A DNA stretch of 40,520 nt, taken from positions 73,179 through 113,698 of the forward strand of contig JBAZRH010000002.1 of the NCBI GenBank assembly GCA_041663045.1. The letters run 5' to 3'. Every line of letters begins with the position of its first letter. Positions within the stretch are counted from its first letter, which is position 1. The notes beneath the pieces are model-generated. The model did not search any database. It was not told where the DNA came from and saw only the letters and a list, made by a program, of their open reading frames with translations. Source of the stretch: Minisyncoccota bacterium (lineage in GTDB: Bacteria > Patescibacteriota > Minisyncoccia > Phycocordibacterales > GWA1-40-21). Positions 1 through 40,520 of the stretch are shown here, piece by piece. Made by a program: the position numbers and the translations under genes.

Positions 1-575
1 GTAAGCCACTTAAATCCATCGCCAGTAGAGCCAGTTTCTGGATGTGATTTGCCACCAGAGGCGAGAATAAAGCTCTTTGCTTTTATCTCTTCCCCACTTT
101 TCAATACAACAGATGTGATTTTTCCTTTTGTCTTTTTCAATCCGTCAACTTCAGCAGAAAGTCTGAACTCCACGCCATTATTTCTCGCATATCTTATAAG
201 AGTTTCAAGGACGTCAAGCGAATTGCCGCTCTCCGGAAAAACACGGAAGCCGGGCTCAACTTTTGTCTTCAAACCAAGATTATTGAAAAACTTAATTGTC
301 TTTTCCACACCAAAAACAGAAAATGGAGAATATAGAAAATCGCCTTTCTTTCCGTATTTGGAAACAAATTCGCGATGATTTGGATTGGCATTTGTCATAT
401 TGCATCTGCCACCGCCCGATATCAAAAGTTTTTTGCCAAGCTCTTCGTTTTTCTCAATCAAAAGCACTTTAGCGCCATTTGCACCTGCCACGCCGGCAGA
501 CATAAGCCCCGCAGGTCCTCCGCCGATTACAACAACATCATATTGCCTAGTGCTTTTAGAGACTTTCTTTACCAT
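1..575 (-). CDS. HI0933/YhiN (BaiN)-family NAD(P)/FAD-dependent flavoprotein, 3' part runs off the left edge
   Basis: Manual translation from ATG at 575: MVKKVSKSTRQYDVVVIGGGPAGLMSAGVAGANGAKVLLIEKNEELGKKLLISGGGRCNMTN...LASGGKSHPETGSTGDG. GxGxxG and GKKLLxSGGGRCNxTN are family signatures. Not in the ORF track because it has no stop in the window. Confidence 0.9.
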   Translation of the reverse strand, partial: MVKKVSKSTRQYDVVVIGGGPAGLMSAGVAGANGAKVLLIEKNEELGKKLLISGGGRCNMTNANPNHREFVSKYGKKGDFLYSPFSVFGVEKTIKFFNNLGLKTKVEPGFRVFPESGNSLDVLETLIRYARNNGVEFRLSAEVDGLKKTKGKITSVVLKSGEEIKAKSFILASGGKSHPETGSTGDGFKWL

Positions 576-612
576 GAGAAGAGATTAGCATAAAAAGGGA
601 AAATTCACATCA

Positions 613-646
613 AAAAGCCCCGCCAATCAGAATTGGCGGGGCTTTT
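613..646. terminator. Intrinsic terminator-like hairpin, 15-bp perfect stem, CAGA loop (ATCAGAAT apex)
   Basis: aaaagccccgccaat-caga-attggcggggctttt, 20 bp downstream of the SWIB gene stop, with A/T tails on both sides. Confidence 0.8.
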
Positions 647-666
647 CTTTTTCTATTTTAAAACTT

Positions 667-921
667 TTATGACAAATGTTTTGAAACGAGCTTTGTCATC
701 TCAAACATATTCACCACTGCCTTTCCGCCGAAAACTTTCTTCAAAGCTGCGTCGGCATTGATATTTCTCTTATTCTTTGGATCCTGAAGATTGTTTTTCT
801 TTATATAAACCCAAAGACCTTTTACAACTTCCGATCTTGGCATCGGACCATTTCCCACAACGGCGGCTAGCTCGGCGCTAACTGTCATTGGCTTCATAAA
901 TGCTGATGTTTTTTCTGCCAT
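667..921 (-). CDS. Stand-alone SWIB/MDM2-domain protein
   Basis: 84 aa with AFMKP..VS.ELA.VVG..PMPRSEVVK.LW.YIKKNNLQDPKNKR.INAD..LKKVFG, the bacterial SWIB pattern. Confidence 0.9.
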   Translation of the reverse strand: MAEKTSAFMKPMTVSAELAAVVGNGPMPRSEVVKGLWVYIKKNNLQDPKNKRNINADAALKKVFGGKAVVNMFEMTKLVSKHLS

Positions 922-1076
922 ATTTTTTACCCGTTTCCGCCTAGGGCGAATTGGGCTTAATTAACTAATAACGCTACCCCGCTAGTATAACATAAATCTC
1001 CCCTAGGAACATCACGCAAAATCAATAGTCGATTATAGCCTTCTTTTCAAGATAATCTCAAAATGTTACACGGGAA

Positions 1077-1421
1077 TCAGAAACTAAACCAATAGTATGT
1101 AGATATAACAAGATCTATACCCAAAAATATTATCAGAGACAACAAGATAAAAACGGTATTTATCACGTAAATATACTTAGCAAGAGTAATCCTTCTAATA
1201 AATAAAGCGAGTTTAAAACTTAAAAAAGGTACAAAGATAAATAAGTAAGAAAGAAGTAACCATGTTATATATTCGCTTGAACTGTTACTTTGAAAAAATC
1301 CGTACGGGAACAGAAAAAAACTCCCATAAAATACACACCAATAAAGTGTATAGACTAAAATTATAAATGCTGTCTTACCCCACCATGTATCTGTATGAAA
1401 AAAGTTACGAATAGATTGCAT
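1077..1421 (-). CDS. Small integral membrane protein (about 3 TM), unknown function
   Basis: 114 aa with three hydrophobic stretches; co-oriented and 21 bp downstream of the large lipase-domain gene. Confidence 0.65.
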   Translation of the reverse strand: MQSIRNFFHTDTWWGKTAFIILVYTLYWCVFYGSFFLFPYGFFQSNSSSEYITWLLLSYLFIFVPFLSFKLALFIRRITLAKYIYVINTVFILLSLIIFLGIDLVISTYYWFSF

Positions 1422-1441
1422 TTTCTATTTAATTATTATAT

Positions 1442-4400
1442 TTATAATATCTTTTTAATAAATAAAAACAAGTGTGACCAAAATCCTTTGAAGAGATTGG
1501 TAATAGTAGATTTGATATTAACTCCAGAATTTGCCACTGATGCCGTAAAATTCATGCCTGAAGATGTTGCTTTAATAGTCAATGCAGGTGTTGATGAGGA
1601 AATCGATACTTGTGAGATTCTCAAGATAGTTTTTTGCTTTGTCGTCTTTGTAGTAGGTGGTAAAACAGACAAATCTTGTAAAGAAGATGAGGAAACCAAC
1701 TGAGTGTTCTGAATAAATGACGTAGTGGATTGGCTTAATTGATTTGAGACTTGGTCTTCAGATCGGACAATCGCATTGTCTGAAGCAATCACGGGTGTAG
1801 AAGTGGCCGATGATGCTTCAGTGTCATCGGTAACTAAATTCTTTCTTGAGCCCCTTCTCGCTGTTGGCGTCGGAATCTTAATCTCTTGGATTAACTCTGT
1901 ATTCCCTACATTATCTGTTGAGAAAAATAATACAGTCTTACCACTTGCATTAAATGGTTCTGTATATGGTATCCAGCTCTTTCCATCAAGAGAATACTCT
2001 ACGCTAAGCACACCAGTATTGTCATCTACTGACATGAGAGAAACTGTCCCGTTTGCAGATATAGAACTTGTAGTTTCCGGCGGTAATAAGTCAGAAATGC
2101 TATAAGTGCTACTCGCCACAGTCTCTACCGATGGAGAAGATGCCGTTTCAAAAAGCCCGTCATTGTTTTCATCTTCTTGAATTATATACTCGGTACTCGT
2201 AGATGAAATATATATTTGAGAATTTGAAGAAATGTCTTTGATAGGAACTCTATGCCAATATGTCTTTCTAACTTTTGTATCATTGCTACCGATTTCCTCT
2301 ACTGACAAATCATAGCTAGGAACATTCTCTATCGGTTTTATAAGTATCCGATAATTTTGAGTATTGTCTGGAAGAAAAGCAAAAGTATTATCGGAGATTC
2401 TGTCATAACTTACCCCAGAAATATTGTATTCAATATCTCCTGTGTCAGTCGGACCAGTATGATTCCCGACATTATCATAAATATCCAAGACTACGGAGCT
2501 GTGAGTAGATATAACACGGCCTGTGATATCACAAAAGCCTGTACTTGTAGAAATATTTGAAAGTATTGATGTATCGTCGCCGGTTAATATTGAGAAAATG
2601 GTTTCAGGCACACCAGATGTTGATGGTAATTCTGAATGAATAGCCTCTTTTACATAATAATTATGATCACCAAATGGACCTACAGCAGAATATAGAGGCA
2701 CCGTACCATCACCATTTACATAGTCTATATTATAGTCGTCCACGGTTTCCTGCCAAAGAGATGTCCAAGTCTTTTTCTTCTTTGCCGTAATGCTCCCAAT
2801 AGTTTTGGTCAGGCCGCAACCAGAAAAGTTATAAACGTCAGTGTCCTTCAAGTCGAAATTATCAATATCTTCATGCAAATCTTCTGCCTGAAGAAAGAGC
2901 GCAGAATTTATACCGTGACTAATCATAAAATCTTTTGTCTCATCATAATCCAACCATTTGCTAGAGCCTGATGTAGTATCGTATATATATTCGTTTGGTA
3001 CAGAATTACCCTTACTTGAATCCCCATCTACATAGGCTCGGCTTGGTAATAAGTCAAAGACGGAGGGGAAATTTTGAGAAATAAATTTTAACCTTGGTTG
3101 GCTAAGTAAGTGTACATTACCAGAAATGATACTCATCCCCATATCATCTCCATACATCAAAGCTTTAAAAGCCTTCGGCGAGCCAAGGTGTGGGGTGCCA
3201 ATAAAAAATATTTTATCAACTTTATCCGCACCATTGTCTGCCACATATTTTTGAGTCACAAGCCCGCCCATGGAGTGAGCGATGATTTCCACTCTGGATG
3301 AACCCGTTTCAGAAATTACCTCGTCTATTTTCTCTTTTAATAATATCGCACTTTCAGCATTACTTTTTCGCCAATCGTAAGGAAAAACAAAAAGGTCTGT
3401 GCCTTCAACATATCCGTCAGAAGTCAAAGTGGAAATCAATCCATCAAATGTATTGGAAACAGTTCTCCCTACAAGATCAACCTTTCTCAAAATATCCCCT
3501 ACCTTCATCGGGAAAGCTGGATTTTCAGTACCATCAGAATTAAATGAAAGGTCATTTAAAAATTCATCAAAAAAAGAAAGTATAAGCTTGCTAATATTCG
3601 GCCAGATTTGTGAATTATCATCATAGTCTTTAGAAAGCTGTGTACCCATAATCCCCGGAATAATAATCACTGGGTTTCTTTTCTTACTCGGATCAACTGT
3701 AAGCCATGGCTTATATTCGACGTTCTTTGATATCTGATTTGCCGTACCAGAAGCATTTGTAAGTAAATTAAATGGTCCGGAAACATCTCCCCACCAATTT
3801 CCAACAGCTTTTATCGGGGCTGTCGGCACCTCAACCCATATCTGATAATAACCTGTTCTACCTATATACGTATCAAAGTATGAAGCATCGTTATAAATCC
3901 CGTATAAAGTATTATCTTTTATAATACTATTTTCTATATCAATATTTGCATTTGCACCAAAATTTTCTATACCATTATTATTTCCGGATATCTCACTACC
4001 AGATATCTTTATAATAGAATTGTCGGAAGTAAGAATACCGTCCCCAAGAAAATTCTTAATCTCTGTGTTCTCTATATTTGCTTCTACTTTCCCAAAAATT
4101 TCTACAGCTGTAGTATTACCATCACTTATTACAGAATTGGCGATATTTAAAGTCGTCGTTGCGTATTCATAGTCTCCGCTAAAAATATTAAAAACCCCGC
4201 CATAAGCAGAACCGGCTAAGATATTTTTCACAGATGAGTCAGAAAAACTCAAACTACTACCGTTAAATATCTCAATAACCAAATCCGCAGTAATATTATT
4301 AAAACTAGAACTAGCGATGTTGATGGAGCTGTTATTAAAGGCGTATACTACTGCCGAATTACTGTTATTTAATACACCCTCTATTCTTGAATTATACATG

Positions 4401-5362
4401 TTCATTGAGCTATCTTCAGAAATACCAAATACTTCCTCTGTGTTTTCTATATCTGTACTCACTATACTTATGGAGCTGTTGTTAGAGACTTCAAATAAAT
4501 TACGAACGTTTTCTATATCTGAGTTACTTATCTCTACAAAACCGTTGTCATAAATCTCAGTGGTATTATATCCATCAATATTTTTTATTGTTGAGTTATA
4601 TATCTTTATAGAACTACTCCTTAAAATACAAAAAGCCTCTTTGCTGATATCTTCTAAACTCGAATTTGAAAAAACTAAAGAACTTCCCTCATATATACCA
4701 AACCCGTATCCGCTTATATTTTTTACATTAGATGATTCTATTGATACCGTGCTAGTTGAAATAGCTGTAATGGCATCCCTAGAAAGATTTAGAATGTTGC
4801 TATTTTTTATAGAAACAGTGCTCTCGCTTAAGCTTAGCCCGTCAACACAATCTGTAATTGTCACTGATTCGAGTAATCCTGTCCCGGAATCACTTTCCAA
4901 GGCTAGATTGGCATAAGATATTTTGGTATTGTTTATTTCATAACTTCCCCCATCTAGAACTTTGATACCTCCCCAGCTCGAATACATAGGTGTCCAATCT
5001 GAATCATACCCATCTGTATCTCCCCCAACAGAATCGTCATACAGAGATGTAAAATAAATCTCTTCACCGAGTGCACCATTTGCAACTATTTTCCCTGAAA
5101 TATTTAAATCACTATAATCCTCAAACTTAATAACTGTTCCGGGCTCGATTGTCAGGGTTGCTCCACTATCAATAAAAATATCCTTATAAATGACGTACGG
5201 ACTATTATCTCTAGTCCAAATGGTATCTTCTGAAATATGATAATCATCCGCATCATCACCAAGAGAGATGTCAGTTTGTGCAAAAACTCTATTAAAAGGA
5301 AATAAAAAAGACAGGAAGAATAATCCTGCAAAAAGTAAAGAACAAATTTTAAAATTTCTCAT
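1442..5362 (-). CDS. Large secreted protein: signal peptide + right-handed beta-helix repeats + LCAT/PGAP1-like alpha/beta-hydrolase (lipase) + Ig-like domain + Ser/Thr-rich tail
   Basis: N-terminal hydrophobic leader ending VFA; ~22-aa periodic repeats (SIKIYNSTIKNI, VEISNSDIENV, MNMYNSRIEGV); hydrolase motifs PVIIIPGIMGT, PYDWR, AHSMGG, GTPHLGSP, GDGTVP, IHSELP; PPETT...VEYSLDG..W..Y..PF; hydrophobic/basic C-terminus. Confidence 0.8.
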   Translation of the reverse strand: MRNFKICSLLFAGLFFLSFLFPFNRVFAQTDISLGDDADDYHISEDTIWTRDNSPYVIYKDIFIDSGATLTIEPGTVIKFEDYSDLNISGKIVANGALGEEIYFTSLYDDSVGGDTDGYDSDWTPMYSSWGGIKVLDGGSYEINNTKISYANLALESDSGTGLLESVTITDCVDGLSLSESTVSIKNSNILNLSRDAITAISTSTVSIESSNVKNISGYGFGIYEGSSLVFSNSSLEDISKEAFCILRSSSIKIYNSTIKNIDGYNTTEIYDNGFVEISNSDIENVRNLFEVSNNSSISIVSTDIENTEEVFGISEDSSMNMYNSRIEGVLNNSNSAVVYAFNNSSINIASSSFNNITADLVIEIFNGSSLSFSDSSVKNILAGSAYGGVFNIFSGDYEYATTTLNIANSVISDGNTTAVEIFGKVEANIENTEIKNFLGDGILTSDNSIIKISGSEISGNNNGIENFGANANIDIENSIIKDNTLYGIYNDASYFDTYIGRTGYYQIWVEVPTAPIKAVGNWWGDVSGPFNLLTNASGTANQISKNVEYKPWLTVDPSKKRNPVIIIPGIMGTQLSKDYDDNSQIWPNISKLILSFFDEFLNDLSFNSDGTENPAFPMKVGDILRKVDLVGRTVSNTFDGLISTLTSDGYVEGTDLFVFPYDWRKSNAESAILLKEKIDEVISETGSSRVEIIAHSMGGLVTQKYVADNGADKVDKIFFIGTPHLGSPKAFKALMYGDDMGMSIISGNVHLLSQPRLKFISQNFPSVFDLLPSRAYVDGDSSKGNSVPNEYIYDTTSGSSKWLDYDETKDFMISHGINSALFLQAEDLHEDIDNFDLKDTDVYNFSGCGLTKTIGSITAKKKKTWTSLWQETVDDYNIDYVNGDGTVPLYSAVGPFGDHNYYVKEAIHSELPSTSGVPETIFSILTGDDTSILSNISTSTGFCDITGRVISTHSSVVLDIYDNVGNHTGPTDTGDIEYNISGVSYDRISDNTFAFLPDNTQNYRILIKPIENVPSYDLSVEEIGSNDTKVRKTYWHRVPIKDISSNSQIYISSTSTEYIIQEDENNDGLFETASSPSVETVASSTYSISDLLPPETTSSISANGTVSLMSVDDNTGVLSVEYSLDGKSWIPYTEPFNASGKTVLFFSTDNVGNTELIQEIKIPTPTARRGSRKNLVTDDTEASSATSTPVIASDNAIVRSEDQVSNQLSQSTTSFIQNTQLVSSSSLQDLSVLPPTTKTTKQKTILRISQVSISSSTPALTIKATSSGMNFTASVANSGVNIKSTITNLFKGFWSHLFLFIKKIL

Positions 5363-5483
5363 TCAAAAAAATAATTATGCAACTTTATAAAAAATTCTGC
5401 TACATAATAGCATCCATTTTATAAACAAAAAAATACTTCAGTTGTTGATAACTGAAATATTTTTCTTATCCCTGCTCTTTATT

Positions 5484-6683
5484 TTATTTCTTCAGTGTCA
5501 AATCTATCTTCTTCGCCAACTTCACCATATCTTTTTCCTTCGCTCCCCTTGTGGTCTCACCGGCGGTGCCAAGGCGAATACCGGAAGGGTCCATTGGGCT
5601 TCTGGTTTCGTTTGGAATAGTGTTTTTGTTTACAATTATTCCAGCCTTTTCAAGCTTGTCGCTAGCTTCTGCTCCACTCATCCCCTTTCCACCCATCCAA
5701 GTGTCCATAAGTATCAAGTGGCTATCTGTTCCACCAGAAATAATCTTCCAGCCAAGCTTTTTCAACTCATCGGCAAGAACTTTTGCATTTTTCACTACTT
5801 GCTTTGCGTATTTTTTGAACGTCGGTGCTGATGCTTCTTTCAAAGCTACTGCCACAGCGGCGATTTGATTCATGTGTGGACCACCTTGAAGGCCTGGGAA
5901 AACAGCTTTGTCTATCAAATCTCCAAAAGATATTTCATTACCTTTTGCGCTTGTCTGTGTTTTGTCGCGTCTTGCAAAGATAAGAGCGCTTCTAGGCCCA
6001 CGGAGGGTTTTGTGCACTGTCGTCGTCACCACATCTGCATATTCAAATGGCGACGGATATGCGCCACCGGCAACAAGTCCAGCAAAGTGCGACATATCTA
6101 CCATAAGTATTGCGTGAGATGCATCGGCGATTTCTCTAAACTTTTTGAAATCAACAATCCTTGGATATGCTGTGTAGCCGGCGATTATCATATTTGGCTT
6201 TTCAGCAATTGCCAGCTTTTTTAGTGCGTCATAATCTAGGACTTCCGTATCTTTATTTACGCCATAAGGGACTTGAGTCCAGATTTTCCCAGTAGCAGAG
6301 ACTTTATGACCATGTGTAAGGTGGCCTCCGTGATCAAGCGACATCCCCATCACCTTTCCTCCCTTTGGTACAAGTGCAAGGTATACAGCTAGGTTTGCTG
6401 GTGAGCCCGAAAGTGGTTGAACATTTACATGCCATTTTTCTCCCGCTAAGCCGAAAAGTTTTAATGCCCTTTCTTTGCAAAGCTCCTCCACCTTATCCGT
6501 AAAGGTCTGTCCTTTGTAATATCTCTTCCCAGGATACCCTTCCGAATATTTATTTGTAAACTTTGAGCCAAGCGCTTCGAGAACATCCTCCGAAACATAA
6601 TTTTCAGATGCAATCAGAGAAATTGTCTTTTCTTGCCTCGCCTCTTCCGCCTTTATGAGCTTTTCAATTTGTTTGTCTTTCAT
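5484..6683 (-). CDS. glyA: Serine hydroxymethyltransferase
   Basis: LIASEN, NKYSEGYPGKRYY, GGHLTHG, TTTVHKTLRGPR (PLP lysine), FPGLQGGP, SGIRLGT. Start moved to MKDKQ (6683). Confidence 0.97.
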   Translation of the reverse strand: MKDKQIEKLIKAEEARQEKTISLIASENYVSEDVLEALGSKFTNKYSEGYPGKRYYKGQTFTDKVEELCKERALKLFGLAGEKWHVNVQPLSGSPANLAVYLALVPKGGKVMGMSLDHGGHLTHGHKVSATGKIWTQVPYGVNKDTEVLDYDALKKLAIAEKPNMIIAGYTAYPRIVDFKKFREIADASHAILMVDMSHFAGLVAGGAYPSPFEYADVVTTTVHKTLRGPRSALIFARRDKTQTSAKGNEISFGDLIDKAVFPGLQGGPHMNQIAAVAVALKEASAPTFKKYAKQVVKNAKVLADELKKLGWKIISGGTDSHLILMDTWMGGKGMSGAEASDKLEKAGIIVNKNTIPNETRSPMDPSGIRLGTAGETTRGAKEKDMVKLAKKIDLTLKK

Positions 6684-6828
6684 AATACTTAAATGGGTCA
6701 ATCTCGATAAGTGATACTGTCAATTCTAAATTAAATAACAATTAATAACAAGCTTGTTTTTTGTGATATAAACGATATGATAAACATGGACTAAATTGGT
6801 CCTTTAAAAGTAAAGAGGATTAAGACAT

Positions 6829-7656
6829 ATGAAGACATACAATAATGTATTAAAACAAATTCTGGAAAATGGCATTGACCGAAAAGGAAGAAACGCCGTA
6901 ACCAGAGCTTGTTTTGCGATTCAGATGCGATTCAACATGGAAGAAGGCTTCCCGGCAGTAACTACCAAACAACTAGCGTTTAACGCCGTTAAGGGTGAGC
7001 TGCTCTGGTTCTTGGAAGGAAGTGGTAGTGATGAACGTCTGAAAGAAATAATGGGCAAAGATCGCACAATCTGGACGGATAATGCCGAAGCCCCTTATTG
7101 GAAGCCGAAAGCAAAATTCCCCGGAGATCTTGGGAGAGTATACGGTGTCCAATGGAGAACTTGGAAAAAACCTGACGGCACGACGGTAGACCAGATTGAA
7201 AATCTCATAAACAAACTCAAGACCGACCCAAATGACCGACGGCTTATCGTTACGGCTTGGAATCCAGGAGAGCTTGATGAGATGGCACTGCCACCTTGTC
7301 ATATGATTTTCCAATTCTTCGCTGCTGACGGCAAATTGTCCTTGCATATGACCCAACGTAGTTGCGATATGTTCTTGGGGGTTCCATTCAATATTGCTTC
7401 TTATGCTTTGCTACTAGCGATGGTGGCACAAGTGGTTGGCATGACACCTCATGAGTGTGTTCTCACCCTCAATGACGCGCATATCTATCATGAGCATTTT
7501 GATGCAGTAAAAGAACAGCTCTCTCGTGAACCGATGAAGCTTCCAAAGCTCTGGCTCAATCCGGAAGTGAAAAATATTGATAAATTCACAATGGATGACA
7601 TTAAGCTGGTTGACTATGAGCATCATCCGACAATCAAGGCAAAAATGATTGTCTAA
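6829..7656 (+). CDS. thyA: Thymidylate synthase
   Basis: ELLWFL, LGRVYGVQWR, RRLIVTAWNP, ALPPCH (catalytic Cys), QRSCDMFLGVPFNIASY, DAHIY. Confidence 0.97.
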   Translation: MKTYNNVLKQILENGIDRKGRNAVTRACFAIQMRFNMEEGFPAVTTKQLAFNAVKGELLWFLEGSGSDERLKEIMGKDRTIWTDNAEAPYWKPKAKFPGDLGRVYGVQWRTWKKPDGTTVDQIENLINKLKTDPNDRRLIVTAWNPGELDEMALPPCHMIFQFFAADGKLSLHMTQRSCDMFLGVPFNIASYALLLAMVAQVVGMTPHECVLTLNDAHIYHEHFDAVKEQLSREPMKLPKLWLNPEVKNIDKFTMDDIKLVDYEHHPTIKAKMIV

Positions 7657-7670
7657 CCATAAAGGGAAAT

Positions 7671-8165
7671 ATGATATCAATCATCGTTGCGATAGCTAAA
7701 AATGGGGTCATCGGAAAAGGAGACGATCTGCCTTGGAAGCTTTCTGATGACCTCAAGCATTTCGCCAAGGTTACTAAAGGTCACACTGTAATCATGGGAC
7801 GAAAGACCTATGAGTCCATAGTGAAGAGGTTGGGACATGCATTGCCAAACAGAAGGAACATTGTTGTCACCTCACAGGTAGATTTCAAAGCTCCGAGTTG
7901 TATGGTTGTCCGTTCAGTGAAAGAAGCCTTGAGCAAGTTACCTTTGGAAGATGAGGCTTTTGTTACTGGTGGAGGTGAGATTTACAGGCAATTTCTACCA
8001 TTAGCAAATAAGTTGTATATTACTGAAGTCGATGTTGAGTGTGATGGTGATGTCTTTTTTCCTCCCTATTCGAAAGACGGTTGGAAATTGATATCGTCAG
8101 AACATCACAATAAAGACGAAAAGAATTCGTACGACTTTACTTTCCTAGAGCTTGTCCGAAAATAA
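7671..8165 (+). CDS. folA: Dihydrofolate reductase
   Basis: IIVAIAKNGVIG..DLPWKLSDDLKHF, VIMGRKTYES, LPNRRNIV, GGGEIY, GDVFFP; directly after thyA. Confidence 0.96.
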   Translation: MISIIVAIAKNGVIGKGDDLPWKLSDDLKHFAKVTKGHTVIMGRKTYESIVKRLGHALPNRRNIVVTSQVDFKAPSCMVVRSVKEALSKLPLEDEAFVTGGGEIYRQFLPLANKLYITEVDVECDGDVFFPPYSKDGWKLISSEHHNKDEKNSYDFTFLELVRK

Positions 8166-8183
8166 AATGATCGACCAATAACA

Positions 8184-8211
8184 AAAAGGGCACCCCCGCG
8201 GATGCCCTTTT
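8184..8211. terminator. Bidirectional terminator between convergent folA and tmk
   Basis: aaaagggca...tgccctttt GC-rich stem with A/T tails on both sides. Confidence 0.7.
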
Positions 8212-8221
8212 CTTTTGGTAT

Positions 8222-8848
8222 TTATTTTCCAAAAGATTTATCCAATACTGACTTGAAGTCCTCCCAAACTTTTTCAATCGGCTGGCTAGCGTCTATCACT
8301 GCATGGGGTACGTGCTCGATGAATTCCTTGTATCCCGCTCGTAGAGCGTTATGAAAATCAATCTTTCGCGCTTCAAAATGGTTCAACTCCTCACCACCTT
8401 GATTATTCTTGCGTGCCAAACCAATAACCGGATCGATATCAAAATACACATACAAGTCCGGCTTGAGATCACCTAGATAAAAATCGCGCATTTGCCAGAA
8501 AAGATTCTCCAATTCCCTTGCTCCTTGAGCCACTATTTGATAAGCAAATGTAGACGAATCAAAACGATCTGAAACCACAGTCTTCCCCGCGTCCAAAGCT
8601 GGAGAGATTGTATTTTTCAAATGATCCGCTCGAGCTGCCCAAAACAGACCAAACATAGTCTTAGCATCCGCCTGTCCTGCATTTGGAGACTTCAAAATCA
8701 AATTGCGAATCTCCTCAGCATAGGGTGATCCCCCTGGTTCACGAGTAAGCACGAGGTTCTCTCCCAGTAAACTTTGCAACTTTTTGAGTTGCGATGTCTT
8801 ACCAGCCCCTTCTCCACTATCAACCACTATGAATAATCCTTTTTTCAT
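8222..8848 (-). CDS. tmk: Thymidylate (dTMP) kinase
   Basis: P-loop DSGEGAGKT, TREPGG, DRFDSSTFAYQ, PDLYVYFDIDP. Start at MKKGLF (8848), preceded by AGGAG. Confidence 0.9.
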   Translation of the reverse strand: MKKGLFIVVDSGEGAGKTSQLKKLQSLLGENLVLTREPGGSPYAEEIRNLILKSPNAGQADAKTMFGLFWAARADHLKNTISPALDAGKTVVSDRFDSSTFAYQIVAQGARELENLFWQMRDFYLGDLKPDLYVYFDIDPVIGLARKNNQGGEELNHFEARKIDFHNALRAGYKEFIEHVPHAVIDASQPIEKVWEDFKSVLDKSFGK

Positions 8849-8928
8849 CCTATCTCCTTTTGAAATTGTTAAGATCACTAATCTAGCTAAACATTATCAG
8901 ATTAAAAAAACATTAGCAATCTTTAAAA

Positions 8929-9483
8929 TTATTTGGAAAGTTTTATAATCAAATCATCTAAATTTTTAAACAAATCATCTATAGAGCCCTCATTTATAAT
9001 CGTAAAATCAGCCCTAGATATTGGCCCCGCTTGATGAAGTTTCTCTATCTGTGAATAATCTCTTGAAATTACTTCTTCCATTTTAAGAGGCCTGTGTAAA
9101 CGCGTTGATAATCTTTCTATTCTAATTTCCGGTGAAGAATATATGGCAAGTGTCTTAAAAGCATCTCCAAATTCTTTCTTCATCTCAAGATATTCTTCCC
9201 AACTATACAAACTTTCAACGATAACGCTCGATTGTCTAAAAAGTTCCTTGACTTTTGACATATTTACAACGGCCATTGCTGCCATCCCATATTTTTCTCT
9301 TAACTCCTCTCTAATTTTCTTTTCGTTTCCTTCATTTATTGGAAGTCCTTGTCTTTTCAATTCATCAAAAGTCCCCTGACCAAAATATACTTTTGGCCAA
9401 CTGGTTTTCTTCATTAAATATTCAACGACTTCTGTCTTGCCGGCTCCTGGAAGTCCGACTACTGCTAAAATAATTTTCTTCAT
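8929..9483 (-). CDS. P-loop nucleoside-monophosphate/dephospho-CoA-kinase-like protein (UPF0200/AAA_17-like)
   Basis: N-terminal VVGLPGAGKT, then IRIERLSTR..RP, RDYSQIE..GPISRADFTIINEG, typical of NMP-kinase-fold proteins. Confidence 0.7.
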   Translation of the reverse strand: MKKIILAVVGLPGAGKTEVVEYLMKKTSWPKVYFGQGTFDELKRQGLPINEGNEKKIREELREKYGMAAMAVVNMSKVKELFRQSSVIVESLYSWEEYLEMKKEFGDAFKTLAIYSSPEIRIERLSTRLHRPLKMEEVISRDYSQIEKLHQAGPISRADFTIINEGSIDDLFKNLDDLIIKLSK

Positions 9484-9485
9484 AG

Positions 9486-9980
9486 TTATTTCATATTCGT
9501 ATAAGTCACCATCTCTTCATTAATCAGTGTGTATTCTACACCTGCTTCTTTGAAAATATCTTTCGTCCTTTCTCCAGCATGATAATCTTTGGCTGCTAAC
9601 ACCTTTTTTATGCCAGCATTTATTATCATCTTTGCGCAAGCGTAGCACGGTGTCATCTTTACATACAAAGTCGCCCCCTCCGTACTCATCCCAAAACGAG
9701 CCGCTTGTACTATGGCATTTTGCTCTGCATGAGCGGTCCTTATACAATGTTTTGATTGAGTGCCGTCTTCTTGGACAACTGTATGCATCTCATGTCCCAC
9801 CTCATCACAATGTTTGCATCCGGCTGGAGCTCCAGCGTACCCTGTCGCAATAATTTTCTTATCTTTGACGATAATACAGCCGGCCCTGCCCCTGTCACAG
9901 GTTCCCCTCTCTCCTATTGCATCCATTATTTTCAAGAAATATTCGTCCCAAGATGGTCTTTTGTGAGTGGTATTTTCCAT
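9486..9980 (-). CDS. dCMP deaminase (ComEB-like)
   Basis: RPSWDEYF, TCDR..AG, HAEQNA and PCYAC zinc motifs. Start moved to MENTT (9980). Confidence 0.92.
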   Translation of the reverse strand: MENTTHKRPSWDEYFLKIMDAIGERGTCDRGRAGCIIVKDKKIIATGYAGAPAGCKHCDEVGHEMHTVVQEDGTQSKHCIRTAHAEQNAIVQAARFGMSTEGATLYVKMTPCYACAKMIINAGIKKVLAAKDYHAGERTKDIFKEAGVEYTLINEEMVTYTNMK

Positions 9981-10037
9981 AGACTTAATTTTACTCCAGA
10001 AAAAGAAAAAGCAAAGAGTAGACAAGGAGAAAAAAAC

Positions 10038-10078
10038 AATGCAAAAGGCGGCGCACGAAGTGCGCCGCCTTTTGCATT
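10038..10078. terminator. 19-bp perfect hairpin with c-GAA-g triloop
   Basis: aatgcaaaaggcggcgcac-gaa-gtgcgccgccttttgcatt. Confidence 0.6.
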
Positions 10079-10096
10079 TCTTATTTCACTTCCACC

Positions 10097-10123
10097 CACG
10101 CATACTTTTTTGCTAAAAAGTTG
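10097..10123 (-). repeat. Partial inverted copy of the repeat family A sub-hairpin
   Basis: cacgcatacttttttgctaaaaagttg matches the reverse complement of the family A core at 25/27 positions; the two changes are one compensatory pair (A-T to C-G). Confidence 0.7.
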
Positions 10124-10132
10124 TCTGGGCCC

Positions 10133-10320
10133 TCCTTACAGGAGCAGTATACCTTTCACATTTTGAATACAAAACGTTCAAGGTCTTTCATTTGGGTCCC
10201 ATCCCAAATCTCAACCTCGGCTCGTCAGCCTCCGGCCGGTTGAGGTTAAAACAAAAAGTGCGTTCAGAACGCACTTTTTTGCTATTTAACCTCAATTCCT
10301 TACAGGAACAGTACACCTTT
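10133..10320. repeat. 24-bp direct repeats (10133-10156, 10297-10320) enclosing nested hairpins
   Basis: tccttacaggagcagtataccttt vs tccttacaggaacagtacaccttt (2 mismatches). Inside: ttgaggttaaa/tttaacctcaa enclosing aaaaagtgcgt-tcaga-acgcacttttt. Confidence 0.65.
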
Positions 10321-10377
10321 TGGATACTTTATTTCGTAATACTCATAAACTATCTCAAAAGGTCCGTTGAAGTCAAA

Positions 10378-10405
10378 AGAAAACCGCGTTTAGACGCGGT
10401 TTTCT
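10378..10405. terminator. Terminator after rplK
   Basis: agaaaaccgcgt-ttag-acgcggttttct, a few bases downstream of the rplK stop. Confidence 0.75.
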
Positions 10406-10410
10406 CTTAA

Positions 10411-10833
10411 TTATTTGACTTCAACGCCCATAGATCTTGCTGCGCCTTCTACCATTTTCATGGCGGCGTTTATATCATTTGCATTCATATCTACCATTTT
10501 CTTCTCTGCGATGGCTTTTACTTGAGCTTTTGTCATGGTTCCAACCTTCTTTGTATTTGGCTTACCTGAACCCTTTTCCTGTCCGATTGCCTTCAGTATC
10601 ATACTGGCTGTCGGAGGAGTTTTCAGTATAAAATCGTAGGTTCTATCTTCATAAACTGTGATAACAACAGGAAGTATTTCACCGATATTTGCTTTTGTTG
10701 CGGTATTAAATTTGTTTACGAAATCTCCGATATTTATACCTGCCTGACCAAGAGCTGGACCGATTGGTGGAGCTGGTGTAGCTTTACCTGCCGGTATCTG
10801 AAGTTTTAATTTTTTTGATATTTTCTTTGCCAT
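10411..10833 (-). CDS. rplK: 50S ribosomal protein L11
   Basis: [26 protein letters not shown]...[16 protein letters not shown]. Confidence 0.98.
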
Positions 10834-10894
10834 AATTTTTTATTAGTTTGCTTGAGGCCTGGTTAAAATACCAGAAAGCACCTCAAAAGTAAAG

Positions 10895-11440
10895 CTATGC
10901 CTTTCTTATCTGCAATAAATCAAGCTCGACAGATGTCTCTCTTCCGAACATAAGGACCATCACTCTTGCTTTACCCTTTTCACCATCTATCTCACTTATT
11001 TTACCTTCAAGCTCTTTAAACGGACCGTCTACAATCTTCACTGAATCTCCTTTTACAAAGTTTACATCGTGAGTAACTGTGTGTGATTCCATCCTTCCAA
11101 GCAAAAAGTCTATTTCCTTCTGAGTAAGCGGAACAGGATATACACCAGCGCCGACAAACCCTGTAACTCTCGGTGTATTTCTAACGACGAACCAAGAATC
11201 ATCTGTAACGATCATATCTACGAGAATATATCCGGGATATATCTTTTCTTCATCTTCCACTCTCTTATTACCTTTTATTTTTATTTTCTTTTCGATAGGG
11301 ACAATGACATTGAAAATCTTTTCCTGCATATTCAAGGATTCAATTCTTTGCTTCAAGTTTCTGGCAACGGCATTCTCATATCCAGCGTAAGTGTGAATAG
11401 CATACCAATGTCTTCCCTCTTGTATTGTTTGTTTTGCCAT
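10895..11440 (-). CDS. nusG: Transcription termination/antitermination factor NusG
   Basis: WYAIHTYAGYEN.V, YPGYILVDM, VRNTPRVTGFVG, KOW motif VKIVDGPF..LEG.I, FGRETSVEL. Confidence 0.98.
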   Translation of the reverse strand: MAKQTIQEGRHWYAIHTYAGYENAVARNLKQRIESLNMQEKIFNVIVPIEKKIKIKGNKRVEDEEKIYPGYILVDMIVTDDSWFVVRNTPRVTGFVGAGVYPVPLTQKEIDFLLGRMESHTVTHDVNFVKGDSVKIVDGPFKELEGKISEIDGEKGKARVMVLMFGRETSVELDLLQIRKA

Positions 11441-11444
11441 TTCT

Positions 11445-11624
11445 TTATATAAATATCCTTAGTATATTTGTAAAAATGTAGTCAAAAAATCCAAGACTGG
11501 CTGCGACTGCAACAGAAATAAAGATTACAAGAATAGTAAACATAAAAGCCTGTTTTCTTGTCGGCCAACTTACATGTTGCATTTCCCCCTTAGTTTCCAA
11601 TATATAATTTGATAATCTAGACAT
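11445..11624 (-). CDS. secE: Preprotein translocase subunit SecE (missed by the ORF track)
   Basis: Manual translation MSRLSNYILETKGEMQHVSWPTRKQAFMFTILVIFISVAVAASLGFFDYIFTNILRIFI* has the E.+.V.WP motif and one TM; canonical position before nusG. Confidence 0.93.
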   Translation of the reverse strand: MSRLSNYILETKGEMQHVSWPTRKQAFMFTILVIFISVAVAASLGFFDYIFTNILRIFI

Positions 11625-11699
11625 ATTTTTATTTTAATTTCTTTAAAAAACCACCCTTTCGGGCTTGAATACATAATACCATAGTACACAGGTAAAAAG

Positions 11700-11732
11700 C
11701 AAGGGGCGTCCGCCTATGGCGGACGCCCCTTG
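11700..11732. terminator. 15-bp perfect hairpin after the SIMPL gene
   Basis: caaggggcgtccgcc-tat-ggcggacgccccttg. Confidence 0.65.
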
Positions 11733-11754
11733 TCTCTAGCCATTTTATACTCCT

Positions 11755-12600
11755 TTACTTTATCTCGTAAGTAATACTTACATTCGAAGTAATAGTATTC
11801 TCTCCCGCCGGCAATACTGCTTCTGACACATCTTTTGCCATCATAGGCGCCGCGCTCATCACCGCTCTGTCATAATATATCGGATAATTTCCCGATTCAG
11901 AAAATGCCGTAACTTTTACAAGCTTTACTCCAAGCCCTTTTGCGATTTTCTCTGCATCGGCGCGAGCATCCGCTATCGCCAAATCTCTTGCTTGCTTTGT
12001 TATCTCATCTTGCTTATCAACAGAGAAATTCAATCCGCTCATATCTTTGATCCCAAATTCTCCTAGACCAGAGACGATCTTCCCTGCTTTTGTGAGATCT
12101 CTTATTTTGATCTCTATGCCTTGTGAGACACTATATCCTGCGACGACTCTCTTGCCTGAATAACAATTTGGATAAATACTGCAATCCAAAATCTGATTGG
12201 CTTTGTTTACGTATTCATATCTAGGATAAATATTGTAGCTTGTAGTCTTTAAGTCTTTCTCATCCACACCTTGCGCTTTGACATAAGTTAAGACTTTAGC
12301 GACAGTTTTGTTTACAGTATCTTGAGCGATACCAACATCTAGATTTTCTTCAGTTACTGTAAAAGATACAGTGGCAATATCTGGCTTTACGACAACTTCA
12401 CCTTTACCTGAAACTACTATAGTACTCACATCTTTATTGTCTAAACCCCTCCATCCATGTCCACCACAAATAGCTCTACCGATAAAGATAACTACTGCGA
12501 TTAAGATAATGACCCCTAAGACTTTGTGCCATTTTCCTGCTGGACACCAGCCAAATTTCTGACACATCTTACATTCACATTTATTTTCTTGATTTTCCAT
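11755..12600 (-). CDS. SIMPL/DUF541 family protein
   Basis: N-terminal TM, then VVSGKGEV.VKPDIATVSF, L.TTSYNIYP.Y, A..AI.DAR..A..IA..LGV.L, GEN.ITS.VSITYEI. Confidence 0.88.
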   Translation of the reverse strand: MENQENKCECKMCQKFGWCPAGKWHKVLGVIILIAVVIFIGRAICGGHGWRGLDNKDVSTIVVSGKGEVVVKPDIATVSFTVTEENLDVGIAQDTVNKTVAKVLTYVKAQGVDEKDLKTTSYNIYPRYEYVNKANQILDCSIYPNCYSGKRVVAGYSVSQGIEIKIRDLTKAGKIVSGLGEFGIKDMSGLNFSVDKQDEITKQARDLAIADARADAEKIAKGLGVKLVKVTAFSESGNYPIYYDRAVMSAAPMMAKDVSEAVLPAGENTITSNVSITYEIK

Positions 12601-12720
12601 ATTTTTATTATTAAAGATTAACCTGAGAAACTTTTCCTGGGCCTACCAGAAATATTTCACTAATTTGCCAACACAATTATTATATCACCTACCCAATCAG
12701 ACGGGCAATTCTTAAAAAGA

Positions 12721-13536
12721 TTACAGTATGTTCTCAAACAAGGAGATGACCGTCATCGGCCCTACTCCTCCTGGAACAGGGCTTATGGCACTCACTATTT
12801 TAGATACATTTTCAAAATCTACATCTCCGCAAATACCATTTTTCATTTTATTTATCCCAACGTCTATTATTACTTGCTCTTCTCTTACAAAATCTCTTTT
12901 TATAAATTCTGCTTTGCCCACAGCTACTACTAAAATATCTGCTGACTTTGTCTCTTCCTTCAGATCTTTTGTTTTACTGTGACAAATGGTCACTGTCGCA
13001 TCTCTATTAAGAAAAACATTGGCTATAGACCTACCGGCGATAAGAGATCTGCCTACCACTACAACTTTCTTACCTGCAATTTCAATTTCGTAGAAATCCA
13101 AAAGCGAAATAATCCCCTTTGCTGTCGCTGGTACTATCGCAGTCTTATCATTTACGAAAAACTTTTTAATATTTGCCGATGTAAGCCCATCAGCATCTTT
13201 TTCGGGTCTTATTGTGTCTATGATTTTTACAGCATTAAAATTTACAGGTAATGGCATTTGAACAATAATTCCCGACACATTTTCATCCGCATTCTTTTGA
13301 TTTATCTTAGAAATAATCTCACCCTCAGAAGCGGTATTTTCGAGCTGAATATACTCCACATCAAAGCCAATCTTCTCTCCAAAGATTTTCTTTTGCTTTA
13401 TATAAACACTCGATCTCTCATCATTACCTACTTGAAAGATAACAAGCTTTGGCTTCTTGCCCATTTTCGCAATTTTCTCTTTCAGCTTTTCCGAAAGAAA
13501 ATCTCTAACCTTTTTTCCATCTAATATTTTTATCAT
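12721..13536 (-). CDS. folD: Bifunctional methylenetetrahydrofolate dehydrogenase/cyclohydrolase
   Basis: ILDGKK, YIKQK, GIIVQMPLP, KDADG, VPATAKG, VVVGRS, TVTICHSKT, IDVG, PVPGGVGPMT. The longer ORF start (13638) lies inside repeat A. Confidence 0.96.
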   Translation of the reverse strand: MIKILDGKKVRDFLSEKLKEKIAKMGKKPKLVIFQVGNDERSSVYIKQKKIFGEKIGFDVEYIQLENTASEGEIISKINQKNADENVSGIIVQMPLPVNFNAVKIIDTIRPEKDADGLTSANIKKFFVNDKTAIVPATAKGIISLLDFYEIEIAGKKVVVVGRSLIAGRSIANVFLNRDATVTICHSKTKDLKEETKSADILVVAVGKAEFIKRDFVREEQVIIDVGINKMKNGICGDVDFENVSKIVSAISPVPGGVGPMTVISLFENIL

Positions 13537-13576
13537 TTTATTTAAATATCTTAGACTCGTTGAAGTCGTATCTTTT

Positions 13577-13690
13577 AGACTTGCGAGATGTCGTTTTTTT
13601 GGAGACTCTCGGAGCACGACTGGTGCGAGAGGGAGCAAATTTTTAGCAAAAAATTATGCGTGCTCCAAAAAGGCGACATCTCGCAAGTCT
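13577..13690. repeat. Repeat family A, copy 1: 78-bp core (13596-13673) inside a 17-bp perfect terminal inverted repeat
   Basis: Core identical to 15683-15760; arms agacttgcgagatgtcg / cgacatctcgcaagtct; starts 2 nt after the methyltransferase stop. Confidence 0.9.
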
Positions 13691-13691
13691 T

Positions 13692-14570
13692 CTAAACATT
13701 ATTCCACCTTGCAAATATACCACAAGGCAAAAGGCGACCAGATTTCCCCTCCTCTATAGTAAGCTCGCCATATTCCATCTCCCCACCAAATCCCTGAACA
13801 ACATGCGCTAAAGCATTTTTGTATGCTGCTGAAGAATATCCTGAAGCATAGCCGTTTATCAAAAAGAAAAGCGGTTTGTCGGAAAGGATTTTCGCACAAT
13901 TGTCCAAAAGATCCAAGAAATTTTCTTCAATCTTCCAAAGCTCGCCTTTTCCTCCCCTGCCAAAAGATGGCGGGTCCATAATTATCCCATCATATTTATT
14001 GCCTCTCTTCATTTCCCTTATGACAAATTTCCTTGCATCATCTAGAATCCACCTCACCGGCTTTTTATCCAAACCAGAAAGCTCGGCATTTTCTTTTGCC
14101 CAAGAGATAGCAGAAGTCGAACCATCTACATGCACCACTTCCGCTCCAGCAGAAAGGCAGGCGAGAGTTGCTCCACCAGTGTATCCAAAAAGATTCAAAA
14201 CTTTCACAGATCTCCCAGCTTTTTTTATAATTTCGCTTGTCCAATCCCAATTTGGCTTTTGTTCAGGGAAAACTCCTGTATGCTTAAAAGCTGTCGGTTT
14301 AATATTAAATTTCAAATCGCCAAATGCTATCTGCCATTCGCCCAGCATGTCCTTTTCTTTTTTCCAACCTTTTTTGTCGGGATTTGCATAGAAAAATGCG
14401 TTGGCACCTTTCCAATCGCTTTCTGGCAAAAGTTTTTTCCAAAGTGCCTGTGGATCCGGCCTGCGCAAAACATACTTGCCATATCTCTCAAGTTTTTCGC
14501 CATTCCCGCTGTCTATAAGCTCGTAATCCTTGCTCACCTCTGTCTTTAATATTGAAAATCTGTGTTCCAT
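13692..14570 (-). CDS. Class I SAM-dependent methyltransferase, RlmI/RlmK(YwbD)-like, COG1092 type
   Basis: DYELIDSG..EKLERYG, RPDPQALW, FKHTGVFPEQ, VLNLFGYTGGAT, IIMDPPSFG. Confidence 0.85.
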   Translation of the reverse strand: MEHRFSILKTEVSKDYELIDSGNGEKLERYGKYVLRRPDPQALWKKLLPESDWKGANAFFYANPDKKGWKKEKDMLGEWQIAFGDLKFNIKPTAFKHTGVFPEQKPNWDWTSEIIKKAGRSVKVLNLFGYTGGATLACLSAGAEVVHVDGSTSAISWAKENAELSGLDKKPVRWILDDARKFVIREMKRGNKYDGIIMDPPSFGRGGKGELWKIEENFLDLLDNCAKILSDKPLFFLINGYASGYSSAAYKNALAHVVQGFGGEMEYGELTIEEGKSGRLLPCGIFARWNNV

Positions 14571-14651
14571 TGGAATTACAATAACACAGTTTTGATAAAT
14601 AAGAAAGTGTACTACATATTAAAAATCTAATATTTTTGATATAATACCAAT

Positions 14652-14837
14652 ATGAAAAATGACTCTCTGAGTCCAATTATTAGATTTGGACTAATACTAT
14701 TTGGAGCAATATTTATACTGGGTGTAATTAGATCATTAAAAATAAATAATCTTGAATCCATGTTTAAGATATGGGTATCGATACTCATAATCTTAGGAAT
14801 TATTCTTGTGCTGTTTATTAGTAAGAAAGACAAATAG
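14652..14837 (+). CDS. Small two-TM membrane protein, hypothetical
   Basis: 61 aa with two hydrophobic helices and a basic C-terminus; fills the gap between two minus-strand genes. Confidence 0.5.
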   Translation: MKNDSLSPIIRFGLILFGAIFILGVIRSLKINNLESMFKIWVSILIILGIILVLFISKKDK

Positions 14838-14841
14838 TACA

Positions 14842-15642
14842 TCAGGAAACATCAAAAACTCTTCCTGAATTTTCTAAAAGTTGTAATCGCACCCTTTCTG
14901 GATCTTCCCCGCGGATTTCAGCGATTTTTTTATAAACTTCCACTACATAGGCCGGCTCATTGCGCTCTCCCCTGTGTGGGATAGGCGTAGCAAAAGGAGA
15001 ATCCGTCTCGGCGTGGATTTTATCAAGCAGAATTGTTTTTATAACTTTATCAAAGTCTCTGACATAGGTGATAATGCCGGGGAAAGAAATTGTAAAACCG
15101 AGGTCAATAAAATTCTCGGCGGTTTTGAGATTTGAAGTGAAGAAATGCAGATTGCCAAAAACTTTTCCTTCATATTTTTTGAGAATTTCATAAGTGTCGT
15201 CGTAAGCCTCACGAATATGAAGCATTAAAGGTTTTTTGTATTTGATGGCAAATAAAATATGTTTTTCAAATTCGGCTTTTTGGCGAGATTTTTCTGCTTC
15301 TGTCTTCCTTATTCCGCGATTATCTGCGTCCAGTCCGCGTGGTTCCGCGTAGTCGAGACCACACTCACCTATCGCCACCACTTTCGGACTTTTTACGAGC
15401 TTTTCATATTCTTTTTCATCAAATACTTCGCCAGAATTATCATCTGGATGTGCACCAATGCAAGCCCAGACATTTCCATTTGCTTCAGCAATTTTCACCG
15501 CTTCTTTTGAACTTTCCAAACCTGTGCCGATAGTAATAGTCGCCACACCGGCATTTTTCATCCTTTCCAAAACAGCATCCCTGTCGGTGCCATAGCTTTC
15601 AAAATCTAAATGTGAGTGAATGTCTATGTACTTCATTTCCAT
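14842..15642 (-). CDS. tatD: TatD-family 3'-5' exonuclease/DNase
   Basis: IDIHSHL, IGAHP, AIGECGLDY, MLHIR, LHFF, ETDSPF..P...RG..NEP. Confidence 0.93.
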   Translation of the reverse strand: MEMKYIDIHSHLDFESYGTDRDAVLERMKNAGVATITIGTGLESSKEAVKIAEANGNVWACIGAHPDDNSGEVFDEKEYEKLVKSPKVVAIGECGLDYAEPRGLDADNRGIRKTEAEKSRQKAEFEKHILFAIKYKKPLMLHIREAYDDTYEILKKYEGKVFGNLHFFTSNLKTAENFIDLGFTISFPGIITYVRDFDKVIKTILLDKIHAETDSPFATPIPHRGERNEPAYVVEVYKKIAEIRGEDPERVRLQLLENSGRVFDVS

Positions 15643-15672
15643 TTTCGTTATTTAATGTTTATAGGCGAGCGA

Positions 15673-15768
15673 AATAGTATTCTTTTTGGAGACTCTCGGA
15701 GCACGACTGGTGCGAGAGGGAGCAAATTTTTAGCAAAAAATTATGCGTGCTCCAAAAAGGATACTATT
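15673..15768. repeat. Repeat family A, copy 2: same 78-bp core (15683-15760) with a different outer stem
   Basis: Core identical to copy 1; arms aatagtat / atactatt; flanked by gcgagc on both sides; just after the metG stop. Confidence 0.9.
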
Positions 15769-15778
15769 GAGCGAGCCA

Positions 15779-17332
15779 CTACTCTACCCGTAAGAACAAC
15801 GGTTTCTCCGGATTTTTATCTTCTTTTATCAAAGTTAAAATCGCTTTTGAGGTTTCCGGCATTATTGGCAAAAGTTTAAGGGTAATTCCTCTCAAATGTG
15901 TGAGAAGATACACCAAATCTTTTTCTCCTCCAACTTTATCTGTCTTTATCTTTGCAAAAGGTTTTTCTTTTTGAATATATCCGTCAAGTGATTTTATATC
16001 CGCCCAGATTTCATCGCAATAATTTTTGATTTCAAATTTCTCAAGAAAATCTACTTTCATATCCGAAGACCAGAATTCAGAAGCTGTATCACCCACTTTC
16101 ACGCCATTTACCGTCGCCATTTTCATAATCCTACTCACCAGATTCCCCAAACCATTTGCAAGATTGGCATTGTAAGCTTCTTTGAAAGATTCAGCAGACA
16201 TCGGGCCATCTTCAAAAGTATTTATTTCTCTTGCGACAAAATATCGCAGTGCATCTGTGCCGTATTTTTGTATTAGCTCTACCGGACCGACGACATTGCC
16301 GATACTTTTGCTCATCTTCACTCCACCAGGGCCAGTAACAAAGCCATCTATCACGACCGTCTTTGAATTCGGCAAACCACAAGCCATAAGCATTGCTTGC
16401 CACATTGCAGACTGCTGGCGAAGATTGTCTTTTCCACAGTATTGCACCATACCGCCGGTATTTACATGCCATTTCTCATACTTCTTCATATCGCTCGGCC
16501 AGCCGATCGCCGAAACATAGTTTACAAGTGCATCAAACCAGACATACATTGTGTGTTCGCTATCTCCCGGCACTTCTATACCCCATGGCATTTTGCTCTT
16601 TAATCTTGAAATACTGAAATCCTGCAAACCTCTTTTCACAAAAGCTTTTATCTCATTGAATCTAAAATCTGGAATCACAAAATCCGGATTCTTCTCATAA
16701 TATGCCAAGAGTTTTTCGCCAAATGCGGAAAATCTAAAAAAGTAATTCTCTTCGTCGCGGATTTCAAGAGTGAGATTCGGATGATCAGGGCATTTGCCGT
16801 CTGTAAGGTCGGAATCTGTCTTTTCAAGCTCGCAACCGACGCAATATTTCGTTTGATAATTCTTTTTATAAATATAGCCATTCTTATCGCAAACTTTCCA
16901 AAAATCTTCGGCTGTTTTTATATGATTCTCGTCTGTCGTCCTTATGAAATTGCGAGTAATACCCTCTTCTTCTGTAAGTCCAAGAAGTTTTATAAGCTCT
17001 TTGAATTTGCCGGTGTAGAAATCGACAAATTCTTGTGGTGTCTGCCCAGCTTCTTTTGCTTTTTGAAAAATCTTTTGGCCATGCTCATCTGTGCCGGTAT
17101 TAAAAAACACCTCATACCCCGTGAGCTTTTTGTAGCGAGCGATAATATCCGCACGCACCATTTCAAGAGCATGCCCCATATGCGCTTCGGCATTTACATA
17201 CGGCAGAGTAGTAGTTATGTAGAAGTAGCCTTTGGCTCTTATAGTTCGACTTCGCTCGGACATCGTGCCCACATCAGAATGTGGTCGTGCCGCTCCTCGC
17301 TCGTCGAAATAGAATAATTTTTTCCCTTTCAT
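15779..17332 (-). CDS. metG: Methionine--tRNA ligase (short form), with a ~30-aa N-terminal insertion
   Basis: YITTTLPYVN..HMGH, GTDEHGQK, YCVGCE..CPDH knuckle, YVWFDAL, KMSKS. ATG overlaps the upstream TAA (TAATG). Confidence 0.96.
   Translation of the reverse strand: MKGKKLFYFDERGAARPHSDVGTMSERSRTIRAKGYFYITTTLPYVNAEAHMGHALEMVRADIIARYKKLTGYEVFFNTGTDEHGQKIFQKAKEAGQTPQEFVDFYTGKFKELIKLLGLTEEEGITRNFIRTTDENHIKTAEDFWKVCDKNGYIYKKNYQTKYCVGCELEKTDSDLTDGKCPDHPNLTLEIRDEENYFFRFSAFGEKLLAYYEKNPDFVIPDFRFNEIKAFVKRGLQDFSISRLKSKMPWGIEVPGDSEHTMYVWFDALVNYVSAIGWPSDMKKYEKWHVNTGGMVQYCGKDNLRQQSAMWQAMLMACGLPNSKTVVIDGFVTGPGGVKMSKSIGNVVGPVELIQKYGTDALRYFVAREINTFEDGPMSAESFKEAYNANLANGLGNLVSRIMKMATVNGVKVGDTASEFWSSDMKVDFLEKFEIKNYCDEIWADIKSLDGYIQKEKPFAKIKTDKVGGEKDLVYLLTHLRGITLKLLPIMPETSKAILTLIKEDKNPEKPLFLRVE
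17243..17311. repeat. Palindromic element in frame within the metG 5' end
   Basis: TTCGAC...GTCGAA arms, internal ccacATCAGAATgtgg hairpin (17269-17284), duplicated GAGCGA and GCACGA motifs. Confidence 0.65.
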
Positions 17333-18519
17333 TAGCTTTGATTTTCTGAGATTTGTTCTCTACTCTTCCAAAAGAGATGCTTCCTCCTTTCTAGATCATC
17401 TACAAATTCCATTATGGTTGAGACAATCGGAACAGAAAGGATTATACCTATAAAACCAGCAAGCTTGGCACCAATAATAAGCGAAAGTATAACAAGTATC
17501 GGGGAGACTCCGACGATTTTCTTCACAACAAGAGGGTAAATGAGATGATTTTCAAATTGTTGAATAATTATATAAAGTCCAGTAGTTATCAAAGCAAGCG
17601 TTACTCCCCCACCTACAAATGCTGTCATAATACCTGGTATAGCAGAAAGTACTGGACCAAAGACCGGGATAATTTCAAGAAGTCCGGCGAGAACAGCAAG
17701 CAAAAGAGCGTTTTTTACTCCAAGAACCATAAGACCAAGATACACGAGTACAGCCACGAGAATCCCAAGAAGCATTTGTCCCTGCATCCAATAACCGATC
17801 TTTGTCTGCGATCTCTTCCATAAATCTACAATATATTTTTCGTGTCTTACCGGACTTATTAGTCCTAAGAATTTTGCCACACCATCTTCTTGCACAGCGA
17901 GATAAAATGAAAGTACTATTATCAATGTAAATGACAGGAGTCCTCCGAACACTGTGCTTACCATTTTTATCAAGCCGTCTGATACATTTGAGGCAATATC
18001 TTGTATGCTCCTTATCAAATCACCGAGACCAAAAGAGGCCGATTTTGAGACGGATTCTAAGGTTGATTTGATCTGATCGTTTGTTGCGTTCTTTGCCAGT
18101 TGTTGAGGGTTATTTATTGCATTAGAAATATCCTGTACAGCTTTTTGTGAGGTTGTAACATTGCCTTGATCAATATTTAAGGGATTCCAAAGTGATGTTG
18201 TCTCAAGGTATTGAGGTATTGATGAAAGAAAACTCGAAGCCTCACTCAATATTGAAGGAATAAAGAAATAAAAGAGACCAGCGAAAATTCCAAAAAGGCC
18301 GAGGTAAGTAACAATAGCGGCTGGGATACGAGAAAGTTTATACTTACGAAACCATTTTATAAGAGGCTCTATACCGGAAGCGATCACGACAGACACCAAG
18401 ACAACGAGTACGATGTCTTTTATATAGTACAGAAACCATAAACCAAGTATTATCAAAAGGCCTTTAAATATTGATCCCGGAGTTATGTTGATTGTTAATC
18501 CTTTATTGTCTGTTTCCAT
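17332..18519 (-). CDS. AI-2E family transporter (UPF0118/PerM)
   Basis: Multi-TM; LSFYLAVQEDG, YWMQGQ, GLLEIIPVFGP, IIQQFENHLIYPLV.KK.VG.SP..VILSL.IG. Confidence 0.9.
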   Translation of the reverse strand: METDNKGLTINITPGSIFKGLLIILGLWFLYYIKDIVLVVLVSVVIASGIEPLIKWFRKYKLSRIPAAIVTYLGLFGIFAGLFYFFIPSILSEASSFLSSIPQYLETTSLWNPLNIDQGNVTTSQKAVQDISNAINNPQQLAKNATNDQIKSTLESVSKSASFGLGDLIRSIQDIASNVSDGLIKMVSTVFGGLLSFTLIIVLSFYLAVQEDGVAKFLGLISPVRHEKYIVDLWKRSQTKIGYWMQGQMLLGILVAVLVYLGLMVLGVKNALLLAVLAGLLEIIPVFGPVLSAIPGIMTAFVGGGVTLALITTGLYIIIQQFENHLIYPLVVKKIVGVSPILVILSLIIGAKLAGFIGIILSVPIVSTIMEFVDDLERRKHLFWKSREQISENQS

Positions 18520-18581
18520 AGTATTAAATAGATGATAACACGATAAAAACTTTTTGAAAAGAAAGAGATTTTTTTCGACTT

Positions 18582-20393
18582 TTACTGCTCAAGTTCACGC
18601 CAGCCCGTGATTTCAAGGCTATTGGAAGACCCTGTAGAGAAATTTGGATTTAGAAGTGCACTATCATAAGTAATCACCACCCCCGTGCCAGATATGATTG
18701 TCTTATAAGCCGTAATCTGACTTGCTTTTGCACTGTTACCAAGATTTACAGTACCTTTTTGTGCATTGATTATTATATTGTCTCCAGAGCCAGCGATATT
18801 TACTGCATATTCCCCATTGCAAGAAGGGCCAGCGGGGCAATCGCTTGTAGTTACAAACATAATATAGCTTCCGTCTTGTCCGGAACCCTTGACCAGGTTT
18901 TCATTAGGAATTGAAATCCTACCATCACTGATGATGATTCCACTATTTGAACCGTAAGACGTCGCTAGTTGTAAACTCGCATTACCAGTCATAGTTATAT
19001 TACCAATTACCCAGAGAGTGCCAGAAACAATGACTGTACCGGTTCCACTGATATTCAAATCTCCGTTTATTTTCTTTGCCGTACTGATAGTGGTAGTACC
19101 AAAACTTACATTTAGAGAATTAAGTGTCCCCCCCGCCAAAGATATCGCTTTCCAATCTGCGACATTTGTATCAGAGATAGGAAAATTGGAAGAGATCGGA
19201 TCTGGATAGGTTATGTCACAGTTCTTATTGTTCGCCGGTATAGAACCAATCTGGCATCTCATGAAATCTCCAGAATTCACGTAGGTTATGGTGTGAGCTT
19301 GTGCTCCGCCAGAAATACTTAATCTATTATTTTGATTTTTCCCAATTATTTTTCCAAAACTTCCACCTAAAAATATCTTAAAATAAGAATCATAATTAGT
19401 GTCTCCCCAAGACTGCCCCAATCTGCCGATCTTTGCTGTCCCGCTATTATAAGAATTATCCAAATTTGCACCGATAATATAATAGCTTTTCGAAGGATTA
19501 CTTTGAACGTTCAGAACTATCCAATATGTATTGCCAACAATCAGAGAGGGGTTTGTAGAAAAAGATACTTCCACCCAACTATAGTCTGTGGTGATAGAAG
19601 ATGAATCTGTAATAGAAGATAGAAGTATGTCATTGGAATTATCACTAGGGACACCGGAAGAATCTTTAATTATTTCTACTGTTATATCTCCAGGGTTACC
19701 TACCTTTTTTATAAAAAGATTTATTTGGGTCAGAGGTGACGATGAAGAAACTATAAAACTCTGTGCTAGATCTTGTGTTCTCTCTGAATCGCCAAATATT
19801 ATCGAATTCACTGGAGAAGTCGGGTTTATATTCTGCTGATCTACAAAGAGGTTTGGACTATTTGCAACCATTGTTATGCCATTTATTTCTGCATTTGAAT
19901 TACTTGAAATAATACCTCCATTTGAATAAACATCTCCATTTATTATTCCGTTATTACTAAAGACAAGGCCTCCTAGTCCCGCCTGCAGGGCATAAACAAA
20001 TGGAATACCGGCACCTTTCTTGATCTTTGTCTCTATATATTTATTATACCCATTTTGATTTGAGACTGTGGATATAGTCATACCTTCTGTAGAGCCACTG
20101 GATCCAGATACTGTGGTAATAGCACTAAAATCACCAAGATTAAACGTCTCATTGGGCTGAACAGAAGAATCTGAATATGACTTCACTCTATATACAATGT
20201 CTTCAGTACTGGATTCAGACAGATAATAACTTTGCTTTGAATTCCATAGATTAGAGACTGTTCTTGCCTGTTTAATAGTCGGATTTGTCAGACCAGAAAT
20301 AATAATGAAAGATACTGACATAAAAAGTATCGTCATAAGAAGCATTACTTGTCCTTTTTTTCTATTTATTTTTCTTTTTTTAAGGAAAGACAT
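18582..20393 (-). CDS. PilX-like minor pilin with a large C-terminal beta-rich domain
   Basis: Basic leader ending KKG/QVMLLMTILF with no Glu5 (PilX/GspK-type); A..QSYYLSES..ED; last gene of the pilin cluster. Confidence 0.7.
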   Translation of the reverse strand: MSFLKKRKINRKKGQVMLLMTILFMSVSFIIISGLTNPTIKQARTVSNLWNSKQSYYLSESSTEDIVYRVKSYSDSSVQPNETFNLGDFSAITTVSGSSGSTEGMTISTVSNQNGYNKYIETKIKKGAGIPFVYALQAGLGGLVFSNNGIINGDVYSNGGIISSNSNAEINGITMVANSPNLFVDQQNINPTSPVNSIIFGDSERTQDLAQSFIVSSSSPLTQINLFIKKVGNPGDITVEIIKDSSGVPSDNSNDILLSSITDSSSITTDYSWVEVSFSTNPSLIVGNTYWIVLNVQSNPSKSYYIIGANLDNSYNSGTAKIGRLGQSWGDTNYDSYFKIFLGGSFGKIIGKNQNNRLSISGGAQAHTITYVNSGDFMRCQIGSIPANNKNCDITYPDPISSNFPISDTNVADWKAISLAGGTLNSLNVSFGTTTISTAKKINGDLNISGTGTVIVSGTLWVIGNITMTGNASLQLATSYGSNSGIIISDGRISIPNENLVKGSGQDGSYIMFVTTSDCPAGPSCNGEYAVNIAGSGDNIIINAQKGTVNLGNSAKASQITAYKTIISGTGVVITYDSALLNPNFSTGSSNSLEITGWRELEQ

Positions 20394-20394
20394 T

Positions 20395-20925
20395 TTAATA
20401 TGAACCCCTTAATATTACTGTGGAATAAAAATCTTCGGTCTTTACAAAATCTTTACCATTATTTTCCAATGTCATTTCTATTTTCACAGCGGAAGAAACA
20501 GGGGTGATAATAGGGATAAATTTGAGATTTGAGACCTTAATATTATTTGATGTCAGTGGTCCAAAAAGTGTATTAATCGAAGAAGAAGCGTTTATCATCA
20601 AAATATTTGATTGTAAGTAAAACCTTATTATTTCTGGATTACCAGAGGAATCTTTAGAATTAATCTGTAATATTCCATTTGTAACATTCAAGGAGCTGTT
20701 TACTAAGTCTATACTTTCTGCATTTCTGATTTCTCTTGTCATCTTTTCAAGACTAGTGATTGCTGAGTCTTTAATACTGTTTGATGCAAAAGATTGCTTA
20801 TTTGACTTAACGACAGTGATAATAGATTGAACGAGAACTGCCGTTATGACTGTCATGATAGCTACATAGACAATCATCTCAGCTAGAGCGAATCCTGTAT
20901 TGTTTTTTAAAGAAGACTCTCTCAT
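20395..20925 (-). CDS. Prepilin-type minor pilin (PilW/GspJ-like)
   Basis: G/FALAEMIVYVAI class III signal; ..LEKMTREIRNA. Confidence 0.85.
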   Translation of the reverse strand: MRESSLKNNTGFALAEMIVYVAIMTVITAVLVQSIITVVKSNKQSFASNSIKDSAITSLEKMTREIRNAESIDLVNSSLNVTNGILQINSKDSSGNPEIIRFYLQSNILMINASSSINTLFGPLTSNNIKVSNLKFIPIITPVSSAVKIEMTLENNGKDFVKTEDFYSTVILRGSY

Positions 20926-20927
20926 AA

Positions 20928-21428
20928 TTAATTCAATATATTAGTTATGTATGTTGAGATGGATTTTGTAGTCGTACTTCCTTTGTCTTGCCAAGAAACA
21001 GAAACTGTCAGTAATTTCGTATTTGGGTCATCTACACCACCGCTAGAAATTTGGTGATATCCATCTGCATTTCTAGAGACGCTATTTATTGTAAAGCTAC
21101 TATCAAAATCTCCTGAAAATTCTGGAGCACGAGAAAGTTTCTCCGAAGTTATTTGCCATACTGAAGTGGTGGTACTAAATGAGAGAAAGTATGGAATATT
21201 CGATGTTAAGGAAGAAATATTAGACCAGCCGGCATCCCGCACTGTTTTCACTGCCTCTATCCCCTCCTCAGCAAGATAAGCGGCCTTGGTAAACTTAAGG
21301 TTTGAACCAGCGCTTGAGAGATAAAGATTACATGCTGTTATAAGCGTAGTAAGAATTACCGAAAAAATGAAGACAGCGACCAAAACCTCCACGAGACCTA
21401 TTCCTTTTTTAAAATTAGTCTTTTTCAC
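20928..21428 (-). CDS. Prepilin-type minor pilin (PilV/GspI-like)
   Basis: KKG/IGLVEVLVAV; A.YLAEEGIEAV+; VTV.VSW. Confidence 0.85.
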   Translation of the reverse strand: MKKTNFKKGIGLVEVLVAVFIFSVILTTLITACNLYLSSAGSNLKFTKAAYLAEEGIEAVKTVRDAGWSNISSLTSNIPYFLSFSTTTSVWQITSEKLSRAPEFSGDFDSSFTINSVSRNADGYHQISSGGVDDPNTKLLTVSVSWQDKGSTTTKSISTYITNILN

Positions 21429-21429
21429 T

Positions 21430-21882
21430 TTAATTTAAATCTATAACACCGGTCTTATATATTATTATGGTCTTGCTTTGTAATAGATCACCCTCTAAAG
21501 ACATCATTATTGTTCCACTAGCACTCGTCTCGCCTGTAACTTTATTAAAAATAACTTCATCCCCAAAAATATTACTTGAAATATTTACCGAACTGCCAAG
21601 ATCATACTGTTTATTATCCGTACCAAGAGAATTTCTAAATAAGACTACTGAATTTTGATTGATATGTACACCGTAGTTTGAAAAATCTTTTGAAGATATT
21701 GCCAAGGATCTTGCCTCACTTAGAATAGAAAAAATATTTAATGCACTTCTATCCAAAGACTGTCTCTCTCCAAGAGAAAAGAAAGAGAATACAACAACCG
21801 AACAAATCAAAACCAGAATCCCAATAACAATAGACGTCTCAACAAAAGTAAAACCTCTTTTAAGTGACATCGTATGAATCAT
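21430..21882 (-). CDS. Prepilin-type minor pilin (FimU/GspH-like)
   Basis: KRG/FTFVETSIVIGIL; LSEARSLA..SK; F.KVTGE; I.I..TG.I. Confidence 0.85.
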   Translation of the reverse strand: MIHTMSLKRGFTFVETSIVIGILVLICSVVVFSFFSLGERQSLDRSALNIFSILSEARSLAISSKDFSNYGVHINQNSVVLFRNSLGTDNKQYDLGSSVNISSNIFGDEVIFNKVTGETSASGTIMMSLEGDLLQSKTIIIYKTGVIDLN

Positions 21883-21885
21883 ATC

Positions 21886-23097
21886 TTATATTGAGTCCAT
21901 AACGGAGTAGATCGGAGTGATCATAGCAAGTGCAAAGAAGCCGACAGCAACACCGATTATTACCATAAGGATTGGTTCTATTATTGTCGACATATCTTTG
22001 GTCTTTTGATCCACAGAATCTTCATAAAATGATGCAACCTCTGTAAGCATCGCTGGTAATCGCCCCGTCTCCTCTCCAACACTCATCATTTCTCCCACGA
22101 AAATGGGACAGACTTTTGTATTGGCTAAAAATACACTTGAAATCATTTCTCCTTTTTCTACTTTTATCTTTGCCTCTGTTAAAATATCCTTAAAGTACGA
22201 ATTCTGTACCACATCACCAACTATAAGTATTGAATCGGCAAAGGGTACGCCGGATGAAAGAAGCGATGAAAGCGTCCTTGCGACTCTTGCGGCGTTTGTT
22301 TCTCTTACAAGCTCACCGATAAAAGGAATTCTCAATAATAATCCGTCTATTACTCTCTTCCCTTTCTTTGAAATTGAGAAAATATAACCAAATATACCTA
22401 TTATAATTATTATAAAGAATGAAATAATTATATTGTTTTTCAAGAAATCGCTAGCAGAGATAAGAATTCTAGTCAAAAGAGGAAGTTCTGACTTCATGTC
22501 TTTAAAAGTCGCTGTTATACTAGGCACTACAAAGATAAGCATCAGGGCACCGATTATAATCATGATTGAGATAATAACGGTTGGATATATCATTGCTCCC
22601 TTGATTTTGCTCTTCAATTTATACATTCCGTCCATTTGATTCGCCACAATATTGAGAGATTCAGCCAACTTTCCACTCTCTTCGCCTGCTTTAACCATAG
22701 AGATAAAGAGCCCAGAGAATGTGTCTGGGTATGTCTTTAATGACTCACTGAGAGTTTTACCTTTCTTTATATCAAGGCCGATAGAGATAGTAATATTTCT
22801 GAGTTTGGGATTCTTAATTTGTTTTTCCAAAACAGCAAGGGCACGAGCAAGTGGTAACCCCGCCCCTACCATTGCGCCCAAGTTCTTCGCAAAAATTATA
22901 CGTTGAAGTGTAGGTACACTACCAAAAGAACCGAGGACTTTTTCAAGAAAAATACTATTCTTACTGATTCCTTGTGCCGTGACTAAAGTATCACCATCAG
23001 ACTTGAGATCTGCGTATAAGGTAAATTTGTCTGCTGAATCTCGCGTTCCCTCATATCTTTCTCCATTTTGTTTAATTGCTTTAAATTTAAATTTCAT
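21886..23097 (-). CDS. pilC: Type IV pilus platform protein PilC/GspF
   Basis: F.KNLGAMVGAGLPL, MVKAGEESGKL, KIKGAMIYP, MMSVGEETGRL..ML, IIEPILM. Start MKFKF (23097) preferred over 23115. Confidence 0.93.
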   Translation of the reverse strand: MKFKFKAIKQNGERYEGTRDSADKFTLYADLKSDGDTLVTAQGISKNSIFLEKVLGSFGSVPTLQRIIFAKNLGAMVGAGLPLARALAVLEKQIKNPKLRNITISIGLDIKKGKTLSESLKTYPDTFSGLFISMVKAGEESGKLAESLNIVANQMDGMYKLKSKIKGAMIYPTVIISIMIIIGALMLIFVVPSITATFKDMKSELPLLTRILISASDFLKNNIIISFFIIIIIGIFGYIFSISKKGKRVIDGLLLRIPFIGELVRETNAARVARTLSSLLSSGVPFADSILIVGDVVQNSYFKDILTEAKIKVEKGEMISSVFLANTKVCPIFVGEMMSVGEETGRLPAMLTEVASFYEDSVDQKTKDMSTIIEPILMVIIGVAVGFFALAMITPIYSVMDSI

Positions 23098-23101
23098 ATT
23101 T

Positions 23102-24862
23102 TTACTCTGTGACAACCCTCAATACTTCTTCAATGGTGGTAAAACCTTGCACTGCCTTGAAGATCCCGTCTTCAAGCATTGTTATCATCCCCTCTTTCTT
23201 GGCTTGTACTTCTATCTCTTGAGAAGTTGCCCCTCTCATGGCAAGTTCTCGTATAGTCGGTGTCATCTTGAGTACTTCATGAATACCGATTCTTCCAGAA
23301 TATCCGTCTTTAGAATCTACAGATTCTCTTGGTTTATAAAAACTAATCTTGCTCCAACCATCATCTTTACCCACAATCCCTTCCTTTCTTAAAAGCTCAA
23401 GAACTCTGTCTAGATCTACCACTTTTGCAAGAGATTCAATTCCCGATTTTGTTAAGAGGACTTTTTCTTTATTTTTATTTAGTCTTCTGACAAGTCTCTG
23501 GGCCAAAATAATATTAACAGTAGAGACGAGTAAGAATGGCTCTATTTTCATATCTATAAGGCGCGGTATTGCACCGGCAGCACTATTGGTGTGTAAAGTC
23601 GATAAAACCAAATGTCCTGTAAGTGCTGCATTTACAGCGAGGGACGCTGTTTCATTGTCACGTATCTCACCTACCATTATTATGTCTGGATCCTGTCTCA
23701 CAAGAGAACGCAAACCGTTTGCAAAAGTAAAACCGATTTCTGGTTTAACCTGTGTTTGATTGACTCTTGGCATTTGATATTCGATCGGATCTTCGATCGT
23801 AGAGATATTTACATTTGCGGTATTTAAAATCTCTAGAATCGTATAGAGAGTTGTCGTCTTACCAGAACCTGTTGGACCAGTCGTAAGTATCATTCCATTT
23901 GCTTGTCTTGTAGCACCATGAACTCTCTCAAGTGCTTCACCATGGAGACCCATGGATTCGAGCGAAAAACCTCCAGCACTTTCCCTCAATAATCTCATTA
24001 CTGTTTTCTCACCAAAATATGTGGGTATAATAGAAACTCTGAAAGAAACATTTTCACCATTAAGTTCAATCTTGAACCTTCCGTCTTGAGGCAAACGTTT
24101 TTCATCAAGCTTTAGATTTGCGAGAACTTTTATCCTGGCTGTAATACTAGTAGAAGCATTTTTAGGCAAAACCATTGCGTCATGGAGAAGCCCGTCTATT
24201 CTATATCTGACAAGCATCTCGTTTTCCATACATTCCATATGAATATCGGAAGCATTTTGTAAAATAGCATGTTTAAGTAAAGTATCTACAATACGTACAA
24301 CTGGTAAATCTTCTGCCATTTTCTTTAATGAGTCCTCTATAGAGTTTGTAGACAAAGATGATTCACTAAGAGCCTTAAGTGCTTGAATATCTTTCTGAAT
24401 AATATCACCAAACTCCGCTTTTAGACTTTTCTGATACTGAATAACCGCACTTTTTATGGATTCCGTATCGGTAAGTCTCGGTAAGATCTTGAGACCCACC
24501 TTCTTCTTTATAAATTCAACAGCAGCAAGATCTTGAGTATCAAGCATTGCTACCTCAAGAGAGTCTATATTTTTCCTAAAAGCTACAATATTGTGTTTCC
24601 TAGCTATAGGCTCAGGGACAAGGGACAGGGTATCTAAATCTATTTTTTGATTTTTTAGATCAACAAACGGTATACCAAAAATATAGGCTTGTGCTCTCCT
24701 TAAATCATCTTCCGATATCTTACCTCTACTTACAAAAATCTTCTCTGGAGTTTCGTTTGAATTTGTTTTTTTTATCTCCTTTTCAACCTCATCGTATTCT
24801 GACCGGCTTATAAGCCCAGCGTCTATGAGAAACTCTTTTAATTGTTTTGGGTCTGACTTCAT
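23102..24862 (-). CDS. pilB: Type IV pilus assembly ATPase PilB/GspE
   Basis: ASDIH.E, RYRIDG.L, RLPQDGR, Walker A GPTGSGKTT, TIEDPIEY, RQDPDIIMVGEIRD, LSTLHTN. Confidence 0.95.
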   Translation of the reverse strand: MKSDPKQLKEFLIDAGLISRSEYDEVEKEIKKTNSNETPEKIFVSRGKISEDDLRRAQAYIFGIPFVDLKNQKIDLDTLSLVPEPIARKHNIVAFRKNIDSLEVAMLDTQDLAAVEFIKKKVGLKILPRLTDTESIKSAVIQYQKSLKAEFGDIIQKDIQALKALSESSLSTNSIEDSLKKMAEDLPVVRIVDTLLKHAILQNASDIHMECMENEMLVRYRIDGLLHDAMVLPKNASTSITARIKVLANLKLDEKRLPQDGRFKIELNGENVSFRVSIIPTYFGEKTVMRLLRESAGGFSLESMGLHGEALERVHGATRQANGMILTTGPTGSGKTTTLYTILEILNTANVNISTIEDPIEYQMPRVNQTQVKPEIGFTFANGLRSLVRQDPDIIMVGEIRDNETASLAVNAALTGHLVLSTLHTNSAAGAIPRLIDMKIEPFLLVSTVNIILAQRLVRRLNKNKEKVLLTKSGIESLAKVVDLDRVLELLRKEGIVGKDDGWSKISFYKPRESVDSKDGYSGRIGIHEVLKMTPTIRELAMRGATSQEIEVQAKKEGMITMLEDGIFKAVQGFTTIEEVLRVVTE

Positions 24863-24917
24863 CTTAGGATGTTTTATTCCAATAAATTATACCATAGAAA
24901 TAAAATATTGGTTGTGG

Positions 24918-24963
24918 AAAAGAGATGCCCCACACCTGCATACAGGTGTGGGGCATCTCTTTT
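24918..24963. terminator. 21-bp perfect hairpin between the surface-protein gene and pilB
   Basis: aaaagagatgccccacacctg-cata-caggtgtggggcatctctttt. Confidence 0.75.
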
Positions 24964-24983
24964 ATTTTACAATCATATACTAT

Positions 24984-27872
24984 CTACTGTTCTTGTACGT
25001 TTCCTCCAGATACAATATTGGTTGAAGTACTGCATGTGCCTTGAAGGGGTCTTCCGGCTGAATTCTTTCCGAATACGGTTACACTAGCATTCTTTAGACC
25101 AACCGTAGTATAGATCTTTGATAGAACCGCGGTATTCCCCGTTAATCCATCTGAACCTGTCCAACGAATACTTGTACTAGCTACAATACCAAGCTCGCTA
25201 TTAGGATCGGATGGGATTGTGACAATCCAGTTTAAAGGTTTATTCACATAGGTAATGTTCCCAGAAGCTGGAGCAAAAGCACATGTAAATGTTGATGTGG
25301 CTAATTCATTTATTGTATCCCAAACGTCTACATAACAATTCGCTGATGTGTCTCTATAATATGGATCGACACCAGAATTGGCTGATATTGTCACATTTTT
25401 CCTTATAGGATCAGGGTTTGAGTTAGTATAGGTGGTAGTGGATTGTGCAGGGACATCTGCTGTAGTAATACCTGAACTTGGAGTAGTGCTCCCCATCCAA
25501 CTAAAGTTATAAGGTTCGACGCCTCCTGCTATCGGAGCAACCCAGACCACCCTGCCAGCAGCTGCGTTCAAGACTGGTATATCGTTTTGTGTAGCATAAC
25601 AAGAAGCTATCATGTTTGGAGTGCAGTCATAGGTAGCTGTTGCGACTTTCAGTGGTGATATTGCAGAATGGCTGACCGCATTGAAAGCCTGAACTGCATA
25701 TTTATGAACCGAACCTGGTTCGACAACATCTCTGTATGTGGTACTTGTAGTTGTGGCTGAATTTTCAACATCACCACTTACCGGATTGTATCTATAAATA
25801 GTATAGTAAGCGGCATGGGGTATAGAGAGCCAAGAGACATCTATTTTTCCACCACATTGTCCAGGTACAGTAGAAGCATAGGCGCTTGCATTTACATCTG
25901 AAGTTATAGGACACATCGGTGCGGCATTTGCTGTTGCAGGACTTGATGGAGCAGAGCTTCCGCATAAGCTAATGGCACTCACTCTGTATGAATGCGATGA
26001 GTCTAATGCAACAGAAGTGTCGTTGTAGGAAAGAGTAGCCGAAGAAACTGTTGCTAGAGGATTTGTAGAACCATCTTTGTAGATCTTATACCCTCCTGAT
26101 GCATTTGAAACTGCCGACCAAGAGACCATTAAACCACCCTCACAAGTAGAGCTAGCAACAACAGACACTGCAGGAACTGGTATGGAAGGACAATTCACAG
26201 TATAACTTTCATGTCCTGTCAGACTAGCCCAGTTACTATGATCAAAGTTATCTACGGTTGCTGAATAATTTGCATTATAATCCCCTGGGGTAGCCGATGG
26301 ATTGAAGGTAACATCTAAAGCATTGTACATTGCATTAGAACTGTATTGATTCCTACTAACTGTCTTAGTCTGACCGGCAACATTCAAAGTAAAAGCCATG
26401 CCCCTATTACCACAAGCATTTGCATACGCTCTCACCTGAAGAGTTCTGGCTGTACCAGGATCTGCAGCAACTGGTGTCACTTGCGAAAAAACTCCATAAA
26501 TACTTCCATCTCCACCGTGATTATATGTGTCAATATTAGCCGCCTTTACACCGCTCGCATATATAAACACGATCGCCAAGATTAATACAAATATAAGAGT
26601 AAATAATATTGTGATTTTTCTATTCGGTGATTTTCTTGCTAAGAAGATTACTATAATAGCTATAATTATAAGAAGTATCAGACTTATATTCTTTGCGTTA
26701 AAGAAGCCTGCCCAATCTGACTCATTTTGTAGCTTAGAGAAATCCTTAGATAGAATTGCATTATATCTCGCAAGAACCTTATCACCTTTGTATGCTACTG
26801 CTTCTACCCTTATGCCTTTAGCCTGTTCTGTCGCTGTAATATTTACAATCTTTTTATCACCAATGTTGAAATCCGTTTTGTCTGTATACTCGCCAACTAA
26901 GACGTTTTTCTGATTAAATACTTTTAGATCAAAATCTGCCGGGGTACTCGTCGCTACCCTGCCATTCATAATATCAAACGGAGCCCCAGAATAATTTATA
27001 GTGATTATGACAGAACTGCCCTTATCTACAGATTCAGCACTGCTTGTAACGCTATTAATGGTGACGATATCACCGTTTACAATATATCTAAAGTCAATTG
27101 TTGGAGCCACTTTTTCTCCAGAAGAATTTACCAGATCTAATTTACCAACATAAACCTTTGGATCAAATCCAAAAGTCGGTAAATCTATATTTAAAGTTAA
27201 ATCTGATTTTGATTTTACAGTTATCTTTGGTTCATCAAATTGTTTGAGTAATCCTCCAACCTCTGACCTATTGTATATACTTATCTTAGGAGTTGCTTCG
27301 ATCGTTGTACCTGAATCGTTTCTAAAGACGGTGTTTAGATAAACTTTTTCCCCTTCGTAAACCATCGGACCATCCTGTAATCCAAACTTATCTTTACCAA
27401 CGCCGATATATGAACTGCTAAACTTCAAGAATCCCGTGCCACCAGTGACTTTTACCATTGAGTCTGCCCAACCGAGACCCGTGCCATTTTGCATCGTAGC
27501 ATGAATCTGAATACCTAATCCTGTTCCACTTGCGCCACTCGGCAATTTATATGAAAAACTTACTTTTCTGTTTTCATTGGCTGAAAGATTAAAAGGACCT
27601 ATCATAACCGAGTGATCATATTGTATTTGTGGAATGGTATTCTTATAATCACCCATCAAAAAAGTCATGTAGTAGATATTTGGAACAACAGAATTTTCTG
27701 TATTAACCAAAGAAAATGAGCCGTGAACATCTTCGCCGGCTTTATATTCGGATTTATCTAACAAAAGATCTCTGACATAAACACCAGGTAGACTAACAAT
27801 TTGTGCATTTGTTATCGATGGTAATACTACAAGGGACAATAGGAGTGAAAATACCGCTAATAATTTTTTCAT
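24984..27872 (-). CDS. Large membrane-anchored surface protein: Ig-like N-region, two internal TMs, FN3/PKD-like Cys-containing C-region
   Basis: Signal peptide (..ITNA), beta-rich N half, two hydrophobic helices around KSPNRK, FN3-like repeats (VSWSAVSNASGGYKIY, VSWLSIPHAAYYTIY). Confidence 0.75.
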   Translation of the reverse strand: MKKLLAVFSLLLSLVVLPSITNAQIVSLPGVYVRDLLLDKSEYKAGEDVHGSFSLVNTENSVVPNIYYMTFLMGDYKNTIPQIQYDHSVMIGPFNLSANENRKVSFSYKLPSGASGTGLGIQIHATMQNGTGLGWADSMVKVTGGTGFLKFSSSYIGVGKDKFGLQDGPMVYEGEKVYLNTVFRNDSGTTIEATPKISIYNRSEVGGLLKQFDEPKITVKSKSDLTLNIDLPTFGFDPKVYVGKLDLVNSSGEKVAPTIDFRYIVNGDIVTINSVTSSAESVDKGSSVIITINYSGAPFDIMNGRVATSTPADFDLKVFNQKNVLVGEYTDKTDFNIGDKKIVNITATEQAKGIRVEAVAYKGDKVLARYNAILSKDFSKLQNESDWAGFFNAKNISLILLIIIAIIVIFLARKSPNRKITILFTLIFVLILAIVFIYASGVKAANIDTYNHGGDGSIYGVFSQVTPVAADPGTARTLQVRAYANACGNRGMAFTLNVAGQTKTVSRNQYSSNAMYNALDVTFNPSATPGDYNANYSATVDNFDHSNWASLTGHESYTVNCPSIPVPAVSVVASSTCEGGLMVSWSAVSNASGGYKIYKDGSTNPLATVSSATLSYNDTSVALDSSHSYRVSAISLCGSSAPSSPATANAAPMCPITSDVNASAYASTVPGQCGGKIDVSWLSIPHAAYYTIYRYNPVSGDVENSATTTSTTYRDVVEPGSVHKYAVQAFNAVSHSAISPLKVATATYDCTPNMIASCYATQNDIPVLNAAAGRVVWVAPIAGGVEPYNFSWMGSTTPSSGITTADVPAQSTTTYTNSNPDPIRKNVTISANSGVDPYYRDTSANCYVDVWDTINELATSTFTCAFAPASGNITYVNKPLNWIVTIPSDPNSELGIVASTSIRWTGSDGLTGNTAVLSKIYTTVGLKNASVTVFGKNSAGRPLQGTCSTSTNIVSGGNVQEQ

Positions 27873-27981
27873 ATCTTTAAATAAAAAATAAAGGACTAAT
27901 AAATGAGAGTTATCTCATCTAGTATTATACCAGAAGAGAGGGTGGCTCGGGAGTACCCTCGCCACCACGATAGTGGATAAC

Positions 27982-30060
27982 CTATATTTCTACATTTGGT
28001 GCGGCGGGTAGAAGTATATTTGTGGTTGTGCTCAGACCGCCAATAAATGGTGTATTGTTTTCGAGTAATCCAGATATAACAACAGAGATGGTATGCAATC
28101 CAACAGTGGTAAATATTATAGGCGAGCTGGAGCTTGTTGTAGTCTCTCCACCATTCCAGGAATACATGAGTGACTCTTGATCTAAGTTAACTGGAGTGCC
28201 ATTGTTGTCTCCTCTCGTTATACCGGTCCTAGTATCTACAGAAACATCGAATGATTGATTAACATATAAAATTGGAGAAGAAAAGCTTAAAATAGCTCCG
28301 TTTATCGGCGTAGCACTTGACCAAACATTTACTGAACAACTAGGGTTCTTCGAGATTTCTTGTACTCCGTATCCAGACATTATTTTTAAATAGACCGTCT
28401 TCATTTCAGGATCTTCATTTGGATTAAGATTAAAATTATGGTAATTTGGGATATCTACAGTTCGAGAATCCTCTCCATTTAATCTTGAATCAGTTTCGTC
28501 TATCCACAAATATCGGTAATCTCCGTCACCACCGCTTATAGGGAATTCTGTAGTTGGCGAAGCTTTCCATGTCATATCAGTAGAGCTACTTATATTGTCC
28601 ACCTTTGTATTATGCACATACGCACCACAACCTCCACCGACAATCGACGGAAGACAACTTATAGAAGAATGTTTTGATGAGGAAAAACTTGAAACACTGG
28701 AAGAGCTTACACTATTCACAGCTTGAATCGCATAAGTATGTGAATCAGTAGGGACAAGACCTGTGTCTGTTGTCGATGTACCGAAAACTGCTTTCAAAGG
28801 AGTTACAATATTGCCATCTTTGTAGAGTTTATAATATTCCGCATATTCCACTTCGGGCCAAGAAATATCCATACTCTCGCACTCACCTATGTCGATCGAT
28901 GCATTTACAGTTGGAATAGCTGGAGTGCTTGTGATATTGCATGTATTTGTATAATTTACAGATACTGTATTCGATATCGAATCTGAACAACCAGATATAT
29001 TTTTGGCAATTACTTTATATGTATAAGTTGAACCGGCGGACACTCCGTTATCAGTGTATGTAATCGCATCCGACGAAATATTAACATTGTCTACGGTAGC
29101 TATCAGTGAATTATCCCTGTAAATTTCAAATGTCTGACTTGGCGGAGCCGGAGAATAGTATACAGGTCTCCAGCTCAACCCTACCCCTCCATGGCATGTC
29201 ACATTTGGAGTAGCGGAAAGGCTGATTGCGTTCGTAGACGGCAAAGTGGCGACAACACGGTACGAAGGTGAGCCGAAAGTTTGAGTAGTATCAGTGTATG
29301 AATATGCGTTTAAGCTAGAGTTGTAATAAGGATTGACGTCATTCCATATACCGACAACGTATTCAAAACCAGCAAGCGATACTCTATAAGCATAATAAGC
29401 TACAGCATTTGATAATTTATACCAAGAAAAATCAGTGCCGGAAGAGTTTGGTGTACCGACATAGACCGGAGAAATAATCTGCGTCGGATGAATTGCGGGA
29501 CAAGCGACGGTGTAATTTTGATGGGCACTCAAATCTGCTCGATTAGTATCATAAGGGCTACTAATCGATGCATTGAAAGATAAACTATAATTACCTGCTG
29601 TGGTTGGTGAGGTGAAAGGACCTAAAGAATAATTTGAAAAGGTCATCGGAATATTATAATCAGGACAATAATACATCCAATCACCGTTAGACCATACCCG
29701 ATTTCCAGAAGTCACAATATTCGTGTCATCGGTACACCTAACACCATCCCTTGAAAGACTTGTGCTGTATGAACCGGAAGTTAGTGTAAAGGTCTTCGAG
29801 TGATTGCTACAGGCATTGGCCGTAGCTGAAACCTGAAGATAGAATTGCTGACCAGGATAAAGCGTACCGACTGGTGAATTTACGAATACGCTATATATAG
29901 AACCGTCTCCACCCGTTGTATAACTGTCTATTACATAGGCATCTGACTTATTTATGTTAACAAAAAGGGTAAGGCAGATTATAAGGATGGCACAGAAAGA
30001 AGAAGCAGAAATTAAAAAAGCTTGTTTATTCAAAAAATTAGATTTGACAAGAAATTTCAT
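27982..30060 (-). CDS. Secreted FN3/PKD-like surface protein, paralog of the C-terminal half of 24984-27872
   Basis: Signal peptide ending KSDA; GGDGSIY...ANAC motif; FN3-like repeats (ISWPEVEYAEYYKLY); shared C-terminal TTVGL...STTTNI. Confidence 0.75.
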   Translation of the reverse strand: MKFLVKSNFLNKQAFLISASSFCAILIICLTLFVNINKSDAYVIDSYTTGGDGSIYSVFVNSPVGTLYPGQQFYLQVSATANACSNHSKTFTLTSGSYSTSLSRDGVRCTDDTNIVTSGNRVWSNGDWMYYCPDYNIPMTFSNYSLGPFTSPTTAGNYSLSFNASISSPYDTNRADLSAHQNYTVACPAIHPTQIISPVYVGTPNSSGTDFSWYKLSNAVAYYAYRVSLAGFEYVVGIWNDVNPYYNSSLNAYSYTDTTQTFGSPSYRVVATLPSTNAISLSATPNVTCHGGVGLSWRPVYYSPAPPSQTFEIYRDNSLIATVDNVNISSDAITYTDNGVSAGSTYTYKVIAKNISGCSDSISNTVSVNYTNTCNITSTPAIPTVNASIDIGECESMDISWPEVEYAEYYKLYKDGNIVTPLKAVFGTSTTDTGLVPTDSHTYAIQAVNSVSSSSVSSFSSSKHSSISCLPSIVGGGCGAYVHNTKVDNISSSTDMTWKASPTTEFPISGGDGDYRYLWIDETDSRLNGEDSRTVDIPNYHNFNLNPNEDPEMKTVYLKIMSGYGVQEISKNPSCSVNVWSSATPINGAILSFSSPILYVNQSFDVSVDTRTGITRGDNNGTPVNLDQESLMYSWNGGETTTSSSSPIIFTTVGLHTISVVISGLLENNTPFIGGLSTTTNILLPAAPNVEI

Positions 30061-30142
30061 TGGGTGTATTATACCACTACTGAAGTTCGCTGGAAAGCGA
30101 ACTCGTTTTTTTAGAAAAATTTAATAGTATAATGAAAATAAA

Positions 30143-31348
30143 ATGTTAGATCTTAAAGTGATAAACTCTGTTATAGAACAGATGGAACAAGAAAGGGGAA
30201 TACCTAAAGCAAAGATGCTTGAGGCTATTGAAATGGCCCTTGCTACTGCCTACAAAAAAGAATACGGTAAGAAAGGACAAATAATAAAATCAAAGTTAGA
30301 TATAAATAGCGGAAAAGCCGAGTTCGTGCAGGTTAAAATGGTTGTAGACAAAGATGCCGTCGTGATGAGAGAAGAAAAGAAGGATGAGAAAAAAGAGAAA
30401 GAAGACAAGAGGAGAAAAGGTTTTGATAAAGATGATGGAGAGAAAATAGAAATCAACGAAGAAACTGGAGAAAAGATAATCTATTATAATCCTGAACATC
30501 ATATATTTCTTGAAGATGCTAAGAAGATTAAGAGGGATGCCAAAATTGGTGATGAGCTTATCTTCCCTCTTGAAGAGAAGTCAGATTACGGAAGAATCGC
30601 CGCACAAACCGCAAAACAAGTCATCATACAAAAAATCAGAGAGGCTGAAAAAGTTTCTGTTTTCAACGAATATGGAGAAAAAGAAGGCCAAATAGTCACA
30701 GGTACCGTACAAAGAGCGGAGAGAGGAAATATTTTCGTAGATATGGGTAGAGCTACAGCTATTTTACCTTTCGAGGAACAAATACCTGGTGAAAAATACA
30801 TTCCTGGTGAAAGAATAAGGGGGTATCTATACAGAGTGGAAGAAACACCAAAAGGAATTTTCTTGAGATTATCAAGATCACATCCGAAATTCTTGGAAGA
30901 ATTGTTTAAAACAGAAACACCGGAACTTGGCGCAGGCACTGTGGAGATAAAAGCTATTGCAAGAGAAGCCGGCTCAAGATCAAAGATCGCTGTCGCCTCA
31001 AAAGACGAACATATTGATCCTGTCGGTTCACTTGTAGGACAAAGGGGTGTCAGAGTTTCTACTGTTATGTCGGAACTTGGCGGAGAAAAAATAGATATTA
31101 TTGAGTGGTCAGATGATGCAAAGAAATTTATTGAAGACGCCCTCTCACCGGCTCGGGTACTTAGTGTTTCAATAAATGAAGCAGAGAAGAAAACCACAGT
31201 AGAGGTTGCTGCCGATCAGCAGTCTCTCGCTATCGGAAAAGGAGGACAAAATGTCCGCCTTGCTGCTAAACTCACTGGTTGGAAAATAGACATAGTCGCG
31301 GTTGAGGGAGAATACGTCGAGGCCGAAGAAACAAAAGAAGAAAAGTAA
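30143..31348 (+). CDS. nusA: Transcription termination factor NusA
   Basis: GRIAAQTAKQVI.QKIREAE, S1 domain, LSRS, IAREAGSRSKIAV, GQRG.RV, ALSPA, AIGKGGQNVRLAAKLTGWKIDI. Confidence 0.98.
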   Translation: MLDLKVINSVIEQMEQERGIPKAKMLEAIEMALATAYKKEYGKKGQIIKSKLDINSGKAEFVQVKMVVDKDAVVMREEKKDEKKEKEDKRRKGFDKDDGEKIEINEETGEKIIYYNPEHHIFLEDAKKIKRDAKIGDELIFPLEEKSDYGRIAAQTAKQVIIQKIREAEKVSVFNEYGEKEGQIVTGTVQRAERGNIFVDMGRATAILPFEEQIPGEKYIPGERIRGYLYRVEETPKGIFLRLSRSHPKFLEELFKTETPELGAGTVEIKAIAREAGSRSKIAVASKDEHIDPVGSLVGQRGVRVSTVMSELGGEKIDIIEWSDDAKKFIEDALSPARVLSVSINEAEKKTTVEVAADQQSLAIGKGGQNVRLAAKLTGWKIDIVAVEGEYVEAEETKEEK

Positions 31349-31359
31349 GGACGAAATCC

Positions 31360-31394
31360 ATAAAAGGTGGGGCGCGAAGCGCCCCACCTTTTAT
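31360..31394. terminator. Terminator after nusA, c-GAA-g triloop
   Basis: ataaaaggtggggcgc-gaa-gcgccccaccttttat. Confidence 0.8.
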
Positions 31395-31478
31395 TATCTC
31401 TTGTTTGACTTTATTAATATATGGAATATAATTTAACTGTAAAAATCCTGATTATAAGACTTAAATCTAAATAAGACT

Positions 31479-32084
31479 ATGAAAAAAATATTGGTAGTGA
31501 TAACAATTTCACTAATTTTAAGTGGCTACGCCATGATAAGTAACGCTTCTACAATATCGTCAAATGAAACTTCTAGAGAAAATATAAAGAAAGCAATAGA
31601 CGATGCGGTTAATAAAATGAAAGCTGTTCAAGAAAAGAGAAATAACCTTGAGCAAAGAGTTGAAAAGATAATAGAGACAGCTCAAGATAAATTTATCAGG
31701 AATTTTGACGTTGCAATTATAAACTTAAACAGACTGTCAGCAAAAACTAGTGCGGTTATCACAAGAATTAGTGATTCTGGTAAAGATATAGAGGTTGAAA
31801 AATCACTTCTTGCATCATCTACAGTAACAATCGCAAAAGCAAAGACAGAATATGACACACTCAAAAATCTAGTATCGCAAACCGCCACAATCACACGAAA
31901 AGAAAAGAGAGTTGTTTTAGATTCCGTGAAGATACAAAGCGAGAAGACCAAGGAAGCGATAAAGGCGGCTCATGCAAGTATAGTAAATGTAATAAAGTCG
32001 CTTAAAATGAATCTTGCAAATGAAAGAGATGGGGCTGAGCAAAATGAATCGACTTCAAATTCTACATCAACAAACAATCAATAA
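31479..32084 (+). CDS. Secreted helical/coiled-coil hypothetical protein
   Basis: Signal peptide MKKILVVITISLIL..SNA followed by a long K/E-rich amphipathic region. Confidence 0.7.
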   Translation: MKKILVVITISLILSGYAMISNASTISSNETSRENIKKAIDDAVNKMKAVQEKRNNLEQRVEKIIETAQDKFIRNFDVAIINLNRLSAKTSAVITRISDSGKDIEVEKSLLASSTVTIAKAKTEYDTLKNLVSQTATITRKEKRVVLDSVKIQSEKTKEAIKAAHASIVNVIKSLKMNLANERDGAEQNESTSNSTSTNNQ

Positions 32085-32112
32085 CTTCATTAAAAGACAA
32101 TAAGATAATAAT

Positions 32113-32358
32113 ATGGATGTAAACAATACAAATAAAAATGGTTCGGGGGCGATAATAGGAGCTATAATCGTGATCGTTGTCCTTATCGCTGGGGGGTTCT
32201 ACTTCTACACCCAGAGAATAAACAAGCAGAGACAATTTGAAGCGATGAAAAATACGGTTACGCAATCTACTTCTGTAACAAAGGATATAGATTCTTTACT
32301 CATCGAGGCCTCGTCGACAGATCTAAATAATCTAGGCGATGGAATAGAAAATCTATAA
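32113..32358 (+). CDS. Small single-TM hypothetical protein
   Basis: GAIIGAIIVIVVLIAGGFYFY TM followed by a polar tail. Confidence 0.7.
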   Translation: MDVNNTNKNGSGAIIGAIIVIVVLIAGGFYFYTQRINKQRQFEAMKNTVTQSTSVTKDIDSLLIEASSTDLNNLGDGIENL

Positions 32359-32551
32359 AAGCTCGCTCGTATCACCATTTTTCATCAGTGTGCCTTCACC
32401 CCAAAGAAAATCATAGTCGCTGTTCTATACGAAAAATCAAGAACTCGCTGTATCAGAATACAGCTCAAACAACTTGATTTTTCTAAACAGCTCCTTGATT
32501 TTACTTGGGGTTCTCGGCAATGATGAAAAATGGTGATATTCGCTCGCTTAC
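32355..32551. repeat. Repeat family B, copy 1 (197 bp, nested hairpin, 18-bp terminal inverted repeat)
   Basis: About 95% identical (10 mismatches) to 33767-33963; arms tatcaccatttttcatca / tgatgaaaaatggtgata; ATCAGAAT apex at 32452-32459. Confidence 0.9.
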
Positions 32552-32639
32552 AGATTCCCCCACAGCAAAAATATTTATAAATCCTCGCTCGCTAACTTTT
32601 TTGCTTTTTTTCCGATTTTCAGCTACACTCATTTTTAAT

Positions 32640-33698
32640 ATGAATAAGAAAATATATAAAATCGTAGATACAAAAAAGCTTCCGGATTGCGAAGTTGAGA
32701 TAACAGCAGAGATTTCAGCCGAAAATCTTGAAAGCTATAAAGCAAAAGCCTTCAAGAAAATACAAGAAGTCGCTGAATTACCCGGCTTTAGAAAAGGCAA
32801 GGTCCCTGAAGCCATGCTCAAGGAAAAGATCGGCGAGATCGGCATCTTGGAAGACGCTGGTGAGATGGCTATAAACGACTGCGCCATAGAGATAATCGCC
32901 GAGTCAAAAGTCTCTCTTCTTGGTAGTCCAAATATTACAATATCAAAAATCGCTATCGGTGCCCCGCTTGAATTCAAGATAAAAGTCTCCACAATGCCGG
33001 AAGTAAAACTTGCCGACTATAAGAAAATCGCCAAAAAAGAAAATTCAAAAGAAGAAAAGATTGAAGAAGTTACAGAAAAGCAGATAAATGACACGATTGA
33101 GGAGATAAGAAAAATGTATGCCGAGCAGAATCATTCACATAAGCCGGGCGAGGAACACAAGGAAGGCGAAAATCTCCCCCTCCCCGAAATAAATGACGAA
33201 TTCGTAAAAAAACTTGGCGATTTCAAAGATGTTGCAGATTTCAAAGTAAAGCTCAAAGAAAATATCGCCAAAGAAAAGGAATTTAAGGCAAAAGACAAAA
33301 AGCGATTGACGATAGTTGAGAAAGTTATAGAAGACTCAAAGATAGAAATGCCGAAAGCTCTCGTGGAAAATGAGCTTTTCAAAATGCAGGCGCAATTTGA
33401 AGATGATATTTCAAAAATGGGTTTGAAACCGGAAGATTATTTGAAACATATTAAGAAAACTTGGGATGATTTGAAAAAAGAATGGCGACCGGATGCCGAA
33501 AAAAGAGCAAAATTGCAAATAGTTTTGCATCAGATTGCTACGAATGAAAAGCTTGAGGCCGACAAAGATATGGTAGAAAAAGAGACGAAGCATCTCGTAG
33601 AATATTATAAAGGTGCCGATCCAGAGAGAACCCGAGCCTATGTTGAAATGCAATTAATAAACGCTAAAGTCTGGAAATTTCTTGAGGAAGCCAAATAG
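32640..33698 (+). CDS. tig: Trigger factor, apparently lacking the FKBP PPIase domain
   Basis: GFRKGKVP ribosome-binding motif, then EINDEFVKKLG and the C-terminal domain (IEMPKALVENE, AEKRAKLQIVL). Start MNKKI (32640); the longer ORF start lies in repeat B. Confidence 0.9.
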   Translation: MNKKIYKIVDTKKLPDCEVEITAEISAENLESYKAKAFKKIQEVAELPGFRKGKVPEAMLKEKIGEIGILEDAGEMAINDCAIEIIAESKVSLLGSPNITISKIAIGAPLEFKIKVSTMPEVKLADYKKIAKKENSKEEKIEEVTEKQINDTIEEIRKMYAEQNHSHKPGEEHKEGENLPLPEINDEFVKKLGDFKDVADFKVKLKENIAKEKEFKAKDKKRLTIVEKVIEDSKIEMPKALVENELFKMQAQFEDDISKMGLKPEDYLKHIKKTWDDLKKEWRPDAEKRAKLQIVLHQIATNEKLEADKDMVEKETKHLVEYYKGADPERTRAYVEMQLINAKVWKFLEEAK

Positions 33699-33713
33699 CT
33701 TGTAGCTAGCCTG

Positions 33714-33745
33714 CCCCGAGATTCATTCTGATGAATTTTTCGGGG
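33714..33745. other. Hairpin after tig with the reverse ATCAGAAT apex
   Basis: ccccga-g-attcat-tctg-atgaat-ttt-tcgggg. Confidence 0.55.
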
Positions 33746-33766
33746 GGAGTTTCTTGAATCCGTAAA

Positions 33767-33963
33767 ATAAAAGCTCCCTCATATCACCATTTTTCATCAG
33801 TGTGCCTTCACCCCAAAGAAAATCATAGTCGCTGTTCTATACGAAAAATCAAGAACTCGCCACATCAGAATGTGTCTCAAACAACTTGATTTTTCTAAAC
33901 AGCTCTTTGATTTTACTTGGGGTTCTCGGCAATGATGAAAAATGGTGATATTCGCTCGCTTAC
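33767..33963. repeat. Repeat family B, copy 2
   Basis: Direct repeat of 32355-32551 at offset 1412; apical stem altered by three compensatory pair changes. Confidence 0.9.
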
Positions 33964-33976
33964 GGCAGAAATTTCC

Positions 33977-34009
33977 GTCTTTGCGAGTTAATCCGAAGCA
34001 ATCCAGTCT
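33977..34009 (+). repeat. REP-like element (GTC..TTGCG...GCAATCCAG type), left DGR border
   Basis: gtctttgcgagttaatccgaagcaatccagtct, directly adjacent to the RT stop. Confidence 0.5.
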
Positions 34010-35058
34010 CAATCCCCCAGTATTTTATCTATCTGCCTTTTTATCCCCTCTCCATTACAATACTTAAGCATACCCAAATAAGATTGGACGGCCTGTTTAA
34101 AATACTTTTCATCAACCAAACCTTTATCAAAATCCTCCTTTAATTTAACTAGCTTATTCAAAACCCTTTTCTTCGTCTTCGTCCTCAAAACCCTATAATG
34201 CGGAAGAGAAACATACCCTAGAAAATCCGTCCCTGAGATAATCTTACGCAAACTTATTTTTCTAGGATGTAGCTCTACCAAGAGTTTTTCTCTGAAAAAA
34301 TCTTGTATTCCTACAAGGCAACTTTTCAAAAACTCAAGATTATCAGCTAAAATAACAAAATCATCGCAATATCTAATATAATATCTGGCCTTAAGTCTAT
34401 GTTTTATAAACTGATCTAATTCGTTTAGATAGATATTTGAAAAAAGCTGGCTTGTAACATTACCAAGTGGCAAACCTTTGCCTTTTTCCTTTTCAAAAGA
34501 GCCGACAATCTTCTGAATTAAGTTCAATAAATCTCTATCCCCCACTTTTTTGCATATCAAATCCAGAAGTATTTTGTGGTCTATATTGTCAAAAAATTTT
34601 CTTATATCGCATTTCAATACATATCCGCTTCTCGTATAATTCCCAGAAACTTTCCTCGCAAACTCCTCAAATCTTTTAACCCCCGCATGCGTTCCCTTCA
34701 TCTCTCGTGAAGAATATGAATCAAAAATAAAAATAGGATTGAAAATCTGATATAATGCCTGATGCACGGCTTGATATAAAACCATATCCCTTATATCCGC
34801 CTTGTGTATTTCGCGAAGTTTTGGATCGCAAACTTTGAAAGCAAAGTATGGTCTGGGCTTCCACTGAAAAGTGGACAGCTCGCTATGCAAAGAAAAAATA
34901 TTTTCTTCAAGATTCAATTCAAAATCAGCCACTTCTTTTTTTGACCTTTTGCCCTTAGAAAACTTCCGCCAAGCCTTTAATAAATTTTTAATAGATATTA
35001 CATCACAAAAACTACAACTATGACGCCCCCCCCCCGCACGTGTTCGCAAAACTCCCAT
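34009..35058 (-). CDS. DGR reverse transcriptase
   Basis: ISIKNLLKAW..F.KGKR, CDIRKFFDNIDH, GLPLGNVTSQLFSNIYLNELD (GxxxSQ), YIRYCDDFVI, DFLGY; no endonuclease or maturase tail. Confidence 0.93.
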   Translation of the reverse strand: MGVLRTRAGGGRHSCSFCDVISIKNLLKAWRKFSKGKRSKKEVADFELNLEENIFSLHSELSTFQWKPRPYFAFKVCDPKLREIHKADIRDMVLYQAVHQALYQIFNPIFIFDSYSSREMKGTHAGVKRFEEFARKVSGNYTRSGYVLKCDIRKFFDNIDHKILLDLICKKVGDRDLLNLIQKIVGSFEKEKGKGLPLGNVTSQLFSNIYLNELDQFIKHRLKARYYIRYCDDFVILADNLEFLKSCLVGIQDFFREKLLVELHPRKISLRKIISGTDFLGYVSLPHYRVLRTKTKKRVLNKLVKLKEDFDKGLVDEKYFKQAVQSYLGMLKYCNGEGIKRQIDKILGD

Positions 35059-35392
35059 TATTCATAATATAAGAATACTACACAAAGATTTATATGTCTT
35101 TGGCCAAAAGCTCTCAAAAAGAGATAAACTTGGTATTCACGCAATCATTGAAAGAGTTTGTATGGATATTTTATCGTTATCCATAGAATCAGCTTATAAA
35201 AAAGAAGCTTTGAAAATACCTCCATTGGTATTACTTAGGATAAAAGTCGGTCTCCTGCAAAATCTTATACGAACAGAAAATGAGCTTAAAATTTTGGATG
35301 ACGAGACATATTTGCGATTTTCTGCGCAAATAGTGGAAATATCAAAAATGGCTAGTGGGTGGATAAACTATATGAACGCAAAACCTGCCTAA
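35020..35392 (+). pseudogene. avd: Avd-like four-helix-bundle accessory protein, frameshifted in a C10 run as assembled
   Basis: The frame upstream of ATG 35162 is open back to 35024 (VRKTPIIHNIRILHKDLYVFGQKLSKRDKLGIHAIIERVCMDILSL...LLQNLIR...EISKMASGWINY), an Avd-like pattern. ATG 35020 joins this frame only if the C run (35026-35035) is 9 or 12 long. Confidence 0.75.
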
Positions 35393-35405
35393 GGCAGGTT
35401 TTGCG
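35377..35405. other. 13-bp perfect hairpin just 3' of the TR; the avd stop codon is its loop
   Basis: cgcaaaacctgcc-taa-ggcaggttttgcg. Confidence 0.75.
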
Positions 35406-35408
35406 AGA

Positions 35409-35523
35409 AATTTCCTCACGCGCACCCATGTTGTCGTTCTCGTAGTCGGCGTTGTTCCAGTTGAACCTGACATTGCGATTGTTCGGGTTCCAGTTGCCGT
35501 AAGCCACCTTGCCGTCCGAAAGG
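35409..35523 (-). ncRNA. DGR template repeat (TR)
   Basis: 115-bp match to 35776-35890 with 14 mismatches, 13 at TR adenines (minus strand); 10 AAY codons in the VR frame; 34 adenines by my count. Confidence 0.93.
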
Positions 35524-35697
35524 GTATTTTGATATTTTCCGTCCGTATCACCGAAAGTCTTTTACAAGACCTTCTGAGTTTTCCCGCGGTAGAGCGAGCA
35601 TAGTATAAAAAATATCAAGCAATTTCTTTTTGTTGGCAAACCGTCATCTCTGTTTTAACAAAGCCGGCTTAACAGCCATTTTTATTATATAAAAAAA

Positions 35698-35731
35698 CCG
35701 GCACAAAGCAACTTTCATTGCTTTGTGCCGG
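35698..35731 (-). terminator. 14-bp hairpin downstream of the VR: terminator and/or DGR homing cruciform
   Basis: ccggcacaaagcaa-ctttca-ttgctttgtgccgg, followed by a T7 run on the minus strand, about 44 nt past the VR end. Confidence 0.75.
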
Positions 35732-35754
35732 AGTAAGGGTGAAGGGAGAGAGAA

Positions 35755-36507
35755 TTAAGGTTTAAGGGGAACCTCAATTGCCTCACGCGCACCCATGCCG
35801 TCGATCTCGCCGCCGGCGTTGATCCAGTGGAACCTGACATTGCGATCGGACGGGTTCCAGTAGCCGTAAGCCACCTCGCCGTCCGAAAGGCGTTCCGTCG
35901 GGAACCATGTCCAAGTCTCCGGATCAAGGTACTGATTCGTGGCTTCGTAGTATTGTCCGAATGCCAGAGCGTATACCTTGAGGGGAAGCCAGAGACGACC
36001 GGTTTTCACCAGAGTGTTTGGTGACTTGCCCATTGTATTCTTCGTTGGACGCGGATTGCGTTCAATGAGGAACAGTCTGGGTTTGTCGGAAGCTTCGTGA
36101 TATTTATACTTATTCACGTCCACTTCTTCGTACGCCTTGGACAGACCGTATTTCTGCAGGCTGTTCACGGCTTGACGGTTGTCCACGCCGGATGGTTGGA
36201 GAATCGCGATGACTTCCTTCCACGGCAGGACTTCCGGCAAAGCAAACATCTCTGCGATATTCGCTTTGTAGCCGAAGAGCTTATCTGCTTGGTGTTCGGC
36301 GAGACCGATGGCGAAGGAGAGGTTGTTGCCGACCGCGACTTGTGTCGCAATATCAACAAACTTCCCTTCAATCGCCAACTGAAGATGCTTACTAAGCATC
36401 TCCGGATCATACGGATACCCGCCCCGTTGAAGATACAGTTGACGCTGAATCTCCGCGAACTGGTTTCCGAGCTTGACCGACATTTCGCCTGTGACAATTG
36501 TTGCCAT
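35755..36507 (-). CDS. DGR target protein with a C-terminal variable region (likely CLec-type fold), no signal peptide
   Basis: The C-terminus LSDGEVAYGYWNPSDRNVRFHWINAGGEIDGMGAREA is encoded by the VR; AAGGA upstream of the ATG. Confidence 0.88.
   Translation of the reverse strand: MATIVTGEMSVKLGNQFAEIQRQLYLQRGGYPYDPEMLSKHLQLAIEGKFVDIATQVAVGNNLSFAIGLAEHQADKLFGYKANIAEMFALPEVLPWKEVIAILQPSGVDNRQAVNSLQKYGLSKAYEEVDVNKYKYHEASDKPRLFLIERNPRPTKNTMGKSPNTLVKTGRLWLPLKVYALAFGQYYEATNQYLDPETWTWFPTERLSDGEVAYGYWNPSDRNVRFHWINAGGEIDGMGAREAIEVPLKP
35776..35890 (-). repeat. DGR variable repeat (VR) ending in a GC-rich GGGTGCGCGTGAGG element
   Basis: Direct alignment with the TR at offset 367. Confidence 0.93.
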
Positions 36508-36560
36508 GACGAATTCCTTTCTTATCTTTATTCTTTTCTGTTGGGCTCAAGCGGTATGCC

Positions 36561-36619
36561 TTTGCCACAGAGGAAAATTTTGAGTTTTGATTCTTTTCAA
36601 AATTTTCCTCTGTGGCAAA
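36561..36619. promoter_or_regulatory. 23-bp perfect inverted repeat in the predicted 5' UTR of the DGR target
   Basis: tttgccacagaggaaaattttga-N13-tcaaaattttcctctgtggcaaa. Confidence 0.6.
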
Positions 36620-36680
36620 CTTCTTTTTCTCACTTTTTCACCTTATTCCTCTTTTAAAGGTACTTTTTTAGTCCACGGGT

Positions 36681-36709
36681 ATTATACACCCTTTGAGTCT
36701 TTATGTCAA
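36681..36709 (-). promoter_or_regulatory. Consensus sigma70 promoter for the DGR target
   Basis: Minus strand TTGACA-taaagactcaaagggtg (17 nt)-TATAAT. Confidence 0.85.
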
Positions 36710-36793
36710 GCTGAAATAGGCGTTTTTGATAAAATACGGCTAATTTGCTAGGTTTTATACTTTTGCGAAGTAACATAAAGTGGCCCGTAAATA

Positions 36794-36823
36794 AGACTGG
36801 ATCCCCGCATCCGCGAGGATGAC
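36794..36823 (-). repeat. REP-like element (GTCATCC.CGCG...GGGGATCCAG type), right DGR border
   Basis: Minus strand gtcatcctcgcggatgcggggatccagtct. Confidence 0.55.
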
Positions 36824-36827
36824 AGAC

Positions 36828-36862
36828 AGAGGCGGGGTTTGCCGAAGGCAAACCCCGCCTCT
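36828..36862. terminator. Terminator after polA, c-GAA-g triloop
   Basis: agaggcggggtttgcc-gaa-ggcaaaccccgcctct. Confidence 0.75.
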
Positions 36863-36896
36863 TGTATTTCCTTTATAACTTTATAAACTTTCGACT

Positions 36897-39329
36897 TTAA
36901 ACTAACCCCTTCATCTCCTTCCAATTATCCCCCACCGAGGCATCCACCTTGCATACCACACCAAGAGTTTTCTCTTTTGGCACGAGAGTTTCCATTATTT
37001 CTTTTATCTTTGGAACTATTTTTTCTATGATTTTACTGTCCGCTTCATAGACAAGCTCATCATGCACTTGGAGAATCAGCTTCACTTTTTCCGTGAGACT
37101 TTCTTTTTTCAAATATTCATCTACTTTAGACATTGCAAGCTTCACAATATCCGCTTCTGTCCCCTGTATCGGAGCATTTATCGCCATCCTTTCTGCCATC
37201 GCTCGGATAAAAGGAAGCTTTGAACGCAATCCTTCAAAATATCTTCTCCTGCCAAAAAGAGTTTCAGTATATCCTTTTCTTTCGGCATCGGCTTTTGTAT
37301 TTTCCAAATATTTTGCAAGACCATTGAACTTATTAAAATATTCGTCGAGATATTTCTGCGCTTCTTCACGAGTGGAGCCGAGATTTGCTTTTAGTGCATT
37401 CACACCCATGCCATACATTATTCCGAAGTTGATCACTTTGGCTTTTCTCCTCATATCTTTATCTACCTTGTCTGCCGATACACCAAAAACTTCAGAGGCT
37501 ACAACAGTATGCACATCCTCCCCCTTTCTGAAAATTTCCAAAAGCTTTTCATCGCCCGAGAGAAAAGCGGCGATACGAAGCTCCACCTGCGAATAGTCAA
37601 AAGCAAGAAGTTTGAAACCTTTTTCGGCAATAAAAGCTTTTCTGATATTTCTGCCAAGCTCGCTCGAGTTGGGGATATTTTGCAAATTCGGATCTGAAGA
37701 TGCGAGTCGCCCCGTGGTAGTCCCCGCCTGCAAAAACTTCGCATGAAGCCTGTTATTTGAATCCAAAAGCGTCGGTATGACATCTATATATGTAGAAAGG
37801 AGTTTCTGTAATTCTCTATATTCAAAAATCAGCGGAATAATAGGGTGCATATCTCGCATTTTCTCAAGCTCACTTTCCTTTGTGGAAAGTGCACCAGTCC
37901 CCGTCTTTTTCTGATTCTTCGGCTTAAGCCCGAGCTTTACAAAAAGTATTTCACCAAGCTGTTTTGGTGAATTCACATTAAACTCCCCGCCGGCATATTC
38001 TACGATTTTCTTTTCCAGACCAGAAAGTGTTTTGTGATAATCTGTCGAAAGCTTTTTTAGCTCGTCTGCATCAATCTTAACCCCATTCTTCTGCATTTCA
38101 TCTATGACAGAGATTATCGGCTTTTCTATTTCTTCCCAAACTTTCACCAATTCCTTTTTTTGCAATTCTTCTTTGATAATTTTCTCTGCACTTACCAAAT
38201 CCTTTGCTTTTGTAAAATTATAAATATCTTCAAGAGCTGGATTCGTAATATTAGAATTCAATAGCCAAAGCTGTACGCCAAGCTCTTTTAATTTCTCTTC
38301 ATCTGCTTTATCCATCACTTTTTCCACCATCCCTCCCGTTAGCTCCCCCTCCAACTTGGAGGCGTCGCCTCCAAGTGATCCGAAATCCATCCCGCCCTGC
38401 CCTTCGCTCTTCAAGATATTTGCCAATCTCGGGCCGAGAGTTCTGAATTCCAGATCACTCCAGACAGCCGAGATTTTATCAAAATCGACATTTGCACTCC
38501 ATGTCTTTTCGGGAATCTTAAAGTCGATCGGTGCATCGCGTCTGATAGTCCCGAGCATTTTGGAAAAGTTCGCTTCTTCTTCACCATCTGTAAGTAGACC
38601 GACAATTCTCTCTTTTATTCCAGCTTCGATAAAGGCTGTCTTGCCCTTCTTCAGCTTTTTATAAATATCTTCAATACTGCCGAATTTCTGTATCAAATCG
38701 CTTGCCGTTTTCTCACCAATACCTTTTATTCCGATAATATTGTCGGACGGATCGCCTCTCAAACCTTTATAATCCGGCAAAAGCTCTGGCCCAAAACCGA
38801 ATCTTGCTCTCACAGCTTTTTCATCATAAATAATCGTATCTTTAATCCCCTTTTTCAAAGTATAGACTCGCACTTTTTCAAGAGAGACGAGCTGAAGCGT
38901 ATCCATATCTCCGGATGCGATCACAATATCCAAATCTTTTATTTTTTTTGCTTTCTCCGTAATAGTGCCGATCATATCATCCGCCTCAAAACCTTCTTTT
39001 GAATAGACTGGGATATTTAATGCATTGAAGATGTCGTAAGATTTTTTTAGTTGCGAGACAAGCTCTTCATCTGCCTTTGCTCTGCCGGCTTTGTATTCTT
39101 TGTATGCTTCATGGCGATATGTCGGCTTTGGCAGATCATAACAGGCTACGATATAATCTGGTTTCAAATCAGAGATAATCTTCAAAAGCATTGTGGAAAG
39201 ACCATAGAGAGCGCCTGTTGGCTCGCCTTTGCTTGTGGCAAATTCAGGAAGCGCATGATATGCACGGTGAATGATAGCGTGAACATCAAGGAGTACCAGT
39301 TTTTTATTTTTTTCTTTTTTCGCAGGCAT
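36897..39329 (-). CDS. polA: DNA polymerase I (5'-3' exonuclease + polymerase; proofreading domain reduced)
   Basis: IIHRAYHALP, EADDMIGT, SGDMD, GDPSDNI.GI.GIGEKTA; TTTGRLASSDPNLQNIP, DYSQVELR, RRKAKVINFGIMYG, QVHDEL. Confidence 0.97.
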   Translation of the reverse strand: MPAKKEKNKKLVLLDVHAIIHRAYHALPEFATSKGEPTGALYGLSTMLLKIISDLKPDYIVACYDLPKPTYRHEAYKEYKAGRAKADEELVSQLKKSYDIFNALNIPVYSKEGFEADDMIGTITEKAKKIKDLDIVIASGDMDTLQLVSLEKVRVYTLKKGIKDTIIYDEKAVRARFGFGPELLPDYKGLRGDPSDNIIGIKGIGEKTASDLIQKFGSIEDIYKKLKKGKTAFIEAGIKERIVGLLTDGEEEANFSKMLGTIRRDAPIDFKIPEKTWSANVDFDKISAVWSDLEFRTLGPRLANILKSEGQGGMDFGSLGGDASKLEGELTGGMVEKVMDKADEEKLKELGVQLWLLNSNITNPALEDIYNFTKAKDLVSAEKIIKEELQKKELVKVWEEIEKPIISVIDEMQKNGVKIDADELKKLSTDYHKTLSGLEKKIVEYAGGEFNVNSPKQLGEILFVKLGLKPKNQKKTGTGALSTKESELEKMRDMHPIIPLIFEYRELQKLLSTYIDVIPTLLDSNNRLHAKFLQAGTTTGRLASSDPNLQNIPNSSELGRNIRKAFIAEKGFKLLAFDYSQVELRIAAFLSGDEKLLEIFRKGEDVHTVVASEVFGVSADKVDKDMRRKAKVINFGIMYGMGVNALKANLGSTREEAQKYLDEYFNKFNGLAKYLENTKADAERKGYTETLFGRRRYFEGLRSKLPFIRAMAERMAINAPIQGTEADIVKLAMSKVDEYLKKESLTEKVKLILQVHDELVYEADSKIIEKIVPKIKEIMETLVPKEKTLGVVCKVDASVGDNWKEMKGLV

Positions 39330-39341
39330 CTACCTTAAGCT

Positions 39342-40169
39342 TTATCTAATTTGTGATATCTTGGTATTTAAAGCGTTTATTTCCCGCTCTTTATCAGCGA
39401 TTGCAGATCTTAATCTATCAACTTCTCCAACCAATGTTTTATCTTCCATTTCTGAATTATCTCTTTGTCTTTCTTTTGCAATTAAATCAGATTTTAATCT
39501 CTCTAGATCTTTATTTTTTGTCAAAAATAAATTGCCCACTGTCTTATCTGGCATAATCTTCCTACTATTTTCTGCCTCCTCACTTCTGTATTCTGCTTCC
39601 AGTCTTTCTATCTCTGATTCCTCTGTCGCCAAGTCTCTTTCTTTATCTGTTATATCTCTCTTTAACCTCTCAAACTCCGATCTAGCCATACTCAATTCTC
39701 TCTCTAAATCTGCAATACGTTTAGCTACAGCACTAGACTGTATTTCTTCACGATTAAGCTCTAGTTCCTCTCTCTGCCTTTCATTTTTAGCTGATTCAAC
39801 TTTCCTTCTGACCTTATCAAGATCAGCTTTTGGCACACCGACATTTCTTACTTGTGAGGTTGCTTTTGATTTCAAAGATAAAATCTCACTCTCTCCCCTG
39901 TTTATCTCTGTTTCTAATTCCAAAATACCTCGCTTGAATAAAGCGATATTGTTTCGCAGACCATTTAGCTTCGTCTCTCTGTTCCTTAAATCTAATTTGA
40001 GACGTTCTAATTCTTGTTTTCTATTACCAACCTGTAAAGACAAGGTGCTCTTATCCCTCTGTATCTGAGCCTTTCTAATATTTTCACTATCCCTTCTAGC
40101 TTCTTCGGCTAGTCTTCTTTTATCAAAAGGATTGTCGTTTGGAAGAGTTTTTCTATTGTCGTTTAACAT
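39342..40169 (-). CDS. Long coiled-coil hypothetical protein
   Basis: 275 aa, E/R/K-rich heptad pattern throughout, no TM. Confidence 0.7.
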   Translation of the reverse strand: MLNDNRKTLPNDNPFDKRRLAEEARRDSENIRKAQIQRDKSTLSLQVGNRKQELERLKLDLRNRETKLNGLRNNIALFKRGILELETEINRGESEILSLKSKATSQVRNVGVPKADLDKVRRKVESAKNERQREELELNREEIQSSAVAKRIADLERELSMARSEFERLKRDITDKERDLATEESEIERLEAEYRSEEAENSRKIMPDKTVGNLFLTKNKDLERLKSDLIAKERQRDNSEMEDKTLVGEVDRLRSAIADKEREINALNTKISQIR

Positions 40170-40186
40170 ACAAATATTATATCAGA

Positions 40187-40520
40187 TTATATTTCTATTT
40201 CTCTTTCACTTTCTGAAATAGATTTGAAAAATATCTTTAAGTGATTTTCTGGTAATATGTCTAAAATTCGCTCTGGCCACTCTATAAAAATAAGGTTTTG
40301 AGGATTTCTAGATATATCTTTCCAATTGAGAGCAAGCATCTCTCTCGATGAATCTAGGCGATATGCATCTATGTGTATAAGACTCGAAAACTTTCCACTT
40401 CCTGTAGTGTATCTCTTTTCAATAACAAATGTCGGGCTTGTGACTATTTCATTAACGCCCAATATTCTCGCTAATGCTTGAGTGAATGTTGTCTTCCCAG
40501 AACCAAGATCTCCATATAAA
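40187..40520 (-). CDS. tsaE: tRNA threonylcarbamoyladenosine biosynthesis ATPase TsaE, 5' end beyond the window
   Basis: Extending the frame gives LYGDLGSGKTTFTQALA..LGV...VTSPTF.I...Y; HIDAYRL; FIEWPE. Confidence 0.93.
   Translation of the reverse strand, partial: LYGDLGSGKTTFTQALARILGVNEIVTSPTFVIEKRYTTGSGKFSSLIHIDAYRLDSSREMLALNWKDISRNPQNLIFIEWPERILDILPENHLKIFFKSISESEREIEI

Follow-up and report, generated by a model that had tools for sequence, protein, structure and literature searches.

The window (the whole stretch of 40,520 nt that was analysed) contains six copies of the octamer ATCAGAAT, which begin at positions 626, 3533, 17273, 32452 and 33864 on the plus strand and at 33725 on the minus strand. 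These copies, together with one further hairpin tipped by the hexamer TCAGAA, belong to the following features:

613–646, minus strand: terminator hairpin with a 15-bp perfect stem, after the SWIB gene (667–921, minus strand)
3533–3540, plus strand: coding copy of ATCAGAAT inside a 1306-aa gene, not at a hairpin tip, which served as an internal control
10243–10290, plus strand: hairpin with TCAGAA at its tip (10264–10269), a doubtful member (the 10264 hairpin)
17220–17309, minus strand: insertion in metG, 90 nt in frame, adding 30 codons after MKGKKLFY
17240–17311, plus strand: mini-element core inside the metG insert, composed of TATAGTTCGAC, TTCGCTCG (17251–17258), an arm, ATCAGAAT (17273–17280), an arm, CTCGCTCG (17296–17303) and TCGAAATA
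32355–32551, plus strand: copy 1 of repeat B (B1), a long nested hairpin upstream of tig
33714–33745, plus strand: tig 3′ hairpin, 16 nt past the tig stop codon, reading GCCCCGAGATTC-ATTCTGAT-GAATTTTTCGGGG
33767–33963, plus strand: copy 2 of repeat B (B2), downstream of tig and adjoining a DGR cassette

As a word, the octamer is not enriched in the window: the six copies compare with 3.43 expected, a number reached in 16 of 100 shuffles, and TCAGAA is likewise unenriched (43 copies vs. 37.9 expected). The octamer is self-closing (AT/CAGA/AT), which gives any hairpin formed around it a 2-bp head start, and its placement was judged against a base rate of 2.2% for self-closing octamers in the window. 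Five of the six copies constitute the tip of a perfect hairpin, whose stem extends for 3–13 bp past the octamer, and ATCAGAAT ranks first among all self-closing octamers in this respect (binomial p = 3e-8, or 1e-6 when B1 and B2 are merged). With the B1, B2 and metG copies left out, two of the remaining three are still located at tips (p = 0.0014). Four of the five tip hairpins also stand out from shuffled sequences in folding analysis (z-scores from −4.1 to −7.5), and the control copy at 3533 has a stem extension of 0 and is unpaired in the predicted fold. These figures come from only about 4–6 independent tip-bearing copies. The initial annotation had assigned the octamer to the apex of five hairpins, correctly for every coordinate; the non-hairpin copy at 3533 was missing from its list. 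Occurrence at apices is above chance, as it had supposed, and extends beyond the window; the same tip was found in loci L143/L142 and L026.

The heptamer TCGCTCG occurs 12 times in the window (2.3 expected; reached in none of 100 shuffles). This motif had been noticed close to several of the hairpins, which is correct for metG, B1 and B2, the only hairpins that it flanks; the SWIB, tig 3′ and 10264 hairpins lack it. In all five cases in which it lies within 110 nt of ATCAGAAT, both are on the same strand, and it is present on both sides of the octamer in two cases, compared with 0.006 expected among 120 occurrences. Since same-strand TCGCTCG accompanies all three, B1, B2 and the metG insert were assigned to one family; 15 nt, CCACATCAGAATGTG, are identical between the B2 and metG tips. 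The description of the stems as mostly unrelated is consequently correct only in part, B1 and B2 being copies of one repeat. This family, apparently undescribed, comprises small insertion repeats in which the ends and the tip are constant and the arms changeable.

The metG insert is bounded by a 5-nt direct duplication, TAGAA (17220–17224 and 17310–17314, plus strand); a target-site duplication was seen for this copy alone. The reading frame stays open through the insert, which is missing from orthologues, and MetRS structures align with MetG from residue 36 onward only. Empty sites were identified in MetG P0005 (L001, >90% identical) and in MetG of the sister species (L148, MKDKKLFYITTT), both without the insertion. 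The insert is single-copy in the source metagenome, where the metG contigs of other organisms diverge from the window at 17182–17221, ahead of the insert, of which they contain no copy. As a whole, it folds no better than shuffled sequences (z = 0.09). Only its 6-bp apical hairpin (CCACAT/ATGTGG) folds, and the arms on either side carry TCGTGCC as a direct, not an inverted, repeat.

In B1, TCGCTCG is located at 32363–32369 and 32540–32546, with one more copy at 32585–32591, and the tip (32452–32459) is closed by the stem GCTGT (32447–32451)/ACAGC (32460–32464). B2 has an intact right motif (33952–33958) and a decayed left one (CTCCCTCA); its tip (33864–33871) stands on CACAT/ATGTG, the same stem as that of the metG tip. 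The two copies differ at 10 of 197 positions, and seven of these differences fall within the eight stem positions beside the octamer (hypergeometric p = 5e-10); one end motif also differs. The apical changes form three compensatory pairs, all of them transitions. The stems had been described as covarying, and these pairs agree with that description, for which the B1/B2 comparison is the sole source.

Contig depth in the source metagenome, from groundwater, is 150–270 over repeat B, compared with 24–31 in the unique flanks (an approximately 6–10-fold excess), and about threefold for the exact B2 tip segment. One further copy of B has the same left arm up to position 33850, followed by another head. 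A blastn search for repeat B in 52 tig loci revealed no copy. The sister species lacks B1, B2 and the tig 3′ hairpin and carries other TCGCTCG-flanked palindromes at these sites; the B1 site is occupied by a different palindromic element, also enclosed by GCTCGCTC ... TTCGCTCGCT. The tig gene call has an N-terminus that is over-extended into repeat B.

Alignment A2 revealed that the metG mini-element and those of L143/L142, located upstream of ileS in another species, have in common TATAGTTCGAC-TTCGCTCG ... ATCAGAAT ... CTCGCTCG-TCGAAATA, with arms that are unrelated between the two. The L118 mini-element contains the L143 arms with TAAA as its tip. The arms are the sole hypervariable part of the aligned mini-elements, and arm length in the family ranges from 13 nt (mini-elements) to about 80 nt (repeat B). 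The inverted ends (TTCGAC/GTCGAA, AAGC/GCTT, TTAGC/GCTAA) are short and vary from copy to copy. In relation to the neighbouring genes, the metG and L143 elements are antisense to B1/B2 and L118. A different, composite element bearing GTC-ATCAGAAT-GAC is present in L031, L039, L041 and L049.

A relaxed search for further TCGCTCG-bounded mini-elements yielded mostly noise from GC-richer genomes, the convincing cases being those of the window, the L143 group and L118, and there were no matches to the pattern in viral contigs. No parent IS with matching terminal inverted repeats was found. Comparison of 30 ORFs of the window with Pfam identified no transposase or recombinase gene, RAYT and TnpA included, and no candidate for a protein that binds the tip was identified either. 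With Rfam at its gathering score, only tRNAs were detected in 122 kb (the window plus seven tip-bearing loci), none of them in the window, and no family matched the tip hairpins. Short Logan contigs from the genome to which the window belongs (L137 and L138) added 3.9 kb and no new copies. A literature search found no description of such an element family.

The tip of the SWIB hairpin (626–633) reads AUUCUGAU in the SWIB transcript. The hairpin has a predicted folding energy of −19.1 kcal/mol (z = −7.5) and the features of an intrinsic terminator: it is GC-rich, directly follows the stop codon and is accompanied by a T-run. It is identical in an independent Logan assembly (L138), and in the sister species (L139–L141) the hairpin and the promoter-like stretch that follows it are 100% identical. 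Because the flanks are conserved as well, in a locally very conserved region, this comparison is uninformative on covariation; with its identity in the sister species and its lack of TCGCTCG, the SWIB hairpin behaves like an ordinary conserved terminator. Loci L142–L147 and 80 further SWIB loci among those listed contain other terminators with diverse loops, or no hairpin after the gene. The tip was found after SWIB in none of these 80, and the hairpin is shared with the sister species alone.

The tig 3′ hairpin (tip at 33725–33732; z = −4.2) also reads AUUCUGAU in the transcript of its gene, and its T-run is weak. It lies within a 71-nt stretch that is missing in the sister species (L002–L004), where the tig stop codon is directly followed by AAGCTCGCTCG. 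An identical copy of the hairpin is present in a second sample (X2), from a wetland, and most of the tig relatives listed have a different hairpin 3′ of the gene. Among 40 tig 3′ regions the tip occurs only in the window and in L026, where ATTCTGAT is at the tip. This sequence presumably matches the anticodon loop of tRNA-Gln(CUG); mimicry of that loop was considered and rejected, as the stem register (4-nt loop) is one off from a 7-nt anticodon loop. GCCCCG, present at the feet of three terminator-type hairpins, was likewise discarded as a family mark, since G/C runs look common elsewhere (SWIB terminators, inspected by eye).

The 10264 hairpin had been proposed as a sixth member. It folds well (z = −5.5) and is nested in a longer palindrome (TTGAGGTTAAA...TTTAACCTCAA) within a repeat-packed intergenic region of 385 nt; at this locus the sister species has 122 nt and one simple terminator. 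All that it has in common with the other hairpins is TCAGAA, a common hexamer, and it is within chance expectation.

Among 80 other species of Paceibacteria (1.12 Mb), four of 51 copies of ATCAGAAT are located at tips (p = 0.05), i.e. the tip is not enriched there, which indicates that it is restricted to this lineage. In the tig relatives, three of 40 copies are at tips once homologous copies are merged (p = 0.09). The octamer is present about once per 11–22 kb in these relatives (43 copies in 456 kb and 51 in 1.12 Mb), mostly outside hairpins.

In our view the best explanation of these observations, held with about even confidence, is that ATCAGAAT represents the conserved apical module of lineage-restricted, gene-less palindromic insertion elements of small size within this Paceibacteria genome. 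Read along one strand, a full element would consist of a basal inverted repeat (e.g. TTCGAC/GTCGAA or AAGC/GCTT), TCGCTCG, an arm, ATCAGAAT, a second arm, TCGCTCG and the other basal half. Copies of the elements come and go between close relatives. The elements are multi-copy, lie between genes or in frame within one, and occur in either orientation to transcription. Their modules reassort: (i) ends and tip are found with different arms, (ii) arms with a different tip, and (iii) an outer arm with a different head. The initial claim of a fixed tip on different stems is sound in so far as the association exceeds chance, although most of the exact cases are homologous members of one element family.

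The elements may move as DNA by means of an enzyme encoded elsewhere. Such an enzyme would recognise a folded single strand, in which the two identical TCGCTCG motifs would lie opposite one another in a symmetric internal loop below the tip; the tip could be kept because it is part of what is recognised, or through descent alone. For the element-borne copies, a mobiliser acting in trans, whether of the REP/HUH type suggested in the initial annotation or another, is plausible, given their presence or absence between relatives, the end motifs on the same strand and the occurrence of either orientation to genes. HUH transposition makes no target duplication, and the 5-nt duplication at the metG copy weakens the HUH reading. 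Instead of matching by coincidence, the SWIB and tig 3′ hairpins most likely are related to the tip module or have received it; this is the weakest step of the explanation and an unproven one.

A more elaborate form of the same idea, to which we attach a low probability, is a process acting at the hairpin tip itself: an enzyme would bind the TCGCTCG pair and ATCAGAAT, and then insert, swap or re-template the intervening sequence. Four observations would be explained in this way: ends and tip that recur while the arms are unrelated, arms that recur beneath a changed tip, an outer arm shared by copies that differ in the head, and the burst of paired changes restricted to the four base pairs below the tip of B. 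If this were true, the variable arms might be an address or cargo, and CPR bacteria would possess single-strand mobile elements of a new, structure-guided kind.

A narrower explanation, which we find rather improbable though it carries appreciable weight, is that B1, B2 and metG form one small repeat family and that the rest is coincidence, the SWIB, tig 3′ and 10264 hairpins being ordinary terminators with chance loops; there would then be no wider family in which a fixed tip tops unrelated stems. The textbook terminator after SWIB, with its conserved flanks and no TCGCTCG, agrees with this, as do the diverse loops or missing hairpins at the SWIB loci of 80 other species, the lack of tip enrichment in those species (4 of 51 copies), the commonness of TCAGAA and the weak enrichment in relatives after merging of homologous copies. 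Coincidence does not readily account for two of three octamers outside the repeat family lying at tips against a rate of 2.2%, for the occurrence of the tip 3′ of tig in L026 too, where the stem is a different one, or for the octamer enclosed in GTC/GAC in the composite element.

It is unlikely, though worth weighing, that the loop is read in RNA, with a protein or a loop–loop contact recognising AUUCUGAU at transcript 3′ ends or leaders and selection preserving the loop as the stems drift. Precedents for RNAs in which the loop is kept and the stem drifts are the GGA loops bound by CsrA and IRE loops. All six orientable hairpins without TCGCTCG (SWIB, tig 3′, L026, L028, L041 and L049) read AUUCUGAU in the sense direction (two-sided p = 0.03), the three B1/B2 stem changes are transitions on both sides, as would arise via G-U intermediates, and conservation of the SWIB hairpin in the sister species is complete. 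Against this, the element-borne copies occur in both orientations (metG and L143 vs. B1/B2 and L118), the orthologous terminators of other species lack the tip, the sequencing runs located for this organism are all of DNA, and neither UCUG nor CAGA is known as a stable or protein-binding tetraloop.

TIGR arrays, found in CPR bacteria and their phages, consist of edge/variable/loop/variable/edge units arranged in tandem beside tas, a gene for a Nop-domain protein, and their edge and loop repeats start with UG and finish with CCA (PMC12045711). The unit layout of the elements described here is of similar size (8-nt edge, 13–15-nt arms, 8-nt loop; cf. PMC12045711), and only the arms are hypervariable. 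It could be imagined that they are guide-like modules, similar to a TIGR unit or bridge RNA, in which the arms provide an address. We consider this very improbable, and membership of TIGR arrays was rejected: the units are solitary and not in arrays of 5–15, box C/D motifs (UG...CCA) are missing from edge and loop, no gene for a Nop-domain protein (Tas) was found in the window, one copy is translated inside metG, and the arms, which are partly self-complementary, exceed the TIGR spacer length of 9 nt (at most 12).

The initially suggested DNA-uptake or homing signal for a type IV pilus/competence machinery, consistent with the T2SS/T4P E and F genes in the window and with the frequent location of the uptake sequences of other bacteria in terminators, is rejected as extremely improbable, because uptake signals are strongly over-represented words and this octamer is not (6 copies vs. 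3.4 expected in the window, about one per 11–22 kb in relatives, and mostly outside hairpins there).

The preferred explanation, that of palindromic insertion elements, invites comparison with known repeats. Like Rickettsia palindromic elements (RPE), the elements of the window are short, gene-less and palindromic, lie between genes or in frame in housekeeping genes, whose translation continues through them and so gains residues (here 30 codons at the MetRS N-terminus), and are present or absent between relatives. For neither is a transposase known. The comparison was made by description and membership is not claimed; the elements differ from RPEs in host phylum (Patescibacteria), in the same-strand TCGCTCG at both ends, the fixed 8-nt tip and the replaceable arms, and in the shorter mini-elements, with a core of about 70 nt.

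With REP/REPIN–RAYT systems and the ends of IS200/IS605 they share a hairpin with a short conserved flanking motif on one strand, a location near gene ends, and properties that would suit recognition as folded ssDNA and movement of non-autonomous copies in trans, as is thought for those systems. REP/REPIN sequences consist of a GTAG tetranucleotide 5′ of a 20–40-nt imperfect palindrome, in tens to hundreds of mostly extragenic copies. No GTAG was found beside the hairpin feet in the window, which are flanked by TCGCTCG on both sides or by nothing; moreover, the loop is part of the conserved sequence here, and the metG copy has a 5-nt target duplication. Five tip hairpins were counted in 40 kb, and repeat B has about 6–10-fold depth in the source metagenome.

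The short inverted termini and the target-site duplication of the metG copy are reminiscent of MITEs, and the reassorting modules of Correia, BOX and BIME mosaics (cf. boxA/B/C), some copies of which act as or at terminators. These differ in that the inverted repeats are here very short and variable, and the constant parts (TCGCTCG and the tip) internal. Resemblance to intrinsic terminators (a GC-rich stem just past the stop codon and, for SWIB, a T-run) is clear for the SWIB hairpin and less so for the one 3′ of tig. The loops of terminators are normally free to vary, whereas the 8-nt tip of both these hairpins is also that of a repeat family. The best reading is that the elements are a new variant of RPE/REP/MITE-like palindromic repeats.

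Streamlining and a scarcity of mobile DNA are assumed for the ultra-small genomes of CPR bacteria (Patescibacteria). In the window and its relatives, however, small folded repeats turn over rapidly at the ends of genes and even within the gene for an essential aminoacyl-tRNA synthetase. The three landmarks (the basal inverted repeat, the same-strand TCGCTCG pair and the ATCAGAAT tip), with the variable middle between them, provide a search pattern for censuses of such elements across genomes and clades, which is also usable for finding the mobilising enzyme by co-occurrence. Gene calls can be corrected on the same basis, the over-extended tig N-terminus and the 30-residue MetG insert being examples. 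If the tip or end motifs are protein-recognition sites on folded single strands, they would give new access to the DNA or RNA transactions of organisms for which growth in isolation is not yet possible.

The octamer ATCAGAAT is distinguished in the window by its position and not by its count. It occurs 6 times, compared to 3.4 expected, which is not significant, and TCAGAA occurs 43 times (38 expected). At five of the six sites the octamer is the apex of a perfect hairpin, whose stem runs 3–13 bp past the octamer's own two A-T pairs; of the 3,013 octamers in the window that can close on themselves (XY....Y'X'), only 2.2% have a stem extension of at least 3 bp. ATCAGAAT ranks first among these octamers by stem extension, and the binomial probability of its placement at hairpin tips is 3e-8 (1e-6 with both copies of repeat B merged). 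Four of the tip hairpins fold far better than shuffled sequences (z from -4.1 to -7.5), while the 63-nt metG core folds no better than its shuffles (z = 0.09), with only the 6-bp tip hairpin folding. Besides the element inserted within metG, the tip hairpins are:

613–646, SWIB hairpin: classic terminator, without the heptamer TCGCTCG
32355–32551, B1: copy of repeat B upstream of tig, 95% identical to B2
33714–33745, tig 3′ hairpin: terminator-type, within 71 nt that have no counterpart in the sister species
33767–33963, B2: copy of repeat B downstream of tig, 95% identical to B1

A 295-kb contig from a groundwater metagenome, which belongs to an uncultured Paceibacteria-type (Patescibacteria/CPR) bacterium, contains the window. 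Its housekeeping genes include SWIB, folate/thymidylate genes, rplK, nusG, metG, nusA, tig and polA; it also encodes a type IV pilus/T2SS-like cluster and what looks like a DGR. Genome-scale statements are based on the window, 3.9 kb of additional sequence of the same genome and approximately 1.7 Mb of related loci, together with the depth of contigs in the source metagenome. Since positions 1–10161, including the SWIB hairpin, are identical in an independent Logan assembly, and the tig 3′ and B2 segments are identical in a second sample, the hairpin sequences are not assembly artefacts.

Judged by their sequences, three of the five tip hairpins (B1, B2 and metG) belong to one element family. 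The metG tip is the same as the B2 tip over 15 nt. TCGCTCG is enriched in the window (12 copies versus 2.3 expected; none of 100 shuffles reached 12) and flanks exactly these three hairpins, every time on the same strand as ATCAGAAT; its proposed proximity to several tip hairpins thus holds for them, but not for the SWIB terminator. Among 120 octamer occurrences, two have TCGCTCG on both sides (0.006 expected). When the metG element is aligned with one that lies upstream of ileS in a different species (L143/L144, with a decayed version in L142), fixed landmarks emerge on the left (TATAGTTCGAC-TTCGCTCG), in the centre (ATCAGAAT) and on the right (CTCGCTCG-TCGAAATA), separated by variable arms of 13–15 nt that are unrelated. 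The fixed apex on unrelated stems described in the initial annotation is therefore real, but the stems that carry it belong to homologous elements whose ends are fixed as well. Arms and tips reassort: a further species (L118) carries the L143 arms and the TCGCTCG pair with the tip TAAA. The landmark order of repeat B is that of these mini-elements, with arms of approximately 80 nt. Directly after B1 (32540–32591), a pair of TCGCTCG motifs spaced 45 nt apart encloses no hairpin and possibly represents the remains, or the empty frame, of another element. At 32505–32640, B1 also inflates the predicted N-terminus of tig: the longest ORF and the JGI call (392 aa) begin inside B1, whereas the NCBI call and homologues place the start at ATG 32640 (352 aa).

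Of the 10 positions at which B1 and B2 differ, seven are among the 8 stem positions adjoining the octamer, two are in the left TCGCTCG and one is elsewhere (p = 5e-10 for this clustering). Three pairs have been exchanged, all by transitions (T-A to C-G, G-C to A-T, T-A to C-G), and a fourth is broken in B2. Base pairing has therefore been kept, and the pattern of change departs strongly from neutrality. The B2 version of the apical stem is the metG version; the observed pattern would result either from compensatory changes made one step at a time or from replacement of the tip hairpin.

Comparison with related sequences indicates that the TCGCTCG-flanked elements are gained and lost between relatives. 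In metG, 90 nt have been inserted cleanly and in frame, accompanied by a 5-nt duplication (TAGAA), so that the N-terminus reads MKGKKLFY, 30 residues, then ITTT. At this site the sister species (MKDKKLFYITTT) and a >90% identical MetG (MQKKDSRDFYITTT) are insertion-free, and in metG contigs of other organisms from the same sample the match to the window ends at 17182–17221, before the insert, none carrying a copy of it. The empty site lacks TCGCTCG; this motif therefore travels with the element and is not part of the target. Turnover is also seen at the B1 and B2 sites, which in the sister species are occupied by different palindromic elements, one with a head of repeat family A and one related to window positions 10097–10226. 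Their flanks are of the same type: the element downstream of tig is flanked by AAGCTCGCTCG ... TTCGCTCGCT and that upstream by a shorter flank, GCTCGCTC ... TTCGCTCGCT. Repeat B is multi-copy: its contig depth in the source metagenome (150–270, versus 24–31 for unique flanks) suggests approximately 6–10 copies. The exact B2 tip segment has approximately 3x depth, and another B copy follows the left arm of B2 up to 33850 and then has a different head. Relative to genes the elements occur either way round, which speaks for a repeat at the DNA level and against an RNA signal.

The terminator-type hairpins behave differently. The SWIB hairpin and the promoter-like stretch 3′ of it are 100% identical in the sister species, in a locally very conserved region, whereas L142–L147 and the 80 further SWIB loci listed have unrelated hairpins with other loops. 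This hairpin is thus old and probably functional, and it is uninformative about the proposed covariation of stems, which is borne out by the three compensatory exchanges in one pair of copies, B1 and B2. Among 40 tig loci, ATTCTGAT lies at a hairpin tip 3′ of tig only in the window and in L026, where the stem is different. Without the three element-borne copies, three octamers remain, and two of them cap hairpins (p = 0.0014; post hoc, with small numbers); this is suggestive of an excess over chance outside the TCGCTCG family. All orientable tip hairpins outside this family (6/6, p = 0.03) read AUUCUGAU in the sense strand, which keeps an RNA-level role alive for them. ATTCTGAT (window 626–633 and others) is also the anticodon-loop sequence of tRNA-Gln(CUG) (A31–U38); this likeness was considered coincidental, the 4-nt-loop register being unfit for a 7-nt anticodon loop.

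Beyond the window, the tip rate is 6/43 octamers in 456 kb around tig from 52 metagenomic relatives, four of the six tips belonging to one other composite element, in which GTC-ATCAGAAT-GAC adjoins CCTCCTTGACTAAGGAGG; with its copies merged, the rate is 3/40 (p = 0.09). Across 80 named Paceibacteria/Minisyncoccia genomes (1.12 Mb) it is 4/51 (p = 0.05), and the approximately 51 kb seen of the sister species contains the SWIB tip copy only. The tip is therefore not confined to the window, recurring in L026, the composite elements and the sister SWIB copy, yet it characterises a narrow lineage and is no general signal of Paceibacteria. The composite palindromic element is common to relatives at 50–58% Tig identity and contains the GTC-ATCAGAAT-GAC hairpin followed by the anti-SD-like/SD-like CCTCCTTGACTAAGGAGG hairpin. 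Two copies lie just upstream of tig, and no Rfam match was found. Copies are located at:

L031, 2250–2450
L049, 5000–5130
L041, 6900–7100
L039, 480–700

Hairpin tips recurring likewise in the window are TTAGCAAA, CTAGCAAG and CTTCCAAG; ATCAGAAT is therefore one tip module among several in genomes with many palindromic repeats. Two window copies of family A (13596–13673 and 15683–15760) share a 100% identical core of 78 nt; in the sister species, copies occupy other sites (L002 11093–11216 and 20590–20702), there too between direct repeats of TCGCTCG. The family A tip TTTTTAGCAAAAA is found again at 10111, which puts TTAGCAAA at a hairpin tip in 3/4 occurrences. The tadA-rplK intergenic region (10026–10411) comprises 385 nt of nested hairpins, where the sister species has 122 nt and a single simple terminator; within the window region, 10097–10226 is 82% identical to the sister element upstream of tig (L002 9783–9908) and thus represents a third mobile repeat family.

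B2 abuts a region (34009–36507) whose layout looks like a DGR cassette, with an RVT_1 reverse transcriptase gene (34009–35058, minus strand) and a 115-nt repeat pair of 88% identity (35409–35523 and 35776–35890), one copy lying at the 3′ end of a 250-aa ORF. The cassette is wholly absent from the sister species, where polA follows tig after approximately 420 nt. The sister species carries an H+-pyrophosphatase gene (L002 6770–8773), absent from the window, between nusA and small ORFs upstream of tig.

Under the proposed mechanism, the elements would be non-autonomous, mobilised in trans and recognised as a folded strand. In such a strand the two identical TCGCTCG motifs would lie opposite each other as a symmetric internal loop, with the basal stem below it and the arms and then the tip above. 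The same-strand motifs fit a single-strand (HUH-like) route, such as that of the proposed HUH-type mobiliser, but the 5 nt duplicated at metG speak against this route and favour staggered-cut integration, and no mobilising enzyme was found among the window genes. A known RNA family (no Rfam match), TIGR arrays (PMC12045711) and a DNA-uptake signal, the word ATCAGAAT not being enriched, were set aside. The original observation is thus partly confirmed and its interpretation partly supported. No description of such repeats in CPR bacteria was found in the literature searched; the element-borne tip copies are of the same kind as RPE/REP/MITE repeats and represent a reasonably well-defined, apparently undescribed form of them.

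Follow-up and report, generated by a model that had tools for sequence, protein, structure and literature searches.

REP/BIME/REPIN sequences of Enterobacteria and Pseudomonas, together with their RAYT enzymes, are multi-copy intergenic hairpins that have no coding capacity, are often located right behind stop codons, differ in copy number among relatives and act or move as folded single strands. Integron attC sites are conserved in structure and not in sequence, have strand-specific non-canonical features, and follow immediately behind the stop codon of the gene before them, with their orientation fixed. PATEs, which are derived from IS200/IS605, lack terminal inverted repeats and target duplications, are strand-specific and insert directly 3' of a short target. 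Most of these features recur in the element analyzed here, which would likewise act or move as a folded single strand and whose short target would be TAA or TAG. However, each system also differs from it. REPs are short (20-40 nt) palindrome units conserved in sequence, whereas the element is ~115 nt long, carries a three-way-junction head on a hypervariable stem of free sequence and has no GTAG-type REP sequence. In contrast to attC sites, its copies are dispersed on both contigs of the genome among housekeeping genes (metG, tatD) with no cassette array; it lacks R''/L'' core sites and is headed by a three-way junction where attC has a simple bulged hairpin. Compared with PATEs, it forms one long hairpin and not two subterminal ones, and the genome contains no Y1 transposase (PF01797). 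In addition, IS200/IS605-type transposition uses the lagging-strand template, whereas the folded strand is here on the leading-strand template.

Rickettsia palindromic elements, Correia/NEMIS, ERIC and BOX/RUP are small non-autonomous MITE-like bacterial repeats (~100-150 nt) that fold into long hairpins and are gained or lost between relatives; either their arms are conserved in sequence or terminal inverted repeats and target-site duplications are present. In the element, only the pairing, a closing motif and the head are conserved, the arms being free in sequence, and the stop-codon register is exact; the terminal inverted repeats and target-site duplications that mark IS-derived MITEs were not found. 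Finally, Ssn nucleases are associated with NTS/SRM sequences, oriented hairpin repeats present in many copies and read as ssDNA, in which the SRMs are simple 20-50-nt hairpins flanking the gene of their small GIY-YIG nuclease (PMC11893778). No small GIY-YIG gene was seen flanking the element.

Two copies in the window and their fold

We analyzed a window of 40,520 nt (the whole stretch of DNA under study) from a Minisyncoccota genome. A repeat search of the window revealed a 78-nt direct repeat with 100% identity, and folding agreed with the initial annotation that these identical cores are enclosed by differing, self-complementary flanks. Both copies lie on the plus strand with the hairpin base 0-1 nt from the stop codon of a minus-strand gene, so that their placement right after stop codons in the same orientation was also confirmed. 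The parts of the two copies are as follows (G000 denotes this genome).

13577-13690, plus strand: copy 1, entire hairpin element, 114 nt (covariance-model match at G000:C2:86755-86868, 116.4 bits)
13577-13593 with 13674-13690, plus strand: outer arms of copy 1, a perfect 17-bp stem
13594-95 with 13672-73, plus strand: U.G pairs linking the outer arms of copy 1 to the core's own 9-bp stem
13596-13673, plus strand: core of copy 1
13596-13604 with 13663-13671, plus strand: inner P1 of copy 1
13606-13631, plus strand: P2 of copy 1, with tandem G.A
13635-13659, plus strand: P3 of copy 1, A/U stem with AGCA loop and bulged A
13660-13662, plus strand: junction GUG of copy 1
13692-13694, minus strand: stop codon TAG of a methyltransferase-like ORF (13692-14570), with 1 nt between it and the 3' base of copy 1
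13537-13576, plus strand: spacer of 40 nt that separates copy 1 from the start codon (13536) of the downstream minus-strand gene
15663-15778, plus strand: copy 2, entire hairpin element, 116 nt (covariance-model match at G000:C2:88841-88956, 134.7 bits)
15664-15672 (GGCGAGCGA) and 15769-15777 (GAGCGAGCC), plus strand: G.A-motif base of copy 2
15683-15760, plus strand: core of copy 2, identical to that of copy 1
15683-15691 with 15750-15758, plus strand: inner P1 of copy 2
15693-15718, plus strand: P2 of copy 2
15722-15746, plus strand: P3 of copy 2
15747-15749, plus strand: junction GUG of copy 2
15779-15781, minus strand: stop codon TAG of metG (15779-17332), abutting the 3' end of copy 2
15643-15662, plus strand: spacer of ~20 nt between copy 2 and the start codon ATG of tatD (15640-15642, minus strand)

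One DNA run from the source sample gave a depth of 52.8 for the core unitig, compared with 25.8-28.7 for the unique flanks. The depth of the core is about twice that of its flanks, which fits two genuine copies and speaks against an assembly artefact. The arms of copy 2 (AATAGTAT/ATACTATT) form an 8-bp variable stem followed by a U.G and a C-G pair, and an additional motif, GGCGAGCGA...TGAGCGAGCC, was found outside them.

A copy of the element measures ~115-135 nt (115-190 nt for the copies of this genome). It consists of a short pyrimidine-rich leader (10-20 nt), a long stem, a helix segment whose sequence is free and a conserved three-way-junction head. Two tandem G.A pairs (GCGAGCGA/GAGCGAGC) often close the stem, and the head is composed of P2 with tandem G.A, an A/U-rich P3 with an AGCA loop and a bulged A, and the GUG junction. 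The extent given initially, a 78-nt core with arms, therefore holds as far as it goes, but the element is longer, as it includes the closing G.A motif and the leader. The fold is strongly supported by covariation. Of 40 pairs, 27 were compensatory among the copies of this genome alone; across genomes, 94% of cells were paired (62% in shuffles and at most 52% in slid controls), and both-side changes were present in 38 of the 40 pairs. Folding z-scores of the two window copies against shuffles were -8.9 and -6.7. Selection for shape, as proposed in the initial annotation, is thus borne out directly. On the other hand, the conserved fold belongs to the strand opposite the adjacent genes and not to the mRNA strand: the model strand was the more stable one in 52 of 56 and in 72 of 79 copies, G.U pairs numbered 122 on the model strand versus 47 on the opposite strand, and the tandem G.A motif is present on the model strand only. 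In genome G010 the leader could pair with the P3 loop (UUUUUCUGCU with AGCAGAAAAA), but this contact was dropped because no covariation was observed for it in other copies.

Unlike an intrinsic terminator, neither window copy combines a GC-rich hairpin with a U-tract. A consensus scan gave no terminator-like call and no promoter consensus at either copy, and no U-tract follows the hairpin on either strand (mean T in the 10 nt after the hairpin, 3.9 on the model strand and 2.7 on the gene strand). A hammerhead-like core was also considered and rejected: the tandem G.A by P2 resembles helix II, but G5, A6 and A14 are missing, and the strands of the junction read A(C), GGA/CGA and GUG, compared with CUGANGA...GAAA at the hammerhead three-way junction.

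Spread of the family

With a covariance model, we identified ~29 copies in this 724-kb genome, on both contigs; the model also detected the element in 33 of the 41 genomes analyzed from the same order (0-32 copies each), and some close relatives have none. Hundreds of further copies occur in relatives, and the 29-nt core pattern was present in at least 120 contigs of other, diverse Patescibacteria. Neither element in the window matched Rfam 15 even at E<=10, the window as a whole had no match at gathering thresholds, and no phage or plasmid carriers were matched. The genome-wide, CPR and Rfam searches suggested in the initial annotation thus revealed many copies and no known family, and this family of ~115-base hairpin-shaped insertions in Patescibacteria/CPR is apparently uncatalogued.

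Recent spread is suggested by copies that are nearly or wholly identical. Genome G010 has three that are identical including the arms, at different loci or contig ends, and a peat metatranscriptome contig contains an entire element with ~96% identity within different flanks. One orthologous copy is 100% identical between two genomes whose flanks differ by ~4%, which could fit a selected host function as well as a selfish element. It should be noted that only DNA runs were available for the source sample, and that the sole transcript-level match was the peat RNA contig, which is unstranded.

The third, inverted fragment noticed initially, with its compensatory change, was confirmed as a P3 hairpin with an A-U to C-G swap. 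It is part of a larger composite structured region and no broken copy:

10088-10330, minus strand: composite structured region with a P2-like hairpin (GGCU-GACG-AGCC), a ~85-nt module and a P3-like hairpin
10097-10123, minus strand: P3-like hairpin, with C-G in place of one A-U pair (compensatory), and CGUG junction
10029-10087, minus strand: canonical intrinsic terminator (GC-rich 16-bp stem, then T run), which ends the composite region

The composite region is in sense orientation to its neighbours and has a paralogue at G000:C1:115780-116000. Its ~85-nt module has three further copies in the genome, four in all.

Insertion behind stop codons and recombination of parts

Comparison with relatives showed that the entire hairpin, arms included, is inserted DNA. 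The element was absent at either window junction in all 25 congeners, which answers the comparison of empty and filled sites proposed in the initial annotation. The two genes around copy 1 are separated by just 8-20 nt in relatives, and the metG-tatD gap is 1-8 nt in most relatives compared; the closest one reads TAG-T-ATG, and this genome TAG-T-[114 nt]-21 nt-ATG. Insertion into an existing hairpin or terminator was rejected, as the orthologous junctions of relatives are mostly 1-20 nt long and without a palindrome. No direct flanking repeats were found at the two sites with empty-site comparisons, the ends (the leader, TTCTGCCAGT..., and GAGCGAGCCT) are not mutual inverted copies, and no empty/filled polymorphism was seen within one population.

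The element lands immediately 3' of TAA or TAG on the coding strand. A reverse-complement stop triplet was located exactly 3 nt after GAGYGAG in 35 of the 43 GA-closed copies (81%; background 4.8%), and the targeting of gene 3' ends that had been proposed can be sharpened to this fixed stop-codon register. Six of 24 such triplets do not terminate a frame of at least 60 codons. In this order, it is the antisense strand of the gene that bears the G.U and G.A pairs: 38 copies were antisense only and five sense only. In a phylum-wide sample, 15 copies were antisense and 14 sense; therefore, the antisense rule is not intrinsic to the core, and the bias in orientation is specific to the lineage. Leading-strand synthesis and transcription both use the folded strand as template, and gene direction and GC skew run together. 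Replication direction was rejected as the factor that sets orientation, since the orientation of the two discordant copies agrees with the gene and not with the fork, although this sample is small.

The similarities of arms and cores disagree. The copy behind metG is 92% identical in its arms and 88% in its core to a copy 31 kb away (C2:57475), whereas it shares 100% of its core and only 54% of its arms with the neighbouring window copy. The arms described initially as exchangeable thus reflect recombination among family members: they are indeed swapped, but they are no free add-ons and are passed on together with the element and reshuffled. In G010, P2 and P3 alleles are found in all four combinations, and arms, P2 and P3 recombine between copies. 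Such recombination of parts explains the identical cores on unrelated arms, which are most simply a gene-conversion tract between copies 2.1 kb apart.

It was also considered that arms are made anew from the target at each insertion. This was rejected for these copies, as arms like those of the metG copy are present at C2:57475 and in the peat contig, and the young G010 copies have common arms; neither window site has arms matching the target sequence. The idea seems to hold for relatives of the element that follow tRNA genes, in which the final 19 nt of the tRNA are repeated in duplex form by the stem. A role of arms as guides against other loci was rejected as well: the long arms had no second match in the genome beyond chance (blastn-short).

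Nature of the element and its meaning

Taken together, we consider the window loci to be copies of a non-autonomous, structure-defined insertion element widespread in Patescibacteria, with a probability of roughly 0.6. The reading proposed in the initial annotation, a structured non-autonomous mobile element or ncRNA under selection for shape that targets gene 3' ends, is supported by the many copies, the lack of an Rfam match, the covariation and the stop-codon register. The form under selection would be the folded single strand in model orientation, as DNA or RNA, and a trans-acting factor that is not encoded beside the element may recognize the junction and the closing motif. Insertion is probably site-specific for the position after TAR, and selection for this position is not fully separable from targeting; the orientation that survives would also leave the start codon of the following gene free of the hairpin.

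No mobilising enzyme was found among three candidate families, none of which had a phyletic or positional link to the element. For Y1/RAYT (PF01797), there was no match in this genome despite its ~29 copies, and ten RAYT-like genes of relatives are, in contrast to a REP/RAYT arrangement with the element, flanked by their own simple palindromes, with no element detected beside them by the model. The reverse transcriptase RVT_1 was present in just 16 of 41 genomes and did not track copy number; G009, G026 and G036 carry 17-19 copies without it, which also sets the element apart from SINE-like retroelements that require this enzyme. Small GIY-YIG genes did not track copy number either. The single one in this genome (C1:408504-408722) is ~10 kb from the nearest element, and none was found in G026 (17 copies) or G005 (6 copies). 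A bolder version of the insertion-element reading, which we regard as rather doubtful, is that of a new kind of gene-less element defined by shape and not by sequence, whose folded single strand would direct integration at the phosphodiester just 3' of TAA or TAG, catalyzed by its own RNA or DNA or by a universal host enzyme, the stem being a copy of the target in the tRNA variants.

As a rather unlikely alternative, the copies might be genuine small RNA genes (a new ribozyme or RNA-protein scaffold), with the model strand transcribed independently and copy number reflecting duplication and loss. The very strong covariation, the strand-specific G.U and G.A pairs and the conservation of the GAC, AGCA and GUG loop and junction nucleotides across the order would fit this explanation. 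Three weaker relatives after tRNA genes run in the direction of the tRNA, so that their transcripts would have the model sense. Also in line with it are the composite copy at 10088-10330, which has the orientation of its neighbours and a real terminator at its end, and the presence of an element in a metatranscriptome contig. However, the overhangs of that contig (54 and 82 nt past the element on its two sides) resemble read-through and not a discrete small RNA, the two window copies lack promoter and terminator consensus as well as a U-tract on either strand, and antisense transcription into a gene end would be required for 38 of the 43 copies in the order. Zero copies in some close relatives also argue against it, and so does the Rfam search at E<=10, by which no known ribozyme family was matched; the hammerhead core motif was absent by eye.

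An unlikely explanation is that of a cis-acting 3'-UTR or intercistronic mRNA element like REP/BIME, which would stabilise the upstream cistron, uncouple cistrons or modulate termination. The fixed register with the stop codon, the one conserved orthologous copy and the peat RNA contig, which is continuous with a gene end, are in line with such a role, and the hairpin of the mRNA strand is also very stable (-41 to -56 kcal/mol). Nevertheless, the mRNA strand folds worse in 52 of 56 copies, its conserved G.A tandems turning into U.C/C.U mismatches, and orientation is random in the phylum-wide sample. Moreover, the orthologous operons of the 25 congeners function without the element, with genes 1-8 nt apart in most relatives compared, and 6 of the 24 adjacent triplets close no long frame.

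It is equally improbable that the element is a folded ssDNA site for a host enzyme that spreads as a by-product, be it of Xer-type or integron-like recombination, of a strand-specific nuclease acting on incoming DNA or of a replication or repair factor. Structure is conserved with stem sequence free and with strand-specific non-Watson-Crick features as in attC, the position is directly behind stop codons, the tRNA-associated relatives, with a stem that repeats the tRNA's final 19 nt, are reminiscent of folded attachment sites that copy their target, and oriented hairpin repeats recognized as ssDNA are known (Ssn/NTS, PMC11893778). On the other side, copies are scattered among housekeeping genes without a cassette array, no match was seen between the window arms and the target sequence, the distribution of small GIY-YIG genes does not follow that of the element and the folded strand is the leading-strand template. 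Finally, a single local duplication that produced just these two copies, as their identical cores merely 2,087 nt apart might suggest, is refuted by the copies throughout this genome (~29 on both contigs) and the hundreds in related genomes, by the unrelated flanks and by the match of one copy's arms to a copy 31 kb away.

Patescibacteria have genomes among the smallest and most streamlined of bacteria, and yet ~0.5% of this genome consists of the element. Many "orphan" intergenic hairpins, as well as many of the contig breaks in CPR assemblies, would be accounted for by an annotated model. The family unites structural selection on one strand, an exact stop-codon register, modular recombination and the absence of an associated enzyme gene, and this combination points to an unrecognised kind of DNA movement, a new class of structured RNA or a host system that reads folded single strands. 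As the sequences are short and well defined, each of these possibilities can be tested at the bench.

Two copies in the window and their insertion sites

The initial annotation had described a repeat with identical 78-bp cores and exchangeable, self-complementary arms, and the repeat proved real. Its two copies are as follows:

13577-13690 (+): copy 1, beside a methyltransferase-like gene
15663-15778 (+): metG copy, beside metG

The 78-nt cores (13596-13673 and 15683-15760) are identical, and the flanking arms pair in both, forming a perfect 17-bp closing stem in copy 1 and an 8-bp stem in the metG copy; U.G or C-G pairs connect each of these to the 9-bp stem of the core itself (TTTTTGGAG/CTCCAAAAA). 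Predicted energies were far below those of shuffled controls (z-scores of -8.9 and -6.7). Sequencing depth in the DNA run from the source sample was 52.8 for the shared core unitig versus 26-29 for unique flanks (∼2x), and therefore the two identical copies are real. Each element lies 0-1 nt past a stop codon, that of the methyltransferase-like gene for copy 1 and that of metG for the metG copy, on the strand opposite to these genes; every long open reading frame nearby is carried by the minus strand, and no promoter or terminator consensus was found adjoining the two copies.

Comparison of filled and empty sites showed that both copies are insertions. The gene order metG-tatD-methyltransferase-next gene is kept in the genus, and the element was absent from both loci in 25 congeners. 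The metG/tatD junction reads GAA TAG T ATG in the closest relative, and GAG TAG T, a 114-nt hairpin, 21 nt and ATG in the source genome (G000); the methyltransferase/next-gene gap is 155 nt in the latter versus 8-20 nt in relatives. No pre-existing palindrome was observed in relatives at either site, and thus the arms came in together with the element. In addition, tatD orthologues of five relatives (G004, G006, G009, G010 and G016; loci L067-L076) have a TatD match interrupted by 43-69 nt while remaining one open frame of ∼295-311 aa; this corresponds to extra in-frame sequence inserted around residue 146, which G000 lacks.

Distribution and fold of the hairpin family

The repeat is more than one local duplication, the alternative raised by the initial annotation. 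A BLAST search with the core identified a minimum of 10 additional copies, distributed over both contigs (C1 and C2) of the source genome (724 kb, 38% GC) at 78-90% identity, and covariance model R1, built from an alignment of ten copies (A1), found ∼29. Copies matching R1 were present in 33 of 41 same-order genomes (0-32 per genome); the closest relative, G012, had none. Only 10 of 401 genomes in an evenly drawn phylum sample, searched with stricter filters, were positive, and the R1 subfamily is therefore centred on its own order. A 29-nt pattern of the P3 hairpin plus junction occurred in at least 120 contigs; wherever a lineage is given in the record title, it is Patescibacteria/CPR (Nomura-, Wildermuth-, Taylor-, Zambryski-, Uhr-, Kaiser-, Yonathbacteria and others). 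The family had zero matches in Rfam 15 and in phage and plasmid records, and full-text literature searches turned up no description of it. Over the P3 module of the metG copy (15710-15751), summed contig depth in DNA run X1 was 446-771 versus ∼26 on the flanks; the 23 contigs concerned imply that many other organisms of the groundwater sample carry family members.

Parts of the element, from the outside inwards
Leader: outermost, 10-20 nt, lineage-conserved (TTTTTCTGCTCTGCCAGT in relative G010, TTCTGCAAGT in G000, TTGTATTTTCAC elsewhere)
Outer helix: 3 bp, inside the leader
Closing motif: GCGAGCGA...GAGCGAGC, GC pairs alternating with two tandem G.A pairs
Free-sequence helix: 8-10 bp, between closing motif and inner P1
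Inner P1, then three-way junction with P2 and P3: innermost parts
P2: second tandem G.A, 4-bp covarying helix, GAC(U)G loop
P3: A/U stem, bulged A, AGCA loop; then junction GUG

Compensatory changes were found in 27 of 40 pairs among the copies of G000 alone, and both-sided changes in 38 of 40 among 31 distinct copies from ∼29 genomes, in which 94.4% of cells were paired (shuffled controls, 61.9%; slid controls, no more than 52%). Some copies have Watson-Crick pairs at the tandem G.A positions, with either side changed (GA/TC, TC/GA, AA/TT, TA/TA), copy 1 being such a variant. The GA-closed stem, or chassis, also bears heads other than the P2/P3 junction: for example, one has an extra module (GGGGTGGCGA...ACAGGACCCC) and a second variable stem, and another is larger and multi-hairpin. 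One copy is nested within a second GA-closed stem. A 212-nt model match in G016 (L038:810-1021) has a run of N inside P2, a masked or withheld stretch in an enlarged copy. We also observed a two-hairpin module of ∼85 nt (AUUUGGG..CCCAAAU, then ACCUUGAACGUUUUG..CAAAAUGUGAAAGGU), always within a larger structured element and once beside tRNA-Glu, at four places in G000:

window 10130-10215 (-)
G000:C1:115821-115935
G000:C1:340046-340135
G000:C1:287176-287229

The strand described by the model folded more stably than the opposite one in 52 of 56 copies from the order (mean difference 7.1 kcal/mol) and in 72 of 79 copies of a phylum-wide set. We counted 122 G.U pairs on this strand versus 47 on the complement, where the G.A tandems become U.C/C.U mismatches. 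Thus, selection acts on the structure of the strand that is antisense to both metG and the methyltransferase gene.

Position relative to genes and probable exchange among copies

The positions of 56 copies from 29 genomes fit the suggestion that gene 3' ends are targeted: an antisense-gene stop codon lay -9 to +5 nt from the element 3' end in 30 and within 35 nt in 42. The register is fixed, TTA, CTA or TCA standing exactly 3 nt past GAGYGAG in 35 of 43 GA-closed copies (background 4.8%). Six of 24 such triplets, one of them inside a nested element, end no frame of at least 60 codons, which hints at specificity for the stop triplet itself, short genes being possible. Within the order, 38 copies were antisense only versus 5 sense only, whereas a phylum-wide set picked by core pattern gave 15 versus 14; the bias is therefore a property of this lineage's chassis and not of the head. 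Gene direction follows GC skew, and in the two copies beside lagging-strand genes orientation tracks the gene rather than the replication fork. Three weaker relatives in G000 lie behind tRNA genes in sense orientation:

G000:C2:249536-249700, behind tRNA-Val
G000:C1:286873-287010, behind tRNA-Glu(CUC)
G000:C1:352000-352152, behind tRNA-Glu(UUC)

In the first, the 3' arm repeats the final 19 nt of the tRNA without change and is followed by a T run; the 5' arm is its complement.

Arm and core identities do not run in parallel. The metG copy shares 92% arm and 88% core identity with C2:57475, and 54% and 100% with neighbouring copy 1; C2:57475 and C2:235733 have cores 97% and arms 55% identical. 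Three copies in G010 are identical end to end, arms included, and among its other copies two P2 and two P3 alleles, which differ through paired substitutions, occur in each of the four possible combinations; likewise, G019 has near-identical heads on distinct arm lineages. Recombination or gene conversion among copies is the simplest account of this mismatch, and for the window pair would involve a conversion tract of ∼80 nt, the two copies being separated by 2,087 nt.

Candidate partner enzymes and interpretation

PF01797 (Y1/RAYT) was absent from G000, and its homologues in relatives were flanked by short palindromes of their own instead of this element. RAYT-like Y1 proteins of 218-256 aa (motifs YHIxNRG, MPNHFH and YIHLNP) are encoded at loci L100-L109 (G019, G026, G030, G009, G036, G010, G040, G033, G027 and G038); most of these ten genes have genome-specific palindromes on their flanks, for example ACTATCGAGGTTGAACCTCGATAGT, and they make up a REP/RAYT-like system of these Patescibacteria that is distinct from the present element. 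RVT_1 occurred in 16 of 41 genomes, unrelated to element copy number. Near a reverse-transcriptase gene (G000:C2:107391-107969), a 197-nt direct repeat (95% identity; window 32355-32551 and 33767-33963) is consistent with the template/variable repeat pair of a diversity-generating retroelement. Small GIY-YIG genes were common, yet absent from G026 and G005, which contain 17 and 6 copies of the element. Such single-domain genes (∼84-125 aa) reach up to ∼10 copies per 0.7-Mb genome in G004, G007, G008, G011, G013, G018 and G022; a length of precisely 91 aa recurs in many of them and points to a small mobile nuclease gene.

The sequencing runs of the source study are all DNA. One 248-nt contig from an unstranded peat metatranscriptome contained the whole element at ∼96% identity between different flanks, with TAA 2 nt past its 3' end; it provides a second context and possibly reflects transcription, though of either strand. 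That the copies form an RNA gene family appears unlikely, and both an mRNA cis-element and a host single-stranded-DNA site seem quite improbable. We favour, with a probability of about 0.6, a non-autonomous mobile element whose active form is a folded single strand and whose identical cores stem from modular recombination. The window copies belong to a widespread family of hairpin insertions defined by structure, which appears to be uncatalogued.

What the first reader, a model, noticed from the sequence alone, without database searches (positions are those of the whole stretch)
17219..17314. Apparent in-frame palindromic insertion in metG, reminiscent of Rickettsia palindromic elements
Seen: MetG reads MKGKKLFY-[FDERGAARPHSDVGTMSERSRTIRAKGYFY]-ITTTLPYVN, i.e. 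30 extra codons bounded by a repeated FY (TTCTA, 90 bp apart). The DNA has TTCGAC/GTCGAA arms and the same cacATCAGAATgtg hairpin as repeat B copy 2. The TAATG overlap with the upstream gene supports the long start. Established: MetG normally begins a few residues before YITT, and Rickettsia palindromic elements (RPEs) insert in frame into genes. Inference: the intergenic element family also invades essential coding sequences and creates new peptide.
Basis: partly seen in the sequence, partly recalled or inferred. Interest (0 to 1): 0.7.

Follow-up and report, generated by a model that had tools for sequence, protein, structure and literature searches.

The report
Mobile hairpin inserted in metG start
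A 90-base hairpin-forming piece of repeated DNA, from a family spread through ultra-small Patescibacteria and not found in Rfam or the papers I searched, has landed in frame at the start of the essential methionyl-tRNA synthetase gene, and related hairpins have landed at the same six bases in other lineages.

Summary
MetG (15779-17332, minus strand) carries 90 extra bases (17219-17314), in frame and without a stop codon. They lie between two copies of TTCTAY (the Phe-Tyr codons). A 77%-identical relative shows the empty site base for base, and of 120 homologues only one other has an insert there.

The insert is a clean member of a Patescibacteria-wide hairpin family: variable outer stem, invariant core GAGCGAGGAGC...GUCCGAGCGAAG, variable apical hairpin. 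A model built without the window copy scores it 54.7 bits (E 4e-17). The stems covary. Rfam has no such family, and I found no paper on it.

Most copies are intergenic or abut tRNA genes, so the metG copy is unusual. The same TTCTAY site was nevertheless hit again by the same family in a Yanofskybacteria lineage. There the element is out of frame and a new TTG start follows it. A related but distinct hairpin also hit this site in a third lineage, in frame and with no alternative start.

AlphaFold2 builds the first Rossmann strand from the second Phe-Tyr copy and leaves residues 1-34 as a low-confidence tail.

Best reading: a non-autonomous mobile element with target preference, tolerated as an N-terminal extension. 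The mobilising enzyme is unknown and translation of the insert is untested.

The parts
15779..17332 (-). metG (methionyl-tRNA synthetase), 517 aa including the insert
   Evidence: ORF; Pfam tRNA-synt_1g at 9.6e-92; 120 homologues
17309..17314 (-). Left copy of the duplicated target, TTCTAT (Phe7-Tyr8 of the ancestral N-terminus)
   Evidence: The empty site in L372 has a single TTCTAC.
17219..17224 (-). Right copy of the duplicated target, TTCTAC (Phe37-Tyr38). It is identical to the empty-site sequence and forms the start of Rossmann strand beta-1.
   Evidence: the AlphaFold2 model has strand E36-41
17242..17311 (-). Core hairpin of the element, a full-length match to family model R1
   Evidence: cmsearch 54.7 bits, E 4.1e-17, model positions 1-66 of 66. 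The window copy was not used to build the model.
17303..17308 (-). Outer stem, 5' arm TTCGAC
   Evidence: It pairs with 17245-17250.
17292..17302 (-). Invariant 5' core motif GAGCGAGGAGC
17269..17284 (-). Apical hairpin CCACAT-TCTG-ATGTGG, 15 of 16 bases identical to the apex of repeat B copy 2
17261..17263 (-). Internal in-frame ATG, the alternative start. It lies in the 3' strand of the hairpin.
   Evidence: Its context is GC-rich and structured, unlike other starts in the window.
17250..17261 (-). Invariant 3' core motif GTCCGAGCGAAG
17245..17250 (-). Outer stem, 3' arm GTCGAA
17225..17244 (-). Tail CTATAAGAGCCAAAGGCTAC, a small degenerate second hairpin. It corresponds to the ATATAGG...CCTAT second hairpin of two-hairpin family members (L205, L237).
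17330..17334 (-). TAATG overlap of the AI-2E transporter stop codon with the ancestral metG start
   Evidence: The same overlap occurs in L002 and L372.
15664..15777 (+). Repeat A copy 2, directly after the metG stop codon. Its base is GGC-GAGCGA-A...T-GAGCGA-GCC, the same GAGCGA x GAGCGA module, but it is not a hit of the family model.
32355..32551 (-). Repeat B copy 1, a 197-nt long hairpin. Its base is AAGC-GAGCGA-...-GAGCGA-GCTT and its apex is CTGTAT-TCTG-ATACAG.
33767..33963 (-). Repeat B copy 2. Its apex is ACACAT-TCTG-ATGTGG, the metG hairpin with one mismatch.

Best explanation
The 90 bases are one copy of a small mobile element without a gene of its own. It consists of a hairpin with a conserved bipartite core, plus the remnant of a second hairpin. 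It inserted at the hexamer TTCTAY that encodes Phe-Tyr just before the first Rossmann strand of MetRS, and it duplicated 5-6 bases of the target.

The gain is a multiple of three and has no stop codon in frame. The duplicated Phe-Tyr also rebuilds strand beta-1. The enzyme therefore stays intact and acquires a disordered tail of about 34 residues: the eight ancestral codons plus about 26 of the 30 added codons, whose last residues already enter beta-1.

Translation most likely still starts at the ancestral ATG 17332, coupled to the upstream gene through TAATG.

What is shown: the insertion, the target duplication, family membership, covariation of the stems, and repeated hits at the same site.

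What is inferred: mobility in trans by an unidentified enzyme, a target preference for T-rich TTCTAY-like sites, the start codon used, and the absence of any role for the added peptide.
For: Insertion and target duplication. Empty and filled sites match base for base, with the TTCTAY duplication. The 91% and 77% relatives lack the insert.

Family membership. The core pattern occurs in about 30 Patescibacteria loci, each with an outer stem and a different apical hairpin. The model built without the window copy scores it 54.7 bits.

Covariation. In the outer stem 79% of cells pair, against 53% in shuffles and 32-43% with slid partners, and all 8 pairs show double changes. RNAalifold finds 14 of 19 pairs with compensatory changes.

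Genomic context. Most copies are intergenic or abut tRNA genes. Some genomes hold several copies.

A second empty/filled pair at the same hexamer. L378 is empty and L135/L376 are filled.

A third lineage. L001/L133/L270 carries a different hairpin at the same site, of 90 or 87 nt, in frame and with no internal start codon.

Protein model. AlphaFold2 gives mean pLDDT of 49, 61 and 37 for residues 1-30, and strand 36-41 uses the second FY.

Start context. It favours ATG 17332.
Against: No transposase, nuclease or integrase has been linked to the family.

No empty-site allele appears in the source sample's contigs, so there is no sign of current mobility.

The orthologous copy in L135 and L376 is 63/71 identical while four-fold sites of metG are only 39% identical, and its differences are compensatory. 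That points to selection on the fold, which a purely selfish remnant does not predict.

Three hits at one hexamer could also reflect a cis function at the metG 5' end.

Translation through the insert is untested.
Confidence: 0.68

Rival explanations
1. Same insertion, but MetRS is now translated from the internal ATG 17263 (MSERSRTIRAKGYFYITTT...). The ancestral start and the 5' half of the hairpin would then be an untranslated leader or a short upstream reading frame.
For: An in-frame ATG exists 23 codons downstream. In the L135/L376 lineage a new start downstream of the element is used and annotated: TTG, with P0121 100% identical to my TTG-start translation of L135.
Against: ATG 17263 lies in the GC-rich 3' strand of the hairpin, whereas nearly all starts in this window sit in AT-rich, SD-less contexts like that of ATG 17332. 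The TAATG coupling is conserved. The upstream 23 codons are open and in frame, which I estimate happens by chance only about 10-17% of the time. In L001/L133/L270 the insert has no in-frame start codon, so read-through is required there.
Confidence: 0.2
2. The hairpin is kept at the metG 5' end because it acts in cis on the mRNA or the DNA. It could control translation initiation or coupling, act as a processing or stability element, or serve as a protein-binding site. Mobility would only be how it arrived.
For: The L135/L376 orthologous copies are about 89% identical over the element while synonymous sites are saturated. The outer-stem changes are compensatory (AC/GT to TT/AA), and GAGCGA changed to GAGTGA on both strands, which gives G.U pairs only on the sense strand. 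The same hexamer was hit in three lineages, and the two R1-family copies lie in the same orientation as metG. The sense strand folds better than the antisense strand in 31 of 32 copies.
Against: Only about 1-2% of sampled metG genes carry anything there: 1 of 72 loci and 1 of 120 proteins. Family copies elsewhere lie in either orientation relative to neighbouring genes. The strand bias comes mostly from the invariant core. In the variable stems it is weak: 18 versus 11, p = 0.056, and 22 versus 15 G.U pairs. The window's 91% relative does well without the insert.
Confidence: 0.15
3. The element is not read as codons. Ribosomes hop from the left Tyr codon to the right one, as with mitochondrial 'byp' elements or T4 gene 60, or the RNA is cut out and rejoined. 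Either way the normal MKGKKLFYITTT N-terminus is restored.
For: Matching Phe-Tyr codons flank a GC-rich hairpin in an AT-rich genome in every lineage. The out-of-frame L135/L376 copies keep the old start ATGAAGAATAAATTTTAT unchanged. L124 has a 1-nt deletion in the insert and no alternative start.
Against: Three of five lineages keep the insert stop-free and a multiple of three (90, 90 and 87 nt). My estimate for that happening without selection for read-through is about 0.01. No stop codon follows the take-off codon. L135 has a TTG start 3 nt after the stop of the old frame, so ordinary coupling suffices. L124 comes from a MAG I take to be a long-read assembly, where a single-base indel may be an error. 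No RNA data could be found.
Confidence: 0.03
4. Assembly or binning artefact: a chimeric join inside metG.
For: Only one sample holds the window sequence.
Against: A single contig spans the site at even depth with no differences. The junctions are a clean target duplication. Analogous inserts occur in independent assemblies from other studies: L001, L133, L270, L135 and L376.
Confidence: 0.01

Closest known systems
Rickettsia palindromic elements (RPE; Ogata et al. 2000, as tabulated and discussed in PMC3184786)
   Same: Both are palindromic repeats of about 100 bases with no gene of their own, in a reduced genome. Both are found between genes and also fused in frame inside protein-coding genes, where they add a peptide that the protein tolerates.
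   Different: The phylum is different and I have no evidence of sequence relatedness. Here only a 23-base bipartite core is conserved, while all stems covary. A 5-6 bp target duplication is visible. The coding copy sits at the very N-terminus, so it acts as an extension rather than a surface loop. The same site was hit repeatedly in separate lineages.
Bacterial MITEs (e.g. Nezha, Correia elements, QMITE1/2; PMC3184786, PMC5896051)
   Same: Both are short and non-autonomous, fold into a long stem-loop, show empty and filled sites between relatives, are flanked by short direct repeats, and occasionally give in-frame fusions with genes.
   Different: No parent insertion sequence with matching ends is known. 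The terminal inverted repeats are not conserved in sequence. The outer stem varies and covaries, and the conserved part is internal. Some copies use the adjoining tRNA 5' end as one strand of the outer stem.
REP/REPIN elements mobilised by RAYT transposases (PMC3733652)
   Same: Both are hairpin repeats, mostly extragenic, with a short conserved motif at the foot of a variable stem. Both occur singly or in pairs.
   Different: The element has no GTAG or CGTC head. It is longer (60-200 nt). A coding-sequence copy exists. Presence of a RAYT gene could not be tested.
Translational bypass elements ('byps' of Magnusiomyces mitochondria; T4 gene 60). From my own knowledge.
   Same: Both are GC-rich hairpin insertions in AT-rich coding sequence, flanked by matching codons.
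   Different: The window copy is in frame and stop-free, so no bypass is needed. No stop codon follows the would-be take-off codon.
Structured GC-rich elements next to tRNA genes, and in-frame hairpins in Patescibacteria, noted earlier in this scan (unpublished AI notes)
   Same: Same phylum and, for the tRNA-linked elements, the same genome. They are GC-rich and have covarying stems. Copies abut tRNA genes, and inverted plus direct copies of the flank occur. One note describes GAGCGA(A/G)G octamers.
   Different: Those notes describe other windows and I could not read their sequences. Identity with the R1 family is a lead, not a result.

Membership tests
Patescibacteria core-hairpin family defined here (model R1) | Bipartite invariant core GAGCGAGGA(GC) ... 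(G)TCCGAGCGAA in one strand | tested here: met
   Exact at 17302-17292 and 17261-17250. cmsearch 54.7 bits, E 4e-17, with a model built without this copy.
Patescibacteria core-hairpin family defined here (model R1) | Outer stem directly flanking the core, and an apical hairpin between the core halves. Both are variable in sequence but paired. | tested here: met
   TTCGAC/GTCGAA and CCACAT/ATGTGG. Family-wide covariation is shown.
Patescibacteria core-hairpin family defined here (model R1) | Multiple copies within one genome | not testable with these tools
   Only one copy lies in the 40.5-kb window. Other genomes hold 2-3 copies among the loci fetched.
MITE | Target-site duplication shown by an empty/filled site comparison | tested here: met
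   TTCTA(Y) in the window versus L372. TTYTAT in L135/L376 versus L378.
MITE | Terminal inverted repeats shared with an autonomous insertion sequence | tested here: inconclusive
   Inverted arms exist but vary between copies. No parent element or transposase was identified. Viral contigs gave only chance-like hits.
Rickettsia palindromic elements | Sequence membership in RPE-1 to RPE-10 of Rickettsia | not tested
   No RPE consensus was at hand and Rfam has no matching family. The host is a Paceibacteria-type CPR bacterium, so membership is not claimed.
Rickettsia palindromic elements | In-frame presence inside protein-coding genes, with the reading frame kept open | tested here: met
   90 nt with no stop codon. 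The L001 and L270 inserts of 90 and 87 nt are also open.
REP/REPIN-RAYT | Conserved GTAG or CGTC tetranucleotide at the 5' foot of a 20-40 nt palindrome | tested here: not met
   The foot reads TATTTCGAC-GAGCGA. There is no GTAG or CGTC head and the element is 60-200 nt long.
Translational bypass elements | The insert breaks the frame, has matching take-off and landing codons, and a stop codon right after take-off | tested here: not met
   The window insert is in frame and stop-free, and TAT is followed by TTC. Only the flanking Tyr codons fit.
Class I methionyl-tRNA synthetase (host gene) | tRNA-synt_1g domain with an intact HIGH-type motif after strand beta-1 | tested here: met
   Pfam 308 bits. 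AHMGHALE follows FYITTTLPYVN. The model has pLDDT above 84 from residue 41 onward.

The most novel reading that the evidence does not exclude
The family is not passive junk but the visible product of an undescribed, site-selective hairpin-insertion system of Patescibacteria. Its invariant core would form two tandem G.A/A.G steps around two G-C pairs plus GGA/UCC. That core would be the handle of an unknown enzyme or RNA-guided mechanism that places the hairpin at defined sequences, namely the TTCTAY|AT of metG and position +1 of tRNA genes. After insertion, the fold of the sense strand would be maintained by selection. The evidence for this is the compensatory changes in the L135/L376 copies and the G.U pairs that form only on the sense strand. 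The element would then have an RNA-level role in expression of translation-apparatus genes.
Probability: 0.2. Interest if true: 0.75.

Novelty: new variant of a known kind. Interest (0 to 1): 0.55.

Why it matters
The finding shows, with an exact empty site, that essential genes of genome-reduced CPR bacteria take up selfish or structured DNA and turn it into new N-terminal peptide. This was described for Rickettsia but, as far as I could search, not for Patescibacteria.

It also gives this element family a precise definition: a bipartite core, covarying stems and a covariance model. With that definition the family can be searched for directly.

The repeated hits at one hexamer of metG and at the first base of tRNA genes make the question of what moves and recognises these hairpins testable.

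For annotation, it warns that odd N-terminal extensions or shifted starts of CPR housekeeping genes may hide such elements.

Tried and rejected
1. Scanning genome contigs with the 14-base apical hairpin gave only random hits in unrelated phyla. The pattern was too short and one scan was wasted.

2. Long (about 20 nt) target duplication. The sequence before the right FY looked like a diverged copy of the N-terminal codons in four lineages. Local alignment scores were no better than cross-lineage pairs or shuffles (p = 0.59, 0.14, 0.03, 0.62). Only the 5-6 bp duplication is supported.

3. Protein word search with residues 1-40 of the window MetRS, to find other in-frame copies in the same frame, gave no hit.

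4. Rfam gave nothing, neither at gathering thresholds on the window and 11 family loci nor at E <= 10 on 17150-17400.

5. Link between the elements and the 23S-rRNA-IVS-protein gene that occupies the metG-tatD spacer in L002. That gene sits in its own AT-rich inverted repeat, with no GAGCGA module. Rejected.

6. Empty-site alleles in the source sample: none in the contigs. Contigs drop rare variants, so absence is not shown.

7. RNA data for the L135 copy: only tiny SOLiD runs without the sequence.

8. Viral contigs gave six pattern hits, all in GC-rich contigs and without an outer stem, so they are probably chance.

9. Strand test on the variable stems alone was not significant.

The window's own genome could not be scanned for further copies or for candidate enzymes.
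Full report
**Observation**

The minus-strand ORF 15779-17332 encodes a 517-aa class I methionyl-tRNA synthetase. Its N-terminus reads MKGKKLFY-FDERGAARPHSDVGTMSERSRTIRAKGYFY-ITTTLPYVN.

On the minus strand, TTCTAT (17314-17309) and TTCTAC (17224-17219) lie 90 bp apart. Between them are the arms TTCGAC/GTCGAA and the hairpin CCACAT-TCTG-ATGTGG. That 16-mer recurs with one mismatch at the apex of repeat B copy 2. Two matches were found against 0.02 expected.

**Is it an insertion?**

The 120 nearest homologues (65-91% identity, Paceibacteria/Minisyncoccia-type CPR bacteria) are mostly about 480-490 aa long. Where the N-terminus is complete, they begin M-x(1-12)-FYITTT. The 91% relative reads MQKKDSRDFYITTT, and several 75-77% relatives read MKDKKLFYITTT, which is the window's sequence minus the insert.

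The DNA of one of these (L372/L373) gives the empty site exactly. It reads AAAAAATTATTCTAC|ATAACTAC, against AAAAAATTATTCTAT[84 nt]TTCTACATAACTAC in the window. So 90 bp were gained, including a 5-6 bp duplication of the target.

The stop/start overlap TAATG with the upstream AI-2E transporter gene is also present in the insert-free relatives L002 and L372. ATG 17332 is therefore the ancestral start.

A contig of the source run spans the site at even depth.

**What the insert is**

By my own estimate about 135 matches are expected by chance in 596 Gb, and most hits do lie in GC-rich genomes without any hairpin. About 30 hits lie in AT-rich Patescibacteria contigs, which make up only a small fraction of the collection.

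These Patescibacteria hits all share one architecture:
- an outer stem directly flanking the core, often TTATTTYGRC/GYCRAAA;
- the invariant halves GAGCGAGGAGC and GTCCGAGCGAAG;
- between the halves, a hairpin whose sequence differs from copy to copy;
- in longer members, one or two further GC-rich hairpins downstream.

The structure is supported as follows.
- In the outer stem 79% of cells pair, against 53% in shuffles and 32-43% with slid partners. All eight pairs show changes on both sides.
- RNAalifold gives this order: outer stem, GA opposite GA(A), two G-C pairs, GA opposite GA, GGA/UCC, then variable stems. Fourteen of 19 pairs show compensatory changes.
- GAGCGA is thus paired with itself through two tandem G.A/A.G steps. 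That last point is my reading of the consensus.

A covariance model built from 26 copies without the window copy matches 17242-17311 over its full length at 54.7 bits, E 4e-17. It finds no other copy in the window.

The tail CTATAAGAGCCAAAGGCTAC resembles a reduced version of the second hairpin of two-hairpin members such as L205 and L237.

Rfam 15 has no matching family. Full-text searches found no description of such elements in CPR bacteria.

**Relation to the window's other repeats**

Repeat A copy 2 (15664-15777) and repeats B1 and B2 (32355-32551, 33767-33963) are long hairpins whose bases carry the same GAGCGA x GAGCGA module. B2 also shares the apical hairpin. The family model does not detect them. 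I regard them as relatives at the level of a shared module, not as the same family.

**Where family copies sit**

Most copies are intergenic. Only the metG copy is embedded in a long, recognisable gene.

Several copies abut the first base of a tRNA gene on the opposite strand, with the tRNA's acceptor 5' strand serving as one strand of the outer stem. These are L163 (Ile), L166, L210 and L249 (Thr), and L172 (Pro).

Some genomes hold two or three copies among the loci fetched. In 693 kb around 98 Patescibacteria metG genes, the model found only the L135 copy and one truncated copy. The family is therefore patchy and of low density.

**The same site was hit again**

A pattern tying GAGCGAA to the FYITTT codons found further cases.

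*The L135 lineage (a Yanofskybacteria MAG) and L376/L377 (MetRS 80% identical to L135's).* These carry a full R1 element at the same place, scoring 55.7 and 46.3 bits.
- Their relatives begin MKNKFYITTT.
- L378 shows the empty site ATGAAGAATAAATTCTAT|ATTACAACC.
- In the filled genomes the old start ATGAAGAATAAATTTTAT is followed by 71 nt of element and then TTCTATATCAC. The gain is 77 nt, which is out of frame.
- The old frame stops at a TAA 3 nt before a TTG that gives MKTFYITTT. The NCBI protein P0121 is 100% identical over 100% of my TTG-start translation.

*The L001/L133/L124/L270 lineage.* A different hairpin, also with GAGCGA motifs but not an R1 hit (14 bits), sits between TTCTAT and TTTTAT.
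- It is 90 nt in L001/L133 and 87 nt in L270.
- It is in frame, and the insert contains no in-frame ATG, GTG or TTG, so it must be translated.

Elsewhere the site is empty: 71 of 72 further metG loci and 118 of 120 proteins.

So there are three lineages, each with a duplicated Phe-Tyr hexamer. The two R1 copies have the same orientation. Relatives with an empty site are shown for the window and L135 lineages, which indicates independent events at one preferred target. Permissiveness alone does not explain this, because the 4-8 codons upstream should be equally permissive.

**Consequences for the protein**

AlphaFold2, run with 40 aligned sequences, gives mean pLDDT 85.9. Blocks of ten residues from the N-terminus score 49, 61 and 37, and confidence then rises. 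The first long strand is residues 36-41 (YFYITT), so beta-1 is built from the right-hand copy.

The insertion therefore behaves as an N-terminal extension. That explains why an essential enzyme tolerates it.

**Which start codon?**

Genes of this window mostly lack a Shine-Dalgarno sequence and start in AT-rich contexts. ATG 17332 fits this pattern. ATG 17263 lies in the GC-rich 3' strand of the hairpin.

Three of five lineage variants keep the insert open and a multiple of three. I estimate about 0.01 for that outcome without selection. I therefore favour read-through from 17332, at about two to one. This is inference only.

**Is the hairpin merely tolerated?**

Between L135 and L376, four-fold sites of metG are 39% identical and the coding DNA is 75% identical. 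The element is 63/71 identical. Six of its eight differences lie at paired positions:
- AC/GT became TT/AA in the outer stem.
- GAGCGA became GAGTGA on both strands. This keeps G.U pairs on the sense strand only.

This argues for selection on the fold in that lineage, or for recent exchange of the segment.

Over whole hairpins the sense strand is more stable in 31 of 32 copies, but that comes largely from the invariant core. In the variable stems the bias is weak: 18 versus 11, p = 0.056.

I keep a cis-acting role as a rival at about 0.15.

**Mechanism**

I commit to a non-autonomous mobile element that makes a 5-6 bp duplication at T-rich TTCTAY-like targets and is moved in trans by an unknown enzyme. 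The conserved double G.A core is the likely recognition module.

The idea of a long (about 20 nt) duplication was tested and not supported. Ribosomal bypass or RNA excision is not excluded for the out-of-frame copies, but it is unlikely.

**Limits**

Copy number in this genome, identity with the tRNA-trailing elements noted earlier for this genome, and candidate enzymes could not be examined.
- No transcript or protein data exist for these organisms in the runs I could reach.

**Verdict**

This is a real, well-delimited, in-frame insertion of a member of an apparently undescribed Patescibacteria hairpin family, at a recurrently used target in metG. It is the Rickettsia-palindromic-element phenomenon in a new phylum, with a differently built element. 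I score interest as moderate to good and class it as a new variant of a known kind.

Noticed in passing
L002:5736-6176 versus window 15642-15779: In the 91% relative, the metG-tatD spacer holds a 121-aa gene (Pfam 23S_rRNA_IVP, weak bAvd) enclosed by a roughly 30-nt AT-rich inverted repeat. The window has repeat A copy 2 at the same place. The spacer seems to be a landing site for different small elements.
   Followed up: partly
L124 (= L364) versus L001/L133, around the FY site: The upstream gene and the insert are about 95% identical, but identity drops to about 70% at or within 150 nt of the right edge of the insert. It returns to about 96% some 2.3 kb downstream. So metG (HIGFAM type versus HMGHAL type) and part of tatD were replaced by recombination, with one breakpoint at or near the insert boundary.
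   Followed up: partly
L124, insert upstream of FYITTT: A 1-nt deletion (GAGCGAAAAG to GAGCAAAAG) puts the ancestral start out of frame, and no alternative start exists. This may be a sequencing error (I take the MAG to be a long-read assembly) or a broken or bypassed gene.
   Followed up: no
L135:6864-6923 and L376:2436-2495: The old MetRS start MKNKFY is kept unchanged upstream of the out-of-frame element. Its frame ends at a TAA 3 nt before the new TTG start. This looks like a leader peptide that couples translation through the hairpin.
   Followed up: partly
L163, L166, L210, L249, L172: Family copies begin exactly at the first base of tRNA-Ile, tRNA-Thr or tRNA-Pro genes on the opposite strand. 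The 7-nt acceptor strand forms the outer stem, and a further direct copy lies downstream (L210).
   Followed up: partly
L204:5613-5738: Two identical family copies lie in tandem, 77 nt apart, and a third begins behind them, forming a small array.
   Followed up: no
L142, L168, L177, L246, L253 (GC-rich Acidobacteriota, Gemmatimonadota and other contigs): These contigs carry a different repeated palindrome, (GT)CATTCCGAGCGAAGCGAGGAATC. Its loop has the same GAGCGAAGCGAGGA letters, and it occurs several times per locus. It may be an unrelated REP-like family or a distant cousin.
   Followed up: no
window, starts of ORFs of 200 aa or more: Only about 3 of 22 long ORFs have an AGGA/AGGAG-like Shine-Dalgarno sequence. 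Most start in A/T-rich contexts, which suggests SD-independent initiation in this genome.
   Followed up: no
window 13577-13690: Repeat A copy 1 has the identical 78-nt core of copy 2, but its outer arms are quite different and perfectly complementary (AGACTTGCGAGATGTCG...). It lacks the GAGCGA module.
   Followed up: no

Follow-up and report, generated by a model that had tools for sequence, protein, structure and literature searches.

Hairpin repeats on both sides of tig in a Minisyncoccota genome: probable members of a lineage-specific superfamily of mosaic, protein-less repeats

The two repeats and their neighbourhood

Genome reduction is extreme in CPR/Patescibacteria, and the usual description of their genomes is that repeats and mobile DNA are scarce. 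In a bacterium of this kind, the trigger factor gene tig is bracketed by two nearly identical direct repeats, the second of which lies next to a DGR reverse transcriptase (RT) gene. This arrangement raises the question of whether the repeats form a unit with tig, belong to the DGR, or reached their positions independently. The features considered within the window (the whole stretch of 40,520 nt that was analysed) are as follows.

13596-13673, + strand: superfamily member with a type I core (called 'family A' in the sequence-only reading), with its own 17-bp outer stem and without a basal motif
15656-15781, − strand: superfamily member with a type I core, basal motifs GGCTCGCTC ... TCGCTCGCCTAT, directly after a TAG stop
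32355-32551, − strand (the better-folding one): family-B hairpin element, copy 1
32359-32369: 5′ basal motif of copy 1, AAGCTCGCTCG on the + strand, pairing with 32539-32549
32447-32464: apical stem-loop of copy 1, GCTGTAT-CAGA-ATACAGC, a version unique to this copy
32539-32551: 3′ basal motif of copy 1, TTCGCTCGCTTAC
32552-32596: remnant (3′ end, ...CCACAGCAAAAATATTTATAAATCC) of a type III element, with its own basal motif TCGCTCGCTAAC at 32585-32596
32640-33698, + strand: tig, trigger factor without the PPIase domain, 352 aa, single copy, in its ancestral position
33714-33747, + strand: ordinary terminator-like hairpin of tig (CCCCGAGATTCAT...ATGAATTTTTCGGGGGG), as read from the sequence
33767-33963, − strand (the better-folding one): family-B hairpin element, copy 2
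33859-33876: apical stem-loop of copy 2, GCCACAT-CAGA-ATGTGTC, with one C·T mismatch
34009-35058, − strand: DGR RT gene (Pfam RVT_1), a neighbour outside the element

The repeat finder and a subsequent alignment confirmed the pair described in the sequence-only reading, i.e., 197-nt direct repeats (32355-32551 and 33767-33963) that are 95% identical, lie 1412 nt apart and differ by 10 mismatches. Two of these are located in the 5′ basal motif, one is a C/T difference at 32492, and the remaining seven are clustered within the 18-nt apical stem-loop. Read on the + strand, copy 1 begins directly after the TAA stop codon (32356-32358) of an 81-aa ORF (32113-32358), and its basal pairing comprises AAGC/GCTT and GC/GC with two 2×2 pyrimidine mismatches between them, which on the minus strand are tandem G·A/A·G. 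Downstream of the type III remnant there is the T-tract of the ancestral terminator, followed by the tig leader. Copy 2, read on the minus strand, lies 45 nt past the stop codon of the DGR RT gene, exactly as had been estimated, and CTTTTATTTTAC comes next; its version of the apex is also present in the genomic copies C1:318545 and C1:329905.

The duplication around tig is not an assembly artefact, a possibility which the first examination of this DNA had raised. In a source-like groundwater metagenome, unitigs with unique words span all four flank/repeat junctions (30595-32399, 32525-33811, and 33934-35035), and the unitig depth is about 24x (single-copy) in the copy-1 apex region and about 74x for the copy-2-type apex, the latter value fitting the three genomic copies that have this apex. 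In a second metagenome (wetland), the 3′ end of tig together with copy 2 was present without any difference.

As for a connection with the DGR, about 14 of the 17 RT loci found in genus relatives were read (including those of the two closest relatives, with 67-68% identity), and neither the basal motif nor a B core was present within 300 nt downstream of them. An accessory role of the element in the DGR was rejected, as its position next to the RT is not conserved in relatives.

The superfamily, its placement and distribution

The genome-wide repeat search proposed together with the first description placed the two copies within a much larger group. Self-BLAST of the 724-kb genome linked 76 repeat loci, which cover 10.6 kb (about 1.5% of the sequence). 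A motif-plus-stem scan of the same genome indicated at least 25 complete elements; it fixed the letters of CTCNCTC/TCRNTCR, and the invariance of those letters among the 25 elements is partly a matter of ascertainment. The elements are built according to a common plan, in which the basal helix (AAGCTCGCTCG ... TTCGCTCGCTT) is conserved, the outer stem covaries rapidly, and the core (65-190 nt within the superfamily) is exchangeable. Subtype B, to which the 197-nt elements flanking tig belong, has a long hairpin of about 100 nt as its core and is represented in this genome by at least five copies or fragments, while the type I cores at 15656-15781 and 13596-13673 are 100% identical over 78 nt. 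The 12-mer TCGCTCGCTTAC occurs eight times in this genome versus at most twice in any of 300 other genomes of the order; an order-wide spread of the exact 12-mer was thus rejected and the motif is lineage-specific. With the gathering thresholds of Rfam 15, there were no matches in the whole window, and the sole sub-threshold match in a permissive search was a long-hairpin plant miRNA precursor (29.9 bits versus 249). The superfamily is apparently undescribed.

The placement of the elements is precise: 17 of the 25 begin 1-3 nt past the stop codon of a co-oriented ORF, and the occupied gene ends include those of ftsZ, lepA, comM, and the gene upstream of tig. The C-termini of the genes preceding elements match those of their orthologues, which indicates that the stop codons are native. 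At several loci, the element is followed by the upstream gene's own terminator, so that transcription of the sense strand is certain at these loci; this is awkward for a function as antisense RNA. A solo site, TAG-GCTCGCTCGCTTAC, looks like an empty site. It is also worth mentioning that elements trailing tRNA genes and an in-frame hairpin of metG join family B in one self-BLAST repeat network, the tRNA-trailing relatives having the same loops on the tRNA strand.

Across the family, B-type cores were identified in 9 of 53 genomes, representing three genera, with 3-10 copies each. Depending on the species, an element or a plain terminator is present at the ftsA, recG, and tig sites, and the lepA, ftsZ, and x153 sites hold different subtypes in different species. 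Several loci are mosaic: one element is nested (C2:141941-142136), two loci carry a composite unit of 262 nt in which type II is joined to a B fragment, and a B copy and a type II copy have the same shell. The inverted arms differ among copies with the same core (ATCACCATTTTTC, CCCCGCCATTTTCTC, and ATTCTCAATTTTCT). Moreover, cores that are 94-100% identical stand beside genes with only 70-80% protein identity. Metagenome contigs yielded no strain-level pair of filled and empty sites (the closest tig was 80% identical), and the empty-site comparison of genomes G028 and G033 gave no DNA match.

Folding, covariation and strand asymmetry

Each of the two copies folds into one long hairpin of about 90 bp with terminal arms of 22-32 nt, and the predicted energy is −81.8 kcal/mol for the + strand (z = −11.8, with 0 of 200 shuffles as good) and −90.1 kcal/mol for the minus strand. 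The earlier suggestion that this structure is under selection was strengthened by the addition of further copies. Among 13 B copies from five species, 94.7% of cells pair and compensatory double changes occur at 23 of 47 pairs, a number reached by none of 500 shuffles, with slid controls giving 4-7 pairs. The basal helix behaves in the same way: its middle base covaries (G-C in 12, C-G in 6, and A-T in 4 of 25 elements), and so do AAG/CTT versus GG/CC. The three compensatory pairs in the apical stem, on which the suggestion had originally been based, are real, but they form part of a single cluster of seven changes (the seventh converts the C·T mismatch into C-G, making the copy 1 stem perfect). 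As this cluster is confined to copy 1, it counts as roughly one event, and it could alternatively have arisen by palindrome correction at the DNA level.

Pairing was also sought in the flanks. Beyond the basal helix, own flanks gave −5.5 kcal/mol versus −4.9 kcal/mol for swapped ones, which is not significant (27 of 300 permutations were as good), and an inverted duplication of the target was rejected on this ground. Copy 1 and the element at C1:144271 do extend their pairing past the basal helix.

The two strands of the elements are not equivalent. The strand antisense to the upstream gene folds better in 25 of 25 elements (by 12.4 kcal/mol on average) and in 13 of 13 B copies, and G·U pairs across the elements number 87 in the antisense versus 23 in the sense reading. 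The same holds for the consensus energies, which are −33.7 versus −21.4 for subtype B and −54.1 versus −40.1 for type I (antisense and sense, respectively). Read in the antisense direction, the basal helix presents two (CGAG)2 tandem G·A motifs and is then followed by a T-rich tail, with a mean of 5.1 T in 10 positions and at least five T in 14 of 25 elements; on the sense strand the mean is 2.7 and only 3 of 25 elements reach this number. Replication-linked mutation bias was rejected as the cause of the asymmetry, because, with respect to GC skew, about 15 elements point one way and about 10 the other. The scan for consensus promoters and terminators revealed nothing above shuffles, and there was no fixed −10 box upstream of the elements on the antisense strand.

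Origin of the repeats and comparison with known systems

We consider it probable that the tig-flanking repeats belong, independently of each other, to a superfamily of mosaic, non-coding hairpins that is specific to this lineage and defined by structure, resembling REP/BIME, ERIC or SPRITE sequences. In housekeeping genes, the elements begin 1-3 nt past the native stop codon and precede the regular terminator. The mechanism of their spread and their function (terminator, insulator or RNA stability element) are inferred. They might spread and exchange modules via a single-stranded form of the antisense strand, either RNA or ssDNA, with the GA-rich basal helix as a putative handle for a protein acting in trans. 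At its site, the hairpin with its T-rich tail may then act as a strand-specific transcription stop or as a protector of RNA 3′ ends. At the locus in question, copy 1 stands in place of the terminator stem of the 81-aa gene upstream of tig. Copy 2 has the terminator of tig on one side and, on the other, the 3′ end of the DGR RT gene, which converges on tig; it would provide the DGR operon with such a stop or protector. On this reading, tig is simply flanked by two occupied sites.

The search for a mobilising enzyme gave the following picture. In this genome (97.5% complete) there is no Y1/HUH transposase (PF01797), and in four relatives (G009, G010, G013, and G016) the motifs do not border the Y1-like genes; a RAYT/IS200-like mobiliser, absent here and unlinked to the motifs in relatives, was rejected. 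The genome encodes one tyrosine recombinase of the Xer type, with XerD/XerA as its best matches, as well as one full-length RT and one RT fragment, and no integron integrase was detected (TIGR02249, 122 bits versus the cut-off of 265). None of the candidate enzymes occurs in every genome with B copies, as G016 is devoid of a DGR-type RT and the genome analysed here of Y1. Neither were direct target-site duplications present in the element flanks, and self-BLAST of the genome revealed no longer element with the same ends. The candidate duplication of TCGCTC was rejected, since the middle bases of CTCNCTC/TCGNTCG covary as Watson-Crick partners and are not identical letters.

That the direct repeats render tig mobile or excisable, as a composite transposon, a cassette, or through recombination-driven deletion or amplification, had been suggested from the sequence and is now hardly credible. 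Two 197-nt direct copies with 95% identity around one gene are a formal substrate for RecA-mediated deletion, but tig occupies its ancestral position, in relatives it sits behind the same 81-aa gene without the repeats, and a B core accompanies it in 0 of 24 genus genomes and 0 of 52 metagenomic tig loci. Its unitig depth (23.7, neighbours 24.9-31.2) was judged to be within their spread, with no amplification or deletion, the contexts of the copies differ (directly after a stop codon versus after the tig terminator), and most family members are solitary. It is highly improbable, too, that the covariation reflects upkeep of palindromes at the DNA level (arm-to-arm template switching or quasipalindrome correction) and not selection on the folded molecule. 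Such upkeep would agree with the seven clustered changes that turn the copy-1 apex into a perfect palindrome and with the outer stems of genus g4, which are 20-27 bp long, perfect and copy-specific. It leaves unexplained why the tandem mismatches in the basal helix, like the internal loops and bulges, stay conserved and are not 'corrected', and the G·U asymmetry (87 versus 23) is unexpected under a symmetric process.

The remaining alternatives concern the way in which the copies came to resemble each other. If the elements were immobile cis-acting RNA structures of 3′ ends, inherited vertically with each gene and homogenised by gene conversion, then their precise placement at native stop codons, the occupation of the same gene ends in several species, the T-rich antisense tail, and the replaced or adjoined canonical terminators would all be in place. 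We nevertheless regard this as unlikely in view of the patchy distribution (9 of 53 genomes), orthologous sites that differ in both presence and subtype, the nested and composite copies, nearly identical cores beside diverged genes, and a basal motif of about 11 nt, too short to anchor ordinary gene conversion. Quite unlikely is the reading as attC-like DNA recombination sites, at which a Xer-type recombinase would cut and join the folded antisense strand and thereby swap hairpin cores. The geometry fits (a hairpin after the ORF stop, paired conserved ends, a variable middle, and bottom-strand preference), cores and shells are indeed exchanged, and the solo TAG-GCTCGCTCGCTTAC resembles an empty site, yet there are no R″/R′ cores, no integron integrase, no cassette array, and no orientation bias relative to replication. 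A SINE-like origin, in which antisense RNA from masters (e.g., the tRNA-trailing copies) would be reverse-transcribed from A-rich gene ends (…AAATAA) pairing with its U-rich 3′ tail, appears very unlikely. It would account for antisense G·U pairs found family-wide, also at sites where transcription is expected from the sense strand only, for the tRNA-trailing relatives with the same loops on the tRNA strand, for the U-rich tail and the junction at an A-rich stop codon, and for their presence in a genome with RT but without transposase. Against it stand the three B copies of G016, a genome without a DGR-type RT at E ≤ 1e−30, the lack of target-site duplications, and inter-copy differences without an adenine-specific pattern; moreover, no DGR RT is known to act on other RNAs.

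A bolder form of the favoured reading, i.e., of independent members of a hairpin superfamily, is put forward only tentatively, as possible rather than likely. The elements may constitute a new, CPR-specific and structure-guided mobile module, a protein-less cassette that homes to the gene stop codon via its single-stranded antisense form, uses the (CGAG)2 basal helix as a handle for a host protein, and swaps cores and shells. If so, it would be a dispersed integron-attC-like or SINE-like system which, together with its tRNA-trailing relatives, reshapes numerous housekeeping genes at their 3′ ends, in genomes otherwise almost free of mobile DNA.

In any case, the host is an ultra-small bacterium of the CPR/Paceibacteria type, in which one network of folded, protein-less repeats replaces ordinary terminators, and the combination of stop-codon precision, selection on the structure of the opposite strand, and free exchange of cores and shells finds no ready explanation in known repeat classes. 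Should the elements be strand-specific terminators or insulators, they would have a bearing on the control of antisense and read-through transcription in ultra-small genomes; should they be mobile without a dedicated enzyme, they would represent a way of moving DNA or RNA that has so far gone unrecognised. In annotation, the repeats flanking tig should be read neither as a transposon nor as a part of the DGR.

Among known systems, classical MITEs (Correia, RUP, and Nezha) are, like the elements, non-autonomous, shorter than 300 bp, multicopy and foldable. MITEs have conserved terminal inverted repeats matching an IS, and variable target-site duplications. The elements show the reverse arrangement, with constant, pairing flank motifs and variable inverted repeats. 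Of the MITE-like character proposed earlier, the multicopy, non-coding nature and species-variable presence were confirmed, whereas the inverted repeats proved variable, the end motifs pair with each other, and no cognate transposase was found. The attC sites, too, are hairpins defined by structure, variable in length and immediately following an ORF whose stop codon lies inside or at the first conserved box; their conserved ends pair, and the bottom strand folds better. The elements differ in being dispersed behind housekeeping genes, with no intI and no array, and their ends read TAAAAGCTCGCTC ... TCGCTCGCTTAC instead of the R″/R′ core sites RYYYAAC ... GTTRRRY.

REP/BIME sequences share with the elements the extragenic position as hairpins at gene 3′ ends, the mosaics of modules, and a single-strand structure with conserved mismatches that is recognised. 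REPs are 20-40 nt long and depend on RAYT (TnpA-REP), unlike the elements, whose host genome is without a Y1/HUH gene. Long imperfect palindromes at gene 3′ ends or within transcripts, with compensatory changes and species-variable copy number, are likewise typical of ERIC and YPAL, and for ERIC, effects on mRNA stability are documented. The ERIC/IRU and YPAL-type imperfect palindromes of Enterobacteriaceae are about 127-168 bp long, and in ERIC the terminal inverted repeats are conserved and TA is duplicated (PMC3184786); in the elements the inverted repeats are variable, no duplication was seen, and the position is locked to the stop codon.

Within the genome itself, the tRNA-trailing and metG hairpins have, like family B, the (CGAG)2 motif and hairpin modules whose loops, YAGCAR and GACG, lie on the same relative strand. 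They are closed by a copy of the tRNA 3′ end or sit in frame within a gene, whereas in family B and related elements it is the GCTCGCTC platform, after stop codons of protein genes, that closes the structure. Finally, SPRITE sequences are small, protein-less and multicopy, and they form a stable hairpin with a T-rich tail scattered at gene ends, as the elements do. There is no sequence relation between the two; in the elements, the strand that resembles a terminator runs antisense to the gene whose stop codon they touch, and they possess the conserved GA-rich basal helix and the exchangeable 65-190-nt cores.

The paired hairpin repeats beside tig

In genome G000 of the Minisyncoccota bacterium (724 kb in two contigs, C1 and C2, the latter carrying the window; 38% G+C), the trigger factor gene tig (Pfam Trigger_N and Trigger_C) is bracketed by two 197-nt direct repeats of 95% identity. 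The repeat tool and pairwise alignment confirmed the sequence-only reading, which had placed them 1412 nt apart with 10 mismatches.

Family-B repeats in the window
window 32355-32551: copy 1
window 33767-33963: copy 2

The gene of the diversity-generating-retroelement reverse transcriptase (DGR RT), on the opposite strand, stops 45 nt from copy 2, the distance estimated earlier. Each copy folds, again as proposed, into a single long hairpin (-81.8 kcal/mol with z = -11.8 on the plus strand and -90.1 kcal/mol on the minus strand). The 5' end motif has two of the mismatches, the 3' arm one (C/T) and the 18-nt apical stem-loop seven; the stem-loop sequence is GCTGTAT-CAGA-ATACAGC (copy 1) or GCCACAT-CAGA-ATGTGTC (copy 2). 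The three compensatory pairs claimed for this stem are present, both partners being altered in three adjacent pairs, and the copy-1 stem is perfect because the seventh change mends a C.T mismatch. These clustered changes are best counted as one event, possibly gene conversion by a donor copy since lost or the correction of a quasipalindrome; they fit selection for pairing, but alone are not proof of it. An assembly artefact was ruled out as the source of the duplication, since groundwater-metagenome unitigs span all four flank/repeat junctions and the depths match the copy counts (~24x, the single-copy level, at the copy-1 apex region and ~74x, which fits three genomic copies, for unitigs with the copy-2-type apex).

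Evidence that the structure is under selection, as had been suggested, came from the consensus hairpin of 13 B-type elements (five species of the genus), in which compensation persisted with the additional copies: 94.7% of cells pair and 23 of 47 pairs show both-sided changes, values matched by none of 500 shuffles, and sliding the partner columns by 1-3 lowers the latter number to 4-7.

Three other features of this genome were recorded. The stretch from copy 2 to the RT stop contains a small repeat, ...CTGGATTGCTTCGGATTAACTCGCAAAGACGG (window 33977-34009; also L050, L098 and L029); related copies, CCTGGATTGC...CCTCGCAAAGAC, occur 3' of tig (G006), 3' of RT (G015) and beside a B element (G009) in other genomes of the genus, which suggests a REP-like family of its own across the genus. 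Another RT-like frame, partial and with one in-frame TAA (C2:8505-9053, outside the window), 40% identical to the DGR RT across residues 15-201, is probably a decayed DGR. Moreover, an array of ~27 paralogous genes (C1:161566-196664, 206679 and 238831-241869) shares a conserved 3' region that codes for a PEP-utilising-enzyme mobile domain.

A superfamily with a common basal helix

The genome-wide search of G000 revealed more B copies and fragments.

Further B sequences in G000
C1:318545-318705: copy, 93% identical
C1:329773-330049: copy with insertion
C1:286346: 5' half
C2:239626: 3' fragment
C1:45170: 3' fragment

All B copies of this genome have the end motifs AAGCTCGCTC(G/A) (left) and TTCGCTCGCTTAC (right), and the inverted arms immediately inside them are wholly unlike among copies, yet pairing is kept (e.g., ATCACCATTTTTCATC/GATGAAAAATGGTGAT in copies 1 and 2 vs. 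CCCCGCCATTTTCTCACC/GGTGAGAAAATGGCGGGG at C1:318545). At other loci, identical end motifs enclose quite unlike hairpin cores, and in the self-BLAST graph one component of 76 loci (10.6 kb) takes in family A (window 13596-13673 and 15656-15781) and tRNA-trailing elements. Scanning for motif, complementary stem and motif gave 25 complete elements; the invariance of CTCNCTC and TCRNTCR among them is partly built in, because the scan demanded these letters. The exact 12-mer TCGCTCGCTTAC occurs eight times in G000; among 300 other genomes of the order its count never exceeds two per genome, which is not above the reversed control.

Core kinds among the 25 elements
type I: ~65 nt, three-way junction
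type II: ~130 nt
type III: type I within an additional shell
type B: as in copies 1 and 2

Between the paired end motifs, the middle letters covary as Watson-Crick partners (G-C, i.e., CTC-G-CTC with TCG-C-TCG, in 12 elements, C-G in six, A-T in four, with three exceptions), and the three letters outside the motif also pair (AAG with CTT, GG with CC). The end motifs therefore form a basal helix, in which two 2x2 pyrimidine-pyrimidine mismatches set apart AAGC/GCTT and GC/GC, and are not a target-site duplication. The complementary strand has AAGCGAGCGAA/CGAGCGAGCTT here, giving two CGAG/CGAG boxes that contain tandem G.A/A.G mismatches, an arrangement which in RNA is stable and frequently bound by protein. 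The B copies of relatives, found with BLAST or the covariance model, have the same end motifs with a few substitutions, and in other species the apex is closed by the same CGAG...CGAG box, which covaries (CGAG-UGCAA-CGAG in G009 vs. CGAA-UACAA-UGAG in G016).

Placement, strand preference and mosaicism

Seventeen of the 25 elements start 1-3 nt past the stop codon (TAA or TAG) of an ORF in the same orientation (81-854 aa), whereas we estimate that fewer than 2 of 25 would do so by chance even with intergenic-only insertion. The stop codons are native, as the C-termini of the 81-aa protein, FtsZ and LepA match those of orthologues. Relatives have an ordinary GC-rich terminator behind the 81-aa gene that precedes tig, and then TTTTGCATTTTT...TTTTCAGCTAAACTC and the start of tig; in G000, copy 1 and a type III remnant stand in place of the terminator stem, and the ancestral T-tract and tig leader are retained. 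This remnant (window 32552-32596, directly after copy 1) is a truncated type III 3' end with its own basal motif TCGCTCGCTAAC, and the site has therefore been occupied at least twice. Elsewhere, at several loci, the upstream gene has its ordinary terminator immediately downstream of the element, which places the elements within the 3' untranslated region. Directly after another stop codon, a solo site, AAATAG-GCTCGCTCGCTTAC (C1:219392-219408, minus strand), resembles both basal motifs fused without a hairpin and might be a site that is empty or has undergone excision.

The strand antisense to the upstream gene (the favoured strand) folds more stably in 25/25 G000 elements and 13/13 B-type elements, by a mean of 12.4 kcal/mol (G.U pairs 87 vs. 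23). The consensus structures behave alike (antisense vs. sense, -33.7 vs. -21.4 kcal/mol with 51 vs. 18 G.U pairs for B, and -54.1 vs. -40.1 kcal/mol for type I), and the asymmetry does not correspond to replication direction. The tail after the hairpin has 5.1 T in 10 on the favoured strand and 2.7 on the other. In the tRNA-trailing relatives, the loops CAGCAG and GACG lie on the tRNA strand, the counterpart of the favoured strand. The favoured strand is the one that local transcription should not yield.

Applying the covariance model, the B core was found in 9 of 53 family genomes from three genera (3-10 copies each), and occupancy of the same gene ends differs among relatives.

Gene ends in G000 and genus relatives
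ftsA: plain terminator in G000; B-type in G009 and G016
recG: no element in G000; B-type in G016
lepA: type III in G000; B-type in G009 and G010
ftsZ: type II in G000; B-type in G016
153-aa protein: type I in G000; B-type in G013

The G009 and G016 copies are ~94% identical, whereas the adjoining FtsA proteins are about three-quarters identical (stretches compared by eye). Furthermore, at C2:141941-142136, outside the window, the loop of one element contains another complete element that has basal motifs of its own, and two additional orphan 3' motifs adjoin; two loci have a composite of type II and a B fragment; copies 1 and 2 share the shell ATCACCATTTTTC with an element of type II; and two unlike shells in the window enclose 78-nt type I cores of 100% identity. 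The B cores of another genus are without the basal motif, and their outer stems are perfect, 20-27 bp long and copy-specific. An ~85-nt module, CCTTACAGGAGCAGTA(C/T)ACCTTTCACATTTTGA...GGTCTTTCATTTGGGTCCC...CCCAAATCTCAAC, replaces one hairpin inside otherwise unlike elements and is an extra layer of nesting.

The ~85-nt module
window 10020-10221 (C2:83198-83399)
C1:339982-340249
C1:115776-115999

Proposed mechanism and relation to known repeats

The repeats are a structure-defined family that is tied to stop codons, under selection on the antisense strand, patchy and mosaic. We infer with most confidence that the family spread and swapped modules within the genus. Somewhat less firmly, a single-stranded antisense form (RNA or DNA) would be recognised, probably via the GA-rich basal helix, and, more tentatively still, the hairpin with its T-rich tail may in situ halt or shield transcripts of the antisense strand. 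At copy 2, the transcripts stopped or protected would be those of the DGR operon, and on the sense strand the same hairpin would be a stem with a weaker base, within the 3' UTR.

The position of the copies around tig had suggested that they could excise or amplify it, which was not borne out: a B element stands beside tig in 0 of 24 genus genomes having the gene, the B core is present at 0 of 52 metagenomic tig loci, and the tig unitig has an ordinary depth (23.7; 24.9-31.2 in neighbouring unitigs). Nor are the repeats part of the DGR: no element was found within 300 nt downstream of RT at the ~14 loci read (of 17 found) in genus relatives. G000 encodes no Y1/HUH gene, one tyrosine recombinase (Xer-type) and one full RT, and no candidate enzyme is shared by every B-bearing genome, RT being absent from G016 and Y1 from G000. 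Many other genomes of the genus encode 1-5 Y1_Tnp-matching proteins each (L078-L085 in G009, G010, G013 and G016), of ~190-260 aa (mostly ~210-236 aa in the eight read) and with the match in the C-terminal half (...CLMPNHFHLL...); their genes are mostly without flanking hairpin motifs, some having single motif-like matches within a few kb.

The repeats had no match in Rfam, and full-text literature searches yielded no account of repeats of this kind from CPR bacteria. They were rejected as a classical MITE, a REP or an attC site. The MITE likeness proposed earlier stands only in a loose sense: they are multicopy and non-coding, and their presence varies among species. Among the small bacterial repeats reviewed, the nearest analogues are SPRITE, ERIC, REP/BIME, RPE and MITEs (PMC3184786).

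Follow-up and report, generated by a model that had tools for sequence, protein, structure and literature searches.

A chromosomal DGR in a Minisyncoccota bacterium with a frame-setting C/G homopolymer in its overlapping avd and reverse transcriptase genes

We identified a chromosomal CPR DGR in the window analysed here (40,520 nucleotides of contig JBAZRH010000002.1, from the Minisyncoccota bacterium assembly GCA_041663045.1), with the layout target/variable repeat (VR), template repeat (TR), inverted avd and reverse transcriptase (RT), traces of past adenine-specific homing and, probably, no activity in the C10 genotype as assembled; we give this reading a probability of roughly 80%. The DGR call is supported because every component of a DGR can be found and chance falls far short of explaining the adenine bias, and the element is probably switched off at present because a C/G run of ten bases puts avd out of frame.

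Read along the minus strand, the cassette consists of the target gene with its VR, a terminator hairpin, the TR and the RT gene, with avd inverted between TR and RT. Its location between polA and tig, in a 724-kb genome that is 97.5% complete, is in keeping with its first description as chromosomal, and the same gene order and orientation recur in 10 relatives found via target or DNA searches (the avd/RT arrangement is as here in approximately 50 of the 88 loci with an RT match). When the TR and a target profile were searched against the whole 724-kb genome, a check that the original prediction had proposed, one TR and one VR were recovered and no remote VRs. A second DGR-type RT, clearly degraded, is encoded elsewhere in the genome. 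Two readings of the locus were considered and rejected: that it is a compositional chimera produced by recent transfer, because target/TR and RT/avd differ in GC throughout the clade; and that it is bracketed by inverted repeats, because its flanks share only a 9-nt inverted match, which is at chance level.

Both proteins of the presumed mutagenesis machinery were assignable from sequence profiles. The RT (349 aa; 34009..35058, minus strand) matched RVT_1 (E = 3.5e-20) and PHROG 1423 'Reverse transcriptase' (E = 1.3e-104), and its closest solved structure was 8ub7_A (E = 4e-40), which we take to be bRT, the RT of Bordetella phage BPP-1; group II intron RTs were matched at 2e-18. Its LGNVTSQ and YCDD motifs, invariant in an alignment of 8 RTs, have the [I/L/V]GxxxSQ and YxDD forms of the DGR clade, in agreement with the earlier assignment of this gene as a DGR-type RT, and its identification as a group II intron, retron or DRT enzyme was rejected because the NCBIfam models for these fell far below their cut-offs. 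The avd gene (accessory variability determinant; 35020..35392, plus strand, with the Avd body at 35036-35392) is inverted relative to TR and RT; its body is open for 118 codons and has full-length profile homology, matching NCBIfam DivGenRetAVD (1e-8, profile positions 2-103) and the PHROG 'Avd protein of DGR' (4.7e-12).

The VR (35776..35890, minus strand; target codons 207-244 of 250) and the TR (35409..35523, minus strand; 11 AAY codons) form a 115-nt direct repeat with 88% identity, ungapped on the minus strand at an offset of 367. The initial count of 13 of 14 mismatches at TR adenines was reproduced (35 adenines among the 117 bases tested; hypergeometric P ~4e-7), as was the preponderance of AAC/AAT codons, which hold 9 of the 13 adenine changes; all adenine changes in the VR are at codon positions 1 or 2, and the sole non-adenine mismatch is a T>G (TR 35444 / VR 35811). 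Across 45 related loci, 758 of 836 TR/VR mismatches (91%) are likewise at TR adenines, and in the family, codons with A at position 1 or 2 have a column entropy of 2.09 bits, against 0.75 elsewhere (P = 1.4e-6). The adenine-specific TR/VR differences show that mutagenic homing took place in the past. One of the 13 adenine changes, the 3'-most A>C (35413/35780, GAA>GCA), marks the boundary (IMH versus IMH*) and is not fresh mutagenesis; at least 17 related loci have this same difference between TR and VR as a fixed one. The 3' end of the VR carries a G+C-rich, IMH-like GGGTGCGCGTGAGG block (35781..35794, minus strand) that is identical in the TR, after which the two repeats diverge, with a fixed C in the VR and A in the TR at 35780.

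In metagenome data, a Logan contig of the source run spans VR and TR unbranched at ~25x depth, and no VR variants were present in Logan contigs from the four runs found, such contigs being prone to drop rare variants. A second metagenome (X2) contains a 151-nt unitig that is identical over 13 of the 14 variable positions; X2 yielded two perfect 151-nt pieces, both from the target gene, with nothing else matching over 20 kb of the window, and a claim of VR stability across samples was rejected on evidence this thin. A search for RNA runs found none.

The TR-(avd)-RT core found here, in which avd runs opposite to its neighbours, is that of architecture B3, which makes up 90% of a CPR set (Wu et al. 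2017, PMC5758913); CPR DGR RTs are placed in RT clade 2 by Roux et al. 2021 (PMC8144416), and CPR DGR targets are typically without TM or signal segments or other known domains (PMC8144416, PMC5758913). Because the B3 layout and a signal-less target have already been reported for CPR, the element belongs to a known kind, and the original statement that DGRs are common in CPR agrees with both studies. With CPR B3 DGRs it shares the inversion of avd, one neighbouring target whose VR is at the 3' end, the lack of TM or known domains in that target, occasional non-adenine substitutions and a groundwater CPR host. Nothing essential differs, although we did not find a homopolymer in the avd/RT overlap in their descriptions; apart from this avd-frameshifting run, the element is an ordinary CPR DGR of established type.

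The cassette also carries a series of putative transcription signals. A consensus sigma-70-type promoter (TTGACA-17-TATAAT, 12/12; 36681..36709, minus strand) lies ~175 nt upstream of the target gene, and the target 5' UTR contains a perfect 19-bp palindrome (36561..36619), a candidate operator or repeat element. The palindrome attracted spurious, symmetric Rfam miRNA matches on both strands, and the Rfam search gave nothing above noise. The hairpin that had been noticed downstream of the VR proved to have a 15-bp stem followed by T7 (35691..35731, minus strand; stem 35731..35698), a structure typical of intrinsic terminators and assigned here to the target gene; it begins 46 nt past the end of the VR/TR homology, and its distance from the VR varies from 16 to 100 nt in relatives. 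Just beyond it, a TATAAT box (35689..35684) and a conserved TGGCTGTTAAGCCG motif (together 35665..35689, minus strand), present in many related loci, may represent the TR RNA's own promoter and 5' end, and a 13-bp hairpin (CGCAAAACCTGCC/GGCAGGTTTTGCG; 35376..35406, minus strand) directly follows the TR and overlaps the avd stop codon. Post-TR hairpins of differing sequence occur in 42 of 45 related loci, counted locus by locus in place of covariation statistics because the MAFFT alignment left their arms unaligned. From these signals we infer that the TR is its own transcription unit.

By analogy with BPP-1, the TR would be transcribed, probably as its own short RNA running from the -10 box just past the target terminator to the hairpin behind the TR; RT and Avd would copy this RNA to cDNA, misreading adenines; and the cDNA would replace the VR, changing up to ~20 codons in the last beta-strands of the 250-aa target. 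Like the BPP-1 element (mtd-avd-TR-brt), the cassette has adenine-specific TR-to-VR transfer, an Avd helper, a G+C-rich block at the VR 3' end and a hairpin downstream of the VR. Unlike BPP-1's phage-borne element, it is cellular, its avd is inverted between TR and RT, its hairpin, ~46 nt beyond the VR, has the T tail of a terminator and is not a precisely placed cruciform of the BPP-1 type, its TR apparently has its own promoter and terminal hairpin, and its target is no tail fibre, with the C-type lectin fold matched weakly.

The target protein (250 aa; 35755..36507, minus strand) was modelled with confidence (pLDDT 84, core above 90), as the original prediction had suggested doing; in the models, residues 85-250 fold into a compact alpha/beta domain, preceded by helices of low confidence at the N-terminus (residues 1-80). 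Three Foldseek searches with the models returned mostly C-type lectin domains and Mtd, none of them significant (E 0.1 or more, TM 0.37 or less), and the predicted fold is weakly C-type-lectin-like. No match to the target was found in Pfam or NCBIfam (E up to 1, including any FGE-sulfatase or DUF1566-type family), PHROGs or PADLOC, and a profile search of PDB sequences found nothing. Its supposed lack of a signal peptide or TM was borne out by hydropathy (maximum Kyte-Doolittle 19-residue mean of 1.11), and inspection of the sequence revealed no basic plus hydrophobic N-terminal segment and no cysteines; 'cytoplasmic-looking' accordingly holds in the sense of a hydropathy test, with no detectable export or membrane segment. 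The N-terminal module has no other copy within its own genome, and some target homologues occur without the cassette altogether (for example, at locus L003).

It is quite possible, if on balance doubtful, that the target is not cytoplasmic and instead reaches the surface via an unrecognized route (for example, with its N-terminal helical module docked on an exported partner), there binding ligands from host cells or phages, a role that has been proposed for the DGR targets of CPR. Consistent with such a route, the N-terminal ~55 residues are a swappable module that also occurs on proteins with unrelated C-termini (P0012, P0013 and P0015), members of the target family have differing N-termini attached to the same core, and the true non-membrane status of CPR targets is left open by Roux et al. 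(PMC8144416). However, the protein has neither a hydrophobic segment nor a signal-like N-terminus, no secretion genes adjoin the cassette, and DGR targets located in the cytoplasm have been documented from other bacteria (PMC10907252). Among the latter, the DGR targets of Thiohalocapsa PB-PSB1 are predicted to be cytoplasmic and carry STAND NTPase, kinase or other conflict-system domains, with RTs of clade 5 (PMC10907252); the target here shares the predicted location, but is a bare 250-aa protein associated with a different RT lineage.

Where the 5' ends of the avd and RT coding sequences overlap lies a homopolymer of ten bases (C10 on the plus strand, G10 on the minus; 35026..35035). At this length the RT is open and the avd ATG (35020) is offset by one base from the reading frame of the Avd body, which has no ATG, GTG or TTG start before residue 47; C9 or C12 would leave both avd and RT open, and C8 or C11 neither. 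With the avd start out of frame and no VR variation in the contigs available, the original prediction's caveat on current activity carries weight. A G run of at least 7 occupies the same spot in 60 of 77 related loci, compared with 3 such runs elsewhere in 367 kb, and the longest G run measures 6-12 in 62 of the 77, most commonly 10 (21 loci) or 9 (17 loci). All three frame states occur in relatives, including loci with avd in frame (L006, L040, L050 and L055), and the commonest is an avd ATG with one base too many, as here (13 of 19 relatives with an ATG close to the tract, and ~21 of 36 scorable loci as read by eye from a listing and not from a computed tally). None of the 60 relatives was a near-identical genome suited to comparing tract lengths (closest DNA match, 73%).

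At slightly less than even odds, we propose that this hypermutable run in the first codons of avd and RT gates targeted hypermutation stochastically, among three states (both genes on, RT alone on, neither on), whereby most cells of the lineage would be DGR-silent and rare slippage variants would diversify a soluble, possibly intracellular, binding protein. Two marks of a contingency locus are present, namely a coding-region homopolymer that sets the frame and a tract length that differs between related loci. A hint of reversible length change within one population is that the source-run contigs end at the run. As in the poly-G/C contingency loci of Campylobacter, Neisseria and Haemophilus, a G/C run of 7-12 bases sits just past the start codon; in contrast to them, a single run here lies in two divergent overlapping genes, with three states as a result, it would gate a mutagenesis machine and not a surface antigen, and its switching within a population is putative. 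We found no paper describing a homopolymer in the avd/RT overlap or such a gate on a DGR.

The over-long C run might instead be a programmed recoding site, with the DGR active as it is and Avd made at a set low level from C10 by +1 ribosomal frameshifting at the proline codons after the start or by RNA-polymerase slippage, but we consider this unlikely. The avd ATG is off by one in those 13 of 19 relatives despite differing spacers and tract lengths, and the ~21 of 36 loci scored by eye with the same offset compare with the roughly equal thirds expected of a random switch; moreover, CCC-C beside a start codon is a known +1-prone context. A programmed shift and a switch that is mostly off account equally well for the 13/19 pattern. 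Against recoding, tract lengths range from 6 to 12 with all three frame states represented, in-frame loci included, and a run of 9-10 bases far exceeds what a ribosomal shift site needs; furthermore, because the same run sets the RT frame, many loci would require two distinct recoding events. Against the reading of an idle element, Avd might still be made from C10, via +1 frameshifting on CCC CCC CCC C, transcriptional slippage or a non-canonical start (ATT at 35057/35060).

Very improbable, in our judgement, is that C10 is an assembly or sequencing error and the true genome has C9, with an intact, constitutively expressed, ordinary DGR. Homopolymers are error-prone, two related MAGs bear MFD... 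names (presumably long-read assemblies) and the tract is the exact point at which source-run Logan contigs end; yet both contigs, products of an independent short-word assembly, carry all ten tract bases at their ends, identical to the window, and many independent metagenome contigs, drawn from different projects, show the same off-by-one state. There is similarly little chance that the cassette is a decaying fossil, with avd a true pseudogene and the VR no longer changing: the out-of-frame avd ATG, the single non-adenine T>G, the degraded second RT and the loss of the cassette in some target homologues would fit, but the RT retains its full length and catalytic motifs, the Avd body has an open frame and full-length profile matches, neither the TR hairpin nor the target promoter is damaged, changing one base restores both genes and the tract is conserved across the clade.

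As a DGR, this element adds little to what is known, CPR DGRs with the same layout and signal-less targets having been catalogued by the hundred. As a clean, complete, single-target DGR on a near-complete 724-kb genome, it is a convenient candidate for reconstitution, because the target has a consensus promoter, the TR apparently forms a separate transcription unit and a confident model of the target domain is available. If the homopolymer tract is a real switch, it would explain how the cell limits the cost of a mutagenic retroelement, and surveys of DGR 'activity' in metagenomes should then genotype the tract first.

Within the cassette at 34009-36507, the TR (35523..35409, minus strand) and the VR, which forms the last 38 codons of the target ORF (35890..35776, minus strand), align over 115 nt in ungapped register (offset 367) and differ at 14 positions, 13 of them TR adenines as originally predicted (hypergeometric P ~4 × 10−7), the remaining one being a T>G. 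All 13 adenine changes fall at codon positions 1 or 2, and the predicted predominance of AAC/AAT also held (9 of the 13 in AAY codons). Among the 45 related loci in which TR and VR could be paired, 758 of 836 mismatches (91%) lie at TR adenines. The 3'-most A>C (GAA in the TR, GCA in the VR) recurs, fixed and identical, in at least 17 related loci and is a homing-boundary mark, not the product of recent mutagenesis. The remaining T>G lies within a TAC codon where one relative, locus L008, has AAT when compared by eye, which suggests that the TR may have acquired a point change later.

The RT (35058..34009, minus strand) was confirmed as DGR-type: it matches RVT_1, scores far under the group II intron, retron and DRT model cut-offs, matches PHROG 1423 at 1 × 10−104, and carries LGNVTSQ and YCDD motifs that are invariant among eight relatives. 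Its closest solved structure is 8ub7_A (4 × 10−40), which we take to be the Bordetella phage bRT and whose match surpasses those of group II intron RTs by twenty orders of magnitude. Outside the window, the source genome also contains the remnant of a second DGR-type RT (L101; G000:C2:8523-8858); it is 39% identical to the window RT, lacks residues 198-242, where the SQ motif and YCDD lie, and has no avd or target beside it. The source genome (723,844 bases in 2 contigs, completeness 97.5%) was also searched for remote VRs, as the original prediction had proposed, and no VR besides that of the target was found.

The cassette is flanked by polA and, at its opposite end, by tig, nusA and tsaE. 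A sigma-70-type promoter (36709..36681, minus strand; 12/12 consensus) precedes the 250-aa target ORF (36507..35755, minus strand), and a perfect palindrome of 19 bp around a 13-nt loop (36561-36619), which may be an operator or a hairpin element that inserted there, stands between this promoter and the target start codon. A GC-rich REP-like hairpin (36790-36830) adjoins the polA terminator; its source-run depth is approximately tenfold in excess, and it is present in three other metagenomes too. The trigger-factor gene is flanked by a 197-nt direct repeat (32355-32551 and 33767-33963, 95% identical) whose depth in the source metagenome (~175, versus 25-31 for neighbouring DNA) indicates a member of a multicopy element family. 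G+C content is ~51-53% in the target and TR and ~35-37% in the RT and avd, both here and in 45 related loci; because this contrast holds clade-wide, a recent chimera was rejected as its source and it is instead a property of the cassette.

The predicted hairpin downstream of the VR is present (15 bp with a T7 tail; 35731..35691, minus strand), but it is a terminator and not a fixed-distance cruciform: all 45 loci have a stem of 8 bp or more after the VR, and in 34 of them a T-run follows this stem, 16-100 nt away from where homology ends. After the TR there is a 13-bp hairpin (35406..35376, minus strand), and 42 of 45 loci have a stem of 8 bp or more there, with unrelated sequences and a median start 6 nt past the TR (in a control with the stricter requirement of a T-run behind the stem, 8% of randomly chosen RT-coding segments qualify). 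The target terminator is immediately followed by a TATAAT box and by a conserved TGGCTGTTAAGCCG motif (35689..35665, minus strand); both recur in equivalent places in relatives as TATAAT plus TGGCT(R)WTAA, and they probably serve a separate TR RNA as its promoter and 5' end. Together, the recurrence of the post-TR stem, post-VR terminator and TATAAT/motif pair suggests that the TR is transcribed separately, as a short RNA.

The avd (ATG at 35020, body to 35392), the sole cassette part on the plus strand, overlaps the 5' end of the oppositely oriented RT across a C10/G10 run (35026-35035). Its frame, read stop to stop (35024-35392), matches NCBIfam DivGenRetAVD over profile positions 2-103, as well as Pfam bAvd and the PHROG 'Avd protein of DGR'. 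In silico, a run of C9 or C12 gives an Avd of 123 aa from ATG 35020 and an RT from ATG 35065, the observed C10 gives an avd product of 15 aa and an RT from ATG 35058, and C8 or C11 leaves neither open. A run of 7 or more Gs occurs at the avd/RT overlap in 60 of 77 non-identical related loci, most commonly of length 10 (21 loci) or 9 (17 loci), with 3 such runs in 367 kb elsewhere in those loci; of the 19 loci whose ATG lies near the run, 2 have it in frame, 13 have it off by one base and 4 by two. The run may be a phase switch or a site of programmed +1 shift or slippage; a sequencing error in the C10 length is also possible, if less likely. Source-run contigs end exactly at both edges of the run. 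No description of a homopolymer run in the avd/RT overlap was found in the literature searched.

Because the avd is out of frame, current activity of this DGR is doubtful. Data on VR variation came from Logan contigs of four runs: one 1800-nt contig from the source run spans TR and VR with no alternative at the contig level, and a landfill metagenome contains two 151-nt pieces that match the target perfectly and cover 13 of the 14 variable positions, together with nothing else from 20 kb of the window, which makes the latter weak evidence.

The target was predicted to lack a signal peptide or TM, and its hydropathy profile agrees (maximum 19-residue hydropathy of 1.11, no hydrophobic stretch, no signal-like N-terminus); it also has zero cysteines. 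Fold modelling, likewise proposed originally, gave a confident AlphaFold model for residues 60-250 (pLDDT >90 in the full model, 84 in a core-only model), with uncertain N-terminal helices. Foldseek searches of the models against PDB and BFVD returned no significant match (E ≥0.1, TM ≤0.37); the non-significant matches were mostly C-type lectin domains and Mtd variants, so that the modelled fold is CLec-like at best. Residues 1-55 (36343-36507) form an N-terminal helical module (MATIVTGE...RQLYLQRGGYPYDP...AIEGKF) also found on three proteins (P0012, P0013 and P0015) with unrelated C-terminal parts, with no further copy elsewhere in the source genome. Two close target homologues (L003:6001-6747 and L005:5901-6695, 63-73% identical) adjoin a pseudouridine synthase gene; TR, avd and RT are all absent within 6 kb of the former, the contig of the latter stops just past the target gene, and both are either orphans or served remotely.

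All related loci come from Patescibacteria/CPR MAGs. The order target, TR, inverted avd, RT was found at 10 loci through target-based and DNA look-ups, and avd lies beside the RT on the opposite strand at ~50 of 88 loci that have an RT match. This arrangement is architecture B3, to which 90% of Wu et al.'s CPR set belongs (PMC5758913). CPR (clade 2) DGR targets are typically devoid of TM and other conserved domains (Roux et al., PMC8144416, who do not settle whether they are truly non-membrane proteins), and cytoplasmic DGR targets are documented in other bacteria too (PMC10907252). The prediction of a chromosomal DGR with a cytoplasmic-looking target is thus correct and of an already known kind: the cassette is a real DGR and an ordinary CPR-type member, for which an export-signal-free target is usual. 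The target family comprises 701 representative clusters at E ≤1 × 10−3. The eleven AAY codons alone allow, by arithmetic, ~15^11 possible variants. In the family alignment, column variability is 2.09 bits where the encoding TR codon has A in its first or second position versus 0.75 elsewhere (P = 1.4 × 10−6), and the far greater variability of the former columns shows that the family has been diversified where the mechanism predicts.

Follow-up and report, generated by a model that had tools for sequence, protein, structure and literature searches.

A conserved G/C tract in the avd/RT overlap of an Architecture B3 DGR as a probable slippage switch in Patescibacteria

The locus described here resembles the BPP-1 DGR (mtd-avd-TR-Sp-brt; PMC6182149, 10.1101/2023.10.23.563531) in its adenine-specific TR-to-VR differences, its [ILV]GxxxSQ RT and its four-helix Avd. 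In BPP-1, cis-primed cDNA synthesis needs a spacer of 140 nt, with the primer at Sp A56, a stop duplex at Sp59-81 and a bRT-binding stem-loop at Sp95-139 (Handa et al., PMC6182149; 10.1101/2023.10.23.563531). A further stem-loop of 11 bp, at Sp3-33 of the DGR RNA, is bound by all five Avd protomers (10.1101/2023.10.23.563531), and Handa et al. (10.1101/2023.10.23.563531) predicted that 207 of 278 DGRs, CPR ones among them, have such a stem-loop shortly after TR. Unlike BPP-1, the present locus has its avd beyond TR and read from the other strand, so that the sequence 3' of TR is antisense-avd where BPP-1 has a non-coding spacer. It also differs in that RT and avd overlap at their 5' ends and that the triloop of the hairpin following TR is the avd stop codon.

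The CPR/Patescibacteria DGRs of Wu et al. 2018 (Nucleic Acids Res 46:11, PMC5758913), 90% of whose CPR set have Architecture B3, TR-(avd)-RT, are like this locus in order, orientation and host group, and we see no difference in layout. That paper (PMC5758913) makes no mention of an avd/RT coding overlap, a homopolymer or antisense effects. Likeness of another kind exists to the SSR contingency loci of Campylobacter jejuni, Neisseria and Haemophilus (PMC6321876, PMC5084427), where, as in the present group of DGRs, a poly-G/C run of 8-11 near the start codon varies in length between near-identical genomes and shifts the ORF frame while the rest of the gene stays intact. In our case, however, one tract on both strands would gate two overlapping divergent genes, and the gated function would be targeted hypermutation rather than surface structure or restriction-modification. 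It is this C10/G10 tract in the avd/RT overlap that is absent from the literature we searched, where it is undescribed among reports on DGRs with homopolymers or phase variation. Taken as a whole, we read the locus as a B3-type DGR with an Avd-binding-type hairpin containing the avd stop and a conserved hypermutable tract that frames both genes, its mutator being most likely off in this genome, and we assign this reading a probability of about 0.7.

Within the window, by which we mean the whole 40.5-kb stretch of DNA analysed, the target gene with VR, TR and RT (from 35058) follow one another on the minus strand, and avd lies on the plus strand between TR and RT, converging on the TR unit and diverging from RT. 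The initial annotation had proposed this order and these strands, and every element is present at the position it gave. Its further claim that the layout is unusual has to be withdrawn, since TR, a reverse-strand avd, an RT on the TR strand and no other accessory gene make up the published Architecture B3. An opposite-strand avd, head to head with RT, also occurs in 84 of 116 related loci that bear Avd (the 32 others, more distant, are co-oriented), and the order VR, TR, (avd), RT is kept among relatives. By the annotation's own reckoning a layout that is common and already described is not unusual; the element is a regular DGR of the published CPR/Patescibacteria type, Architecture B3, and the layout itself is nothing new.

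TR (35409..35523, minus strand) and VR (35776..35890, minus strand) are defined by their mutual alignment, which runs over 115 bp (35523..35409 against 35890..35776) with 14 mismatches, of which 13 fall on adenines of TR; no second VR was found within the 40.5-kb window. VR lies in the C-terminal part, at the 3' end, of the DGR target gene, an ORF of 250 aa (35755..36507, minus strand) whose protein has no Pfam or NCBIfam match. The TR segment 35429-35414, the last 16 nt before GAAATT, is GC-rich, the same as in VR, and IMH-like. RTs of the DGR clade are recognized by a palm [ILV]GxxxSQ and a catalytic YxDD; the RT as assembled, an ORF at 34009..35058 (minus strand) matching RVT_1 (E 3.5e-20), has LGNVTSQ at residue 198 and YCDD at residue 230. 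Both hallmarks of a DGR are present, namely differences at TR adenines with VR inside a coding target gene, and an adjacent DGR-clade RT with its motifs. The closest relatives of this RT, at up to 60% identity, come from Patescibacteria MAGs from groundwater, and all relatives found with it adjoin TR/VR pairs. The metagenome scan gave relatives of at most 60% identity, and exact-protein look-ups for PolA, RT and NusA found no near-identical copies of the window.

The target gene ends in an intrinsic terminator called by a terminator scan (35698..35731, minus strand; 15-bp stem then T7), which folds at -26.5 kcal/mol (z -8.2). Between it and TR lies a putative promoter-like site, TTGCCA-17-GATATT (35611..35639, minus strand), from a consensus scan only, which would give TR its own short transcription unit. 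A putative leader element of the TR RNA (35548..35571, minus strand) comprises a hairpin, GGTCTT-GTAA-AAGACT (35571..35556), then CGGTGA (35553..35548); in an RNAalifold analysis of 21 relatives the hairpin has 5 pairs, 4 with compensatory changes, followed by an invariant GTG. No Rfam family matches anywhere in the window.

Three unpaired nucleotides (35406-35408) separate TR from a 13-bp hairpin at 35377..35405, or Sp4-32 of the TR RNA, with stems 35377-35389 and 35393-35405. The description of this hairpin in the initial annotation, 13 bp starting 4 nt past TR with the avd TAA as its loop, proved correct: the stem is perfect, without a bulge, and the 3-nt loop (UUA, 35390-35392) is the avd stop codon. 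The last avd codons and the stop are built into the hairpin because avd enters from the other side. It folds at -22.7 to -23.8 kcal/mol (z -5 to -6), and none of 200 shuffles folds as well. As a peculiarity of this locus it did not withstand comparison, given that BPP-1 has such an Avd-binding stem-loop and that the 207 predicted cases extend to CPR. A hairpin directly after TR is also found in 41 unique relatives, with unrelated stem sequences, and the avd stop lies in its loop in 27 and in its stem in 4. Avd-binding stem-loops have about 9-11 bp and lie within a few nucleotides downstream of TR; the hairpin here, with 13 bp, agrees, starting 3-4 nt after TR as does that of BPP-1 (Sp4-32 and Sp3-33, respectively). 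The tetraloop cap and flipped-out bases typical of published Avd-binding stem-loops are absent from it. From this comparison it probably corresponds, in this clade, to the Avd-binding stem-loop at the spacer 5' end of the DGR RNA, and Avd would be expected to bind it.

The hairpin may also stop transcription. It is even conceivable, though on balance we think it unlikely, that it is only an intrinsic terminator, bidirectional and serving both avd and the TR unit that converges on it, and takes no part in priming or in binding Avd. Many relatives' hairpins have a GC-rich core between an A-run and a T-run, in 26 of 41 loci the 8 nt past the stem on the TR strand include at least 4 T, and the target gene's own terminator together with the promoter-like site before TR means that TR could be a self-contained short RNA. 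However, the scan for rho-independent terminators (GC-rich stem, at least 5 T in 8 nt) made no call for the hairpin in this window, where 4 T follow the GC core, and in position and stem length it agrees with the Avd-binding stem-loop that experiments have defined in BPP-1. Moreover, a structured element directly after TR is present in co-oriented B1 relatives too, where no gene converges on that place.

The initial annotation had proposed that the TR transcript reads through the hairpin into antisense-avd, and that this functional spacer pairs with avd mRNA and so regulates Avd synthesis and/or retrohoming. We regard this model as improbable, even though the geometry of TR and opposite-strand avd is real and conserved in relatives. 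A search for RNA runs containing the locus returned none. The claim that the spacer is the antisense of avd can be kept for the 3' part of avd, provided that the requirement of about 140 nt in BPP-1 holds here, and BPP-1-type spacer elements, if conserved, must then fall antisense to avd codons about 75-122. This locus does have a 6-bp match between Sp48-53 (CACCCA) and TR TGGGTG (35428-35423), just 3' of the last mutated adenines, but the pairing is not conserved in relatives. The best duplexes of the TR 3' end with the spacer were no better than shuffles (46 loci, mean z 0.0), and the same was true of the sequence upstream of TR (mean z -0.3). On the TR strand, at least 4 of the 8 nt beyond the hairpin are T in 26 of 41 loci, so that many TR transcripts may end there.

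The tests of spacer pairing and structure have limited power on protein-coding antisense sequence. RNAalifold gave no consensus structure in Sp1-150, a weak test as MAFFT misaligns the hairpins, and no long-range helix with covariation that would join the TR leader to the spacer; nor did the duplex/shuffle and RNAalifold tests detect conserved equivalents of the BPP-1 primer duplex, cPRT Stop or bRT-binding stem-loop. Three candidates were set aside: primer-type pairing of the TR 3' end with the spacer, whose duplex energies do not surpass those of shuffles; cPRT-Stop-type pairing of the TR leader with the spacer, not above shuffles and with no covarying helix; and a near-palindromic GAARTTTC motif common to the TR end and the spacer, which, like the 6-bp match, is without statistical support. 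For B3 elements the question is whether the BPP-1-type RNA elements 3' of TR are dual-coded in antisense-avd, or whether a shorter template RNA ends at the hairpin.

The avd gene occupies 35020..35392 (plus strand), with its ATG at 35020, a body frame of 35024-35389 and TAA at 35390-35392. The frame 35024-35392 matches bAvd PF22296 with E 1.5e-7 over profile positions 5-106 of 107; its score of 32.3 bits falls short of the gathering cut-off of 40. It also matches NCBIfam DivGenRetAVD (NF033474; E 1e-8), with 35.4 bits against a cut-off of 80. The aligned relatives match PF22296 in 16/16 cases (best 8.8e-19), and the Avd profile compared with PDB finds 4dwl (Bbp7, E 0.024) and, end to end, 8ub7 (Avd). 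Weighing the window scores, the relatives and the PDB matches together, we treat the plus-strand ORF as Avd, in line with its first description as Avd-like.

The ATGs at 35020 (avd) and 35058 (RT) give the 39-bp overlap originally reported. More generally, avd and RT overlap head to head and antisense over ~40-46 bp in a codon-aligned manner, avd reading Pro and RT reading Gly at the C/G run. Within the overlap the two start codons face His codons on the opposite strand: the avd ATG faces one of RT, and the conserved RT start codon (M-N-N...; 35063..35065, minus strand) faces the conserved one in the Avd motif P-I-[IV]-H. The assembled RT start at 35058 is a second, non-conserved ATG that happens to be in frame at C10.

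The C10/G10 homopolymer, our candidate slippage switch (35026..35035), lies within this overlap, 6 nt downstream of the avd ATG and, on the other strand, 27 nt downstream of the conserved RT ATG, and is the only G/C run of at least 8 in the 40.5-kb window. Because of this run the avd ATG at 35020 is out of frame (+1) with the Avd body, and the word 'repaired', which the initial annotation used of the ORF, was justified. At C10 both conserved ATGs are out of frame and open peptides of only 15 aa each, that from the RT ATG ending at TAG 35020..35018; with one C fewer both are in frame. The longest canonical avd ORF as assembled has only 76 aa, starting at 35162. As in a contingency locus, a hypermutable repeat lies near the 5' coding region and its length sets the frame. 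We considered and rejected a 'toggle' model in which the tract alternates between RT-on and avd-on, as both conserved starts share one register. An alternative genetic code, with TGA as a residue and avd extended upstream, was also dismissed: under table 11 the neighbouring genes show nothing unusual, and the frame upstream of avd is the antisense of RT.

To place the tract in context we surveyed 72 unique avd/RT junctions, counting as a repeat any G/C run of at least 7 or a GA repeat. A repeat is present at 54 of the 72 and puts 37 of these out of register (27 at +1, 10 at +2), leaving 17 in frame; among the loci with a long overlap and no repeat, 11 of 12 are in register (Fisher p = 1.7e-4). 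None of the 37 out-of-register loci has an in-frame avd ATG, 15 of them keep an in-frame secondary RT ATG, and both genes possess an ATG in 15 of the 17 in-register loci. At each locus the offset in frame is consistent between RT and avd. The +1 excess (27 of 54) is unlike a neutral random walk, and could point to recoding (transcription or translation slippage) over DNA-level switching.

A frame break of this kind might be an artefact, with the homopolymer miscalled in sequencing or assembly, or a sign of decay, with avd a dead pseudogene. G/C homopolymers of 9-11 are difficult for short-read chemistry, several relatives come from low-coverage contigs, and one (L030) has a scaffold gap beside the tract. 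At the present locus, the Logan contigs of the source run, the only run whose contigs contain the locus, break off and resume precisely at the tract, and these breaks fit length heterogeneity but also poor sequencing of G/C runs. Against miscalling, however, coverage of the locus in the source run is 25-31x, each of the two flanking contigs has ten C's, independent assemblies of other strains repeat one length (L014 = L101 = L126, L010 = L087, L015 = L102), and 11 of the 12 loci without a repeat are in frame. Random error would also not conserve a G/C run at one site in 54 diverged loci, when the 372,680 nt of these loci hold only one other run of at least 8. As for decay, the repeat is in every case the sole site of the lesion; RT ORFs are intact in 35/35 out-of-register loci (at least 313 aa), as are the Avd bodies, and TR/VR adenine mismatch counts are like those of in-register loci. 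Artefact and decay together seem to us very unlikely explanations.

The tract also varies in length within one strain. The relatives L026, L120 and L121 have G9, G10 and G8, respectively, with flanks 99.9-100% identical over 800 nt. Among Logan contigs of independent runs compared with L120, four (X4, X5, X8 and X10) span the tract with G10 and X7 spans it with G9 and no other difference, while those of X6, X9 and X11 break at the tract. In this lineage a single strain has G8, G9 and G10 in different samples, covering all three registers, and in these relatives the tract shows the length polymorphism among otherwise identical genomes that marks a contingency locus.

A third possibility accepts the tract as real but fixed out of frame in the DNA, Avd and RT being made through RNA polymerase slippage or ribosomal +1/-1 frameshifting (CCC-C / GGG-G) at constitutively low expression, with no heritable switch. 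Long homopolymers are RNA polymerase slippage sites, and CCC-C is prone to +1 frameshifting. Such recoding would account for the 37 of 54 loci that are out of register with intact bodies and in-register-like TR/VR adenine mismatches, for the over-represented +1 register (27/54), and for replicate assemblies that repeat the same out-of-frame length. Yet +1 and +2 registers both occur, so that no single recoding direction serves all loci. Furthermore, the DNA length itself differs between samples of one strain across all three registers, in-frame versions exist, and loci without a repeat are in frame (11/12). We consider recoding an unlikely substitute for switching in the DNA.

It seems probable from these comparisons that the tract is a slippage switch on the mutator, and that avd is off in this genome. 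Tract length sets the reading frame of avd and RT at once; at C10 avd is not translatable from its own start codon and RT only from the secondary ATG, so the mutator is most likely switched off, or nearly so, and loss of one base from the tract would switch it on. We infer that slippage is used here as a heritable switch. Extended to the large clade of B3 Patescibacteria DGRs, with odds that we put at about even, targeted hypermutation would be phase variable through one G/C tract read on both strands, stochastically and heritably, most cells, the consensus of this genome among them, being off and rare slippage variants diversifying the target.

If true, a programmed hypermutation system would be under the control of a second, cruder mutational switch, which would go some way towards accounting for how bearers of tiny genomes keep down the cost of a mutator. 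The frameshifted look of many CPR DGR genes in assemblies would be explained as well; such genes may have been mis-annotated as pseudogenes or given wrong starts.

A complete DGR lies on the minus strand at 34009-36507 of the window, and all of its elements were found where the initial annotation had placed them. The VR (35890..35776) sits at the end of a 250-aa target ORF (36507..35755), which has a strong terminator at 35731..35698 according to both folding and a terminator scan. The 115-bp alignment of the TR (35523..35409) to the VR contains 14 mismatches, 13 of them opposite TR adenines, and no second VR was found within the 40.5-kb window. The RT ORF (35058..34009) matches RVT_1 and contains the motifs LGNVTSQ and YCDD. 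On the plus strand, the frame of the avd body (35024-35392) matches both the bAvd profile PF22296, over nearly its full length (E 1.5e-7), and NCBIfam DivGenRetAVD (E 1e-8). PF22296 is matched by 16/16 aligned Avd relatives, whose own profile aligns from end to end with Avd structures solved for the Bordetella phage (4dwl, 8ub7). Between the ATG of avd (35020) and the one annotated for RT (35058), the two genes overlap by 39 bp, and the avd ORF does need the repair anticipated for it, since a 1-base shift separates the frame of its ATG from that of the body. A 23-bp inverted repeat without mismatches and with a 13-nt loop (36561-36619: TTTGCCACAGAGGAAAATTTTGA ... TCAAAATTTTCCTCTGTGGCAAA) lies some 55 nt ahead of the target gene; it overlaps a promoter-like site (36618..36590) and could be an operator or terminator.

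The antisense position of avd between TR and RT had been put forward as unusual. A search of genomes and metagenomes with the RT as query gave 160 related loci, in which avd was placed with an Avd HMM derived from 16 relatives. The gene lies head to head with RT on the opposite strand in 84 loci, each of Patescibacteria/groundwater type; it is upstream and co-oriented in 32 others, which are more distant and come from Firmicutes and other groups. The gene order VR, TR, (avd), RT recurs throughout, and exactly this layout was named 'Architecture B3, TR-(avd)-RT' by Wu et al. 2018 (PMC5758913). The arrangement is therefore common and described: the observation is right, but the biology was known before.

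This layout had also led to the proposal that the TR RNA spacer, as the antisense of the avd mRNA, could pair with it and regulate retrohoming. The BPP-1 DGR RNA needs 140 nt of spacer, comprising a primer at A56, a stop duplex and a bRT-binding stem-loop (Handa et al., PMC6182149; 10.1101/2023.10.23.563531). As the 140-nt stretch 3' of the TR in B3 elements is antisense to the last ~45 avd codons, the proposed geometry is right, if the BPP-1 mechanism is conserved. Conserved RNA function in the antisense-avd spacer was looked for by duplex energies and RNAalifold, and none was found: duplexes of the spacer with the TR 3' end (mean z 0.0) or the TR leader (mean z -0.3) were no better than shuffles, and RNAalifold returned no consensus structure in the first 150 nt, a result that weighs neither for nor against the proposed antisense regulation. 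One copy of the near-palindrome GAA(A/G)TTTC, encoding E-[IV]-S of the target, is placed at the 3' end of the TR/VR (35409-35417, minus-strand RNA); another lies ~65-75 nt downstream (35334-35343), antisense to the conserved E-I-S-K codons of Avd. By sequence these copies could pair with each other; their duplex energy is not above chance.

A perfect 13-bp hairpin (35377-35405; fold z -5 to -6) does lie beyond the TR, three unpaired nt from its end, with the avd TAA (35390-35392) as its loop. Hairpins start 0-20 nt past the TR in 41 unique relatives, and their stem sequences are unrelated, so it is the structure that is conserved and not the sequence. In 27 of these relatives the loop contains the avd stop codon, and in 4 the stem does; a stop codon in the loop is thus characteristic of the clade. 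Handa et al. (10.1101/2023.10.23.563531) predicted stem-loops that bind Avd immediately 3' of the TR in 207/278 DGRs, CPR included. From its position 4-32 nt past the TR, the window hairpin would most simply belong to this known class of DGR RNA element, and the avd stop codon inside the loop is its clade-specific twist. The element also shows terminator-like traits (an A-run before the stem, and at least 4 T in the next 8 nt in 26/41 loci); the window hairpin was not called by the terminator scan. The co-oriented (B1) relatives differ from B3 in having a larger, different conserved structure directly 3' of the TR. Within the first ~70 nt after the TR, a ~60-nt structured element (ATTACTCCC ... 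inner hairpin ... GGGAGTAAAGGAATCGGATTCC) is common to B1 Firmicutes loci (L035, L037, L039, L043, L044, L046, L050-L052, L055, L148 and L150) and absent from B3 loci, and is presumably their spacer RNA core.

The leader upstream of the TR is non-coding and contains a covarying hairpin (35571..35556, minus strand; GGTCTT-GTAA-AAGACT), identified with RNAalifold in 21 relatives, with compensatory changes in 4/5 pairs and a GNRA-type GTAA loop. CGGTGA then follows, its GTG invariant in relatives, and the whole element (35548-35571) probably has a function within the B3 DGR RNA. With a promoter-like site preceding it (35639..35611, minus strand, by scan), leader, TR and hairpin may together make up one compact unit.

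What stands out at this locus, and appears not to have been described before, is a hypervariable C/G tract that breaks avd. In the literature searched, papers on DGRs with homopolymer or phase-variable features gave no description of it, and Wu et al. 2018 (PMC5758913) mention neither an avd/RT overlap nor a homopolymer. Here the tract is C10 (35026-35035, plus strand), located after the avd ATG-ACG in the avd/RT overlap, and is the sole G/C run of at least 8 in a window of 38.5% GC. Comparison of relatives gives a conserved RT start, M-N-N, whose ATG (35065..35063) is antisense to the His codon of the P-I-[IV]-H motif conserved in Avd. The reverse also holds, with a His codon of RT opposite the avd ATG, so that the codons of the two ORFs line up over the length of the tract, read as PPP for avd and as GGG for RT. 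With ten C's, translation from either conserved ATG stops after 15 aa; removing a single C puts each ATG in frame with the body of its gene. Here the RT is translatable only from a second ATG (35058), in another frame, which arises from the antisense of Avd Pro-Ile codons.

Of 72 unique B3 junctions, 54 have a repeat at the tract site, defined as a G/C run of at least 7 or a GA repeat. The register is in frame in 17 of these, +1 in 27 and +2 in 10, as against 11/12 in register for long-overlap loci without a repeat (Fisher p = 1.7e-4). These loci, 372,680 nt in all, contain just one other G/C run of at least 8. Both genes have an in-frame ATG in 15/17 in-register loci. An in-frame avd ATG is found in 0/37 out-of-register loci, 15 of which, all +1, retain an in-frame RT ATG, as in the window. 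Decay as the origin of the frame break is disfavoured, since out-of-register loci keep RT ORFs of at least 313 aa (35/35 scorable), complete Avd bodies and TR/VR adenine mismatch counts equal to those of in-register loci; they are not decaying. Dinucleotide repeats, (AG)9 and (GA)5, lie beside G9 at the site in one locus (L023:3930-3981), and (GA)9 replaces the G run in another (L122), so more than one kind of simple repeat is tolerated by, or attracted to, the site.

Tract length varies between near-identical loci. Three assemblies (L026, L120 and L121) with 800-nt flanks 99.9-100% identical have G9, G10 and G8, respectively. Among Logan contigs of eight sequencing runs compared with L120, four have G10 (X4, X5, X8, X10), X7 has G9 and no other difference, and three (X6, X9, X11) break exactly at the tract. 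A sequencing artefact is also disfavoured as the source of the frame break: independent assemblies of other strains reproduce the same tract length, which argues against random miscalling. Source-run contigs of the window (25-31x) stop and start precisely at the tract without any of them spanning it, which is suggestive only as a sign of length heterogeneity. Two low-depth contigs of run X1 (2.9x, 2.2x) match the RT 5' region (34996-35036) as far as the C tract, at 2-4 differences, before diverging; the sample seems also to contain further related DGRs that share this tract. In a subclade with the RT ATG downstream of the tract, the L016/L105 and L104 junctions have 99.9% identical flanks but differ in carrying G10 or G9. 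A single additional A ~20 nt upstream in the G9 copy (GCAATAAGG vs GCAAATAAGG) leaves the register unchanged, and this is possibly a compensating indel.

The excess of +1 registers hints at recoding by transcriptional or ribosomal slippage, a rival explanation for the tract. Our best reading of these sequences is a slipped-strand contingency switch, in which the C/G tract would gate avd. In the window's subclade it would also gate the canonical RT start, and the window consensus, C10, would represent the avd-off state.

Follow-up and report, generated by a model that had tools for sequence, protein, structure and literature searches.

A run of ten C/G bases lies at the point where the avd and reverse transcriptase (RT) genes of a diversity-generating retroelement (DGR) overlap head to head, and in our reading it most likely acts as a slipped-strand phase-variation switch on the DGR, present here in the Avd-OFF state (estimated probability about 0.64). 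An uninterrupted run at this position is kept in about 130 related Patescibacteria cassettes, and its length differs between assemblies of otherwise identical natural populations. The effect on protein levels, the reversibility within a lineage and any selective benefit are inferred rather than demonstrated. Variation within a sample could only be deduced from contig breaks and from consensus differences between samples.

Organization of the overlap and its reading frames

The window analysed here is a stretch of 40,520 nucleotides of a Minisyncoccota bacterium (contig JBAZRH010000002.1). It contains the following features:

35026..35035: C10/G10 homopolymer tract, the proposed slippage switch, read as Pro codons in avd and as Gly codons in RT
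35020..35067, plus strand: avd start codon (35020-35022) and the 15-codon dead-end frame it opens at C10 (stop TAA 35065-35067)
35036..35392, plus strand: Avd body (118 codons plus stop), joined in frame to ATG 35020 only at C9 or C12
34009..35058, minus strand: DGR reverse transcriptase ORF as it stands at C10 (349 aa), starting at ATG 35058-35056
35063..35065, minus strand: RT start codon for the C9/C12 register, the complement of the conserved His codon CAT of the Avd motif P-I-I-H
35036..35038, minus strand: GTG, the only possible RT start in the C8/C11 register
35409..35523, minus strand: template repeat (TR)
35776..35890, minus strand: variable repeat (VR) at the C-terminus of the target gene
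35755..36507, minus strand: DGR target gene (250 aa, no family match)

The TR and VR span 115 nt and differ at 14 positions, 13 of them at TR adenines. The RT matches RVT_1 (E 3.5e-20), whereas the closest NCBIfam model is the group II intron RT, below its cut-off. The Avd assignment is less certain: the body matches Pfam bAvd PF22296 (E 1.3e-07, residues 10-112; 32.5 bits against a cut-off of 40) and NCBIfam NF033474 DivGenRetAVD (E 9.1e-09, profile positions 2-103 of 104; 35.6 bits against a cut-off of 80) over nearly the full length, but in both cases below the curated cut-offs, and a profile search of solved structures with the Avd alignment gave no hit. The cassette is described as a DGR in which avd is inverted and nested between the TR and the RT gene.

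At the junction, the ATG at 35020-35022 is followed by ACG, the ten C and then G. From this ATG the frame reads MTPPPRTCSQNSHYS and stops at TAA 35065-35067. The frame of the Avd body is open from 35024 to 35392 but has no ATG, GTG or TTG before 35162. On the minus strand RT is open from ATG 35058 (MGVLRTRAGGGRHS...), and the run supplies its codons 9-11 (GGG). To determine the effect of tract length we simulated C8 to C12. At C9 and C12 both genes are open, with an Avd of 123-124 aa (MTPPPARVRKTPII...) and an RT of 351-352 aa from ATG 35065 (MNNGSFANTCGGGRHS...). At C10 (the window) Avd is limited to 15 aa while RT is 349 aa from ATG 35058. At C8 and C11 the Avd frame ends after 16-17 aa and RT (342-343 aa) is open only from GTG 35038, a start whose function is not supported, given that this register usually has no start in the family (89 of 125 loci). 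These outcomes confirm the frame arithmetic of a preliminary description, which had proposed the run as a candidate switch with RT starts for both lengths. The run is far beyond chance: from base composition 0.008 C10 or G10 runs are expected in the window, which holds no other G/C run longer than 7. A promoter and terminator scan around the overlap gave matches at chance level only (4 against 2.2 +/- 1.6). A role of the tract as a Shine-Dalgarno-like element for an RT start downstream of it was rejected, since on inspection by eye the RT frame has no start codon between the run and the conserved N-terminal motif.

Conservation of the tract and of its register

The Avd body finds 61 homologs, all carrying PF22296, from Taylorbacteria, Parcubacteria and Paceibacterota. 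Many of these begin with MTPPP, MTTPP or MATPP and thus read the C-run in frame, whereas others were called from a TTG just after the run or from a chance upstream ATG. We fetched 160 loci, of which 132 are unique at the tract. Nearly every one has an uninterrupted C-run (mostly 8-11 long) between an ATG and the Avd body, with the RT diverging on the other strand, down to about 35% Avd identity. Outside the tract CCC makes up only 16.6% of Pro codons, and the 647 kb of fetched DNA hold just one other G/C run of 8 or more, showing that the homopolymer is conserved at the nucleotide level.

Of the 132 unique loci, 32 (24%) have the Avd ATG in frame with the Avd body, 68 carry one C too many (the +1 register, as in the window), 26 are in the third register and 6 are ambiguous. 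For each of 125 loci we then asked whether RT has an open start upstream of the G-run in each hypothetical register. In the ON register an RT ATG is found in 114 loci (91%), GTG/TTG only in 5 and no start in 6; in the +1 register these counts are 58, 38 and 29, and in the third register 11, 25 and 89. In the ON register the RT start is usually the exact complement of the His codon CAT in the P-I-I-H motif. Resampling of synonymous codons in the Avd leader (131 loci, 500 resamples) shows that the ON-register ATG is strongly enriched (126 observed against 64 +/- 5, reached by 0 of 500 resamples), and that absence of any start in the third register is also more frequent than expected (99 against 72.8 +/- 5.2, 0 of 500). 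Both genes are therefore selected to be read through the tract in one common register, even in the many loci whose assembled tract is out of that register. The second RT start noted in the preliminary description is real in the window, but it is not a general design feature: an ATG in the +1 register occurs in 46% of loci and is only modestly enriched (59 against 48.6 +/- 4.9, reached by 12 of 500). Alternative Avd starts after the tract, such as the TTG before P-I-I-H in many relatives, are not enriched (53 against 47.6 +/- 5), so Avd depends on the ATG upstream of the run.

Length variation in natural populations

Fifteen groups of loci from different assemblies have identical flanks. Five of these differ in tract length by one, with no other difference in 1.4-6.3 kb except in the VR. 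Examples are the fetched loci L013 and L101 (9 against 10 C, 6,335 identical bases) and L125 and L126 (9 against 10 C, 2,822 identical bases). A short tract (n=5) and a G8 run elsewhere do not vary.

Per-run Logan contigs (assembler contigs built for each public run, here X1 and X5 to X11) add independent samples. Population L125/L126 shows C9 in X9, C10 in X7 and C11 in X5 (21.7x), the latter being the in-register length for that locus, while contigs break at the tract in X6, X8, X10 and X11. Population L097/L098 shows C9 in X10 (112x), X6 (47x) and X8 (25x), and a break with nine C on both contig ends in X5 (120x), whereas the L097 assembly has C10, which is in register. Clean read-through at 112x shows that such breaks are not an unavoidable homopolymer artefact. 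The same populations show live DGR activity: the VRs of L097 and L098 differ at 20 positions, all at TR adenines, and runs X5 and X6 each hold at least two VR variants that account for only about half of the depth (against one each in X8 and X10). A comparison of tract state with VR heterogeneity was restricted to four runs of one population (mixed tract with mixed VR, C9 with mixed VR, and C9 with a single VR twice), which is too few to conclude anything.

For the window itself only run X1 holds the locus. One contig covers 34000-35035 and another 35026-36596; each ends with ten C and none spans the run, which indicates that words with at least 10 C are present in the reads and that the k-mer graph branches or fails at the run, but does not give allele counts. 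The VR lies within one contig identical to the window at 24.9x, which fits an idle DGR, though this is a single observation.

Interpretation and alternatives

Overall, the evidence is best explained by a contingency-type switch (translational phase variation by slipped-strand mispairing) built into a clade of Patescibacteria DGRs, and every part of the earlier proposal that could be tested with sequence data came out as suggested. As each ATG lies on its own upstream side of the same homopolymer, one length rule would gate both genes: in register Avd and RT would both be made and the VR could be rewritten, whereas replication slippage, presumably at a rate far above the substitution rate, would take both ATGs out of frame together. 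In the Bordetella phage model the bRT-Avd complex is necessary for cDNA synthesis (PMC6182149). The window's element should thus be idle, with RT still readable from ATG 35058, and the VR frozen until a one-base deletion restores the register.

Nonetheless, a simple ON/OFF switch with equivalent OFF states does not predict that the +1 register is about three times more common than either of the others. The modal tract length moreover follows the distance from the ATG to the run (distance 3 or 6 gives 10, distance 7 gives 9), which points to a preference for a register and not for a length. This might be due to leaky +1 slipping on CCC_C or transcriptional slippage (making +1 a low-expression state), to the partial availability of an RT start in that register, or to insertion-biased slippage after episodes in the ON register. 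Tentatively, the tract could even be a selected three-state gate: in register the VR is rewritten; with one base too many, as in about half of natural populations, the element would be in a favoured standby state in which Avd is off or only leaky, RT is often still readable from a second start and a single deletion restores activity; in the third register, where RT starts are depleted beyond chance, both genes are closed. A hypermutable repeat would in that case set the duty cycle of a programmed hypermutation machine, so that a successful VR variant can be frozen by a single slip.

The alternative that survives best, though we consider it unlikely, is recoding instead of DNA switching. Here the common +1 genotype would be the working one, with Avd (and RT from its His-antisense ATG) made by a +1 ribosomal slip of tRNA-Pro on CCC_C (tRNA-Gly on GGG_G for RT) or by RNA-polymerase slippage that drops one base on the 9-11-nt homopolymer, giving a constitutively low dose of the DGR proteins with DNA length changes as a side effect. 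The excess of the +1 register and its tracking of the ATG-to-run distance leave room for this, and since both canonical ATGs need the same one-base correction, a single type of slippage event would serve both genes. CCC_C is probably prone to +1 slips, and homopolymers of 9 or more may well support transcriptional slippage. However, true programmed shift sites keep one register, whereas here all three occur and flip between identical populations, including to the in-frame length. We found no conserved stimulator either: the 0-frame codon after the tract varies (CGA, CGC, CAA, CAG...), CGA is not rare (16% of Arg codons) and the 0-frame stop lies anywhere from 0 to 36 codons downstream. No RNA run holds the locus, and there is no RNA evidence.

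It is more doubtful that the tract is conserved for another reason (a G-rich element in the TR-to-RT transcript or DGR RNA, a protein-binding site, or a poly-proline/poly-glycine leader) with length variation as tolerated, unselected noise. Conservation is indeed at the nucleotide level, and the RNA downstream of the TR binds Avd in the phage model (PMC6182149) and in this cassette runs antisense through avd to the G-run. Yet the tract lies about 370 nt beyond the end of the TR and inside both ORFs, between each ATG and the conserved protein body, where any tolerated noise would inactivate both genes; the strong selection for one shared register makes sense only if translation through the tract matters. 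Finally, an assembly or sequencing error in the window (true C9, avd intact) is very unlikely: although homopolymers of 10 are error-prone and no contig of the source run spans the tract, both of its contigs end with ten C independently of the window's assembler, and the same out-of-register configuration (ATGNNN + C10) is the commonest in independent assemblies and is reproduced in replicate assemblies of other loci.

Mechanistically the tract matches the intragenic poly-G/C contingency loci of Campylobacter jejuni, Neisseria, Haemophilus and Helicobacter, in which an uninterrupted homopolymer of 8-11 nt lies just after the start codon, one-base changes between otherwise identical genomes toggle the frame, and a mixture of ON and OFF lengths is seen among isolates or populations. 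What differs is that the gated genes encode the enzymes of a targeted hypermutation system and not a surface structure or a restriction-modification gene, that one tract is shared by two divergent, antisense-overlapping ORFs with ATGs on opposite sides, and that the hosts are Patescibacteria (CPR). With the Bordetella phage BPP-1 DGR (mtd-avd-TR-brt) the element shares an RT plus a predicted Avd-like four-helix-bundle protein, adenine-specific TR/VR differences and a VR at the C-terminus of the target. In contrast, avd is here inverted and nested between the TR and the RT gene, overlapping the RT 5' end, the RNA downstream of the TR is antisense avd, and a homopolymer sits in both leaders. As in programmed +1 frameshifting (prfB type) and programmed transcriptional slippage (dnaX of Thermus, IS elements), a homopolymer or slippery codon separates a start codon from the ORF body by one base, but there is no fixed register and no conserved stimulatory codon or stop, and the DNA itself varies in length. 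No tract or phase switch is described for BPP-1 or in the large DGR survey PMC5758913, which mentions no such frameshifts in avd or RT, and in the literature that could be searched (not including the key CPR-DGR survey; PMC5436926; Paul et al. 2017) we found no paper linking DGRs with homopolymer switching.

The tract also matters for annotation, as gene callers truncate or mis-start avd and RT in most of these cassettes (the window's own avd is called as a 76-aa fragment); DGR surveys that require intact avd and RT would therefore misjudge these elements. DGRs are the most powerful natural protein diversifiers known and are especially common in the ultra-small CPR bacteria of groundwater, and how a cell keeps such a machine from endlessly overwriting a useful variant is an open question. 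A slippage-prone repeat in the shared start region of avd and RT would give a simple, heritable and reversible answer: most cells hold their variant, and a few diversify.

Tract register and variation among related loci

Among the related loci fetched for comparison (L001-L160), the register in which the tract holds one C too many is about three times commoner than the other two, and the modal tract length shifts with the distance from the ATG to the run. In addition, RT starts are depleted beyond chance in the third register. In contrast to the avd tract, a G8 run located 852 nt on the RT side of the tract in loci L013 and L101 (the only other G/C run of 8 or more in 647 kb of loci) is identical in these two assemblies, which do differ at the avd tract.

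Variation was also observed at and beyond the VR. For locus L097 (positions 1960-2100), two assembled VR variants (141-nt bubble contigs) in the public sequencing runs X5 and X6 together carry only about half of the flanking depth. Further rarer VR variants therefore coexist in one groundwater sample. In L139 against L146, two otherwise identical loci, we find besides the VR a second cluster of 11 differences, about 1.95-2.0 kb on the avd side of the tract, which may represent a second variable region or a second target.

Annotation of avd and an inverted repeat near the target gene

The following features of the window are relevant here:

35162-35392, the part of avd represented in the protein collection, a 76-aa fragment starting at ATG 35162
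36561-36619, a perfect 23-nt inverted repeat with a 13-nt spacer
36897-39329, minus strand, a polA-like gene

The 76-aa fragment is the only form in which the window's avd is represented, and relatives are variously called from a TTG after the tract or from chance upstream ATGs. Avd and RT in this clade are therefore systematically mis-annotated. The inverted repeat lies between the polA-like gene and the start of the DGR target gene, and is probably a terminator or a regulatory hairpin.

Paired start codons and orientation of avd

The two start codons show a mirror-image design, in which each gene's ATG is the complement of a conserved His codon (CAT) in the other gene:

35020-35022, ATG of avd, complementary to the His codon of the GGG-x-H motif in RT
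35063-35065, ATG of RT, complementary to the His codon of the P-I-I-H motif in Avd

For the Avd His, CAT rather than CAC is used far more often than codon usage predicts: the complementary RT ATG occurs in 126 of 131 loci (against a null of 64).

In the window (35020-35523) avd is inverted and nested between the TR and the RT gene. For the relatives we confirmed that avd and RT diverge head to head across the tract, although a TR/VR downstream of avd was seen directly only in a few loci (L057, L136, L097 and L139). The RNA downstream of the TR, which binds Avd in the Bordetella phage model, would here be the antisense of avd, and avd transcription would converge with TR-RT transcription.
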